Positions 1-64,000 of a stretch of 64,000 nucleotides of DNA are shown piece after piece. The DNA comes from Okamejei kenojei (lineage: Eukaryota), in contig CM069163.1 in the NCBI GenBank assembly GCA_035221665.1, forward strand, positions 17,484,001 through 17,548,000, in the 5' to 3' direction. The position numbers and the translations under genes were made by a program. How positions within the stretch are numbered: position 1 is the first letter of the stretch; each line of letters starts with the position of its first letter. Under the pieces are notes generated by a model that worked only from the letters and a program-made list of their open reading frames with translations, did not search any database and had not been told where the DNA came from.

Positions 1-1084
1 ATATGGTATTGAGTTATCAGAACAATGCCATTTACTGCAATAAGTCAGTAACAAATTTAGAAGCTGCTAGGGTTTAATCACCATGCAAATGCTCAAAAGG
101 TACTTTAATAATCTAGTGTGCTGTACTGTAATACACTGGGATAATGCACTGCCTATATAATATACATTAGGACAGGATATTCAACATTACAATGCATATG
201 GCATAACTTTAATTGGGACATTTTACTCCCTAATCCACCATGTTATAATATAGTGTGCACTGGGACTGGACACACAGCACAGTGTGTATAACACAGGAAC
301 AGAATACTCCATGATACAATGTTGTATCATCTAGTTGCACACCGAGGCATTGCACAGCAGGATTTCACACTAGGTGTGTAATGTTGAAACATTAACATTA
401 TATACAGTTCTGTAAAACGTGAATTATTTTATCGAATATCCCATTCTCTTGGGCATGAAATCTTAACATCCATGAAGTCAGAGGATAATAGATGCCCAGT
501 TTTTGATTCTGATTGCACCTTGATTCATATTGTGTAGTTATTTTATGCAAAATTGAAATCGACCTGCATCATTATTTTCACACTGTCTTGGAGAGTGAGA
601 GATTCAATGATATTGCTGCATGAGTGATACAGGAAGAATTATTGCTAAATTATTGCCAAAATATATAGCTTTGTGCACAAAGGATTGTTTATGATTTATC
701 CCTCTCTTTAACTTGTTTGTACTTAACTGATTGGTTGAATTTCAGATCAGTGTGATATTGACTGTGAGGAATTTAGGCAGCCATTTAGAGTAATAGTTTT
801 GAGAGAGTGGTCAGCACCTCTGGCTCACAAGATTGAGGCCTCAGTTCATTCCCTGAGCACATAATCTAGGGTGACGTCTCTGCACAGAATCTCAATGCTG
901 CTGTTTATTGAGGGTGCTACTATTTGAATAAGGAATCAGACCTTGCAGGAACATGTCCTTCACTACATTTATCCCTCAAAAGGAATGTTTTTTTTAGCAC
1001 GTGTTATATGCTGGAGCCCATAGTTCTATAAGAGACTGTAATTTCTCCTAAATCACAATAGCAAATGTTTCATGAGCTGTGAGG

Positions 1085-1545
1085 GGTCTTGTCCATACTC
1101 TATCTGAGCTGGTCCCATTTGCTGCTTTTAGCCCATATCCCTTTAAACCTTTCCTATCCATATATTTGCCCAAATGTTTTTTTAAATATTGTCATTATAC
1201 CTGCTTCAATTAGTTCCTCTGGCGCCTGTTCCATATATCCACCACATCCAAAATAGTTGCCCCTCAGGTTCCTATTAAGTCTTTCCTGCACACTCCGAGG
1301 AATTTATTCCTACCCTGCTCATCCCCTTCCCATAGTTCAGGCCCTCGGGTCCTGGCAACATCTTCGTAAATCTTCTCTGTAATCTTTCTAGCATAATGGC
1401 ATCTTTCCTATAACAATTGGCAATAGACAATAGGTGCAGGAGTAGGCCATTCGGCCCTTCGAGCCAGCACCGCCATTCAATGTGATCATGGTTGATCATC
1501 CCCAATCAGTACCCCGTTTGGTAACAGGGTGACCAAAATTGAGCC
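1085..1545 (-). mobile_element. CR1 3' fragment with a nested younger CR1 3' end (about 1420-1517)
   Basis: YRKDAIMLERLQRRFTKMLPG on the - strand, and a caatagacaataggtgcaggagtaggccattcgg tail. Confidence 0.8.
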
Positions 1546-3199
1546 CTTTTTATATGAATGTTTTTAATCATAGCAGGGAGGTGTGCAGCAGCATTTCCCT
1601 TCCCATGACCTTTTCCTTTGTGTATACAGATGTTTGACAGATTCACACAGGGGACACTGTCAGGGTTAATGAGAACTAGCTGGAGAAGCCCTAACCCTTA
1701 AGCGAGGTCCAACAAAAAAAAACGTTCAATTTACTTCAGCTTTCCATTTTTAACCTCAAAGCTCTAGATTAGAAGCAAACATAACATCATTCTTAAACGA
1801 CATCATTTCCTTCAAGCAGGGGTTCCACAGACAGATTGTTATTTTAAGATGTCACTGAGTCATGGGATTGGCCATTGAGCTGCACCAGACATCTCATTAC
1901 CAACACCACATGCTCTCTCAGAATGTGACCAGAAATACCTGAGAGCCTTTGAATTCTCATCGTCTCCCCAAAGGCTAGGCTAAACTCTGGGAATCTTTCA
2001 GTATTCGCTTCTCCCCCACAACCATAAGATGATCCACACAAGCTAATAATTGGATTCCCTGACTTTTACTTTAACATCAGAACTTAAAATGTGCTGAGGA
2101 TGTTACAGTTGCATGTTTTTCTCATGAAAGAAAACATTCAATTGATATTTCACACAAAGAAAACTAAAAATAAAGGGGAGAATGGGTGCGTTGCAGGGGT
2201 GGGTGGGTGGTTCAGTGGAGTTTCTGTAATTTATTTATGCACTCCGCGGGCTCGAGGTTTCAAGGAGAACGAATTTCCGCCAAAGTTCCTCATTCTGATT
2301 AATATCCCATGACTTCCAGCTGAAATATTTCCAGTTAAGAACGGACACAATATGAGAGAAAAAAACATAACTAAATTGCTTTCTGCAGTTGAATAACCAA
2401 CAGGGACCCACGGAATAGTGATCCCAGAGGATGTTGGTAGATTTTAAACAAAGTATTACCATCATCTGGTGCGAAGTGAAATCTTCCTCACAATGGTAAA
2501 GCCCTGAATTAATAGCATGGTGGCCCCAGCACATCACACAGGCAGCTTCATGAGAGAAGGCTGCAAAACATCAAAAGGCTATAAATAGCCCTTGGGTTGA
2601 GTTTTCACAGTTTCTGAAAGTAGAATTATGGAAAAAATATGCGGCATTTACCTCACCCCTCTTGCCCTCAGGGTTTCGTGCTTCTCTGGGTGAATGTTTC
2701 TGTTCTCTGCTGTCATGTTGTGAAAATGTGATGTCGGATTTGGATATTAATTGACATTTCTATTTCTTTACTGATCGATGCAGAGATGTGGGCTGGGGGA
2801 TGGGCATCGAGATGATTCTTATCAGTGCTGGGAGGGATAAGCCAGACGGGTCTGGGGAAGCTATTCAGCAAAGTATGTGTGCATGATGTTAGAAGGGCTG
2901 GGAGTGAGTTCTAAAGAAGGGTCTTTAGCCAGAAATGTCAATTCTGTTTCTTTCCATCAAGGCTGCCAGACCTGCTGAGTTTACCCATTGTTTTCTGTTT
3001 TAATTTGTGGGGCTAATCTGCTTGAAATGGTCTTGTTAGTCTAGTAATGGTCTTGTTATTCTCTAATACCTTGCAGCTTTTTTTCCCCCCATTAAAACTC
3101 AGTCTTATGATTTAACTGAAGATTATCACTTTGGGTAATAGTGTGAAAGAAATGGTATTAGATCATCTACCCTTTTGTACCTCTGTTCTAAACCTTCTG

Positions 3200-3500
3200 A
3201 AAACGGGCCCTTTGGTCCACCAAGTTCACACCGACCACGGATCACTTGTTCACACTACTTCTATGTTATCCCACTTTCTCATTCCATTCCTTGTACATGA
3301 AGGGCAATTTACAGAAGCTAATTAACTTACAAGCGTGCATTACTTCGGACGTGGGACGGAATCTGCAGTACCTGGAGGAAATCCATGCGGTTACACAGAG
3401 AACGTGCAAACTCCACACAGAGAGTTCCCATGGTCAGGATTGAACCTGGGTCTCTAACGTGGGATGCAGCATCACTGCCAACTGCACCACTGTGCTGAGC
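3200..3500 (-). mobile_element. V-SINE (HE1-like)
   Basis: Reverse of the V-domain gtgtggagtttgcacgttctc...ggatttcctccaggt. Confidence 0.75.
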
Positions 3501-3657
3501 TTCAAAAACCTTTTTCCTTAATCAGCCAGAGGCGATGCTGGTGCACTGATTTTCATCATCAGTGACTGTTTTTGCTGGGAATTGGTTCTGGAGACATGGG
3601 GAGTGATCCACATTTTTCATAATTTAAAGAACACTCCAGCTTTAACAAAGTGAATGA

Positions 3658-3900
3658 CTAAATAGCATTCCTACAGTGTTCTTGACCATTATCTATATTC
3701 CCCTGAAGTGCCCATGCACCCTCCTCACAATCTACACTGTTACCCAACTTTGTAATATCAACATTACGAAGTTTAACATTATACATATTTACCATGTCCA
3801 GATCATTGATATAGATTGTGAAAAGCTGGGCTCCCAAGTCCAAACCATGTGGACACAGACTCTAGAGCCTAAAATGACCTATTTATTTCCCCACTGTTTT
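3658..3900 (-). mobile_element. Old CR1 RT fragment
   Basis: LGAQLFTIYINDLD...DITKLG...LQGNID motif. Confidence 0.7.
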
Positions 3901-4094
3901 TGTTCATTACCCAAGGCTCAGTCCATGCCTTTCATTCCCCCAACTCCATGTACTCATTTTTTAATAATCTCTTCGCTATCAACTAAATATTAGAGTAATG
4001 TAGTTGGTTGGATTCATAATATGGTGAAGAAACAAAGGGTTTGATCTCTATAGCATTTGTTCCAGTTATGGGTTGTTCTAGGATATGTTAAGCC

Positions 4095-4345
4095 GATGAA
4101 GTACTTCAGAGGGATAGTGACTGCTGTCATACAAGTAACATAACAACAAATGTCTGCAATGTGATAATAACCAGCTGATCTGATTTTCTGAGATATTGGT
4201 TTAGTAAATATTACTCAGGACATCTGGCAAAAACTCGCCTGCTCTTTAAAGTAATGTGCATGTGATCATTTGTGTGCATATTAAGATCAATGAGGAACTT
4301 GCTTAGTGTCTCACTTGAAAGCCCAGCACTCTCTCAGAACAATTC
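4095..4345 (-). mobile_element. Ancient Deu-domain SINE (SacSINE1/AmnSINE1-like) remnant
   Basis: gcaatgtgataataaccag...aaatatt...caggacat...cctgctctt resembles the recalled Deu-domain consensus. Related pieces at about 810-940 and 53795-54400. Confidence 0.5.
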
Positions 4346-4498
4346 ACGGGCTGCATGGTGAGAGGGATAGATATTGACCACAATATTTGTACATTTGTAT
4401 AGTCTGGTGAAGGAAGAGGGTTGATGTGCTAAATAGCGATCTCTTGTTCTACGTGTAATAATATCTTAACTAAGTTCTTTTTGTTCCCTTTGTTTCAG

Positions 4499-5159
4499 AG
4501 TTCTTTAAGTTTAAGGGTTTCGGCAGTTTAACAAACATCCGACGATCTTTCAGCAGTTCTTCTGACGTTAAGAAGAAACAGTTGGGAGACAACCATCTAG
4601 ATTTCCAGATTTGTAGGGAGACTGTGCAGGGAACTTTGGATGATTTGGAAACTGTGCCCCGCAGCCCCAGCTATGTCCGATCAAGTGAAATGTACACCTA
4701 CATTGGCACAATGCCACGTCGGAACTCTAACAGGGCTGAGAAGCCAAACAAAAAGCCATGCGCAGCTGAAGGACAGACCAAAGGAAGGGGTAGACTTGGC
4801 CCTCTGCCACCCGTGCCAGATAGTGACCAAAACGAAACATCGGATAAGGAGCAATCGCTGGCTGAGGTGGCGCAGCCGGACAAGATCGGTGTTGCCCAGG
4901 AATGTCAGAGCACCAACCATGTAAAGCCAGAGTTCTTTGACTCTGAAGCACCGACGTCAGACTCAGCCCAGTCATCTCCTCATCGAAATAAGGATGATCA
5001 GAAGACACACGTTGAACCCCAACTTAAAGATAGCCAGAGCAAATCAAATGAACTTACAAATGGAGAAGTTCAGGCGTTTCCCGCTAACGATGGAGCTCAA
5101 CAGTGTAATCATACAGGATCAGAAATCACAGCTGACAAGAGTGAGCTGACAGATAACAG
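4499..5159 (+). CDS. SH2D3C: SH2D3C-like gene, internal coding exon 2 (long-isoform N-terminal region)
   Basis: Polypyrimidine tract plus tttcag acceptor (AG 4497-4498) and AG|gtagga donor. Open frame reads FFKFKGFGSLTNIRRSF...TVPRSPSYVRSSEMYTYIGTMPR, matching human SH2D3C as I recall it (FFKFKGFGSLSNLPRSF...TVPKSPPAYARSSDMYSHMGTMPR). Starts phase 1, ends phase 2. Confidence 0.9.
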
Positions 5160-5589
5160 GTAGGATCATCTATGGTCTTTCTTGTGCTCAGGTCATAGTC
5201 TGGGATATGAAAACACTTACATTGTACTTCAAAACTTTGAAATGTTTTTGGAAAAACTCTACAGTTGATAAATTTTCCTTTTATTTTATGTTTCACAATC
5301 AAGTTTAATAGAGGTTAAATTGAATCAACCTGGATTGGCAACCGATGAAAGGGAGAACTGTATAAAACTTGAGTAACATTACTCAACTTTAATTACAAAT
5401 AAATGTTGCATTTGATTAGCAAATTATTTCTTCCCTAATTTAGGTCTTTAATAAAAATCTTGTTTCAATTATTCAAGTTGGATATAATAAAAAAATAAGC
5501 CCCAGAAAGAATGATAGCCACTCAGTCTACCTAATCAGTGCTGTATGAATTCTGACAATCGCTTGATTACAAAACGATTGAAGATTCTG

Positions 5590-7022
5590 GATTATAGAAC
5601 AAAAAAACAGAACACTGGAAGAACTCGGCAGATCAAGTGGCATTTGTGGAAGTGAAAAATGCAAGTTAACATTCTTGGTTAATACCCTACACTTGGGCAT
5701 GAGAGGGTAGAAGAAAGCTTGCCAGTTTGTGGCAGTATAATAGTGAAGGACTGAGATGGGTTAGAGGCTGGTTGGCGATAAGGGGGACCAGAGAGCGAGG
5801 GAATAATTTTCAGATGAAAACCAGGTGGAGAGGGAATGGACAAGGTGAACAAAGGGAGTAAAAAATACTAGATTGACATCTGTGTATGTGTAGAGAAATA
5901 CTAGGGGAGTGGGTTAGCTAAAATGGAAAAATTCAATGTTCATGACTTGTTTATAAGCTGCATAAGTGGAATTGAGATGTTGTTCTTTCAATTAGCGTTT
6001 GGCCTTTCCTTAGCAATGGAGATGTCCAAGGAGAGATTGGTCAAAGTGGGAAGCAGAGTTGAAATAACATGCAATCGGAACTTGAGATGGCTTTTGCAGT
6101 CATAATGCAGGGGGCTTCCCAAAATGGTTGCCTAGTTTATGCTTGGTTTCATCTGTACCTCTTTAGACCAGTGTACATGATGTGGCTTCCTTTACATTGG
6201 TGAAACCAAGTATATGCTAGGCAGTCATTTTGCAAAGCACGTGCACTCTGCCTGTAATAGTCATCCTGAGCTTCATACTGTATGTCACTTTAGCTTTCCC
6301 TTTCACCTCGACATTGTCCTTTGTCCTTTCACCTCGACATTGGCGTGTCTGTCCTCAGCCCTCTCTATTGCTACGGAGAAACCAAATGCAAATTGGAAGA
6401 ACTGTATCTCCTATTCCATTTGGGTAGTTTACGTTAAATTTGTCAATCTCACCCCTTGTGTTCTCTCCCACACACATTTGTCTATCCACTGAGTTTCATC
6501 TTTCTTTGTCCATCATTCCCATTCCCCCACCTACTTGGTTCCACCTACCCATCGTCTCTCCTCATCTAGTTTCACCTATCACCTACCAGTCTCTGCGCTA
6601 CCCTCCCACTCCTTCCACTGGCTTTATCTGTCCATCATCCATTCCCCATCTTGTTCTATCCATTGCCTACCAACCTCTATCCCACCCCTCTCCCTTGTTG
6701 AAGGGAGAACCTGTGGAACAATCCAGGATGACTTTTGTAGAAAAAAAAGGAATTCACGTTGGACTCATTCAGGTTATCAGGGCCCTTCTAAGACCATCAT
6801 CATATTCAAAGCGGCCACTAATTCCAACATTTAACCAGTTAAAATGACTCAAAAAGTCAATAGCTCTCTGATAGAGGGTTTTGACTTGAAACGTCAACTG
6901 TTCAACCCACCACCCCCCCACCATCACACCTCTTATGCAGTCGATGCCGATTGACCCGCTGAGTTCTTGCAGTGCATTGTTTGTTGCACGTGATTCCAGC
7001 ATCTGCAGTCTCCTGTGTCTCC
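5590..7022. mobile_element. Old Penelope-like element with an inverted (fold-back) arrangement
   Basis: About 5590-6150 is an antisense 3' region. About 6160-6700 is sense, including GFLYIGETKYMLGSHFAKH (GIY-YIG). Sense tail at 6865-7022. Confidence 0.7.
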
Positions 7023-7341
7023 AATAGCTGCGTTTGTTGTGGAAACTCCTTTGTAGTTTAATTAAGCAATGCTGCTCCTGGAGGTTACAGGATGTGTCTG
7101 CAAATTGAGCCTTCTTCTCACCTTGCCTGTATTATTAACATGGAGCAGTATGATAGCAGACCCAATTCTTAGCAAAGTTCATATGCACTTGGCTTGACCC
7201 ATATTGATCAATTCTTGACAATAGCATATCATAGTTGTCATAATAATGGTCCTGGCAATTCAACTGCACACAATGTTTATAGAAATAGTTTGGCTGGTTA
7301 AAATGGCACTTGGCTATAAAACACAGACCAGCAAGTTACAA

Positions 7342-7518
7342 TGTTTAAGAAGGAACTGCAGATGCTGGAAAACCAAAGGTAGACAAAAATGCTGGAGAAA
7401 CTCAGCCGGTGAGGCAGCATCTATCAGTCTGAAGAAGGGTTTCGACCCGAAACTTTGCCTATTTCCTTTGCTCCATAGATGCTGCCTCACCCGCTGAGTT
7501 TCTCCAGCATTTTTGTTT
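7342..7518. mobile_element. Short fold-back PLE-derived element with hammerhead-like core
   Basis: Inverted arms, core CTGAAGAAGGGTTTCGACCCGAAAC at 7429, flanking direct repeat ACCAGCAAGTTACAA (7327-7341/7519-7533). Confidence 0.8.
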
Positions 7519-9169
7519 ACCAGCAAGTTACAAGTTCAGTTTCCTCTTTGGCATTAACTACCTCAACCAAAAGGAAAGCTCCAATTGAATTTGATGTTTT
7601 TGGGTTAGCAAGGGAAAATCGGAGGGAATTTCTATTTCTGAGACACAAATAAAATGCTCTGATGCAAAGTACATCAACAGTGATCATTGAACACTGGGAT
7701 CATGCCGAGATATCTCCTCGCCGTACCCTCCCATGCCACACAGTCTGTAGACCGCTGGGAATCGAAGCAGGTATTAGACCAAATGTGTAGGAAGGAACTG
7801 CAGATGCAGGTTTAAACCGAAGATAGACACAAAAAGCTGGAATAGCTCAGCGGGACAGGCAGCATCTCTGGAGAGAAGGAATGGGTGATGTTTCGGAGGG
7901 TCACTTAGGCCCTCAAACCGTCATTGCAACAGGTTATAGGTCATTTGTTTGTTGACTTCATCCACTCCCTTTGTTTTTTTAACATTTAATACCCCTGCCC
8001 AATGAAAAGATATTGGTCTCAGTTTTGACATTTTCATTTGACCCTAAACTCATTTTGGAGAGAGCCCCTGATTGTCGCCACCAACGAGGTCTTGGTGAGG
8101 TACCTGGAACCACCCAGGAACCTGAAACTGCACCCCAGTGAACAATTCAAGTCTTTTAGAATTGGGGAGGGAGAGAGGAGCAGAAACTGACAGGGGCAAT
8201 GATGGAATGTGCATTTGTTGCATAGGTCATTGCAAACCATAATCCTTTTAGACACGTGGAATTGCTCATCCTTCCTTTAATAAAATGAAACTGCTGATTA
8301 TGGGGAACCCAATTGTATGAATAAAATTGCTCTGGGGTCATTTTCTACTGCTGTGCTGTTGATGGAGAAACCCTGGTCCCCGAAAGGACCATTGCATAAG
8401 GACACCTCCGTGACTATCTGAGACTAGCTTAGAAGGGGCATCTTTGTTAGCATGGATGAGTTGGGCTGAATTTGTGCTGTAATATTATAACCTGGTTACA
8501 ACAGCTAGAATAAAAGAACAAATAGATCAGACAAGCCCAAAGATATAATGGTCAAGCTTAGATGGCCTAAACCAACCATGGTCCAGTCACATTGGTGTCA
8601 GTTAACTACTTCCAGATCAATTCAGGTCAATCAAGAGTTACTCTGGTCTTTTCGTATCTATGTGGGTGAACCCATACTAATCTTACTACACTCATATACT
8701 CCTTGTAGGATATAATTCTGGAATTCTGGTGATCTACCCATTATTGGTCAACGCGGATGTACCCTGGACAGATCTCCTTCCATGCTTTATCCTCTTGGAT
8801 TCTGGACCAATTCTATGAGAATCAGTAACCATTCAGAAACTCATCCAAATGGCCTTGCCTCAGTTGGGCTGGAATATTAATGGAAATGTGGGTTATGAGT
8901 TCTCAATAAAGATTTGGCAGGTTCTGCTTACATTATGGAATGGGTGAAGATTTTCCCAAGGCCCAATAACCTGCTCTCTTTATATCTTTCCAATCCTGGT
9001 CCCTTACCATTTGTGGTGATGCATTAATTTACCTGGCGCCCACACTCTGAAATTCCTGCCCCACATTCCTGCTTCTCTCCTTTAAAATGTAGTTCTTTAA
9101 CCAAACTCCTCCTCGAGTCATTACTGGGTCATTCAGTTTTTCTCTAAGTATCTGTTAAGCATTCTCTAA

Positions 9170-9377
9170 AGGGCCTGTCCCACTTGGGCGTCATTTGCCC
9201 GTCACGCAGATGGCGTGCAAAGATTTTGTACATCCCAAAATCCTGGGGCGGGCGTCACTGCCTACGCCGCCACGCACCACGCGCGTATAATGCGCACCAT
9301 GCGCGCATCACGTGCGCGTCATGATGCGCGCGCCGTGCGTCGTGACGCGCAAATGACGCGCAAGTGGGACAGGCCAT
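9170..9377. mobile_element. PIF/Harbinger-type MITE, copy 1
   Basis: TIR AGGGCCTGTCCCACTTGGGCGTCATTTG / CAAATGACGCGCAAGTGGGACAGGCCAT, TAA TSD on both sides, CpG-rich interior. Confidence 0.8.
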
Positions 9378-10149
9378 TAAGGATCTGTTAAGTGTCCGTT
9401 AAGTATCTTAGAATTTAAAAAAAATCTAGATTGAAGAAACTGCACTAATGTCACCTGCAGCTGCTGGTGTTTGACTTTGCAGCAAGAATTGCAGCTAAAT
9501 CTTGACAGGCTGCTTGACTGGGGAAGGTGTCATGGTCAAGCTAGCACCTGCAGCAAAATGGCCAGTCTGCATGTAGTTGTCAGAAATCAATATAAAGTGG
9601 AAGTAAACCAACAAGAAAAAGCTATTGACATTGAACTAAACTTGTGGGGGGGTATATCTAACAGCCTTTCAACTCAAGGCTGCTTCCTGTTTTCCCAATT
9701 GGAGATACTTTTCTTCACTAGAAACTGAAATTTTAAATTGAATTTTGCTCTCAGATAAGTTATACTGAATTAATGAATTAAACTCATTAAAGTGATGTAA
9801 GTTGTACTGAAAAATGTTGGTCATTGGCCAACTAAAGTGATTAGTAAATCTGGCAGATATTAAACAAGAAACTAAACACAAATAGTCTTGAACTGGAATA
9901 AGGGAGCTTGAATAGTTTAATTATCCAGTACAAGTGGAACATAGAGTAAAAGTGGATAATGCGTGAGAAAGCGGCTGGAGATGATGAGATTTTTTTCCAC
10001 AAGACAGAATGTTCATTCATATGTGGGGAGACGAGGTTTTACTACAATCCTATAATCCCATTCACAAGGTCAAACTTCTGAATGTTATACCTCATCAGTA
10101 ATTTTATCAAATACTTTAAAGAAAATTCAGCGGCCAGGCAAAAAATGGG

Positions 10150-10372
10150 ATTAAATCCCTGCCCCCTCACTTGGCTGGATTGGTACATTCCGTAAGTAGT
10201 TCTTTCCTCTCTCTACCCGCTTGTGAGAGGTCTGTTGAGATTGGATTAGTCTCTCTGTGAGACTGTCAGTCAAGCCTTTACAGTGGGTGCTGAGTACCTT
10301 AATTGTTGCTCAGCGGAGCAAGACAAGAGCCACTCACTCCTGTTTGGAGGCATAATAAGTTAGTGAGGACAG
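10150..10372 (+). promoter_or_regulatory. Candidate internal promoter/5'UTR for exon A
   Basis: Repeat-free sequence with CCCTGCCCCC (GC-box-like) and inverted CCAAT boxes (ATTGG 10179-10183, 10240-10244) ahead of the ATG. Confidence 0.3.
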
Positions 10373-10413
10373 ATGACAGAACTAGCCGGCGGAGGCTGGA
10401 CCATGGGTCTGAG
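10373..10413 (+). CDS. SH2D3C: Putative alternative first coding exon A of SH2D3C (MTELAGGGWTMGL + AG)
   Basis: In-frame TGA upstream (10364-10366), ATG at 10373, donor GAG|gtaggt in phase 2, the same phase as exon 2, so it joins exon 3 in frame. Analogous to a short mammalian alternative N-terminus (recalled, with weak similarity). Confidence 0.55.
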
Positions 10414-12138
10414 GTAGGTTGGATATGCTTTTGTCTATTTTTTCCCCCTCTCCCCTATGAGCTTCTTGGCTTTGTGAAGTTAACCTAATCCAGCTGTTGC
10501 TTTGAATAAAATTGCATTTTCAGTCTGGGGTGGAATTTAGGATTCACTGTTTAACTGGCTTTCAGCTTAAGTTTTCTTCACTTCCCTCTTTGTTTCTGAA
10601 ACAACTTTCGTTCTCACTGGAAGGATTTGGTGCGTCTGTAGCGATTCCATCACTGTTGCAGATTGAGCATGCCGCTGTTTTTAAGTATAACAACTGCCAA
10701 AGTTTGTTTAACTAGCCATAAGTTGAAAGTTCCTTGTGTCTGCTGCTGTGAGAAAGCTTCTGGGTGCCCAATTAAATAATAGTCAGGTTGGATGAAGGCT
10801 GTCAAAAAGTGAGAGTCCGTAATCTGTTAGAAGAGGCCCGGAGCAATAATTAGAGGTGGACTGAGAATGTCAAAGATAGCTACAATTGTGACACATTGGG
10901 TCAGTGCATAAAATGCACGACAGTATTAAAGAGACAGGCACGCAAGAGCAGACAGTAAGACATCTACATGGAAATGATCAGAGAATGCAGAAAGACACTT
11001 AAGAGAGAGAGGAAATGAATGCAAGTTAGGAAAACATGCCAGGTAAGGATAAAAGAACAATTGAAAAGATAAGGAGGATGTAGAACACAGAGCATAGAAC
11101 AGTACTGCAAAAGAACAGGCCTTTCGGCCCACAAAGTCTGTGCCTAACATGATACCAAGACTAACTCTTATCTGCCAAGTAGATCAAATGAAAGGCATAG
11201 AGAGGAAAAGGGAACTAACTGGTTGCTGAATTTTCCCCTAATATGCTGTTTGCGTTTGTTAACTGTTGTCTCAGATCCCTGATCTCTGCACCAATTTTCG
11301 TAACTTCTCTGTATTAGGCCAACAATGTTCTGTTAACAGAATACATGAATGCACCTCAACTTTGTCATGTGGTCTTCCTTAGACTGAAGCAGAAGCTGTG
11401 TCGTGCAGCACTGAGCTCGGTTGATAAGATCTGATCCTGGTTTCTCCCTAGTCGGCTGATTTTAACTGTAACAGAATTAGCCTAATTATTCTGGACTCAT
11501 TGGGGATCTGATTCCTCAAAGTTTCTGACATCTGGAGATTCCTGCTGGATGAGGATGGGAGATGCCCAACTGAGATCCCTCCAAGGGTCAGTATTAGCTG
11601 GACCGATGACAAGGATGACCACCAAAGGCAGCAAAATTGTATCCAAGCAAATAGCCAGTACTTACAGAATAAAGTGATGGGATTGCGATAGAGAGGGCCG
11701 ATATTCTAGGGATTACAATTTCAGAAATGTCTTCAAATGATGCAGGAGAGAATGGTTTTTATCAAAGGTGAATAAGGAATATTATGCTAAAAATTGATTT
11801 TAACTGCAGTGTCTTCATCGACATGAAACAAAACCATTGGATTTGTGCAATGCCTTCAATGGAATAAAATATTGCAGAGCATTTCACAAGGAAGTCATCT
11901 GATAGAATTTGTCATTGGCCTCACAGAAAAATTGGGGAGAATGTTTAATTAAAGATTAAAGTTTTGAGGGACTATTTCAAAGAAACTGAGAAGTATGAAT
12001 GATAGAGGTGGTGCATAGGTCTATTCTGACCTTGGGCGGTGTCTGTGTGGTGTTTGCATGCTCCTCCTGTGATTGCCGCTCTTTTCCCCGGGTGATCTGG
12101 TTTCCTCCTACACCCTAAAGGCGGATGCTTGATAAATT

Positions 12139-12401
12139 AAAGGTAGACACAAAATGCTGCAGTAACTCAGCGGGGCAGGCAGGATCTCTGGAGAGAAGGA
12201 ATGGGTGAAGTTTCAGGTAGAGACCCTTCTTCAGACTGATGTCAGGGGAGTGGGCTCCTCTTGACACCAGTCTGAAGAAGAGTCCCGACCCAAAACGCCA
12301 CCCATTCCTTCTCTCCAGAGATGCTGCCTGTCCCGCTGAGTTACTCCAGCATTTTCTGTCTACCTTCGATTTAAAGCAGCATCTGCAGTTCTTTCCTACC
12401 C
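12139..12401. mobile_element. Short fold-back PLE-derived element inserted in a V-SINE
   Basis: Two opposed cores (about 12205-12236 on -, 12272 on +). TSD TGCTTGATAAATT (12126-12138/12402-12414). Confidence 0.8.
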
Positions 12402-13368
12402 TGCTTGATAAATTTATTGGCTACTGTAAATCGCCCCTAGTATAGATGGTTGGTAGGAGAATCTGGGTGCAGTAAATGGAAATGGACTGAGTCATGGATT
12501 ACACAGCATAGACACAGGCCCCTCGTCCAACTCGTCCATGCCAATCAAGATGACCTATCTAAGCTGGTTTTATTTGCCTGAGTTTAGCCCATAGCCCTCT
12601 ATACTTTTCCTTTCCGTATACCTGTCCAAATGTCTTTCAAATGTTGTTGTTAAAGAGAGAAGAGATTACAGGGAAATAGACGGGGGAATGAGAGCTTTAA
12701 TGGGACAAATGGCCGCCTCCTGGAGAGCTTCAATACTTTGAACCCATTACATGGCCATCAAGGTGAAAAAATTAAAATCTGGAATGTGCCTGGGGACAGA
12801 GGCATGCAGGGATCCCAAACGCTTGTTGGAGTGGAGGAGATTGCAGAGGCAAATTTGGGTGGGAAATCTGAACCCAAGGGTGAAGTTTCCAAATTATCAT
12901 TAGCAGTTTCTGACATGCTCCAAAGTTCCAGTGACCAGATGTGTGACTTTGGTGACAGACAGATCTAAGGGCCTTAATGTCATTCGAGCTGTACAGCACG
13001 GAAACAGGCTGTTTGACCTACCATGTCCAGGCAAACCTATTTGGCATACCTTTTGCTGGCAATTGGCTTATAGCTCACTGTATCTGCTTCTATAGTTTCT
13101 CTGGCAGCTAATTCATGATATGGAAAATGAATGAAATGAATGAATGAAAAAGTTGCCCCTGAGGTTCCACCTAAATCCCTTTCTTCTCACTATATGCCTT
13201 ATTGTATTAGAATCCACCATCTTGGTAACAAAGACAGCATTTACTTTATCCATGCCCCTCATGATCTGAAATACCTCAATATGGACCTTGCACTTGCAGA
13301 AGGCCTGAAAGCTCCTCAGAATGGTGGATAACCTTATTTTAAACCCCTGTGGCTGCTGTACTTTATAA

Positions 13369-13495
13369 GTCTGAAGAAGGGTCTCGACCCGAAATGTCGC
13401 CTATCTCCTTCGCTCCTTAGATACTCCTGCACCCGCTGAGTTTCTCCAGCCTTTTGTGTACCCTCGATTCTCCAGCATCTGCAGTTCCTTCTTTA
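13369..13495 (+). mobile_element. Short PLE-derived element (single arm) with hammerhead-like core
   Basis: CTGAAGAAGGGTCTCGACCCGAAATGTC at 13371. TSD GTACTTTATAA (13358-13368/13496-13506). Confidence 0.8.
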
Positions 13496-15754
13496 GTACT
13501 TTATAAATTGTTGACTTGTACAAAATGCAGCAGAAAGGAAGTCAGTCAGATACTTGGAACTTGACTGCAGAGGATTTCCCTTTCACTGTTAGGCTTATAA
13601 TTGTTTATGTGTCATTTCCTTCAATAGTTCACCATCATAAGCTCTCTTTTGTTTTCCTTTGTCGCTTCCAAATTGTTATTCCAGACTTTAATTTGAAAGC
13701 TGTGTTTGTGCACAGCAACATCCTCGTCACATCTTTCACTGGAAGATAGATGAGCGGGGTTGATGCATCTGTCCAATGGTGCTGTTGGAGTTGTGGTACC
13801 TTTACAGGAGAGTAGTGAGAGCAAGAAAAATAGAGCAAGATATTCCTGCATAAATTCTGGCATACAGGGAGAAATGCAAGTTATCCAGATAATGATGGAA
13901 ATACTCATTAAGTTAGATAGCATCTGTTAGAGAGAAAGAAACATGATGTAGAATGGGACAAAGATAGAGTGGACTCTCCTGTTGTTGCGTACCCGGGACA
14001 GGATGGAATACGTTTGCACAAAGGAGCAAGTCTAGGTTTCTGTCATCCAATCACTGGTGGCCAATCCAAACCATGGCAACCAGTGTCAGTGCCTTACTGG
14101 GCTAGAATGTGGAGGTCAGATGATCTCATGACACAAATTCAAATTCTACCTAACAGGTAAATTCAAGTAAACGACACAAAGGTTGTATCAGTAATGATGG
14201 ACATGAAACTAATTGTGAAGGAAATATAGTTTAGAACTATTTGTGATTGCAGACCCACCAAAAAGGTTAACCCTCACTGCTCTCTGGGGACCATTAGGGA
14301 TGGACAATAAATGACAGTATGCCTAGTAACAGGATGCATTTACAAGCATTGTTCTATTTTTTGTGACATTTTCCTGTGATGATTATGTTGACAGGCATTG
14401 ATCCTTGTGAAGAGAAAACTTTGATTTCAGGTGCTCAGTATTAGTAAAAGATCTCTCAGGTGTAAACTAAATCATCTTCTGCTCTACCCTCACCAACCCC
14501 TGGGCTTCCAGTTAGATCCTCTGTTTATCCCAACACAGCTGCAACCAGTCAGTACTTTCCTCAGTCAAGATGGTTTTATATTGTGGTCTATGAGCATGGA
14601 GCGTTAAATGACATTCCACAAACCTGTTCTACTCAGCCAGCTGAATCAGGTGACCCTCACTCTGTTAGGGTTGGACGAGAGTTCATATATGAGGATTTTA
14701 TTCCCCCCAAACAATTATTTTATCTCAAAAAATTTGAAATTATACAATGCAGGACATTCACCTGTCTGCATCCATTATCCCAAAGCATACCATTACATTT
14801 ATTTTTTAAAAATTATACTATGTTGACATTGTGTCAACATGGCATCATTTTTAAAATTTTCAACAATGCATTCACTCACGCACCCCAGCCCATAACGCAG
14901 GGCAAGACAGAGGAAACAAGGGTTGTGGTGACTCCTTGACCTGCGCAATCTTGCATGGAGCTGCCCTTAGGGTCTGGTGATAAAGTGATCCTGCTTCAGC
15001 ACATGAACTCTGGCTCCCTTCTGCGGAGAAGAAGGGGGTAGGCAGAACAAAATAACAAAAGACTGAATAAAAAAAGTAAAGGAGAGGTTATTTGGCTTTG
15101 ATTGTAGTAATCTGTTGTCATGGAGACCAGACCAGGAGGAAACATATACAGTATCACTGGGTGATTGATGGTGGAACTAATCCAGAGTCAACAAGAGGGT
15201 TATTAAGAACAAGTGAGCACCACGTTATATCTTGAAGTAGCCTCACCCACATACTTGATAACCCTCCTGACTATTCCAAATTAACAAAAGAGGGTCCCCT
15301 ACCATTATGCATAACATTTAAGGTGAGCTATTCTGCAGTGCCTTGGTTGTTTAAAGTGGCCAACATGCTGTTGAGGAATATAAAACACACAAGGGCCTCA
15401 GGCCCAGATGAAACACCCCTGGGTTTCTCTCGGAGATGAGCCAGGCACGATTCCTGCTTCAACTGGAACCTTCATGGGGGCATGTGTTTCAATTAGAGGT
15501 ACTGAATTTGGCTGTTAACCACCCACAGTTGAATCCTCTTGTGCTACCCGTTGTGCAGTTGGCTTGACATCACATGGCAAAATTCTGTACCTTCAGGAGT
15601 GGAAGTGAAAACATTTACAACAGTTTAAAAAGAAAGGCTCAGCAGGAAAATTGTTCTTCCTCGTGATTGTGGTTTGTTGCCAAACCGTTGAGTGGTTGTT
15701 AGAGTCTATTGTTTCCATAAATTGGCTGACATATTTTCTATACTGAAACAGTGA

Positions 15755-16110
15755 CTCTAGAGTCATAGAGCTGTACAGCATCAGGAACTTGGCCCTTCAG
15801 CCCACCTTGTCCATGCGGACCAAGTTTGAACACTGTGCTAATCCCATTTGCCTGCATTTAGCCTACAGCCCTCTACATGTTTTCTATCTATAGATCTACC
15901 CAAATGTTTTATAAAAGTCATAATTGCATTTGCTTCTGTAGCTTCCTCTAGCAACTCATTCAGATAAGGGCTACCCTCTGAGTGAAAAAAGGTTGCTCAG
16001 GAGGTCCTGCTTAAATCACTTCCATCTCACCTTAAGCCTATGCTCCCCCCCCCCAGGGAATCCACTGCCTTGGGGAAAGGACTGAGCTTTATACCCCCCT
16101 TGATCTTGTA
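15755..16110 (-). mobile_element. CR1 3' end fragment
   Basis: agagtcatagagctgtacagc...ggcccttcagccc...cccatttgcctgcattt pattern, recurring across the window. Confidence 0.7.
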
Positions 16111-16759
16111 AACTTTGTATCTTTATATTTTTATAAAGTTTTAATTAAAAAACTTTGAAATTGTGAGACAATATGTAAATATAAAACTTATGGGTTTTTT
16201 TCCTAAAAATGTTTACACTCCAAAGAACCAGTGATGTTAAAGTGAGACTGTAGTTTGCAGACAGCATGCTCCTGTAAAGTTCTGATCTGCTCCACACTTT
16301 ATCAGGACGTTCCTGAAAACAGCTGCTTTTGGATTTGTAACTTGACACATGTAACAAGCTGCATTCCTGACACTATGAAGCCCTGTACATTCACCACTTG
16401 TCCAAACATCTGTCAGCAAATTCCCACTCTTCGAGGGTTGATCACTCACACTTTATATTCGCCAATCAACAACAAATCCTCTTTTCATTGCCCCTTACAA
16501 AACTTTATGCCTTTAATTTGCCATTAAAACTTGTTGCTTACATTTCAGTGTCTTCACTCTTTCCGTATGGACTGCTCATAAAGGAGATGATCGTTGAAAT
16601 TTCAATACACAGCGTTATTATTGAGATTTCCCTATAGACTAATTTGGTGATTGAACCATAGAGAGTAGAAAGACCACAATTCCTATGGTTAGATGATCTG
16701 AAAAATTGCAATTGTGTTTAACCTTCAATTCTCATGTTTAATGAAGAACAAGATCATGC

Positions 16760-17165
16760 AAGTGACCTGATTGAGATGTACAAGATCATGAGGGACATGG
16801 ATAAAATGAATGCTCATTGTCTTTTTTTCCCCAGAGTAGAGGATTCTAAAACTAAAGGCCATAGGCTTAAGGAGAGTGTGGAGAGATCTAAGGGGAATCT
16901 CAGGGGCAACATCCACTCAGCGGGTGATCCATATCTGGAATTAATTGCCAGATGAAGCTATAGAACCGGATGCAATTACGTTTTATTTGGTATATTTGTA
17001 TAGTATATTGTACTTTATTAAGTGTATTTGGACAGGTATATGGATAGGAAGGGTTGAAAGGGCTATGGGCCAAATGCAGGCCAATGGAATTAACCCAATA
17101 TGCCAAGTTGACATGGGCAAGGTGGGCCAAAGGTCATGTCTCGGCATGGTCCAACTCTATGACTA
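16760..17165 (+). mobile_element. CR1 3' fragment
   Basis: DLIEMYKIMRDMDK...KTKGHRLK C-terminal ORF2 motif. Confidence 0.8.
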
Positions 17166-18852
17166 TGCCTGGTCCTGGCATAGTGGTGACCCAAGGTTTA
17201 AGTACTTGTGCGGATGTCCATTGGCACATTGTTATAGAATGGTTTCACATTGTCCACACTCACATTTGAGTTCTCACATGAAAACAGGCTGCACTTAGGT
17301 GAGGTGTTGAAGGGCAATCAGCATCTTTGAACCAATGCTGAGACTTAGTGCCTTCTATGTAGGCGGGGAATAACGCTCCTCATTAAATTTTAAATAAAAG
17401 ATTACTGAAAGGAAAAAGAGTTACTGCAGTTAATTAATAGCATCATTACACAACCATATATTGGTGCGCAGTTACCATGTTTAAATCATATTAATAGCTT
17501 GTTAATAGGCATTTTACGTCATGGTAATTGATTATAATTTCTTCTTCAAATATGCCCCTTTCCCCTCCCCTTTAAAAATAAAATATTACTCACAATGGCA
17601 ATGGGAAGCAGACTGAAACATTAACTTCCACCAATGCAGTTCACCGCATCAAAACATTTAGTATTGGAGAGTGATCTTGGTTGTTTGGTTGTCCCGATGT
17701 ATTCTCAGAGGCTGGATCATGAGAACTCACTTTCTACCCACCCTCTTGCTTTTGGGATTCTCCAGGGTGGCTCTTATTATTGAATTCCACCGTTTGAGAG
17801 GTTTCCTACCCTTCTTTACACGTAAAGAACATCTGGCTGCTGAACTTAGATTTGTCTAGTTTCTAACCCCCCCCCTCCCCCCTATCAAGTGACCACCTAA
17901 CCTGAACTGAAGGTGCAATATTCCTGGATTAGGAACAAGAGTAGACCATTCTCTACAACTGGGCCATGCAGGTACCAACGTGTGCTTTCATTTAAAATGT
18001 TCAACTAATTTATTTTTATGATTAACGTTTCCAATTCTATTGCATCTTGCTTATGTATGATTGGCAGAATATTACCCAGGGTTAATTTTGTAATTTGGTT
18101 CCTATGATAATTAAAAAAAGGATTTTTCGTAGAGTGTAAAAAGCGATTCTAAAATTTAAATTAGATTTGAGAGAAGGGATGAAGGGGTTAAACTTCAGAT
18201 TCAGGCCCGTTGCAGATGGAAGGATATGTTCTGATTGCAAGTTCCTGAGTTCAAAAGGTGCTGCTGCTGTGAGTGTTACAGGAACAGACGATCTTCCACC
18301 AGAATGTACTTGATGTCCTTATGAAGGAAGCCTTAATTCTGTCCTCGTCTAATGTAGAGAGAGGGGACTTGCGTCAATGTTAGTATGCATGTTCAGTGAC
18401 CTTCCCCACCTCCACAGCTGTGAGGTGATAGGGCCATACCATGTCACAAGTAAACATTTTTTTATAACCTTTGAAATGGTCTTGTGCATTTTTTCACTGA
18501 TATAGTTTTGTGTGTTTCAGACCCAGTGTTCTAAGATCACATTTTTATCCTTAAACACCTTGACAGTGAATGTTTCAATGAGGCTATCAACATTCATACC
18601 ATAGGCCTGATACAGTTTGGGATTAACTTGAGAGAACATGAACCAGGCCATGTTGCCCAACTGATCATTGTTGCTCTCCTCCCACCTTTCATCATTTCGT
18701 ATTACTATCATAATTCTCGTAGATTCATAGGGCTGTAAAACAAGGGCCAAAGCTGTTAGGCCTATCTGTCCATACCAACCATGATTAAGAGGCATGGCAG
18801 GGGGCATTCATATTGTGCCTCTAAAGGTGAAATTCTTGGACTGGCTCAAGAG

Positions 18853-19200
18853 GGAAGCACTGTGGTAGAACCACTGCCTCACAGTGCTAAAGACCTGGGT
18901 TTTATCCTGACTGTGGATACTTTCTGTGTGGAGTTTGCACGTTTTCTCTCTGACTGTGTGGGATTCCTCCAGGTGCTCCGGTTTCCTCCCACATCCCAAA
19001 CCAATGCGGGTCTGTAGGTTAATTGGCCTCTGTAAATTGCCCCCATTGTGTAGGGAGTCGATGAAACATAGAAACATAGAAGGTAGGTGCAGGAGTAGGC
19101 CATTTGGCCCTTCGAGCCAGCACTGCCATTCAATATCATGGCTGATCATCCAGAATTGATAGTTGGTATGGACTTGGTGGGCCGAAGGACCTGTTTCAAT
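18853..19200 (+). mobile_element. V-SINE (HE1-like) with a nested CR1 3' end (about 19063-19150)
   Basis: tRNA-like head, V-domain gtgtggagtttgcacgt...ccggtttcctcccacatcccaaa, CR1-derived tail. Confidence 0.8.
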
Positions 19201-20439
19201 GCGAGTTGGAATACAGGGCAAATCCCATTTGACTGTATTTGGCTCACAGCTCTCTGGACCTTTCTTAGCCATATATTTGTCCAAATGTCTTTTGAATGCA
19301 TATTCCTTTCTCTCTTTTTTGTATCTCTACACTAATGATATATTAAGCTCTGTCAAATTTATGAATTCTATGTACTAACTATTCTCTGGTAGTGAGATCT
19401 CTCCTGAATTAGTGACTATTACATGTATGACCTCTTGTCTAATTTCAAAATGAAAATGTTATTCCTGAGCTTACCTCTTCCAATCTTTTCATACTTGCAA
19501 AGACTGTTGTCAGCTTTCTTTCAGTATCATCTGAGACCCTCTACAGGACTGAAAGGTTCCTTTAAGATCTGCAATCCCCTTGGCTTAAAGATGAGATGAG
19601 TAATCAGGCCAGGAAGCTCAGTAGGAAATGGTTCTGTTCAAATGTTGGTCGCAGATTCCGTTCCCAGCTCAGGCTTTGAATAGCTGGAAGTTCAAATGTA
19701 ACCCCAAGTGGACCATTAATAACCAACCCTGCCTTTTCCTTTGGGTATACAAAGCTGAAGTGGGCTGGGTCGTTACACTCATCTCTCATGATTCATCAGT
19801 TTGCTGCCTTAGCTGTTTCCAAGAAAAAAAATCACAAAAATTCTACTGTGCAAGCCGAGGTTGAAACACCCTCTGTCCAAGTTCAGGAATCATTTGATTT
19901 TAATACGAGAAACTAGAATGAAAAACTGAGGAAAATGGCGCGTGGAAAATCAAGGTGTAGGAATGAATCAAAGGTCAGTCTAGAAATCAGGGGTTGGGCA
20001 TGGTCACGTGTGGGTTAGAGGTGCATGGATGGAGGAAGGTGGCATCTCCTTGAAGTTCAGTGATTTTGAAGTTAAGTGAAAATGAGCAATGGGAGAAGTC
20101 TATATGATGAGCCTTGATTCAACACTCTGACAATGTGGAGAGAGGGAAGTTTGGATTTTAGTATGGACAAACTAGGAAAAGTACAATGGACTGTATGTGA
20201 TGTGAGTTGGTGCTATTTGAAGGGTTCTCTACGAACTTGTCTAATTCAAATGCAGTGGGTGGGTATGAAGAGGAGAAACACTGAAGGTATTTATCTTCTC
20301 CCTCAAATTATTATTATTCTGATGGTCTTCCCAGGGTAAGAAAATAAATGAATGATTTGTTCACAAGGTCCCTGCTGAGATGCTTTTGTAGAATTATAGA
20401 ATTATCCAACACATAAACCCATCCATCAGCTCTGTACAT

Positions 20440-20665
20440 CCGTGCCAAGCTGCAAATGCTGGAGCTGGAATCTTGTGCAAACAATAATCTTCTGATGGAA
20501 CACAGTGGATCAGGCAGCATCTGTCTAAGGAAATTGACACACGATGTTTCAGGTTGGGATTCTTCTTCTAAAGAAGGATCCTGACCCGGACAACGCCCTC
20601 TGTCCATTTCCTTCCACAAATGCTGCCTGATCCACTGTGTTCCACCAGAAGATTGGTTTTGGCAA
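20440..20665. mobile_element. Older fold-back PLE-derived element
   Basis: Arms ggaacacagtggatcaggcagcat / atgctgcctgatccactgtgttcc with degenerate cores between them. Confidence 0.65.
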
Positions 20666-20844
20666 TGAAAATGTTGTATGTTTTAATGAAATATCCTGCT
20701 ATACAGTCTACTTAATCACTCCTCACTGGAGAATTTCTCCCAATTCCAAGAATCAGTTTAATGAACCATTGTAATGCTTGTCATCTTCCTGATGCTAATT
20801 GTATACAAAAAAATATATATATTTTAATGTTTTTACCTCAACAG

Positions 20845-20884
20845 TAACCTACAGAATATGGATTCCAAATCAGAATATGTCAAG
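20845..20884 (+). CDS. SH2D3C: SH2D3C 40-nt exon 3 ((S)NLQNMDSKSEYVK)
   Basis: ttttacctcaacag acceptor and consensus AAG|gtaagt donor. Phase 2 to phase 0. SEYVK matches human SDYVK, which precedes FSKEKY (recalled). Confidence 0.85.
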
Positions 20885-21656
20885 GTAAGTCCCTCTCCTA
20901 TTTATCTGAAAGGCAACTAATGTACCCTGAGAAATGTGACGATTACTATCTGGTCCTAATAATCTCAAAATAGTCTTTCTGACCTCAATAACAGGATTTA
21001 GATTTCAGTTAAAAAACACTTCAACAGAATAGTCATTAAACTAGAATGTTAGAGTGAATTATGTTGATTTTCCCCTTTCCCTGCAAGGGATGGAGTCGCC
21101 AGAACAAAAGGTCTTATGCTCACATCCAATGAGTCTGTTGAGGTGAAACAACTAAACTGTGTTGAGTCAATTTGGTTCAATGGCCGAGGAGTAATGGGCT
21201 TAACCATGGAGTAAATATGGGGATGAGGGAGGGGGGGAATTTTAGATGAATCATCTGCTCCTAACCATTAAGCCAATGGTGTTGGGAAGGTACTAGTTTT
21301 GGCTTGAGCTAAATACCCAATGCACAAATGAACCTTCAACACTGATCTTCAAGCTTGGGGATAACTACACGGGAGAGAAGATGGAGAATGGTTACTTGGC
21401 GTGAATTTGTCCTAAAAACTTTCAGGAGGAAACATAAATCAGCTGAAAAACTTTATAAAATTGCTTAGAATTAAGTTTGTATTGACTCCAAAGAGTGGCA
21501 AGCTTTTCAACAGCATTGCCAGGCACTTAAAATATTCATTGATTTCATTGTGTGTGCTGCAGAGCCACTCAGTCCTAACCCAGTGGCTCCACAAGGAATG
21601 GCTGCCGCAGTTAGAAAGAACATTTACGTTTGGAAAGACACAAAATGCTGGAGGAA

Positions 21657-21919
21657 ATGGCCTGTCCCACTTGGGCGACATTTGCGCGTCACGCAGATGG
21701 CGCGCGAAGATTTTGTGCCTCCCAAAATCCTGGAGCGCTGTGCATGACTGCGCGTCATTGCCTACGTCACCGTGCATCGTGCGCGAGTAATGCGTACCAT
21801 GCGTGCATCACGTGCCCGTCGCCACGCGCGTAAATGATGTCGCGTAAATGATGTGCGTCGTGACGCGTAAATGATGTCGCGTAAATGTGCGCAAATGACG
21901 CCCAAGTGGGACGGGCCCT
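21657..21919. mobile_element. PIF/Harbinger-type MITE, copy 2, nested in a PLE-derived element
   Basis: Same TIRs. Interrupts the consensus gctggagTAActcagc (flanks GAA/TAA). Confidence 0.8.
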
Positions 21920-23821
21920 TAACTCAGCAAGCAGCATCCCTGGACATGGATAGGTGACGTTTCAGGTTGGAACCCTTCTTAAGATTGGGGAGGGGGTGAT
22001 GTTAGTTAACAGGTATTGCTGAAAAAAAGGCACATGGCTGTAGTAGTGAGTCTGGGTCTTCTGCTACTTTTGTTTTACAAAATCCGACATCGATTTCCAA
22101 CATGATCTTCTACACAATAAACCAATTTTATTTCTGTCATATGCTGCCCAATAACATGACGATGGCGATCTAGGTGACAGTGATTAATTTTAACAGGGTT
22201 TTCTGAGTTTGAATGTTGATGCGTTGTTATTGCACTTTAAAAAGACAAAATGCTGGAGAACTCTTGATAGTTTTTTTTGTTAAAGGGAAATAATCTATTT
22301 TGATGAGCATTAACTGAAGTAAATTCAGGGCTGAATTGAATCTAGAGCAATTATAGATGATGGCAGAAGGATTATGTTCATTACATTTAATGTTGCATTT
22401 ATTGTACGTGTTTCTACCATCTCACTCAAAAAATAATATGGGTTGGTGTGAGATGAGAATTGAGAGAATAAATAAAAGAATACAAAACAAGAAAGAAACG
22501 GTACAAGAAGCGAGAAATGTGTACCTCCTACACACACGCAGCCACGCTGGATTCTAGCCAAGGAAAAGTAAGCAATAGAAAGATATGATGGTTGACTATA
22601 ATTATATTAACATCCAACACTGATGTCCACCCACAACAATCTGTTCAGGTTTATGTTGGTGCAGCACCCACTAATAACTTGAAGGGAAAGTTGTTCCAAA
22701 ATATAAAATTGCAAATATCTGTATACTGCAGTAGAATTCTCTGCCCAATGTTCGGAGTTGGACATAAACAACCTGTAAATTTAATCTGGCTTGTAACATT
22801 GCCAGCAGTTACACCACAAGAATGTCAACGCCGTGTCTCGTTGATATCATGATGGTGAATGACGGCAAGTAAGCAATGTTGGCGGAGGACTCTCTTTTGT
22901 AATTGAGCCACCAATGTGTGCATGAAAAGAGTCTTAATTGTTAGTCAAGTGAGTAATGTGGTTATAATGTTAACAGAATGTATCAGGGTGAGATGTTTGG
23001 ACAGGTACATGGATAGGAAATGTACATAGAGATATGGACCAGGCACGGGTACATGGGATTAGCTAGGATGGGACATGTTGTTCCACATGGACAAGTTGGG
23101 CCGAAGGGCCTGATTCTGTACTTGTACATCTCCAATATTCCCATTCTGCAGCTGCCCCCATCTTAAAATCATTGGGTGATATAGAAAAGCTGCGTATGTG
23201 CTTTGAGCTATCCATTTAATACCATCGCTCTGCTCTTTGCCTTTAGTGCTGTATTTTTTCACTTTCAAGTATTTATTTAATTTTCTTTTGAATATATTAC
23301 TTTTGAATCCACTTTCACTGCCAGTGATCAATTTTTTAATTTCATGTTCTCTGTACAATAGCCCTTCTTCCCCTGGAAACAGTTTACTTTCTCTGGCAAA
23401 ATACATAATGATGTCTGACCCCCCTCAATCAAACCTCCTGTTAATCCTCTCGGCTCTGAGAAAATGTCAGTGTCTTCCATCTCTCTGATCGCTGATACCA
23501 TTCTTGAAATCCCCTCTGCACTTTTCCAGAGGCGCTGTTAAATAGTGGCCCAAAATGAAAACAATACTCTGCAGGCCTAACAAAACTTTTATGAAAGTTT
23601 AGCACAACATGATATCTTTTCTTCAAGTGCAAACTTTCATATGGAATATACGTAAACGGTCATAACGCTATAATGGATTCTCTTTCCAGTTGTGTTTTTA
23701 GATTTTGTTATCATACATACAGTTTGGTTTAAAGTTGAGCTCATCGAAACATTGCCTGAAGCTCTGCTGGTTCCCTCCCTAAGCTCCTCCACAGAGCACC
23801 TTTCAATTCTCCTTTAAGACT

Positions 23822-23866
23822 TTGATGCTGCTGCACCCGCTGAATTTCTCCAGCCTTTTGTGTACC
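23822..23866 (+). mobile_element. Minimal 45-bp PLE-tail insertion
   Basis: TSD CTCCTTTAAGACT (23809-23821/23867-23879). Confidence 0.7.
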
Positions 23867-24189
23867 CTCCTTTAAGACTCTCTGCCTTTTTGACTTTACA
23901 TTTGGCTCTCTGAATAGTAATTTAAAACTGAGTTGAGTCAGAACAACCTGCGAGTAGTGAATCTCTGGATTTTTTTACCTAAATGGTTTTGGGAGTCAGA
24001 TATTTTATGGTATATAAAGTGGAGGCAGATACATTTTTGAAAGATGAGAGAATTCAGAGAACTGGCACAGAAGAGGAGAAGCCTAGGGCTGATCGGCCTC
24101 TGGTAGGATTGGATGGCTGAGTTGCCTATTCCTGCTACCATTTTTGTATGTTCTTGCATTATAAGCATAGGACATCACACATCTCTGTG

Positions 24190-24880
24190 CTCAGTCCCCT
24201 GCTCTACTGATTCTATACCCATGGCTGTGTAGCTGGACATTCCAACTCCTTTCAACACCTTACTGGGAACGATTTAGCGTGTAGGAGGGAGATTGATCGC
24301 CTGATTGAATGGTGCCATAACAACAACCTTGCCTTCAACGTCAGTAAGACCAAGGAGCTAAGTGTTGACATCGGTAGAGGAAGGCTGAAAATCCACTAAC
24401 CTGTCATTGATGGGTTAGTGGTGGAGAGAGTCAAAAACGTCCAGTTCCTGAGAGTGAGTTTATCTGAAGATCTCTCCTGAAACAAGCACATTGATGCAAT
24501 CATAAAGAAAGCCTACCAATAAATCTATTTCCATAGAACATTGCGGAGATTTGGAATGTTAATGAATATTCTCTTGAACTTCTACATGTGTATAGTAGAA
24601 AACATATTTATTGATTGCATATTGATCGATTGCATCTGGTTGGTTCTGCAACTCTGCTCTGGGGTGAAGGAGATTACAAAAAGTGGTGGGCACTGTCTGG
24701 GCCATCACGGGTTCTGACCTCCCCACCATCGAAGCGGTCTATCGGAGGTGATACTTCAAAAAGGCAGCCAGCATCATCAAGGACCCTCTCATTTCACTCC
24801 TGCCATCAGGAAGAATATATAAGGGTCTGAAAACTGTGACTTCCAGGTTCAGGAACAGGCTCGTGAAGACTACAAACACC
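24190..24880 (+). mobile_element. Rex1/Babar-type LINE RT fragment (degenerate)
   Basis: WCHNNNLAFNVSKTKEL...VERVKNVQFL...KHIDAIIKKAYQ motifs. Confidence 0.75.
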
Positions 24881-27599
24881 AACTAATCTATGAACTGGCC
24901 TGATTGCACTTGGGACTTAGAGCTTTTGTTTTGCAATAATATTTTAATTTATTTGTTGAACTTTGTTTTGCTTATTGCGTTTTCAATGGTTGAGTTTAAG
25001 TAAAGTTTGGGCTCAGAGTTTGTTTGGAGGAGGGTGAAGTGTTCCATGACAGGGAATCTTAACTTCAACAGTAAAAAAGTTGCAGGAAATCTCATCAAGA
25101 AAATTATAATTCAAATGTCTTAATATGAACAGGTAGAACATGCAGAGTGGAGAGGCTTTGTATTTGCCCCTTTGGAAGGACAGCAGAAGGAAGTTTACCG
25201 AACGTCTGATGAATGTGGCATAAATAGACCAGAAATGACAAGAAAATTATGACTTTTAAAATACAATTGTACAGATATATGAATAGGATGTGTATAGAAG
25301 GATATGAGCCACTTGCTGGAAATGGGACTAGCTCAATTTGCCAACTTGGTCGACATGGACATGGTCAGCCGAAGGACCAGATTCCGTACTATGCTGCCGT
25401 AGAACTATAGATGAAGTGAGAATTAATGTCTTCCCCTGATTTGAGAGTTCTGTAGATTGGAATAGTTTAAGTATTGCTGGGTCACTGGAACTAATGCAAT
25501 AGACCAAAGCCTTGGTTTCGACTCAGTCCAAACTGTGAACAAGAGAGAGCTTTGTGCTTGATGTTTTCGATCTGTTGGCACCACCTAGCTTTTCCTTATT
25601 TCTTCTCTTAATTCCAAGAATTAAGCTGTTAGGAGGAGGGTGTGGGGAGGTTTTATTCCCTCCCTTGCAATGGAAAGAATGGCAGAGGAAGAGAGGAGAG
25701 GCTTTTGTGAGTTTGGCAGCAAGGGAAGCATGAAGGGTTTGAATGAACTCTTGTGCACAGTCAGTGATTGTTAGTACTGTCACTTTTTAGCTGTCAACTG
25801 TGAGGGAATGTAGTGATCTGATGCCAATGTAAAAGACATTTGCTTAGAAGGACAGGATCACTGTTTAGTCCACAGTGAATCCTGGCCAAACAAAAAGTTT
25901 ACAGTTAGTTTCCAAACTCAAGCCAGCGTGGTACAAAGCACAGAGGCACTGTGCTGTAATGTCTGATGTATTGTTTGCAGGCTCTTTATTATGAAGAAAA
26001 CCTAATTACATTTTTTTTTAATGAAACTGGAGAATCTATTTCAAGGTTACACTAAGATGTCCTAAATCAATCAAGGCATTCAATGCAGCAGGAGCTACTC
26101 CAAGGTAACATTCAAAGAATGGACATCACAACCTCAATACACCCATAATGGGTAAAGAAAGGCAAAATATTGAAAGCAACCAGTATATCAATGCTTTCAA
26201 GTACGAGTTTACATTTATTGTCACTGTACCAATTGGTACAGCGAGATTTGGGTTGCCATACAAATAAAAAGAACACAACACACAATAGAATTTAACATGA
26301 ACATCCCCACACAGCGGAATCAATGTTCCCCACTGTGAGGGGAGGCAATAAAAGTTCAGTCATCTGCTTCTATGTTCACCCGTGGTCGGGGCCTTATCAT
26401 GTGCTAATGATTTACTAAGGGAAGGGCATAGTGTATATGGGCATTGGCTGAAGAGACGATAGAGCTTTGATGCCAGTCAAATTTTCCATCAATAGGCAAC
26501 ATTTCAGAGCGAATGTGCAGGCACAACATCTAACAGCCTCCTGTGTTATATAACAACCCATCCATTGCTCAGATAATGGTGCCTCGCTGCACAAAATATG
26601 AGTAGAAGCAGTGACCAAGATTATGGTCAGGCTTGAGCTTTAAGCAGCATCTTCAAGCATAACAGGGGAGGTTTTATCAAGGGAATGGCGAGTCAAGGAA
26701 CTCGAACGGCTGAAGTAACGCTGCCAATGGTGGAGTGAAACGGGCAACTTTCCTGTTTAAAAAAATAACAGCTGCTTGGCTGAATCAGTGAAGGGCGCTC
26801 AGTTTTTGAGGCGAGCAATCCTAACCAGAACTGGAATCTTGGAAGAATGAAGAACCAAACGGGGAGTTAAAAAGAAGCAAGATTTCAGCTGTAGTTTCAG
26901 TGTTTGTGTTGACTGAAATAGAGGTGGGAAGATGATTAGTAACTTCTGTAAATATTGATCTTGGCTTCCTGCTTTGGTAATGGATCCAAGTCAATTTGGC
27001 ATCTCCTCATCTTCTCTTAGTAAACTTTATGAGCTATACTATGTGGGTCTAATGAAGTGAACAGACTTGAACAGGACCTTTGTGCTTTCCCCTCTCTCAA
27101 TCTTGTTGAATTTTGCCTCCTACATGTGAACACTGAATGCAGGTAACATTTAGGATCAAGTCTGAGGGTTGCTGAGAAAGAGAGGAAGCATTGCCAACCA
27201 TGTAGGTTCATTAAAAAGCCCCACACTTTCAAACGACTTATATGGAGAAACATTTGTCACCATGTATGTTTCAAGCAGCAGGAGAAGATTTGCTTTGGGT
27301 CCTCTATGCAATGTCATTACATTTCTGCATAGATACAGTCCTCTGATACGGTTCTGATTGTTTGAGACAAGTGATACAGAAGTAAAAGTTGTGAATTTAA
27401 AATAGATATTACGAGATAACAAGTAGAATGGGCATTACAACCTCTGCCCATTTGACTCGTAGAAACATACCGAAACTCATACTGCTTATTAAAATGATTT
27501 TGGTGCCTAATCAGTCAACCATACTAATGTCTTCCTTATCATGTCATTGAGGAGCTCAATTCTGTGAGTGTTTAGCACTGGTTCAGATTATCCTGAAAA

Positions 27600-28696
27600 G
27601 GTGATGGACTTCTGACCGACACCCACCGACTCCCATAGCTATCTGGACTACACTTCTTCCCACCCTGCTTCCTGTAAAGACTCCATCCCCAACTCCCAAT
27701 TCCTCCGTCTACGCCGCATCTGCTGCCAGGATGAGGTGTTCCACACCAGGGCATTGGAGATGTCCTCATTCTTCAGGGAACGGAGGTTCTCCTCTTCTAC
27801 TATAGATGAGGCTCTCACCAGGGTTTCTTCGATATCCCGTCACACTGCTCTCTCTCCCCATCCCCCCACTCGTATCAAGGCCAGAGTCCCCCTAGTCCTC
27901 ACCTTCCACCCTACCAGCCGTCACATACAACAAATAATCCTCCGTCATTTTCACCACCTCCAACGTGACCCCACCACTTGCCACATCTTCCCATCTCCTC
28001 TCCTGTCTGCTTTCCGCAGTGACCGCTCCCTCCGTAACTCCCTGGTCCATTTGTCCCTTCACGCCCGAACCACCCCCTCCCCGGGCACTTTCCATTGCAA
28101 CCGCAAGAAATGCTGCACTTGTCGCTTTACCTCCCCCCTTGACTCCATTCAAGGACCCAAGCAGTCTTTCCAGGTGCAGCAGAGGTTCACCTGCACCTCC
28201 TCCAACCTCATCTATTGCATCCGCTGCTCTAGATGTCAGTTGATCTACATCGGTGAGGCCAAGCGTAGGCTTGGCGATCGCTTCGCCGAACACCTCTGCT
28301 CGGTTCGCAATAACCAACATGATCTCCTGGTGGGTCAGCACTTCAACTCCCCCTCCCATTCTGAATCCGACCTTTCTGTCTGGGCCTCCTCCATGGTCAG
28401 AGTGAGGACCACTGGAAATTGGAGGAACAGCACCTCATATTTCGCTTGGGCAGTCTGTACCCCAGCAGTATGAACATTGACTTCTCTAATTTCAGGTAGT
28501 CTTTACTGATTCCTCCTCTTCTCAGCTCTCCCTCTAGCCCTCGGGTTCCTCCTCTTCCTTTATTCTTCCCGCCCCCCCCCCCCTCCCCTACCCTCACATC
28601 AGTCTGAAGAAGGGTTTTGGCCCAAAACATTGCCTATTTCCTTCGCTCCATAGATGCTGCCTCACCCGCTTAGTTTCTCCAGCATTTTTGTCTACC
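27600..28696 (+). mobile_element. 5'-truncated Penelope-like retroelement (Neptune-type): RT C-terminus, Cys linker, GIY-YIG endonuclease, 3' tail
   Basis: PTDSHSYLDYTSSHP...SQFLRLRRIC, CNRKKCCTC linker, NLIYCIRCSRCQLIYIGEAKRRLGDRFAEH. A frameshift near 28380 shifts to LEEQHLIFRLGSL...MNIDFSNFR* (TAG 28497-28499). The tail at 28601-28696 is shared with the short elements. Confidence 0.9.
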
Positions 28697-28944
28697 ATCT
28701 TGAATGGGAGATGCATTGTGTTGGAAGCTGCATTATTAGTACACACATTATTTGAGCTATACACTGGAAAACCCAGTAAAGCCCTGGAGAGGAAGATGGT
28801 TAGCATCTATTCTCCAGAAGTTTTCCAAATATACGCTGAAAAGGCAATTGGAAGATAGATATGTGGTTACTTGTTAAAGGGCTGCAAGAATTTCAATGAC
28901 GTCACTTTCGTATCTTCAAATGGTCCATTACATCAAATTATCAT

Positions 28945-29040
28945 CAGACTGAAGAAGGATCTCGACCCAAAACGCCACCCATTCCTTCTCTCCAGAGATG
29001 CTGCCTGTCCCGCTGAGTTACTCCAGCTTTTTGTGTCTAA
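28945..29040 (+). mobile_element. Short PLE-derived element
   Basis: CTGAAGAAGGATCTCGACCCAAAAC at 28949 followed by the standard tail. Confidence 0.7.
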
Positions 29041-29982
29041 TTAATGAACATTGATTGATATGTTTGTGCGTGTTACCGGGGTTGTCCCCAGTCAGCCTCA
29101 CAGCCCATGGACGGAGGCATTGGAGGAAAGGGCACATTATCTGTGGTAAGACAAAGACAGGACAAGCCAGAGCGAACCTGCAGAGCGGCACCAGTTATAA
29201 CCTGACCACCCTGACAATTCCTGAGCCCGTTTGGTAAACCACCTCACTTTTGCCCCTCACTTGGCCATCTTTATTAAAACGATCAGCTTCTAACATCTTT
29301 CTCTTTTGCTAAAAGGCTCCACCTCCTCTCTTTCATCAGTGCAGCTGCAAGTGGAAATTGATTTTAATTTGAGACTGCCTAAATTACAAGGGAGAGCAGA
29401 GTCCACAGAGGAACATAAAATACCATGCAATGTGAAGCTCGATCTGGTCATTGCAGACGGGACGCAGGTGCCCTGCAAAACGGTAGCTGAGTGTATGTCT
29501 GCAGAGGGAGAGGGGGTGGGAGAGCAGAGTAAGGGGGGGGGGCAGCTGTGGGAAAACGCATTTGCTTTAATTGCCTTTTAAACCAGCGGATTCTGCCGAG
29601 TGTGATTATTTTTTTAATTCCTGATGCAGGATCTCCACCTTTGTCGTAGGTTTGCTCCGACCTGTCCACACTGACCAAGATGCCCCATTTAAATGGGTCC
29701 CATTTGCCTGCATTTGTCCCATATCCATCTAAACCTTTCCTGTCCATGTATCGTCCAAAGCCCTGCTAACAATTTGTTTCTGGTTGCTGCATTTATCTTC
29801 AGTCTCAGTAGATGGTTAGATTGGATTAGCCCCGGGGAGTATGAAGAAAAATACTAGTATGTTCAATGGTATGTGTTTCATTCACATGGTGAATGTATCC
29901 ATATAGACCAGGAAGGATCCTTGGTTTCTTTCCTTGGTCGAGGCTGAATAATTTCTGCCCCCAGGCAAGGACCAGTATTGAG

Positions 29983-30160
29983 TTTTTAAGAAGGAACTGC
30001 AGATGCTGGAAAATCAAAGGTAGACAAAAGTGCTGGAGAAACTCAGCGGGCGCAGCAGCATCTAAGGAGTGAAGAAGCTAGGTAACAAAAACGTTGCCTA
30101 TTTCCTTCTCTCCTTAGATGCTGCTGCACCCACTGAGTTTCTCCAGCACTTTTGTCTACC
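29983..30160. mobile_element. Short fold-back PLE-derived element (core deleted)
   Basis: Inverted arms. Flanking CAGTATTGAG (29973-29982/30166-30175). Confidence 0.75.
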
Positions 30161-32126
30161 TAGGGCAGTATTGAGCTTGGCTGTGATTACTGAACTTCTG
30201 GTCACTGCTTAGAATAGAACTGAATAGAGGCCACTTAAGTTACGTGTGAGAAAGTTGGTCAACCTGTTGGAGAAAATAAATAAACAACGTTCCTGTTTAA
30301 ACATTGGTAGTCCCAATGCATGATACTGATTTCAAGTGTCAAAAGATGCCAGGTCCTGCCTAACAATTCAAGCTTGTCACGGGTCCAAGTGGATTATTTC
30401 GTTCTCCTTTATGTCTAGATACCTCCCACTGAGGCCCATTCACATGTGTACAATCTCCCAGCTGGTGAGATGGGTTGGCCGTGCCAGAGTTAATGTGTTT
30501 CCAAAATCAGTATTGGAGAGACCTGAATGAGGGAGGGGGGGAGTTTTCCTCTGTGTTTGCTACTCTCTTACTAAGTTCCTGGACCTGAGTTCCTGGACCT
30601 CCTGACTCCCCCAATGGTGACAGACACTGTGAATGAGGCTGGGTGGTCTCTGATACCTGCTCGCCTTTCATGTCTTGGCCTGAACTGTGTTGCGTTAGAT
30701 GGGGCAGTTCTGTGAAATGTGGCCAGTGGAAAATCAAACTGGAATTAAGATGTGTGGGGAGGACAGAGGGAGAGGGAGGAAGGAGGGAGGCAGAAAACAT
30801 TGTGAAGGAGGCTGAGTGATCTCTGATGCCATCTGGTGGACAGCAAGAAGGGGGCAGATTGAAATGTCACTCTCCCAGCACACTCAGCAGCATTAGGTAG
30901 GGGTTAACAAACAGATAAAAATCGCATGTGAGCATAATATCTACTTCAACTATGCCGTCGAACCACTTCTACCGCTCTATAACATGGCAGCTGGCACAAA
31001 GGAGCAGGTGAGTGGGCATCAATATCAGGTCAGGCACAATGATTGAACCTCCAAAAAAACAACAAATGACAGGATCACCACTGCATCAATTCGAGACAGG
31101 CCATCCAATTTCACTCACAGAGACATCGATTTCCCGATTTATTGGGCCAGGAACCAAATTTTTCCCAACGAAAACTGCATTTTCACCAATCCCTGCAGAT
31201 GTAGTCACAAATCCATGCAGAGCAGGTGCTAATTTAACAACAAAAAATAACATGCAGTGCAATAGTGTCACTATTTCCCTGATCAGGTGTGTCAATAGTG
31301 AGAAATGAATTAGCCCTGTGGGCTAATTAGTATTATAAACACAATCAGAAAGCGGCAAGGAAACAGATTGTCTCAGTAAATGAGGCTCGTAGAACACAGA
31401 TGTGCAGACTCCATCTCCTCGTCTGGAAGTACTTGTTGATGCAGTGGATTAGGCACAGGCCCACAAGCCTGAATCCAGCCTAGAGAAAAGGATGTGACTC
31501 CTGTATGTGTAGAGTGGGGATCATTGGCTGTTCCCAGCCCTTGTTGCAATAACTGACAACACAACTTAGAGCACAGGAAGGCTGTTGTGTGGAATCAACA
31601 GCCTTGATCTAAATCTCACCGAGCCTGTGGCGTTCTTGTTTATTTTAGTCAAAATTAGTTGTGCACAATTTGTTCAACAGTCTGCTGGTGCAGTCTTTTC
31701 AAATTCACACCCTCCACTGATGCTTAAATTTAAAGTCATAGAAATGTAGAAACAACAGCATAGAAACAGGTCCCTTCAGCCCATCATGTCCCTGCCAACC
31801 ACTCACCTGCACTGATCCCATTTACCAGCACATGGTTTGTGGCCTTCTGTGGGCGGGTGATTCAAGTGCTTGTCTATGTAGATTTTAAATGTTGTGGGAG
31901 TTCCCATCTTCCACGTCCCTTCAGATGTTTTGTTCTGGATTCCATCTATCGTCTGAGTGAGAGAGTTCTTCCCCAATTCCCCCTCCCCCCCCCCAAACCT
32001 GTTACCCCTTACTCTAAACCTATGAATTTCAGTTTTAGGCATTTCAGCTGTGAGGAAAGGTTTCCTCCCTATGCTGTCAGAAATTTGTATACAAAAATTT
32101 GAGTGTCACATTGAAAAAAAACAAGT

Positions 32127-32422
32127 TACATAGAAACATAGAAACATAGAAAATAGATGCAGGAGGAGGCCATTCGGCCCTTCGAGACTGCACCACCATT
32201 CATTGTGATCATGGCTGATCGTCCCCTATCAATAACCCGTGCCTGCCTTCTCCCCATATCCCTTGACTCCACTAGCCCCTAGAGCTCTATCTAACTCTCT
32301 CTTAAATTCATCCATTGACTTGGCCTCCACTGCCCTCTGTGGCAGGGAATTCCATAAATTCACAACGCTCTGGGTGAAAAAGTTTTTTCTCACCTCAGTC
32401 TTAAATTACCTCCCCTTTATTC
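32127..32422 (-). mobile_element. Young CR1 3' end with (ACATAGAA)n tail
   Basis: Octamer tail acatagaaacatagaaacatagaa. Body closely matches 35495-35773. Confidence 0.85.
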
Positions 32423-33804
32423 CACGTTGGAACAACTGGTTCCATTTCAGGGTGGAGGGATGTAACTGGTGGAGTACACCAGAGATCTATTCTTGGCCCT
32501 CAATTGTTTACTATTTACATTAAAGACTGGTGGACAGAATAAAATGTAAGGTTTCAAAGTTTGTATATGATATGAAAATAGTGGTAGGGCATGTTGTGAT
32601 GAAGATATTACGATTCTGCGATGGGATCCAGACAGATTGAGTGATTAGACAAAAATCTGGTCAATAGAGTTTAATATAGGGAAGGGTGAGGCGATTGGTT
32701 TGAAAGGAACCAATATATTTAGGGTAAGGGCCTGTTGTGGGCAAATGGAACTGGTACAGATGTGCAATAAGGCCATCATTCATGTGGTTGCATTTTCTGC
32801 GCTGTTCAGTGCTGACTCTCTGAATCTTCCCTGAGTCACACACCATCTGCTGTGGAGGAACTAAGTGGAGAAAAGAGAAATCCTTTCATTTGTGAGCACA
32901 AATCTGAGATAAGTGGGAATCAAAAGTAAAAGCGAGGGCCTTGTGAAAACAATTTGCATTAAAAATTAGAAAAGGATGCACTTTCCATCTGTGGTGTGAC
33001 TTCTCCATTAGTTCATCTGCCTTTTTGTACTCGTGTTAATTTATCGTACCAGAAACCTAAGACAGCATCGGTTTTAGAGACACTAGTCACTGCAAAGCTG
33101 GAATCCTGAGCAAAAAAATAAAAGTGCTGGAGGAAATCAGTGGGCCAGGCAGCATCGGTGGAGGAAAATAAACAGTGTTCTCTTCTTCAGAGCTAATGCA
33201 TTGACTCTCCATTTCCTCCACAGATGCTGCCAGGCTTGCTTTGTTAGTGCACAGCATTCGGTTTTGGTTTAGTGCTCCTAAATTGAACATGGCGCCTTGA
33301 ATAGAGCTCCAAATGCCATTAAAATTGCACAGAGAATACGATAATAAGTCAGGACTGCAGGGAGGGTGAATGCATCGGGATTGGAACCCATGACATGGTC
33401 CTTTCTCCTAGTCTGCACATAGCTAGTGTTTAAATTCAATTATTTAAATCCTTTTCAACACAGAACCGTCTGCTCATCTATTTTCTAATGCATTTCTGTC
33501 AAAGGAGGACCTCATCCAATTGAACAGAGGGAATTTATTTTCTGGCTTTGGCTTCATCAGGCTTTACGGTTTTGTGGAGAGAGAATTTGCTGAACAAACT
33601 GAATAGAAAAAAGGAGAGAATGTTATTTTGCTAACCTTGACATATTTTGCTGGTGCATTGTTTGCACATCCGTGGTGCGAAGAAGCATTAACCCACTTCA
33701 CGACTTCCACCTGCCCATACATCTGTCCTGTATCAACCTCAGCTGTGGGCAGCATTCTGACCTCTGAGACAGATAATTGTGGGTTTATAATCTTGTGCCA
33801 GTTA

Positions 33805-34090
33805 TTTGGGACAGTTTCTTCCCAGCTGTATCAGGCAACTGAATCATCCTACCACAACCAGAGAGCATTCCTGAACTGCTATCAACCTCATTGGTTACCC
33901 TCGGACTATTCTTCTTTGGACTTTGCTGCCTTTACTTTGCTCTAAACATCATTCCCTTGTCATTCAGAGCTGATGCATTGACTCTCCATTTCCATTACAA
34001 AGGCTCGATTATAATCATGTATTGTCTTTCTGCTGACTGGATAGCACGCAACAAAAGCTTTTCACTGTACCTTGGTACAGGTGACAATAA
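33805..34090 (+). mobile_element. LINE 3' end fragment (Rex1/L2-like)
   Basis: DSFFPA...RQLN-like ORF end and a 3'UTR ending ttttcactgtacc...gtgacaataa. Confidence 0.5.
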
Positions 34091-35494
34091 GCTTGGGTGC
34101 ATGTTCTATTCTTGCACAAGTTGATGGTGCAGTCGTCTGGGTGGGTCCAGAGGTGGATTAAAATTTAAGTGACTGCTTTTCTCAGGGATTATTACACATA
34201 CTTGTGATTTATAATTATTGGTCAGTAGTCTATCCCGCTCCCTTGCTCACCTCTTAGATGCATTCCAGTCCTTCTTGTCTGCAGGTTAAAAAACTCCCAG
34301 ATAATATCAAGGGATTTTCCCAATGTCCCAGAAAAACCTTTCCACCATTAATATCACTAAAGCATATTATCTACACAGAGCAAGCTCTGGCAATCACTAT
34401 CAAATATGCTTTTGTGATATGAGAGGTGGAAAGGTCCTGGCCAGATCTTCTTTAGTGTTATGGGATCTTTTAGCTCCAGTCGGGGTAGGCTGGGTTGTGG
34501 GGAAAGGGTAAGGGGATGAGTGTAGTAGCAGTGGCATGGTCTACTGCCTAGTAATCATCAAGCACAAGTGATTTAACAGTACATTGTGGAGTTACTAGTA
34601 ATGGATTTAAAGGGGCAATGGGCAAAGTTAAACTGGTACTGCACAGAGAGTAGGGGGAATTGATTATGGAGGCATGGCACATTCTTCCCACACTACTATT
34701 GATCGTGGGACTACAATAATGAACAAGGAAGGCCGCATAAGTTTAACTGTCTACTCTCAGTCCAGCACAATATTTGAACAAAGACACAGAGGGTGGTGCA
34801 AGAGAAATTATGAATATTCAGGGACAATTGAATGGATCTTCATCAAAAACATTAATTAACACTTAATCTCTTAACACCGGTTCCTCAATCTCTAGACACA
34901 TAACTTTATTGGTTGAGGAGACAGGAGGTCTAACCCAACCACTGCCATTCACCATGAAATTCGGTGATATTTTTTGATGGAAAATTCATTGAGATCAACT
35001 TCCCTGTGATTCTTAGGAAAGGATTTGTTTGTACAACAGAACAATGAAGCAATCACAGGACTGCACTTCACAACTGAATCGTAGAACTAGTCAGAGGACA
35101 GAGTATCCGCGACTGGACACTGATGTATGGGTTTATCCCACTGAGGGACTGTTCAGTTTCAAACCGTGAAATGGTAAATGTCTTTCCAATCAATTCAATA
35201 TGTTGAACAACGAGCACCATCCGCTGGCATGTCAATGATGGATCACTTTGCATTCCAAATCCACACACAATCAGCTACCCTGTGAAATGCTTAGCTAGTT
35301 AATGAGTGACTAACACATCCCCACGGACCAGAAGCAGAGTCGGTCTGATCTTGAAGTCGGCATTGAGGAAGTTAGAGTTGTAAAGTCATAAAGAGGTACA
35401 GCATGGAAACAGGACCTTAGGCTCACTGAGTCTGCACCTACCATCAACTACTGACTTATATAAATCCTACGATAACCCTTTTTTTTTAAATCAC

Positions 35495-35773
35495 ATTCTT
35501 AAGACCGAGATGAGAAAGACTTTTTTCACACAGAGAGTGGTGAGTCTCTGGAACTCTCTGCCACAGAGGGTAGTTGAGGCCAGTTCATTGGCTATATTTA
35601 AGAGTGAGTTGAATGTGGCCCTTGTGGCTAAGGGGATCAGAGGGTATGGAGAGAAGGCAGGTACGGGATACTGAGTTGGATGATCAGCCATGATCATATT
35701 GAATGGCGGTGCAGGCTCGAAGGGCTGAATGGCCTACTCCTGCACCTAATTTCTATGTTTCTATGTTTCTATG
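35495..35773 (+). mobile_element. Young CR1 3' end
   Basis: Ends in (TTTCTATG)x3. Confidence 0.85.
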
Positions 35774-35990
35774 TAACAATCCCTAATAGATCGTATCCCT
35801 CGCTCGCACACTAGGGACATTTACACTAGCCAGTCAACCAGCTAATGTCCCCATCTTTGGAATGTGGGAGGAAACTGGAGTAGGCAGAGGAAACCCACAG
35901 AGTCACTGGCAGAACTTTCAAACTCTGCACAGAGGTTGAGAATGAAGCTGGGTCACTGATGCTGTGGCTCCATTAACATTGGCTCCATTA

Positions 35991-36355
35991 TAGAAACTTA
36001 CAAAATTCTTAAGTGGTTGGACAGGCTAGATGCAGGAAGATTGTTCCCGATGTTGGGGAAGTCCAGAACAAGGGGTCACAGTTTAAGGATAAGGAGGAAG
36101 TCTTTTAGGACCGAGATGAGAAAAATATTTTTGTGGTAAATCTGTGGAATTCTCTGCCACAGAAGGTAGTTGAGGCCAGTTAATTGGATATATTTAAGAG
36201 GGAGTTAGATGTGGCCCTTGTGGCTAAAGGGATCAGGGGGTATGGAGAGAAGGCAGGTACAGGATACTGAATTGGATGATCAGCCATGATCATATTGAAT
36301 GGCTGTGCAGGCTCGAAGGGCCGAATGGCCTGCTCCTGCACCTATTTTCTATGTT
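35991..36355 (+). mobile_element. Young CR1 3' end
   Basis: ETYKILKWLDRLDAGRLFPMLGKSRTRGHSLRI and a ttctatg tail. Confidence 0.85.
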
Positions 36356-38129
36356 TTGAACTGCACCACTATGCTGCCTCAAATTAGGTTCAATAGTAAT
36401 TGGGGCCAGCAATTCTGAGTATGGTTATGGACCTTCTTTAATCATTTTAGATCATCTCCAGGAAAGAAGGATTAATGTCTTGGCCTTTGCTGCCAGTAGC
36501 CCAAAAGAACAATTATTGCGGCATTATTTTAAATGTGTGTTTTGTTCAGTTTCTTTTAAGAGTTCTTTGCAAGCAACGACAATTACAGGCAGTGAAAGGC
36601 AAACAAAGATCAATTGGAGTCGAGAGTTTCTGTGTTGAACAAATGGAAATGCCAAGTTTCCCTCACCTATGAAGTCCAAAGTAAAAAGGAAAGGCGTGGG
36701 CAAAAACACCTTGAGTCTGAAAAAAAGATGAGACTTGCAAGCACAAAATAATCCAAGCCTTTATCCCAATGGAGGTTCATGATGAAAAGATTAGCAGTCG
36801 GCTAAAGAAACTTCAAGAATTGTTGATCTGTTCATTTCCTCTTGTTGCAGACTTTCAGTCATTTGTAATCTCTTTATTTTTACTCAGACTGTTCTATACG
36901 TGATACGAGACAAAAGAAACTACAGACGCTGGAATCATGAGTAAAAGACAAATTGCTGGAATTCAGCAGGTCAGGCAGAGTCTGTGGAGGGAATGCATAG
37001 ATGACGTTTCAGGCTGGGACCCTTCTTCCAACTGAAATGTTGGATGTCCATGTTCCTCACAGATGCTGCCGAACGCCTCCAGCAGTTTTCCTGTTCACTC
37101 TTATGTTTGATTTTTAAACTGCTGCACCACTTCCCCAGAATGAAAAGGAGATGGTGATGAAAAGCAAACGAGTCAGAACATAGCATCTTCAAATGTTTGA
37201 GGATTTCCATGCCAATGGCTGAGGTCGCCTCCAGCAGGCCTAGATCAAACCTCATTCAATAATATTATTGACAAGTGTTTGAACCAGATATTGCATTGAA
37301 GGAGTTATAGATGTAAATTCAAAATGTCATTAAGAAAGCAAAAATAACATGACCAAGGGATTTGTGAGCTAGATAAAAGTAATTTATAGCCCAGTCTGTA
37401 TTGTGGGATTGGGTCAAGTGCTTTCTTATGCTTTGTCCCATTTTCTGATCAGCTTGCATTATGGGGAAGGGACAGAACCAAAAATATGGAAAATATCATA
37501 TCCCCATACTGAGATGCACATTGGGCAACCAACAAAAGATTTCCCCTTTCTTACAATGGGTGGTGAATATCTGGAATTCTTTACCCCATGAGGGTTGTGG
37601 AGGCTGGATCATTGGGGGTGTGTAAAGAGTAGGAGATCATTTCTGAAAGATGAGGGAATTGAGAGCTGTGAGAAATTGGCACAGAAGAGGAGATGGGATC
37701 TGGGGCAGATCAACCATGATTATATGGAATGACCGAGCAGGCTTGAGGGGCCAAGTGGCCTACCACTACATCTGTTTTCTCATGTTCGCTGTCTCTTTGC
37801 TTTTTTTGTGTAAAAGTGAAACCTAACCTCCTACCTTAAGGATGCATCATGCCATTTAAAAAATATATTTGGACACTTATTTCTGGTTGTCCGAGAACTT
37901 TTAAGATCTCAGTCAAGTTCTGTAGACCAGACAGAGTTAAGTTTCACTAAGGGAATCACTTGGGATACCTTCAAGATACAACTGTAAATGGCAAGTACAT
38001 GATTTGTAATCTCTATACAATAACACACTAGGTTATCATACTACTAAAAATATCAATGCATGTTTTGCTTCCAAGAGCAAATTGGTTCCAACTGCATCAG
38101 GTTTACGTTTTCAGAAGGTAAAGGAAAGA

Positions 38130-39265
38130 AGTAAGGCTTTTGATGGGTCCCTCGTGGTAGCTGGTCCAGAAGATTTTGATGTACGGGATTCACAATGACT
38201 GTGAAGATTCGGAACTGGCCTTATTCATAGAAGAAAGGTTGTGGTGGGAGGTAGATATTCTGGCTGGAGGTCTGTGACCAGTGAAGTTCCGCAGGGATTT
38301 GTGCTGGAACCTCTGTTGTTTGTGATATATACAAAGACCTAGACATGGAGATTGGTTGGTGAGTACGTTTGCTGCTGATGCAAAAATTGGAGGAGTTGCA
38401 GACAGAGGAAGGCTGTCAGAAGATACAGTGAGATATAGATCAGCTCCAGAAATGGGCCGTGAAATGCCAGATGGACTTTAACCCGAACAAGTGTGAGATG
38501 TTTCACTTTGAGAGGTTGAATGTATGCCGAGAGTGTACAGTTGATGGCAGGACCCTTAACAGTAATGATGTGCAGATGGATTGTAGAGTCCACAATGTTC
38601 ATAAGGTGGCATCACAAGTAGATAGGGTGGTAAGAAGGCATATACGATATGTCTGTCTTCGTTGCTCGGGTCATTGAATATAAGAATCAGGAAGTCATGA
38701 TGCAGCTCTATAGGACTTTGGTTAGGCCGCATTTGGAATATTTCATGCAGTTCTGGTCACCCCATTACAAGAAAGATATCAAAACTTTGGAGATGGTGAA
38801 GAGGAGGTTTTCCAGAATGCTGCCAGGATTAGAGGGGTTCAAAAAAAAAAAAAAAAAAGGAGAGGTTGGATAGACTTGGATTGTTTTCTCTGGAATGTAG
38901 GAGGTTGAGGGGAGACTTGATAGAAGTATTTAAAATTTATGAGAGGCATAGATATGGTAAACAGTCAGAACCTTTTTCCCTAGAGGTCATAGCTATAAGG
39001 TGAGATTGGGAAAGTTTACTGGAGAAGTGGTGGGTACGTTATTATTACGCAGAGGGCGGTGGGGGCCTGGAACGCATTGCCTGGGATGCTGGTGGAAGCA
39101 GATACAATAGTAGTGTTTAAGAGGCTTTTACAAAGGCACTAGCAAGTGCAGGAATAAAGGGATATGAATCATGTGCAGGCATAAGAGATCACACTCAGTT
39201 GGGCATCACGCTCAGCATGAACATTGTGGGCTGAAGGGCCTGTGCCTGTGTTGAATTGTTCTATG
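38130..39265 (+). mobile_element. CR1-clade LINE, 3' ORF2 (RT) fragment
   Basis: SEVPQGFVLEPLLFVIY, FAADAKIGG, QLYRTLVRPHLEYFMQFWSPHYKKDI...KRRFSRMLPGL, and the 3' gggctgaagggcctgt end. Confidence 0.9.
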
Positions 39266-40009
39266 TACGAAACAGGAGAAGGTTGATGTAAAAAGAGAGG
39301 ACAAAATTGTCCTATTGGAAATATTTACCGGCACTTTCTTTTTGAGGTGAGGTAGTTGTCTCTTGAGGAAAGATTGAGCAGAGTGGGCATAAACTTTCTA
39401 TAGTTTTGAAGAGGAAATGCTGATCCCTGAAATAAAAATTGTGAGAAGCTAAACGGGGGTCAATGCTATGAAGATGTTTCCTTTACAGTGTACAGTTTCA
39501 GTTTAATAAATGGTTGACCACTAAGACTGAGTTGAGGACGAACCTCTCCTCTTAGAGGATAGTGAATCTCCAGTATTCTCTTCCCAGAGAGCCTGAGATG
39601 CTGTGTCATTGAACATATTAATTATTTAGGAATACAGTTATAGGGATTGGGCAGGAATGTGAAGTGATGGCCAAAGACCAGATTAGCTATGGTCTTGTTG
39701 AAGGGTCTTGCAGTATACCCAATCCTGCTTCTTGAGTTCTTATGACCAATGACTAAATGCAGCATTATATTCCTTGGGATTGATGTGATCATTAAGGAAA
39801 TGGCATTTCTCTCTCTCCCTCAGAATAAAAAAAAGGTCCGCCAAAAATCTTTATAGAATTAAATGTCTCTTAACGCATGGCCTTGGATTCATAAATATAG
39901 ATGCTTCAATTCGCTGTGGATTGTTCTGTTCTGTTCAATCCTTCTTCATCCAGCTCATCATCCAGCAGAATCATTAACATTAAATAAGAGACTAATACCA
40001 TTATTATTC

Positions 40010-40162
40010 ATGGTAAACTAATAACATTATTATTAATGTTTAGTGTTTTATGAGTCATTCGTAACTGTCACTGTATGTCATGTTGTTACTCGTGGGCGGA
40101 GCACCAAGGCAAATTCCTTGTATGTGAATACTTGGCCAATAAACGTACTTACTTATACTTAC
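40010..40162 (+). mobile_element. 3' end of the same Rex1/Babar family
   Basis: Reverse complement of 43310-43440. Ends aataaacgtacttacttatacttac. Confidence 0.75.
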
Positions 40163-40264
40163 ATTGGAGGCAATAAGAATTAATAGGCAGCATCAACACT
40201 CATTCCATTTCATGTACAAATAAACAATTAGATATCAAGATTTCTAAAGTGGGGCATTAGATTG

Positions 40265-41040
40265 TAGAAACAAGGAACTGCAGATGTTGGGTTACAAAAA
40301 AAGACACAAATTGCTGGATTAACTCAGGTCAGGCACTTCTCTGGAGAACATGGATAGGTGACATTTCAGCTGGGGACACTTTTTCAGATTGATTGTGATG
40401 GGTGTTGATAGGCAGATGGTTGGACAAAGGCCAGAGATGAAAAAAAAAACAAAGGATAAGGATAGAAGAGTTGCAAATTGTGAAGTCAGAGGAAGGAACG
40501 TAGATGGACTGGGATAAAATAAATGGGTGCTGGTGGGACACAGGGAGGGGGCAATATGGGTGCTGGGAAGAAGGGTTTTGGTTAGTTACCTAAATTGAAC
40601 AATTCCATATTCATATTGTTGGGTTGTACACTACCCAAGCAGAATATGAGATGCTATTCCTCCTGTTTGAGTGTGGCCTCACTCTAGCAATGGAGGCGGC
40701 CCAGGCCAGACAAGTCAATATGAGAAAAAGGAAGATCAGTTGCAATGGTTAGCAATCGGAAAATCCAATAGGTCTCGGCAGACCGAGTGCAAAAGTTCAA
40801 AGAAACAGTTGCAGTCTTGCTGATGTACAGGAGGCCTCATCAGGAACACTGGATGCAATAGAGGGGGTGCACGTGAACCTCTATCTCACCTGGAAGGACT
40901 GCTGGGGTCCCTGGATGGATGTGAGGGGGGAGATACAGGGGCAGGTGTTACATCTCCTGCAATTGCAGGGAAAGTACCTGATGTGGGGTGGTTTTGATGG
41001 AAAGGGATGAGTGAACCAAGGAATTGCGGAGGGAGTGGTA
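40265..41040 (-). mobile_element. Degenerate Penelope-like element 3' portion
   Basis: Reverse complement aligns by eye with 28000-28700 (CCAGGGACCCCAGCAGTCCTTCCAGGTGAGATAGAGGTTCAC, then the tail). Confidence 0.75.
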
Positions 41041-41929
41041 AAGATTGCTTGTCTTTATATTAACGCCAGCTGCACTGGTAACAATACTGAACTTAATTGA
41101 GGGTTTCAAAACTCAAAATAAACTGACTTACATATATCGGGTATTGTATTAAACAGGCTTGAATTTACCAACAACTTTCTGCTGTTACCAATTATCCAAA
41201 TAGTTAGTTATACACTAGATTGCCACTGGGGACAATGGTGATTGGCAGGGTCCTGCTGGCTACTGAATTATTTGACCTTAGCTGACGTGCTAATGGATGG
41301 CATGTTACAAGGAAACAATCAATCCTATATACATTACAGGGACCAAAGCAAACAATGTAAAGAGAAACAGCGTGCCTGTGCCCAGTTGAGCCCATATTGG
41401 ATGCCCTTCTACACTAAGCAAGCTAACCATTTGCATAATAACTAGAAGACCTACAATCTTTTGAGAGAAAGAAATCTCAACAAATACAACTCACATACTT
41501 GTATATAAATCAATTAACACTGGTTCATGTACATGGACAAGATGGGGATGTTAGAGGTGTTGAGCAATCATAGTGATTGAAAAATAACACATTTTAAAAA
41601 GTATGATAAAGGGTGATTTTACACTAAAAGCATCATTCAAGTAATACATACCCAATACATGTTACACAGTATTTATATGGATAGTTACACAATTATATTT
41701 TTGTAGATAATTTGAACACTATACTATTGAAGAGGCTGCACCTTTTCTTGTTGTTACATTTATTATATAAATTACATAATCACAACTTCATAATAGGACG
41801 GAACATTCACAAAGAAAAGGGTCATTCAATAATCAGTCAATGCAGGTATTGCTGAAGCCAGTGGTGTTGGAGCCTTCTTCTATTGTTTCCTTATCCAACC
41901 ATCATAACCTGCTGATAAACGTTCTATTA

Positions 41930-42540
41930 TCCTCAACTTTTCTCTTGAGGCCAATTATGTTACAGTCATTATTACTGGATGCTCATCTCTTTCCAGCTCT
42001 GGTTCATTCACCATTGCCCGATCAGGTGGTGAGTCTTTCCTTTTGGTGTAGTAGTCTACACCCTTTATGAACTCCATTTCCTTATCCTCTTTACCCGCTC
42101 TGCTGCCTGTTAGTTTCAGTGGAGTTAAAATTCCCCATGAATATTATGTTCGATGGATGGTCTGAATACTATTGCTTTTGTTATTGATCCTTAAGTACTT
42201 TCCTTTTCGAATGTAGATTCACTTTTGTTTTACTGATGAACTGGAATTATTTTACCTTTGTTTGCTTTAATGCTTCACCTTTCTTTTGCTCTGATCAATG
42301 TTTTTTTTTTAAATGCTACCGTGATTAATTTATTCTAATAATCTGGATCCATGCACTATATTAATCCTTACAATCCTTTTTTTGTTTTAAACTTCATGTA
42401 TTTTAGCATATGGACAATTTGACATTATTAACGTGATTTCCTCTCATTTTATTTTAACCACCGCTTTACGTTTATTCTTATAACCCTATTTATTCCTGAT
42501 CCAGTTAAGACCAACATGTTTTATAGATGAGAATGGCACA
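41930..42540 (-). mobile_element. Very old LINE (CR1-like) AP-endonuclease remnant
   Basis: Minus-strand fragments NIIFMGNFNS (42121-42150, cf. IIMGDFN), TKRKDSPPDRAMVNEPEL (cf. PTRGEAILDLVLGNEPGL) and NNDCNII (cf. NSDHNII), with many stops. Confidence 0.5.
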
Positions 42541-42702
42541 TCCAAGAAAAGACACAAAATGCTGGAGTAATTCATCAGGTCAGGCAACATCCTTGGAGAA
42601 CATGATTAGGTGATGTTTTGGGTCGGGACACATCTTCAGACTTGAATCACCTATCCATGTTCTGACCAGCTGAGTTGCTATTTCTACAATTGTATATCAA
42701 GT

Positions 42703-42739
<37 letters not shown>
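42703..42739. repeat. Compound (AC)n(AT)n microsatellite
   Basis: Directly visible. Confidence 0.95.
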
Positions 42740-43309
42740 AAATATACATGTATATATTGGCACCCTTCTTCAGTAAGGGGGTGAAAGATGTATAAGGGAG
42801 GTGGAGCAGAACTAAGCCAGACAAGTGATAGGTGGATAACAGCAAGAGATTAGCAGGAATCATAGGAGGGGTGTAGTGAGAGAGGGTCTCACAGAGCTGG
42901 CAGAGAGAGGAGGAGAACTTCTTCAAACAGGACAAACTTGAGAAGATTCACAGTGGAGCAGTAAAGTGGGGACACTAGGGTCTGCAGATGCCGGAATCTT
43001 GAGCAAAACACAACGTGCTGGAGTGTACTCAGTGGGTCAGGCAGCATCTGTGTGGGATATGAATAGACAATGCTTCACGTCAGGGTCCTTCCTCAGTCAG
43101 GTGTCAGCTGAGGATATTGTTTTTTTATGTTTGTTTACAAATTAATAGAAGTACACCCAAAAATCGGGCAAATCTGCTAGTCTGGCACCCTTCTAGTCCC
43201 CAGAATGTTGGATTATTGAAATATATTACATAGAATATGAAGAATATTACATAAAAAGCAAAAACACTATAGATGCTGGAAATCTGAAAAAATAGAAAAT
43301 GTTAAGTAC

Positions 43310-43917
43310 GTAAGTAAGTAGGTTTATTAGCTATGTATTCACATACAAGGAATTTGCCTTGGTGCTCCGCCCACAATATGACATACAGTGACAGTTACGA
43401 ATGACTCAGAAAACACTAAACAGTAATAAATCATTAATATAAAACACCATTGATCAAGCATGCGAACCAACAAAATGCCAGATCAAAGGGAGGCTACAGA
43501 TTTTTGACTGTTGAGTAGAGCAACTACTCGTGGATAAAAACTGTTTTTATGTCTGGCTGTGGCAGCTTTGACAGTCCGGAGTCGCCTTCCAGAGGGAAGT
43601 GATTCAAAGAGTTTGTGGCCAGGGTGAGAGGGGTCAGAGATGATCTTGCCCGCTCGCTTCCTGGCCCTTGCAGTGTACAGTTCATCAATGGAGGGAAGTT
43701 GCAGCCAATAGCCTTCTCTGCTGATCAGACGATTCGCTGCAGCCTCCAGGTGTCGTGCTTGGTGGCTGAGCCAAACCAGACCATGATGGAGAAGGTGAGG
43801 ACAGACTCTACGATAGCCGTATAGAACTGGACCATCATTGCCTGTGGCAGATTGTGCTTCCTCAGCTGCCGCAGGAGGTACATCCTCTGTTGTGCCTTTT
43901 TGACTGTGGAGTCTAAG
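43310..43917 (-). mobile_element. Rex1/Babar-type LINE 3' fragment
   Basis: KKAQQRMYLLRQLRKHNLPQAMMVQFYTAIVESVLTFSIMVWFGSA, with a (CTTA)n tail. Confidence 0.82.
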
Positions 43918-45097
43918 GTAGAAAAACCCAACAGGTCATAGAATCCTTTTATACTATCTTGTCCATTACTAATATTTTCTCATGTATGGCCCATATCCCT
44001 TTACATTTTTCTTTTCCCAGTATCTGTCCTAATGACTTTTTAATATTATAACTGTTTCTGCCTCCACCACGTCCTCCGGCAACTTGTTCCAGATATTCAA
44101 CACCCTCTGTGCGGAAAAACCTACCCCTCAAATCCTCCTGAAATGTCTCTGTTTTCACCTTAAACCTGTGTCCCCAATTATAAACTGCACTGTACTGCAA
44201 AGAAGACTGACTGTCCATCCTATTTTTCTCCCTCTTAATTTTATGAACGGGTATAAGGTCAGGCTGTATCTGTTGGGAGAGAAGTGGAGTTAATGCTTTG
44301 TGTCAAGGAACTTTCATCAGAATTGAGAAGAATTGGCAATCAAATCTGTTTTAAATAGCACAGCAGCGAGAGTGTTAGAGAGAGCAAGAGTCAAGAGTGT
44401 TTGATTGTCAAATGTACTGACAATGGAACAATGAAATTCTTACTCGCCACAGGTGTATGCAATAGTGCGCAGGCTGAGAGGCAGAGAATTGTGGAGACCT
44501 GTTGACCAGTTGATCTATCTAGAGGGGACAGAAATGGAAGGAGATGAATGAAAACAGGAGATTGAGAGAAAGAGAAAATTGTGAGAACTGCGAGATATAA
44601 AACATCGCTGATTTTGGACATTGAGATAAAGCAGAGAATGCTACAAATACTTAGCAGATATGCAACACATATGGTGGGAGGAAAACAGGATTCACATTGC
44701 AGGTTGATGAGCTGAGATCAAACTGATCAGACTGGTCACTTGAAATTGTGGAATTAAGTCCCTCAGTGCTTTGATGTGTCTTGTTGAAAAGTGAGACAGC
44801 AACGTGACTGCAGATGTTGGAAATCTGAAATAAAAAAGAAAATGCTGGAAATACTCAGCAGGACAGGCAGCATCTCCAGAGAGAGAAACAGTTGTTCTGA
44901 AATGTTAATTCTCAATTTCTCTCTACAAATACTACCGACCAGCTGAGTATGTCCAGCATTTTCTGTCTTTACGATAACTTGTATATATTGTAGGGAACGT
45001 GCTAAATTTATCCGCTGCATAGAATTGCAACAATACTTCAAACGTTGCATAGAATGATGGAGTTGGGATGTCAAATCACAACGTTACAAAATACTGG

Positions 45098-45230
45098 ATA
45101 AACAAGGAACTGCAGATGCTGGTTTACAAAAAAAAAAGACAAAGTACTGGCGTAACTCATCGGGCCAGGCAGCATCTCGGGAAAACATAGATAGGCAACA
45201 TTTCAGGTCAGAACCCTTCTTCAGACTGAT
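45098..45230 (-). mobile_element. Short PLE-derived element
   Basis: aaggaactgcagatgctgg...catttcaggtcagaacccttcttcagactga, flanked by AAAATACT repeats. Confidence 0.7.
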
Positions 45231-45613
45231 TAAAATACTTGTAAGTAGGATGTGATTGTCTTGGAATGGGTGTTGAGGAGATTCTCCAGGATGTTGCCTG
45301 GATTGGAGGTGAGCTAGTGACACTGTCACATTTAACAAGCACCAAGGAGACTGCCTGAACTAACAGCCCAATGTACCCAATAGGGGTAAATGGGATTAGT
45401 GTAGATAGGTACAACGGGTTGCATGGACATAGTGGGCCGAAGGGCCTGCGTCTGTGTGGTGTGAATTTGTGTGTGATTTCCAGCCGTCCTAAACCAACTC
45501 CAATTCTCCCCACGCACACAAGCTGCCCAGCCCTTGCACCTGTGTGAGCGGTCATCCCGGGCTGTCCCCACCTTTGTGCAATGGGGCAGAGCCACAAGGG
45601 CTGAGGGCAGAGA

Positions 45614-45616
<3 letters not shown>

Positions 45617-45665
<49 letters not shown>
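45617..45665. repeat. (GA)n microsatellite
   Basis: Directly visible perfect dinucleotide run. Confidence 0.97.
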
Positions 45666-45669
<4 letters not shown>

Positions 45670-45946
45670 GGGATGCGGGGAACGAGCTGGGTCTGGGTAC
45701 AAGTGCGAAGAGGGGAGCAGCCAGTTTACCCGGGGGGTGAGGGCAAAGCTCGTTGTGTCTGCACGGACCCCGGCTACAGCTTGCGTTAATGAACAGGCTG
45801 GCGAACGGCTGTCTGTCTGCTCACTCGCTGAAGCTGCAGCCAACGCGTGGTGCCTGGGTCTGTGGGCACCGCGGGCTGCGAGGCTGCCTGAGCAGAGAGC
45901 GGCTGCTTTATCCGTTCCGTTGTCTTTTCCTGCCCTGTTCCACTAT

Positions 45947-45985
45947 CCCCCCCCCCCCCCCCCCCCCCCCCCCCACACACACACA
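45947..45985. repeat. Poly-C tract followed by (CA)n
   Basis: Directly visible. Confidence 0.95.
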
Positions 45986-46503
45986 CCCCCTTCCCCAAGA
46001 GAACCCCGAGAGAGAGCCTCGCTCTTGGCGTCAGCCGGTGCCCGGGGCAGAGGGGCAGTGGGACAGAGGGGCTGGGTTGTGGGCTTGCATCTCAGGACAA
46101 GTGTCTGAGTAGAGTTGGTGGGTGGGTGAGTGAGTGAGTGGGTGGGTGAAGCGAGGTGGACTCGCCCATCCTCCCCCCCTCTCCCCGCTCCCCCACCTCC
46201 ATCACCAGCTCCCCATCAATTCCCGCTGGGGCTTGATTGCATTTTCATGAGCTGGGAGGCAGCTCCTGACGGTCATTGGCGAATGGTGGCGGTGCCGCGG
46301 ATTGTCAGGAGGGTGATGCTCCCGTGCCCAGCACCGTCTCCGGGACTGCGCCAGACCCCCCTCACCCCATCCAGCATCTGTAGATGTCTGTGTAACGGCA
46401 CCGCGAGATATCAGGCAGTAATTCAAGCCGAGGGTGTGGGAGGAACCCGGCTCAGTCCTTGTTAAGATCCTGGATTACACACATCTCTTTGGAGGAGGCG
46501 AAA

Positions 46504-46584
46504 ATGACAGACAAGTGCAGTTTGTGGAGCGCGATCTCGGCGGCAGCGTGCTGCTTCTACCGAGGCTCCTTCATGCAAGTCCAG
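46504..46584 (+). CDS. SH2D3C: Alternative first coding exon B of SH2D3C (MTDKCSLWSAISAAACCFYRGSFMQVQ)
   Basis: AAAATGA start and CAG|gtaagg donor, 27 codons, phase 0 (same as the end of exon 3). Near-identical to the recalled human isoform N-terminus MTERCSLWSALSAAACCFYRGSFVQVQ. Lies in a GC/CpG-rich region. Confidence 0.88.
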
Positions 46585-47649
46585 GTAAGGAGAGCACGAA
46601 ACACCGGCAACAAACACTGTGCCTGCAGCTCGCCTGCCTGCGCGGTCCCCACACGGGGAGGGAAGCCAGGCTGCGGCACACGGGGCCGGCATTCTGCAAA
46701 CCGCTACTTTATGAATGAGATTTGCCAGGTAGTAATTGTACACTGTTCCATCCCGCCTGCTTGCTTTCGACTGAGGGAAGGTTGGATTCCTTAAGTAATC
46801 CCATCGCGTTGGCTTTGTACACTTCTACAGATAGCGTTTGAATCAGCAACATTATATATGTATATATTTTATACACAATTAAGAACTCATGTACGGATGG
46901 ATTACAGTTAAACAAATGGCAGTAAAGGTTGGTTTTATCGAGTATGGTACAAGGGTGGTATACAGACACATATACAAGCAATTTCTGAAATTACACTTAG
47001 ACAGTCGGAGTGGTCCATGCACGGGGTACCTAGCAGAATGAGAGGGGGGGACCAGGGTCGAACAGTATAGGCAGAGACACACACACGTAATGCTATTCAG
47101 AGGGATAGCTACAAACGATGCAAAGAGACGGAGATGGGAATGATTCAGATCTGGGGAGAAACTGAGACATAACCAAGAAAATGAGACTTGGATGAAGAGG
47201 CGCAATGGGCTGTGTGTATAGGGACTGAGACATGGGGACGTGGAGGGAGAGATACGCGCGGACACACAGTGAGACAAAGCTAAAACCCAGACCCTCGGGG
47301 AAACACAAAGGCTCATACCTATAGGGTCACAACAGCACACCTACTGATGGGACAGATACAGGGCGAGAGGCAGTGACTGGCTCGGTGCCTGATCCAGTGT
47401 GTGATGGAAATGCTGATCTTCCACGATCAGTCAGTCCATGCACTCGGTGATGTCATGCGGTGACTCTGCTTCGTGTCCTCACTGAGCGCTGCTGGAATTT
47501 GAAGTATGGCCCGTGTCCCATGTTCATGGTATGATAACACTCAGAAATGTTTCAGGGCCCAGCGGTTTCTTGACGCTGGCTCAGACCAGGTCGGTGCCTG
47601 TGCCGTCATGATTCACCCGCCCACAAATGCACCGTTCATTCAACACCGG

Positions 47650-48105
47650 CCAATAGACAATAGGTGCAGGATTAGGCCATTCGGCCCTTCGAGCCAGCAC
47701 CGTCATTCAATGTGATCATGGCTGATCATCCACAATCAGTACCCCGTTCCTGCCTTCTAACCATATCCCCTGATTCCGTTATCTTTAAGAGCCCTATCTA
47801 GCTCTCTCTTGAAAGTATCCAAAGAACCGGCCTCCACCGCCCTCTGAAGCAGAGAATTCCACAGACTCACAACTCTCTGTGTGGAAAAGTGTTTCCTCAT
47901 CTCCGTTCTAAATGCCTTACCCCTTATTCTTAAACTGTGGCCCCTGGTTCTGGACTCCCCCAACATCGGGAACACGTTTCCTGCCTCTAGCGTGTCCAAA
48001 CCCTTAATAATCTTATATGTTTTCAATAAGATATCCTCTCATCCTTCTAAATTCCAGAGTGTACAAGTCCAGCCGCTCCATTCTCTCAGCATATGACAGT
48101 CCCGA
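47650..48105 (-). mobile_element. CR1 3' fragment
   Basis: KTYKIIKGLDTLEAGNVFPMLGESRTRGHSLRIRG, with a caatagacaatag tail. Confidence 0.88.
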
Positions 48106-51100
48106 GGTATGGCCAAGGTAGTAATGAATAATGAAGTGAGCTAAATCGGATGAGTATTGAACTTCCAGAATCCCACCGCACCTCCTTGTCACCCTCTTTC
48201 TCCTCTAACCCCCGCTTAATACAAGTGGAAGTGGCCGAAGGGTCATCGCCCTACAGTTAGTAAATGAGCCGCTTTACAAATAACTAAACACAACACGTTG
48301 ATGGCAATGGGTAGGTGGTGGTTACCAAGCAAGAGACCCTCCAGTTGTATCCCTCTGCGTTGGGCAGCTTTATATCGAAACACAAAGGAAGGAACTCTGC
48401 GGGCCAGGCAGCATCTGTGGGGGAAATGGATAGACAATGTTTCGGGGCGGATCCACTGTTCCTTCAACACTTTGTGCTTTGCTCAAGATCCCAGAATCTG
48501 CAGTTCCTTCACTTAGATTTCTGGTCCGGCCAAGACACATTCAGCCAGATCTGGATAATTGTATGGATAGTCCCTCCCTGGTTAAACGATGACACTCGGG
48601 GACGATCAGCAGCGAGATAAGGCACCAGGGAACCGCGGTCCCTCACTGCGGGAATCTTTGAACCAGTCCCACGCCCATACTTGGCAGAAGAAACAGACTT
48701 GGAGGAAATAGTTCGGAGCGAGCACTTGTCACATCAGGAGGAAATGCCGTGACAGAGGGAGCGTAAAAAAGCCCGCTCGCTCAGAGAGATGAACATAGGA
48801 TGCGTGCTTTGGAGATTCTGGCATGTTACTGTATGGAAAGTGCGAAGTAGACGGATGCTCAGTCGCTTCCTTGTAATGTGACTGAGCTAATGACGGCGTG
48901 GGGCAGCTGGATTAACGTGGGGAATGAAAACACCGCTCAATAGCACATTCCCTTCTCCTTGCGCCAGTATTCAATATTAATATAATGTTAAATCTTTGCT
49001 TTCGTTTTGTTAAGGGTTCTGATGACGACTATTGTCCTTCAGCGCCAGACAAATAACGATTCCCTAAGGTCAGCATCGAGGTGGCCAACAACAAGAAAGT
49101 CTGCCCTTTCCTCATAAAGAAGGCCTAAATTCAGAGATTGACCCAGTCCATGGGACCACAGATTTAGAATACCGATCTATGACTATTTCATTCCCCAGAG
49201 CCCCCCACCCACCCAACCCTGCCTAGGAAATACCTGTTCACAGCTGGATCTGTTCAGTGTAACACTTGCCCTTGGTCAACCCCTACCATGCTGGTGTTAA
49301 TGCTGATAGGCTATTTCATCGCAGCTGTGAGTCAGAGGTCTTCGTCCCAATTACACTCAGATGCGTTTTCAAGCAAGGATCAGCGGAGACAACCGCCTAT
49401 CTGCTTCCCTTCTGCAATCTATCACCAAAATACATACACAGACACACAACACAGATTAGGAATTGGGCAGTTACATCTGTGTCTCAATGATTCAGCTCCA
49501 TCAGCAGTATATTTATAAATAGGCCCGGGGGGGGGGGGGGGTTGGAGGATATACTGCAAATTAGCGTATTTGCAATGTAATCTCGTTCTTTCTAAATGTG
49601 TTCTTTATAATTGCAACGTGCACTGCACATTTTTTGCTCCAGGAAAACATTATCCGCTTTATTGATCACACATTGAAATGCAGACACTTGGCCACTCACG
49701 CGCCATTTCAGGCTCCATTAGAAAACCGATCTCATACAGAGAGAAGGTAGAAAAACAGAGAGAGCCGCTGCCGCCTCCCACCACCCCCCACCCACGCTGC
49801 TTTTAACCGCACAGGAGCAAGTTCTAAAAAGTTTCCAAAAATTGACCTGTGGAAATGAATTCACATGTAAAGATGAAAATATAAAATCTGAATTGCCATG
49901 GGAGTACAGAGAATGTTTACCGTTTCCAATCCATTGGAGGCACGCTGGAATCAATCTATATACAATGTGACGGGACAGCTAATGGATCTGTAATCTAGGC
50001 CGCCCATTCCAATATATATGTTTCTCAAGCACGGAGGCAAGGGCATGGCTCTTTAAATCAGTTGCCGGAACATCATTTTGTTCCCAATTTTAAATAATGT
50101 GCCGAATACTTGAAGTGAATTCACGTTCACTTTCACGAGGTGGAGGGCGGCAGAAATAACTGGTGTCCATTTCAACCCTCGGGGAGAAAAGAAAGGTGCA
50201 CAAATGATAAGAGAAACTGCCTCTGAGAAGATGACGTAACTAATAAATAACGATGAGCAGTCTCGGTTTAATAGACGAGTCAGGTGCCGGGTACAGACCC
50301 CATTACAATAACAGACCATCACCTCCGTTGAAACAGCGATTGGGGAAATGGCACCACGCTCATTTAGCTGCTACTCGCCGGCAATGGTTTAGAATCCTCA
50401 TTGAAACACCCAAAGCAACGACAGATCTAAAAACGCAATCAGCTGTGCGATTGTAGCGGGGAAACGTCATTTTTTGTTGCTGCTGCGTGTAATTCCTCCC
50501 TTTTTTTTTTAGAGAAAGGAGTGGTTGAAATCTAGCCAGTGATGATCTGGGAAGGCGCTGGCGCTGAGACAGCAAACTAACTCAGAGACAAGTTTCGAAA
50601 GGGATTGTGACAAATACTCGGGGCGGGAGATAATGGCAGAGATATGGATCAACAAAAGATAGCCGGGGGGGTGAGGAGAGGTTGGACTAAAATTGGATGG
50701 GCCGAACAGTCTCTAGCGAGAGCATGTTTTAAAAAATAAAATAAAATATTGGATCCAAAGACCAATTTAAGACAAAGAATGTGTTAAAATTCTGGTGGTA
50801 ATCTGGCCTCAGGCCGCGTGCTGTTTTCTTGTAAAATAGACACCAAATGCTGGAGTAACTCTGTGGAACAGGCAGCGTCTCCCTCTGAGCCCCAGAGATG
50901 CTGCTCGTTCCGCTGAGCTACTCCAGCATTTTTGTGTCTATCTTTGGTGTAAACCAGCGTCCGCAGCTCCTTCCTACATATTTCGTCCGCTATTGTCTTT
51001 TTTTGTGCGTAAGCTGTCCCATTGTTTAAGCTGTGCGGGACAGGAAAGCACGGCGGCTGCGAGAATGACATTGAAGGTCCGAGCGAGCAAGCAGCTGTAA

Positions 51101-51326
51101 CATGTTATCCCTGCACTAGCCAAAGCTTTTCCTTTGTGGTAGCGGTGACATCATTTCTAGCCAATAGCTCCCCTTCTCGATGACATCCACAGCAAAAAAA
51201 AAAGAGCCGGCTGAGAGAGAGAATCCTTAACACCAGCAGTGCCAGAATTTAACATCTCGCTCTCCCTGTCTCTGGAATATGGTGGCTTCGCCTTCCTCGC
51301 TTCCTAGACATTCCCAGTGTCTAGTC

Positions 51327-51389
51327 GTCTTCTTCTTTCGTGTGGCGTGCACAGCCTAAAGTTGTAGGACAACTTGTTCTATTTGATAT
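51327..51389 (-). mobile_element. 63-bp 3' end of a LINE with a (GAA)n-like tail (RTE-like)
   Basis: Flanked by a TGTCTAGTC direct repeat (51318-51326/51390-51398). tcttcttc terminus. Confidence 0.5.
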
Positions 51390-51398
51390 TGTCTAGTC

Positions 51399-51955
51399 CA
51401 GTCTGAAGAAGGGCTTCGGCCAGAAACGTTGCCTATTTCCTTCGCCTCATAGATGCTGCTGCACCCGCTGAGTTGCTCCAGCATTTTTGTCTACCTTCTA
51501 GTTCAAAGTACCCTTCCCCACACCTGCCCTAGCCCCCACCCCCGCATGCCTGAAGGCAAATAGATAGTAGGTAGACAAAAGTGCTGGAGAAACTCAGCGG
51601 GTGAGGCAGCATCTATGGAGTGAAAGAAATAGGCGACGAAATAGAAACGTTGCCTATTTCCTTCGCTCCATAGATGCCGCCTCACCCGCTCAGTTTCTCC
51701 GGCACTTTCGATTTTCCAGCATCTGCAGTTCCTTCTTAAACGCCAAATAGATAGTGCTGTAGGAAGGAACTACAGATGCTGGTTTACACCGAAGATAGAC
51801 GCAAAATGCTGGAGTAGACACAGCGGGCCAGGCAGCATCTCTGGAGAAAAAGGGTCTCTGAAGTGTCTGAAGAAGGGTCTTGACCCGAAACGTCACCTAT
51901 TCATTTTCTCCAGAGATGCTGCCTGACCCTCTGAGTCACTCTGACATTTTGAGCC
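51399..51955. mobile_element. Cluster of three short PLE-derived elements
   Basis: Cores at 51403 and 51867. Fold-back units at 51569-51743 and about 51758-51950, bounded by three copies of CAAATAGATA. Confidence 0.8.
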
Positions 51956-52019
51956 AAATAGATAATGTTTGAGAGATATTTGGATGCAGAAGGCACCATT
52001 ACCAAATCCAATTTATACT

Positions 52020-52420
52020 TGGAGTCATACAGCACAGAAACAGGCCCTTCAGCTCAACTTGTTCATGACTATCAAGATGCCACATCCAAACTGGTTTGTC
52101 ATTTTAACAGCATGAGTTTTGGCCCTTGTCCCTTTAAACCTTTCCTATCCACGTACATGTCCAAATGTCGTTCAACAGTTGTAATTGCACTTGCCTCAAC
52201 TACTCCCTCTGACAGCTTGGTCAATATACCCACCACTCTGTGTTGAAAAAAGTTGCCCCTCAGGTTCCTATAAATCTTTCCCTCTCACCTTAAACCTAAG
52301 ATCCCTGGTTCTTGATTCCCCTAACCTCTCTCCTCCCCCCATGATTTTATACACCTCAGCCCCTAGCGCTCCAAGGAATAAAGTCCTAGCCTGCCCAACC
52401 TCTCCATGCAGCTCAGGACC
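52020..52420 (-). mobile_element. CR1 3' fragment (older family)
   Basis: gagtcatacagcacagaaacaggcccttc...aaacctttcctatcc pattern. Confidence 0.75.
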
Positions 52421-52899
52421 TTGCGTAGTGAATAGTCACTGCTACATGGGGTTAACCTGGGGTGAACTGAAGGCTTGGAAGCGAATTACTTAACAGTTCA
52501 TCTTGGTTCGGTTGAGTTTGTGATTATTACCTTGAAGACAATCCAGGATTTGATCTTCCAGTTGAAGATGACGTGACTGGTTTTGTGACTGTTTTTCATG
52601 CTGGTGCAGTGGGGTGTCGGTCTGTGTGCTCCCATTCGCTGCTGAGCTGTGACGTCTGTGCTGAAGGATTAATTGCTCCTGCACCAGGGTTGCAGATTTA
52701 TGAAGAAATTATTTGCTGTCCATTACTGGCAAATTCAGCATCCTGTATACTATCAATGTTGTTCATCGTTTCGTCCACTTTTCCATTTTCCAGCTCAGAG
52801 CACTTGAGAATTTGCGATGGGAAGCTGTGTAGATATCAGGCATCCACTACAGGTGACGTCTGTATATCAGTGAGTGGCTCAGTGGTCTCAGCAGGGACG

Positions 52900-52926
52900 G
52901 TGTGTGTGTGTGTGTGTGTGTGTGTG
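52900..52926. repeat. (GT)n microsatellite
   Basis: Directly visible. Confidence 0.95.
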
Positions 52927-53939
52927 AGGACAGTCCCTGCACAGACCTCTGAGAGGAAAAGGTTGTGTTTAAGCTCAAATACAAGTTGCGCTTGGTAGCA
53001 GAGACCAGTTTGTCCTGTTGCTCATCTCCCTCCCCCCCCCCCCCCCCACGTTTTCACCAGTGCACTCTGGACATACACAACAGAAGCTCCAATGTGGCCG
53101 TTCCTTTGTTTCTTTCTCCTTTGTTGCAAATCCTACAGGATTTCATTCTTTTCCAGGGTGTAGCACTTTCATCTTGTTTGTCGATACTAATCCATTGCAG
53201 AGATTTGAATACATAATATAGACTGGTGATGAACAACCTTTCTGAGGGGAGGGGCAGATTTTACTGTGCAAACCACCTCTGAGGGCCAACCACAAGAATC
53301 TCATTTTGTTTTAATTGTGTATAGCTAGACGGATATTTTTAGAAATATTTATACACTAACTAGTGCCGTGGCACCATCTCCTCATTGCTCCACTCGCTCC
53401 TACTCTGCTGTTTTCTCTAGTCATTGCTCCTTCATCCCGCCGCCTCATGTGCGCGGAGACATAAAGTCCAAGCCTACCCAACCTCTCCCCAAAGCTCAGG
53501 CTCCACTGGCGAACTGACACTGCTGCAGGGATAAACCGAGAATGAGTTGCAGACTGGAAATTAATTGCCTCACAGTTCAGTTTGGTTTGGTTTAAAGCCA
53601 TGGCTGAGTTTGTGATTGTTACCTTGAAAACATGTTTTGTCTTCTTGCTGCCCAGTTCCTGCCCCCTAGCATTCAGGAGCTGCATCCAGGGACACGGATC
53701 TGGGCTCAGGAATGCCATAAGGACATAGAATGTGGGAACAATGGACCCATCCAGTGGACAGATTGTGGATTATATGCCATCCATTTTTCCCTATGGATTC
53801 AGGTTGACACTTCAGTGCAGTTCTGAGGGTGTGCAGCAGCGTCAGTCCTTCAGATGAGAAACTAAACCAAGATAGTCATCAAAGACATAATCATCCTTTA
53901 AGAAGATGACCTGGGTAATCCTGAGTGTTTTAGTTTTCA

Positions 53940-54208
53940 GAGATACAGCGTGGAAACAGGCCCTTCGGATCACCAAGGCCAACCATCGATCACCCATACA
54001 CTAGTTCTATGTTATCCCACTTTCGCATCCTACACACTAGGGCCAATTAGCCCACAAACCTGCACGTCATTGGAATGTGGAAGAAAACCGGGGCACCTGG
54101 AGAAAGCCCATGCAGTCACAGGGAGAACTTACAAACTCCACACAGACAGCACCCATAGTCAAGATCGAACTCGGGGTGTCTGTGAGGCATCAACTCTATT
54201 GCTGCGTA
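53940..54208 (-). mobile_element. V-SINE (HE1-like) inserted in a Deu-type SINE
   Basis: Reverse V-domain ggaatgtggaagaaaaccgggg...acaaactccacacagacagcacc. Confidence 0.8.
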
Positions 54209-57200
54209 CATTCCAGCCAATGTTTGTCTCTTCACCAACATTAATTAAAACAACTGGTTTGTCATTATCACATTCACGTTTGTGGGAAAATTTGGCAAAT
54301 TTCCTTCTTTACAATGTAATAATGTGTAGAGGTTGTAAAATATATTATATGCATCCAAATCGTTATTTGAATAAAGCCAAAGGTTTCCCACGGTTTATTT
54401 CTCTCAAATCATATTTCTACTGAGCTGTTGGAAATGGCAGCATGCCAGTTCAGCGCTAAACATAGCTGTCTTTTCTTCTCACTATAAAACAACTCCAATT
54501 GGAATTCCTCAGGGAGCAAGAGGCTGGTCTCTGTAGTAAAAGGTAACAGGATCCAGCCTCTGACCCCATTAACTGTTCCATCTCAGGACAGTTAAGGTCA
54601 GCAGCAGCGTCAGAAAGGTCATAACTGGAAAACCAGGTTTGTCTGCTATTTCCCAGTTACAGTTTAGGTCAATATTAATCTGTTCAGGGTCCAGAGAACC
54701 ACACTGTGTGATGTGTAAAGGCTGTTTGTATTGGTTCGAATAGGTCATAACCTTAATTTCAACTACAAGTGACTGAGGAAAGCCAAACAGAATAATCTCT
54801 ATCAGAAATGAATTTCTGTGGTGATTATTCTGGGCTCTGCAAATTTCCCCCATTGAATTGTGCTTGCAAACCTTTTTAATCATGGAATGTAGCGCGCAGT
54901 GGCACAACCAAGACTTACCTTCAGAGTGGAATTCTCAGCTTTATAATGAGGAGCCATATTATTAACACAATGTTTATCATGTTGCATTATAATTGGCAGC
55001 CTTATTATCAGAGATGGGTGCATCAGACTGGTATAGTCAGAACTGCTGTCACAATGGTGTTATAACTGGGAGCCTCATCAGCATGGGTGTGGCAGGCATT
55101 GTAAAAACTGAGTGCCTCATCACCGATGCAATGTAGCGTAATATTACCGGGAATTCTGCAGTAGATGTGAACACTGGTCCATTAGACCGCCAATAGGATA
55201 AAGTTTCATTATGTAGTTCAGGGTGTTGTTGAATAGATACTTACTTTTCATTATCTGAGCTACACGGGAAATATACACAGACTAGAGACGTCAATGTGGC
55301 TCTTGCCTTTTCTAAAAACATGACCTTTGCCAATCTTGCTCATTCATTAATTCATCATTCAGACGGGCACCTTTTGTGCTAGTGTTTGGATAGTGAATAT
55401 CATCTGGAGATGAGGTATGTCCAACAGAAACCAATGTCATCCAATATCATCCATTCGTACTATCATGAGCAAGACCCTGGATTGCAGTCTACCAAGCTGG
55501 AATCCTACCATTTCCTTCAACCTCTCCTTCTCTCTGCTTTTGTTATACCAGGGCAGCTGTGACTAACTGAAACTATAATTTTCTCCCCGGTGGAATCTTC
55601 CTAAGTTGGAATAGACCAATAATGGAATCTGGGATCTTTTTGCACCAAGGAGGGGAATAATCTGTAGCATTCTGATGTTTCTGTAATTTCACTTAATGTC
55701 TGAGTGAAATAGTATAAATCCTGGTAATTGCCTCAATTTGGAAGCTATAGCTTTTATAGGCAAAGAATATTCCTAATTTAATATGTTGGAATTTGTTTAT
55801 TATTATTATGAGTACCGAGCTAAAGTGAAAAACCTTGTCCTACCTGCGATTCTGTCAAAACATACCATGCATGAGTACAATCGAGCCATACACAAGTACT
55901 TGGAAAAGAGATTTAAAAGAGTAGAAGGATTGTAACGGATGATAATAGATCCTCTGCTGGGAACAGCAGGCAAACGGTCGCCACACTCCTGCGCTTTGTA
56001 GAATAGAGGGAAAAGTAATTTTTACTGACATAATCCTCAAAATGATCAGACAACTGAGTTCTCATGGTTTAGATTTTCTAAAGAATCTGGTGATCCTCAT
56101 CTATCAGTTCCTTGGAGGATACAGACAATAATTGACTGACTGGGCATTCTTTACAAACATCAACTCTTTTTTGATAAAAGCAGACATCATTTCTGGTTTA
56201 GCACAACCGGTTGAATATTCATTAGTTCATATTGTACCAAAGTGATGTATTGAATCACACTTGGTAAATTACATTCCAAAGCCACTTCAACATATTTTAT
56301 AGACTGCAGTTGATTGTGAGATTATTATGGTAATTGCATTATCCTCCTTCATTCTTAACCTGAACTCTGGCAATTTCAGATGGATGGAAATTATTCTCTC
56401 AAATCATGGGATGTGATACGAGTTCATGGCTGAATATCATTAATATTCTAAATGGTGGAACTTGGTTGTGGGACGGATGATCAGTGAATTACCACTTAGG
56501 ACACGCTGAAGTTAGATCCTGAATGAGCAAACCTTGTGATTAATCCAGAAAACGCAAAATGCTATTCTGAGTTTAATGGGCACTTCATGCATTATTGAAA
56601 AGGCAGAAAGCACTGTTGGAGTCCAGCAGAGTTTAGGCATAAGAAATGTAAGCTGCTTACATTTCAGTAAGTGACTCACCATCGATGCATCAAAAACACT
56701 TCCCGTAAAATGTGTTCACAACCAGCAGTGCTATTATGCAGATTCTATTAACAGGTTATTGATTTTACACTGTTTCTGTAGGCAGTTCACTGGAACAGAA
56801 GGGATAAATATCCATAGGTGAAATTAACTACAAATGTCAGGAAGGCTTTGGTACAACAGCCCCCACCCCCCCCGGTTCCTGTTGGTGTCCCTGCTCCCCA
56901 CTATCTCAACTGTACCCCAATCCCTGTCCCCCTATTGGCCTGCTCCCCATCTAAGCTATTCTCTGCAAGAAATGTGTTCAACTGTGGCAGCATCTTTCTC
57001 CTCCACACCAGTTTGCATGGGTGACTGTCTGATCCCCATGTTCATGCTACTTCCTGTATTCTACTTGGTCTACTCCACCTTCATGCTGCCCTTTACTCTT
57101 GCTCCTCGACTATATGCTCATGGTGTTCCAGCTCCCTCTGTGTATTTTCAAGCTTGCTAATCCCATGTCTTCTTGCTGCCTGCCCCCCTGGCTGCTACTC

Positions 57201-60200
57201 TTACTACCGATGACCCCATGTTATCTTTGTACCCCCTCCCTCCCTCCCCACCCCCACCATGTTGGTCCCTGCTCCATGCTCTTGATGTTTCCAACATTTC
57301 TTACTCCAAACCCCAGCCTGTATTTTTGTTCCCCACCATCCCACGTCCTTGCTTCCCACTGCAAGGATTCTTTGTGCCTCTCCAGAGTTGAAGCTCTGCT
57401 CTAAGTCAGTGGAAAAGCTGAGTTAAAATAACAGACTAGTAGGAGGCAGGTTCTACAAGGTTCAAAATTGATAATTTTCTCAGTTGATAATTTTCTAGCA
57501 GATTAATGTAACATCTCACATCTACCCACACTAAAATCTGAGTTGCAGGGGGCTCCTTACTTTTCAGCACTTCATGAGGAAATGTTTAGTGGGAGCGGTG
57601 GGTTGGGGCTGGTGGATGGGGATTAACAGTGCAGTTATGTAATGGATAGGGAGAAGTGGTTTGCCAGGGACAGATAAATGGATGGCCAGGGACATTGGGG
57701 ACACACCCAACCACCCTGTCACACAAGCCAGGCGTTGGCAGTGTGGATTCCTCAAAGGTTGTACATCAGCCACTTCAGATCACAAACATAATGGAAACAA
57801 ATCAAATGGGACTAGTTTAGATGGGGCATCTTTGTCGGCATGGACGAGTTGGGCCAAAGGGTCTGTTCCTGTGCTGTCTGACTTTAAGTCATCCTTGGCC
57901 TTCCTAGGAAGGTCGGGCAATGGTGCGAATAGATGGTGGGGGAATCTCCTGTTGTAGATGTATCCCTGATTTGGTTTACCTCCATGTTTAGTCACTGTGA
58001 GGCTCATGCACTGAGAAGCAATGGAATTGGTGAGAGGATGGAAATTTGATATGAAACACCCCTCGCGTTTGATTTGTTTGCAGCCTGCTCCAGGCGGCAC
58101 AGCGTCCCATGTGCTACACAGTGTCAGATGCAACACCATCTTTAACGCTGTAGTTTAAAGTATAGACGTGATAAAAGTGTAATTACACCTGAGAAACCAA
58201 AGGCTTCCTGCAGCTTTCGAATACCAAGCCTGTTCCTTAATAAAATATGCTGACGGGGTGGGCTTGCCCCCTCGCTCTGTGCACAGGGGCTGGTAGGGGC
58301 AACATGTAAACGCTGTAAATCACCATGGTCCCAATGCTTCACTGCAACCTCCTGCTGCAGTCGCCAGTCTTACATTGTATGTATTTTCATAGACAAGTAT
58401 ACTCAGACACACCCACATCGGCACAAGCATATAGATAAACACACACATATAAACTCATTCTAATCTGCATAACACTCCTGCTGAAGCGTAGAACATAAAT
58501 GAGAGAAAGTCCTGCTTGGTAATTCAACGACTGTCGCTGCTCAACCATTTTACTTCATTCCGATTCATTATAGTTAGGCATTGGAGCCCCCCCCCCCGCC
58601 TCTTCTCATTCTGTATCTCAGCCGCGGTGGGGAGGAGCAGGTGAGCTGTGTGCAGGGGGTGAGATGGGGAAAGCGCCCATGTGAAAGCTCGCAGTCAAAC
58701 GCATTGTGAGTAGCTGCAGCCGAACTAGACATTACCTCATCTCCCTGTAGCCTCACGGGCACCAAGCACCGGGGGAAGGGGAGGGGAGGGAGGGAGCCGC
58801 ATCAATCCAGCCTACCAGGTGCCCGAGTGCTAATACAAACGCATCTCAATCAATCGACATGATTAATATTTCGATCAGCAGCCAACACAATAATATACCT
58901 TTTGCGGCATTTAACGCTCAATTTTCCCGTAATTTATGTTCAGTATGTGTAAAAAAAAAAATGCACAGCCATAAATGTAAAATGTAAATAAGCTGCTATA
59001 AATAAAAAACGAAGGACTTCACACATTTAAAACAAACCGATGCTGATATTACTAATCTCCTGCTGCTCTGGGGCCGGGGCTGGTTTTCTTTGGCCCATCC
59101 CTCCTCTCCCCTGGATTTGCACAGCTAGCTTTCTTCCTACTTTGTCCCCAGTTCACCCTCAACCAAATTACTAAAATGGTTATCATCTTACTGATTTACG
59201 GTGTGCAAATTCAGTTCCTCCACATTATAATAAAGATTACCCTTGAGAATTATGTTGTTGGCTGTCAGGGACATGAGGGTCCTCTTGAAAGGCACCATTC
59301 AAATAAAAGTTTGTCCTTTCCACAGACGCCACCCAACACGCTCGCAATTCATGGAATAAATGGGACTCTAATTAGGGAATAACATTCCACTATACCCTTA
59401 ACTACAGGCTCGAGTCCCACCTCCCATACGTTCCCATAAACTATGAATTAGAGCTGTGTGTGTACACTATATGGTAATGAATGCTGAACTGCAATGGCAC
59501 ATCATTAAGCAGGGCATGTAATTATCAGCATTGTGTTCTCTTATTTAGTCTTGCCCCTGATTGTGAAGAGCAAGGAGAGGGGCAAGCTGATAAACAATTA
59601 ATTAGAGTTTACAATTAAAAGCGCCAGGAATATTAAAACTGCTCAAATAATGTTACCGGGGAGGCAGCAAGATATCATCAGTCAGAGATCATTAAATGTT
59701 AATCATTTCAAAGCAGGACAGATCAAAAAAGATGGGTGAAGGTTTTGCAGCAGAAAGCTGACGCTTCTGTCCTGCTGAACAGTCCAGTCTCGTGTGCATG
59801 ACACATCTGATGATTCAAAGATGACACAAAGCTGGGTGACAGTGTGTGTAGTCAGGATGATGTACAGAGGCCCCAGGGGTGTTGGGAAGGTAAGTGAAAG
59901 GGCAAGGCCATGGCAGAAAATGTGAATGCATCCTTGTTGATATCAATAAATAAAAGATATATAAAATATATTTGTTGTGAGAGATTGAAAGATTGGTGTT
60001 CAGAGTCTGAAGAAGGGTCCCAACCTGAAACATCGTCTGCCCCTTCACTGCACAGATGCTGCCCGACCCACTGTGTTCCTCCAACAGTTTGTTATTTTTG
60101 CTCAGGTGTTCAGAGGCACCTGGGTGTCTATGCCCATGAAAGATGACTTGTTGATATGGAAGGCAAGCAGGGAGGCAAATGGTATATTATGTACAGTACT

Positions 60201-60359
60201 GGTCTCCCTAGAGGAAGCGCTGCAATAACTCACCAGATTGATACTTGGGACGAGGGTGGAAGTTTGTTCTATTAGGAGAGATCTAGTAGACTAGGCCTAC
60301 ACTCTCTCGCTTAAAAGAGTGAGGGATAAATATAAAACATTATGACATGGCTTGACAGG

Positions 60360-60950
60360 GTAGAGTCATTGAACTATACACTACGGAAATAAGACCTTTG
60401 AGTCAACTTGTCCACATGCTGACCAAGTTGCGAAACCAAGGTAGTCCCACTTGCTTGCTCCTGACCCATATCCCTCCAAATGTTTCCTTACCATGTACCT
60501 TCCAAATGTCTTTAAATATTGTAATTCTACCACTTCCTCTGGCAGCTCGTTGCATTATATCTATCGCCCTCGGTGTGAAAAAGTTGCCCCCAGTTCTTGA
60601 TAAATCTTTCCCTGCGCACTTTAAACTCATGTCCCCAGGTTCACGATTCCCACTGGATACAAGACTGTGGTTATTCGCCTTATCTAAGCCCCTCGTGATT
60701 TTCTATAGCTCTATCAGGTTACGCAGCAGCTTCCTATACTATGAGAGAAAAAGACACAGTCTATTTAGCCTCTCCTCATAACTCCAGACCTAATAACATC
60801 CTTGTATCTTTGTTGCACATTTGCCAGTTTCATAACAGCCTTCCATTAACAGGGCAACCAGATCTATACAAAGCATTCCAAAATCCTAACTCCTGTACCC
60901 AGTGATTCCAACAATGAAGGCAAGTGTGCAAATACTCTTCACCACCCTGT
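60360..60950 (-). mobile_element. CR1 3' fragment (older family)
   Basis: Same family pattern as 52020-52420. GNFFTPRAIDI-like translation. Confidence 0.7.
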
Positions 60951-62380
60951 CTACGGGTCTTCACTTGTGTGGAACGATGATATTGTGGCATCCAGCCACA
61001 CACAATGTAAACAGCTGAGATCTTGTGACATTGGGACACAGGTGATACCAGGCATCATTTTATTGTTCGAAATCCATGCTTATAGTATTGACTTCATTCA
61101 AGCTGGCCTTACACAGCTGGCTGCCTGACAAAGGTAAGGCTGCTGGGAAGATTAATTTTTAGAGAAGAGTGACAATAATCGCCCTGATGGCACGCAACCA
61201 CGTTGCATCTCTAATGTAATAAAACATCCTTGAAGGAACATAATCAGGTAAAATACCGTGCTAGTGGGCAATGACCAAGAACTTGGGCAAAGAGGTATCT
61301 TGTAATTTACTTCTTAAATGAGGAAAGAAAGCTGAAACGTTGAGAAAGGGAATCTTAGGGTGAAACCTGAGCTTTGTTGGAGTGTTCTAGGACATGGCTT
61401 TGCACAAGAGATTAATGTTGGAGAAATGCGATCACGGAGAGCTGGAGAAAGTTACACTGTTAAAGTGAAGGCAATCAGAGTGGAAAGAAAGGTCTCGACC
61501 CAAAACCTCGCCTATCCATGTTCTCCAGAGATGCTGCCTGACTTGCCGAATTACTCCAGCACTTTGTGTCCTTTTGTGTATTAACCAGCATCTGCAGTTC
61601 TTTGTTTCTAAATCTGAGGTGATGTGTATATGTGATGGGAATTTAAAAACTCAGGTGAGTGCTTGCTTTCAATCCTATGTTTTATAATATATAAAGTCTA
61701 ATTCCAGAGTTGAACTAAAACACAAAATACTGGAATTACTCAGTGGGTCTACCAGCATCTACAAGATAGATTTATAGGTTTTTTTCTGCGCCTGCAGCGT
61801 TTTGTTTTTGCGATTTCCTTGCGGATTTATTTAGTTCTTGATCTGTTTTGGGCACGGAAACAATGATGTATATATTGGAGGGTTAGTGTTACTGATCTAA
61901 CGTGTTTTTAAACAATTTTTCCCATCCCATTCCTTTATTTGCTCCCATCCTGTCTTAAAAGCACCAATTTGGGCAGAGCTAGGCTGTAAGAAGTGCTCAC
62001 GGGAATGAACTAGGCTAACTGTCCTTTCCAGGAATCACTACTCTGCCTTAGTTTTGATGTGTCTAGCACACCTTGTAGCCTTAATGTTTCTTTCAGTTCC
62101 ATTTCCACACCCACCCTCCTCTCATTTTGTCTTTTCTCCTGTTCTGCCCATTTGCTCATGTATGTCTGGCCTCTTTTTGTCTTATTCTCTGTCTTACAGT
62201 CGTGTAACTAGCCTTTCTCAATTTGTGCAACGTCCTTCTACACACCATCCCTCTCTCTTTGTCTTCCTGTCCTTAGAACCGGCAGTTTAAACCTTACATT
62301 GTACCAGTACCCCTGGGAATCTCGAAGAGCAGAGTAAAAATATAATATGACATCACCAGCTGACCTGCATCCGCACCGCG

Positions 62381-62404
62381 GTGTGTGTGTGTGTGTGTGT
62401 GTGT
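62381..62404. repeat. (GT)n microsatellite
   Basis: Directly visible. Confidence 0.95.
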
Positions 62405-63157
62405 ATTTGCAGTCGCAATAGCCAAACACATCAAATTAGCACAAAGGAATCAAAAGCAATTTCACACAGACAAACCCTCCAGGGCTGGCTAGTAAATTAG
62501 GAGCAAACAGAATGAGTTTGGAAAAAAAACTATCACCATGATCATGAGCACTGGCGGGGCTAATTATAAGAATATTTTAACTTTCATGTTATATGAATTG
62601 ACTGCTAAACCTCAGTCACATATATAGCAAGGCCACTGCTCCCTCATATACCACACTCACATATTACTGCTCACTACACCACACTCATTCTGTGGAGTAC
62701 GCCCCTCATCACACTGTCCAATGCAACATGCCTCCATTTACACCCTAACCTCCAGCTATATTTAAAAAGCCGCTTGAAACTCCTCTTCATGCTGACAAGC
62801 ACAGATGCAATATAGTCTGTGGCAAATTCAGATGAGATAATTGAAACAAAATGGCCATGGGACACACTTTGAAGTATTTTTCCCCCACAAAAGACAGTGA
62901 CGTATCAAATTTTCCAAAGTGCAAGACAACATGTTACACGGGGGAGTTTTATTTGGGACACATTCTTAGTTATTTGTGACGCCTCATGTTAAAACGTATG
63001 ACAGATACTGGAACATATTCACCTCTCTGCCTTATTGCACCTTGATATATGGGCACTATTTAAGGGCACTAAATAAATGCTGAATAATACCATGTGATTT
63101 GTTGTCTCCTGAGTAATATTTAAAGCATGTTCCTTTATTCCCAAATGCAGGAACATA

Positions 63158-63315
63158 TAACTGCAGATACTGATTTAAACCAAATATAGACATAAAGTAC
63201 TGGAGGAACTCAGCGGGCCAGTCCGAACAAGGGTCACGACCCGAAACATCACCTATCCTTTTCCTCCAGAGATGCTGCCAGACCCACTGAGTTACTCCAG
63301 CTCTTTGTGTCTATC
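63158..63315. mobile_element. Short fold-back PLE-derived element
   Basis: Same arms as the other copies. Degenerate core CCGAACAAGGGTCACGACCCGAAACATC at about 63223. Confidence 0.7.
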
Positions 63316-63744
63316 TCTCTTTTATTTCTAAGTTGTCTCTTCTGAGTTGCTTAGAGCATTGTTCCAATGATTAATCTTCAAATCCTGGAGACATCAGGAT
63401 ATTCTGTCAACGATTGGCAACCTAACATCTGTGATAGTCAGGCATTGCGAAGGATGGAAAGATAGTGGAGTGGTTTAGTGTGGTTCTGTTGTTGGTGTTT
63501 TACCGTGTCTAGTGAGGCTTTCATGAAGTGCAATATAGCTCTGCATTAAAGCAGTTCGGGGAACATCAATTTGCCTGTATGGAATTCAGAATTCACTTCC
63601 AAAATTATTTACCTTTGTTTTCGTATATTATGGTCACATTTACCGAGATATGGTGAAAAACTGCTTCAGGTGGTACCCAGCCAAGTCACGTTATGAGTAC
63701 AATCATATGGATGTAAACAAGTGGAACAATTGTCGTTGTCAATT

Positions 63745-63920
63745 GTAGCTGGTAGATCTGATGCCTCACAATGCCAGACATCCAGGTTTGATCCTGACCT
63801 CAGATGCTGACTGTGTGGAGTTTGCACGTAACTGCATATCCAGGTTTCTTTCCACGTTCCAAACGATGTGTGGGTTGGTTGGCTAATTCGCTTCTGTAAA
63901 TTGTCCCCTGTGTGGGTGAA
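63745..63920 (+). mobile_element. V-SINE (HE1-like)
   Basis: ggtttgatcctgacc...gtgtggagtttgcacgt...tgtaaattgtcccc. Confidence 0.75.
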
Positions 63921-64000
63921 TAGCAGATTCTGAGGGGCGGGGGGGGGTGGGGGGGGGGGGGGGCGGGCATAGTTGATGAGAATAAGGAGAGAGTTTTGAA

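Follow-up and report, generated by a model that had tools for sequence, protein, structure and literature searches.

Extent and detection of the repeat family

The window, i.e. the whole 64-kb stretch of Okamejei kenojei DNA that was analysed, contains repeats that are short, mostly decayed 3' ends of Penelope-type elements (PLEs) with a minimal hammerhead motif. Curated nhmmer profile matches define 43 arms at 30 loci, together about 7% of the window, at a density of about one locus per 2 kb. The arms were picked from the nhmmer matches, and the seeds of the HMM match by construction; two weak matches were retained for their core letters or partner arm (44256-44321, E 0.7; 42647-42679, E 0.5), and seven others were left out (near 13900, 22250, 26500, 30280, 42770, 43280 and 46380). 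With the reversed or complemented window as control, the best profile match had an E-value of only 0.84-0.88. A 29-nt motif gave 11 matches in the window at up to three mismatches versus none in 100 shuffles, and its exact form is found at one site only, 51865-51893.

An earlier sequence-only reading had listed about 20 copies. All 20 of its coordinates, which denote the C of CUGA on the plus strand and the low end of the core on the minus strand, contain a copy according to motif and profile search, but its count was low, and the tail, the head-to-head pairs, the target-site duplications (TSDs) and two further ORF-linked copies were missing from it. The eight copies that it held to be good matches to the motif are likewise all present, albeit exact only at the site given above and altered at 12272, 28604, 28949 and 51403.

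The repeat unit is about 105 nt long and can be followed at its 3' end by an extension (tail) of about 35 nt; copies share two 3' ends, about 35 nt apart. About five subfamilies can be distinguished, three with an ORF-linked member in the window and two without. Short copies occupy 27 loci versus three for ORF-linked copies, and those at 7429, 51403, 51638 and 30088 are 88–93% identical to the ORF-linked end at 28604. Full-length elements and direct pairs of terminal repeats (pLTRs) were not found in the window, which therefore shows neither the source element nor its pLTR boundary.

ORF-linked copies

Three copies, in three different subfamilies, are still attached to Neptune-type GIY-YIG ORF fragments, whose 3' ends they form. 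The first fragment is a 5'-truncated ORF end at 27621..28498 (+), comprising the post-RT region, a CxxxxCxxC linker and GIY-YIG, with a frameshift near 28383. It continues into a pyrimidine-rich 3' UTR and a hammerhead unit (G12>A) without tail at 28499..28697 (+); the hammerhead sequence at the 3' end of this element had been recognised correctly from sequence, and the element ends at 28697. The GIY-YIG domain (PF01541) of this PLE fragment scores 21.2 bits (E 3.6e-4), slightly below the cut-off of 22.6, and homologues carry an RT joined to GIY-YIG. The best protein matches are from Mobula (66%) and whale shark (63%), with shorter matches from Leucoraja and Rhinoraja. CNRKKCCTC precedes the GIY-YIG motif as an extra Zn-finger motif between RT and EN, a Neptune trait in common with Nematis (Craig 2021).

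A second broken GIY-YIG ORF fragment, at 40587..41039 (-), has 66% DNA identity to the first; profile and ORF evidence assign the adjoining 40264..40586 (-) to its 3' UTR, which leads into a hammerhead unit (core from 40387) with tail. The third copy, at 5577..6160 (-), is older, with a GIY-YIG remnant (6150-5920), a UTR and a degenerate unit plus tail (5690-5577). Its head-to-head arm at 6160..6700 (+; right end approximate) contains a GIY-YIG remnant and a pyrimidine-rich UTR, and a unit was not detected in it. None of the ORF fragments includes the RT core, and the Neptune-type assignment rests on C-terminal features rather than RT phylogeny. A putative source in a Neptune-type PLE of an elasmobranch is supported by these features.

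The hammerhead core and its decay

Motif, core tally and published consensus (PMC4209133 Fig S3) identify a single fully canonical minimal hammerhead, at 51865..51896 (+). It consists of stem I GU/AC, CUGAAGA, a bulged A, stem II GGGU-CUUG-ACCC, GAAA and a palindromic ACGU, with cleavage predicted between 51894 and 51895. In every sequence feature the family agrees with the published PLE minimal hammerheads, which have the CUGANGAH core (in the form CUGAAGA 30 times in the supplement), a bulged base before stem II, G10.1-C11.1, a palindromic 15.2/16.2 without loop 3 and a pyrimidine-rich 5' flank, and which are also mostly dispersed singles tied to truncated PLEs, plus opposite-strand pairs. 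Stem II of 4 bp is at the short end of the published range, and the published alignment (56 motifs, 40 species), unlike the present set, includes no chondrichthyan. The stem I of about 2 bp, which the sequence-only reading had entered as a caveat, is rather a known PLE feature, as in the hammerheads of Drosophila virilis, Culex and Oikopleura. Another such feature is the extra A after A9, which that reading had considered acceptable. Core features and protein matches uphold its proposal that the hammerhead is minimal, of type I and of the PLE kind, with a probable Neptune-type origin.

Among 21 core-bearing copies, the majority residue is correct at all 11 invariant positions of CUGANGA...GAAA...UH; the invariant core is complete in seven copies, and the copy at 51867 alone is fully canonical. 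All 21 have C or T as H17, and 20 have an unpaired A between A9 and 10.1. The closing pair 10.1-11.1 is GC in 11 copies, GU in eight and other in two, the G10.1-C11.1 pair being lost in the copy at 51403. Positions 15.2-16.2 are palindromic, with no loop 3 and ACGU as the majority form, from which deviations are mostly CpG transitions. Helix I is at least 2 bp long (83% of cells pair), position 1.1 varying between A and G opposite U, and 1.2 between C and U opposite G, with U-A in two old copies. All previously noticed stem-II loops (CTCG, TTCG, CTTG, CACG, CCCA) are present, as is the GGC/GCC stem variant, in the form GGGC/GCCA at 51403. G12>A, found in 7/21 copies (including 12272, 28604 and 28949), and 16.2 G>A, in 6/21, are CpG decay. 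The CTGATGA at 44314-44320 (-), which had been singled out as canonical, is indeed there, but of all cores that of its copy is the least well preserved (G12>A, A15.1>G), and CTGAAGA is just as canonical since N7 is free.

The core is conserved at 189/210 positions (90%), compared to 228/308 in the linker (74%, p 5e-6) and 54/84 in loop II, and compared to 585/683 in the downstream block (86%, p 0.13; a p of 9e-5 from another tally was inflated by HMM clipping). The alignment does not demonstrate covariation in stem II: it contains two double changes only, and 25/500 and 19/500 shuffles equalled the observed pairing and score; RNAalifold predicted no pair on the copies. Nearest-neighbour energies, in a model that ignores the tertiary core, give the catalytic dimer no advantage (-5.7 vs -22.9 kcal/mol). 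No hammerhead family was among 31 Rfam covariance-model matches at E up to 10, presumably because these models need a closed stem III.

Single-arm copies and head-to-head pairs

One arm only is present at 17 of the 30 loci. Single copies with tail lie at 6866..7021 (+; flanking repeat 8 bp), 7788..7896 (-; truncated within the core), 13369..13495 (+; starting at -2, invariant core intact, 13-bp TSD), 42969..43105 (-; profile match), 45098..45231 (-; invariant core intact, flanking repeat 8-10 bp) and 61481..61610 (+; broken core, imperfect 8-bp flanking repeat). Further single copies are found at 21590..21990 (-), interrupted by an inverted-repeat element of about 270 bp (21656-21925); at 28941..29039 (+), with G12>A, a unique spacer and a subfamily different from that of the 28604 copy; at 51398..51496 (+), with the GGGC/GCCA stem; and at 60006..60104 (+), starting at -1 with an 11-13-bp TSD. 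An old copy at 2907..3004 (+) has a longer stem I (AGUU with AAUU), and an old partial one at 44256..44324 (-) carries the CTGATGA in an otherwise broken core. Two short copies lack the ribozyme: 23824..23866 (+), of 43 bp, with 93% identity to the 13369 copy and a 15-bp TSD, and 61714..61761 (-), a profile match.

Head-to-head pairs occupy the other 13 loci. In pair D (7345..7521) the minus arm starts at +45 and has the tail, and the plus arm starts at -4/-6 and has the core without tail (15-bp TSD, 7327-7341/7519-7533). Similarly, pair Z (51760..51955; 15-bp TSD) joins a tailed minus arm from +34 to a plus arm from -2 with the canonical core, and pair d (63151..63315) a tailed minus arm from +56 to a plus arm from -1/-4. 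The tail is also on the minus arm in pairs H (20449..20664), M (29985..30160; both arms truncated within the core, 13-bp TSD), N (33077..33262; internal core deletion), O (36907..37089) and T (44804..44970), and on the plus arm in pairs V (48373..48510), W (50835..50976; possible partial tail on the minus arm) and Y (51570..51739; 14-bp TSD in common with pair Z). Pair F (12121..12397) has the core on both arms, starting 17-20 nt into the UTR, with a full tail on the right and a partial one on the left, and pair Q (42548..42678) has no tail and a short plus arm with an internal deletion.

The tail is on exactly one arm in 11 of the 13 pairs (10 if W is counted double; p 0.011 or 0.046). Long TSDs (score at least 9) flank 7 of the 30 loci, whereas random pairs reach such a score in 1.5% of cases (p 3e-7). 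Head-to-head pairs with a one-arm tail and long TSDs are known PLE insertion signatures. Both arms of pairs D, Z, d, V and T hold about 20 nt or more that are absent from the partner, so one arm cannot have been made from the other by fold-back; this suggests that priming took place twice, independently. For head-to-head repeats, self-priming on an antisense template has been proposed instead (PMC3846280).

Origin of the copies

Autonomous Neptune-type PLEs probably gave rise to the copies as dead-on-arrival insertions, either 5'-truncated or consisting of a solo pLTR, in which the ribozyme is a passenger. Several subfamilies of differing age would have been sources, the unit representing the pLTR with its minimal hammerhead and the extension the PLE tail. 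The RT-GIY-YIG protein would cut the target DNA with a 10-15-nt stagger, and cDNA would be primed either at the unit end or at the tail end, synthesis mostly halting after 45-140 nt and seldom extending to the ORF. Priming of both target strands, in about 40% of events, would yield two cDNAs that are joined head to head via microhomology or filler. With uncleaved RNA as the template, the ribozyme would be carried along in the copy and would thereafter decay neutrally. In the source element, the hammerhead would probably cleave only as a dimer, with protein help. Anatomy, ORF linkage, TSDs, tail asymmetry and decay are observed in the window, and the mode of priming and the activity of the ribozyme are inferred.

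Purified PLE protein of Anolis cuts and extends both strands, with two start sites fitting the tail and uncleaved RNA as template (PMC11167929). This element, Poseidon_Ac (Frangieh 2024, PMC11167929), resembles the present family in its RT start sites framing the tail, its hammerhead-containing pLTR and its uncleaved template; unlike it, it belongs to another clade and has an ORF beginning within stem II, where none could be placed here. Neptune PLEs (Craig 2021; Arkhipova 2013, PMC3846280) have in common with the present family the C-terminal GIY-YIG, the Cys-rich linker and an inverted 5'-truncated head-to-head copy with a tail at one end. Their reported TSDs are 8-10 bp (about 8-15 bp here), and, unlike in described Neptune PLEs, nearly all insertions here have the size of a pLTR and occur about once per 2 kb. 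Counter-points to an origin by truncated insertion are that its mechanism is taken from a Poseidon-clade element, that 23/30 loci have no significant TSD, and that two subfamilies have no ORF-linked member.

Position of the 5' ends

The 5' ends lie at various points between the ORF interior and +57, and 20 of the 43 arms begin at or 3' of C3 (by eye). They are unevenly distributed and form a cluster shortly 5' of the core, between -10 and -1: of 9-11 pair arms reaching -1, 5-7 stop in this interval (p 0.008 to 0.0002 at a constant stop rate), which was selected after inspecting the data. No published precedent for this cluster, or for pairs with mutually private arm sequence, was found in the literature searched.

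It is conceivable, albeit doubtful, that the short copies are run-off cDNAs and the head-to-head pairs the result of a protein dimer priming both target strands. PLE RNA would then start directly 5' of the hammerhead, at TCAGTCT, which is initiator-like and also a pyrimidine tract plus CAG. RT would start internally, at the tail of the 5' pLTR, and meet the RNA end after 100-140 nt, with one protein subunit per start site and possibly two RNAs joined by the palindromic hammerhead. If so, PLE transcript starts and two-strand priming would be recorded in genomes of this kind by a very large number of fossils, and the minimal hammerhead would serve in part as an RNA dimerisation signal. In D. virilis, the splice acceptor lying directly next to helix I is similar to this pyrimidine tract plus CAG.

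The cluster, as a further counter-point to truncated insertion, would also be expected from a defined non-autonomous short element of about 105-140 nt from stem I, transcribed by itself and mobilised by Neptune proteins in trans. The initiator consensus, which we take TCAGTCT to match, and the 27 short versus three ORF-linked copies are in line with this, and pLTR sequences are able to act in trans (PMC3846280). We nevertheless regard such an element as unlikely: the cluster recurs in each subfamily with ends spread over 10 nt, upstream flanks have nothing in common except among ORF-linked copies, identity does not separate short from ORF-linked copies, and all 13 pair junctions differ from each other. 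The separate, retrozyme-like non-autonomous family of the sequence-only reading is likewise not borne out, as three of about five subfamilies are ORF-linked and short copies of one closely resemble its ORF-linked end (see above).

Recombination, retrozymes and DNA transposons

Recombination between two direct pLTRs would account for TSD-flanked solo units with a fixed 5' edge, and a third, inverted pLTR for the pairs; the inverted-direct-ORF-direct layout is documented, and recombination has been suggested for solo pLTRs (PMC3846280). This origin is improbable here, where two direct units are kept at none of the 30 loci, all three ORF-linked copies are plainly 5'-truncated, and both arms are cut within the unit in pairs M, T, V, W and Y. 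In addition, about 100 bp is little length for efficient recombination.

Non-LTR retrozymes, formed from hammerhead-cut monomers that are circularised and reinserted, likewise have a type I hammerhead, are noncoding and are of PLE ancestry (PMC7229834; bioRxiv 10.64898/2026.07.22.740005); they derive from PLE pLTRs and are present in the sole chondrichthyan sampled, with a mean of 363 bp (bioRxiv 10.64898/2026.07.22.740005). They are tandem 150-450-bp repeats expressed as circles, with canonical cores in the 2020 paper, in contrast to the dispersed or inverted copies here, whose ends are independent of the cleavage site. A retrozyme identity was rejected as very improbable: no tandem repeat of the unit is among 14 TRF rows for the window, six spacers between neighbouring copies share no element sequence, the core is minimal rather than canonical, the unit is below 150 nt, and 0/43 arms start at 1.1 (the nearest start 1-2 nt upstream) or end at H17. 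A MITE-type DNA transposon family, suggested by long inverted arms with TSDs, is the least credible origin given the unequal arms, differing junctions, TSD lengths of 8 to 15 bp, one-armed majority of loci and a unit that is the end of a PLE ORF.

Implications

No description of this PLE repeat family in sharks or rays was found in the literature or supplement searched; as the ribozyme and the insertion anatomy are already known for PLEs, the main claim adds a taxon. Its value is mainly mechanistic, concerning how PLEs form head-to-head repeats and what their hammerhead does, and end positions may show how PLEs copy themselves. With thousands of short TSD-bounded events, priming of both strands could be tested directly at the genome level against fold-back copying or antisense self-priming, and so could the idea that 5' ends coincide with the transcript start. 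Should the rest of the genome resemble the window, the family could make up several percent of it. Finally, its hairpins can pass for microRNA precursors.

Extent and structure of the repeat family

The repeats are probably copies of a minimal hammerhead of Penelope-like elements (PLEs) residing in a Neptune-type terminal repeat (pLTR), dispersed as truncated and inverted insertions. The sequence-only reading had likewise proposed a PLE minimal hammerhead of Neptune-type origin, which is retained here, but also a retrozyme-like family, which is not. Its motif was found 11 times at no more than three mismatches, compared to none in 100 shuffles, and once exactly, at 51865; a copy was present at all 20 sites that it had listed. 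The family does recur across the window, but the earlier figure of about 20 elements was too low: profile HMMs built from window copies identified 43 arms (single copies of the unit) at 30 loci, which together cover ~4.5 kb (~7%) of the sequence. The arm set was selected manually from the HMM matches, with two weak ones retained and seven discarded. In the reversed and complemented windows the best profile HMM match had an E-value of only 0.84, and the core motif had no matches when bacterial and archaeal genomes were scanned once.

Counting from hammerhead residue C3 as position 0, with predicted cleavage between +27 and +28, the unit of ~105 nt comprises, in order, ATCAGT and the core, a pyrimidine linker that varies between copies, a block that is conserved (AGATGCTGCC...GCTGAG...CCAGC), and finally a T-rich end near +91. 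A 3' tail that adds ~35 nt and reaches to about +128 is present on roughly half of the arms. Mean identity between arms of different loci is 70%, and about five subfamilies can be distinguished by nearest-neighbour identity.

The hammerhead motif

The consensus of PLE minimal hammerheads, as given in the accessible part of PMC4209133, comprises a U-rich flank, helix I, CUGANGAH, a G...C helix II, GAAAN, a palindrome and NUH. The window motif matches each of these elements, including the bulged A and the 2-bp helix I, and is on this sequence evidence a PLE minimal hammerhead for which self-cleavage is predicted. Variation between subfamilies is located where hammerheads tolerate change: H17 is C or T in all 21 core-bearing copies, a purine (A or G) faces U at position 1.1, a pyrimidine (C or U) faces G at position 1.2, with U-A there in two old copies, and loop II is conserved to only 64%.

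Conservation is 90% at ten non-CpG core positions; the linker, at 74%, falls below this (p 5e-6), and the block downstream is at 86% (p 0.13). A stronger difference between core and downstream conservation in another calculation was discounted as an artefact of clipping. Stem pairing and covariation are borderline, the observed values being reached in 25 and 19 of 500 shuffles. RNAalifold gave no consensus pair on the 21 core copies, among which decayed copies carry little signal, and five pairs on 18 tail-bearing arms. The Rfam scan of the window did not match a hammerhead family. Folding energies, which cannot model the hammerhead core, do not favour a catalytic dimer. Individual copies are decaying: G12 is changed to A in 7 of 21, all 11 invariant residues are kept in 7 of 21, and every canonical feature is present only in the copy at 51867.

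The source element

The copy at 28604 adjoins a broken ORF encoding a Cys-rich linker and a GIY-YIG domain upstream. Its best homologues are from elasmobranchs (Mobula 66%, whale shark 63%), and longer homologues additionally contain a reverse transcriptase (RT) domain. The host is plausibly a skate or ray. This type of linker motif is known from Neptune and Nematis (Craig 2021 preprint, accessible part), and the linker found here would fit either. Two further ORF-linked copies, at 41039-40264(-) and 6160-5577(-), were identified, the second of which also has an inverted arm; the three fall in three subfamilies, and the short copy at 7429 shares 93% identity with the ORF-linked end at 28604. 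That the units form a separate non-autonomous family is considered unlikely. A tblastn search with 17 named shark and ray proteins gave no convincing coding match to unit or tail, so that the ORF start cannot be placed. At 29417-29503(-), tblastn gave a weak match (E 0.08-0.4) to what would be a fourth GIY-YIG remnant, with no hammerhead unit detected downstream.

Literature searches, including the accessible part of the PMC4209133 supplement, returned no account of this family in sharks or rays. The main finding would thus add a taxon; the ribozyme class and insertion signatures are already known for PLEs.

Template of the insertions

Retrozymes are described as tandem 150-450-bp repeats that are cut into circles (PMC7229834; bioRxiv 10.64898/2026.07.22.740005, accessible parts); for the units studied here this is highly improbable, since the window contains no tandem array of the unit, the six spacers tested between neighbouring copies are unrelated, and arm ends ignore the cleavage site. 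The bioRxiv study sampled one chondrichthyan, in which tandem retrozymes are present, and its tables might include the present family. A tandem-dimer reading of the copies at 28604/28949 and 51403/51867 was rejected, as their subfamilies differ and their spacers are unrelated.

None of the 43 arms begins at +28 or terminates at +27, which implies that the template was not ribozyme-cut RNA. In this respect the window copies resemble the PLE of Anolis: its protein takes uncleaved RNA as template, cuts and extends both strands, has two start sites framing the tail, and is required for ribozyme cleavage (PMC11167929, accessible part). In the window units, CAGCATCT of the tail and AGATGCTG of the conserved block are reverse complements (unit +45 to +56; e.g. 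window 12320-12330 and 12378-12388). Through this complementarity a single RNA stem may connect the two RT start sites, a stem that was not among the RNAalifold predictions for the 18 tail-bearing arms.

Inverted insertions

At 13 loci, arms occur as head-to-head pairs with their 3' ends facing outward. In 11 of the 13 pairs one arm alone bears the tail (p 0.011), or in 10 if the pair at 50835-50976 is scored as double (p 0.046). Flanking duplications of 13-15 bp with a score of at least 9 were found at 7 of 30 loci, versus 1.5% of ~1500 random pairs; four more loci have weaker 6-10-bp flanking repeats and the remaining loci have none. Signatures described for PLEs include 5'-truncated copies in inverted orientation, a tail on one side only and target-site duplications (TSDs) (Craig 2021; PMC3846280), and in 2014 truncated PLEs were already tied to dispersed single hammerheads and opposite-strand pairs (PMC4209133). 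Naiad elements show inverted insertions while lacking a hammerhead (Craig 2021), which weakens the case for the hammerhead as cause of the inversions.

The arms of a pair are mostly closely related: of the 11 pairs that could be measured, 9 exceed the 90th percentile of non-pair identity. A single master palindrome for the pairs at 29985-30160 and 51570-51739 was rejected, as they do not share a junction and carry their tails on opposite arms. The latter pair and that at 51760-51955, which belong to different subfamilies, are two independent head-to-head insertions at one target (51555-51967); the target site of 14-15 bp is present three times, suggesting target-site reuse. Their tails are opposed, giving another hairpin (51716-51782).

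Inverted pairs at 7377-7527, 30030-30149, 51592-51694 and 51817-51937 match plant miRNA precursor models, with E-values down to 6e-9 but all far below Rfam gathering scores, and these matches are attributable to the inverted arms. Such pairs are a likely origin of false miRNA annotations and, if transcribed, of double-stranded RNA.

5' ends and possible two-strand priming

The 5' ends of arms, as read by eye, cluster at -10 to -1, an interval picked post hoc, and TSD-bounded singles are biased to short copies. Among 28 partner-bounded arms, 7 of the 11 reaching -1 end in this interval (p 1.5e-4, assuming a constant stop rate); leaving out two ambiguous junctions gives 5 of 9 (p 0.008). The sequence at the cluster is TCAGTCT, which resembles an initiator, preceded by a pyrimidine tract and CAG. 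The latter arrangement is similar to that of the D. virilis PLE, in which the intron end adjoins helix I (PMC4209133, PMC2377424; accessible parts). The cluster may represent the RNA 5' end or, alternatively, RT stalling at a C-rich UTR. Many published PLE hammerheads, among them those of Adineta, Takifugu, Xenopus, Cotesia, Camponotus and Culex, likewise have a pyrimidine-rich run with AG immediately before or in helix I (PMC4209133 Fig S3), comparable to the Yn-CAG of the window copies, and a splice acceptor at this position may be general.

In five pairs (7345-7521, 51760-51955, 63151-63315, 48373-48510 and 44804-44970) the arm with the tail extends less far at its 5' end than its partner, and hence each arm holds sequence absent from the other. 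Simple fold-back cannot yield such arms; two primings can explain them. No description of 5'-end clustering or arm-private sequence was located in the literature searched, outside subscription journals, Repbase and Dfam.

Other elements in the window

An element of 215-270 bp with ~40-bp terminal inverted repeats is located at 21656-21925 and 9166-9381 (74% alike between sites), and one copy interrupts a hammerhead unit, where the insertion site resembles TTAA; we take the element to be a MITE derived from a DNA transposon that targets TTAA. Another repeat family is also abundant, with copies that are 77-96% alike and presumably resemble elasmobranch HE1/V-SINEs; it is found at 1421-1518, 18904-19156, 32125-32422, 35499-35760, 35994-36356, 47651-48022 and 53951-54181, with an inverted pair at 35499-36356. 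Reading frames at 4474-5160(+) and 46396-46791(+), with SPSYVRSSEMYTYIGTMPR and MTDKCSLWSAISAAACCFYRGSF, are putative SH2D3C-like exons, in which case the repeats would sit in introns of that gene. Finally, the open frame at 43486-43935(-) appears to us to resemble the C-terminus of a Rex/Babar-type LINE RT.
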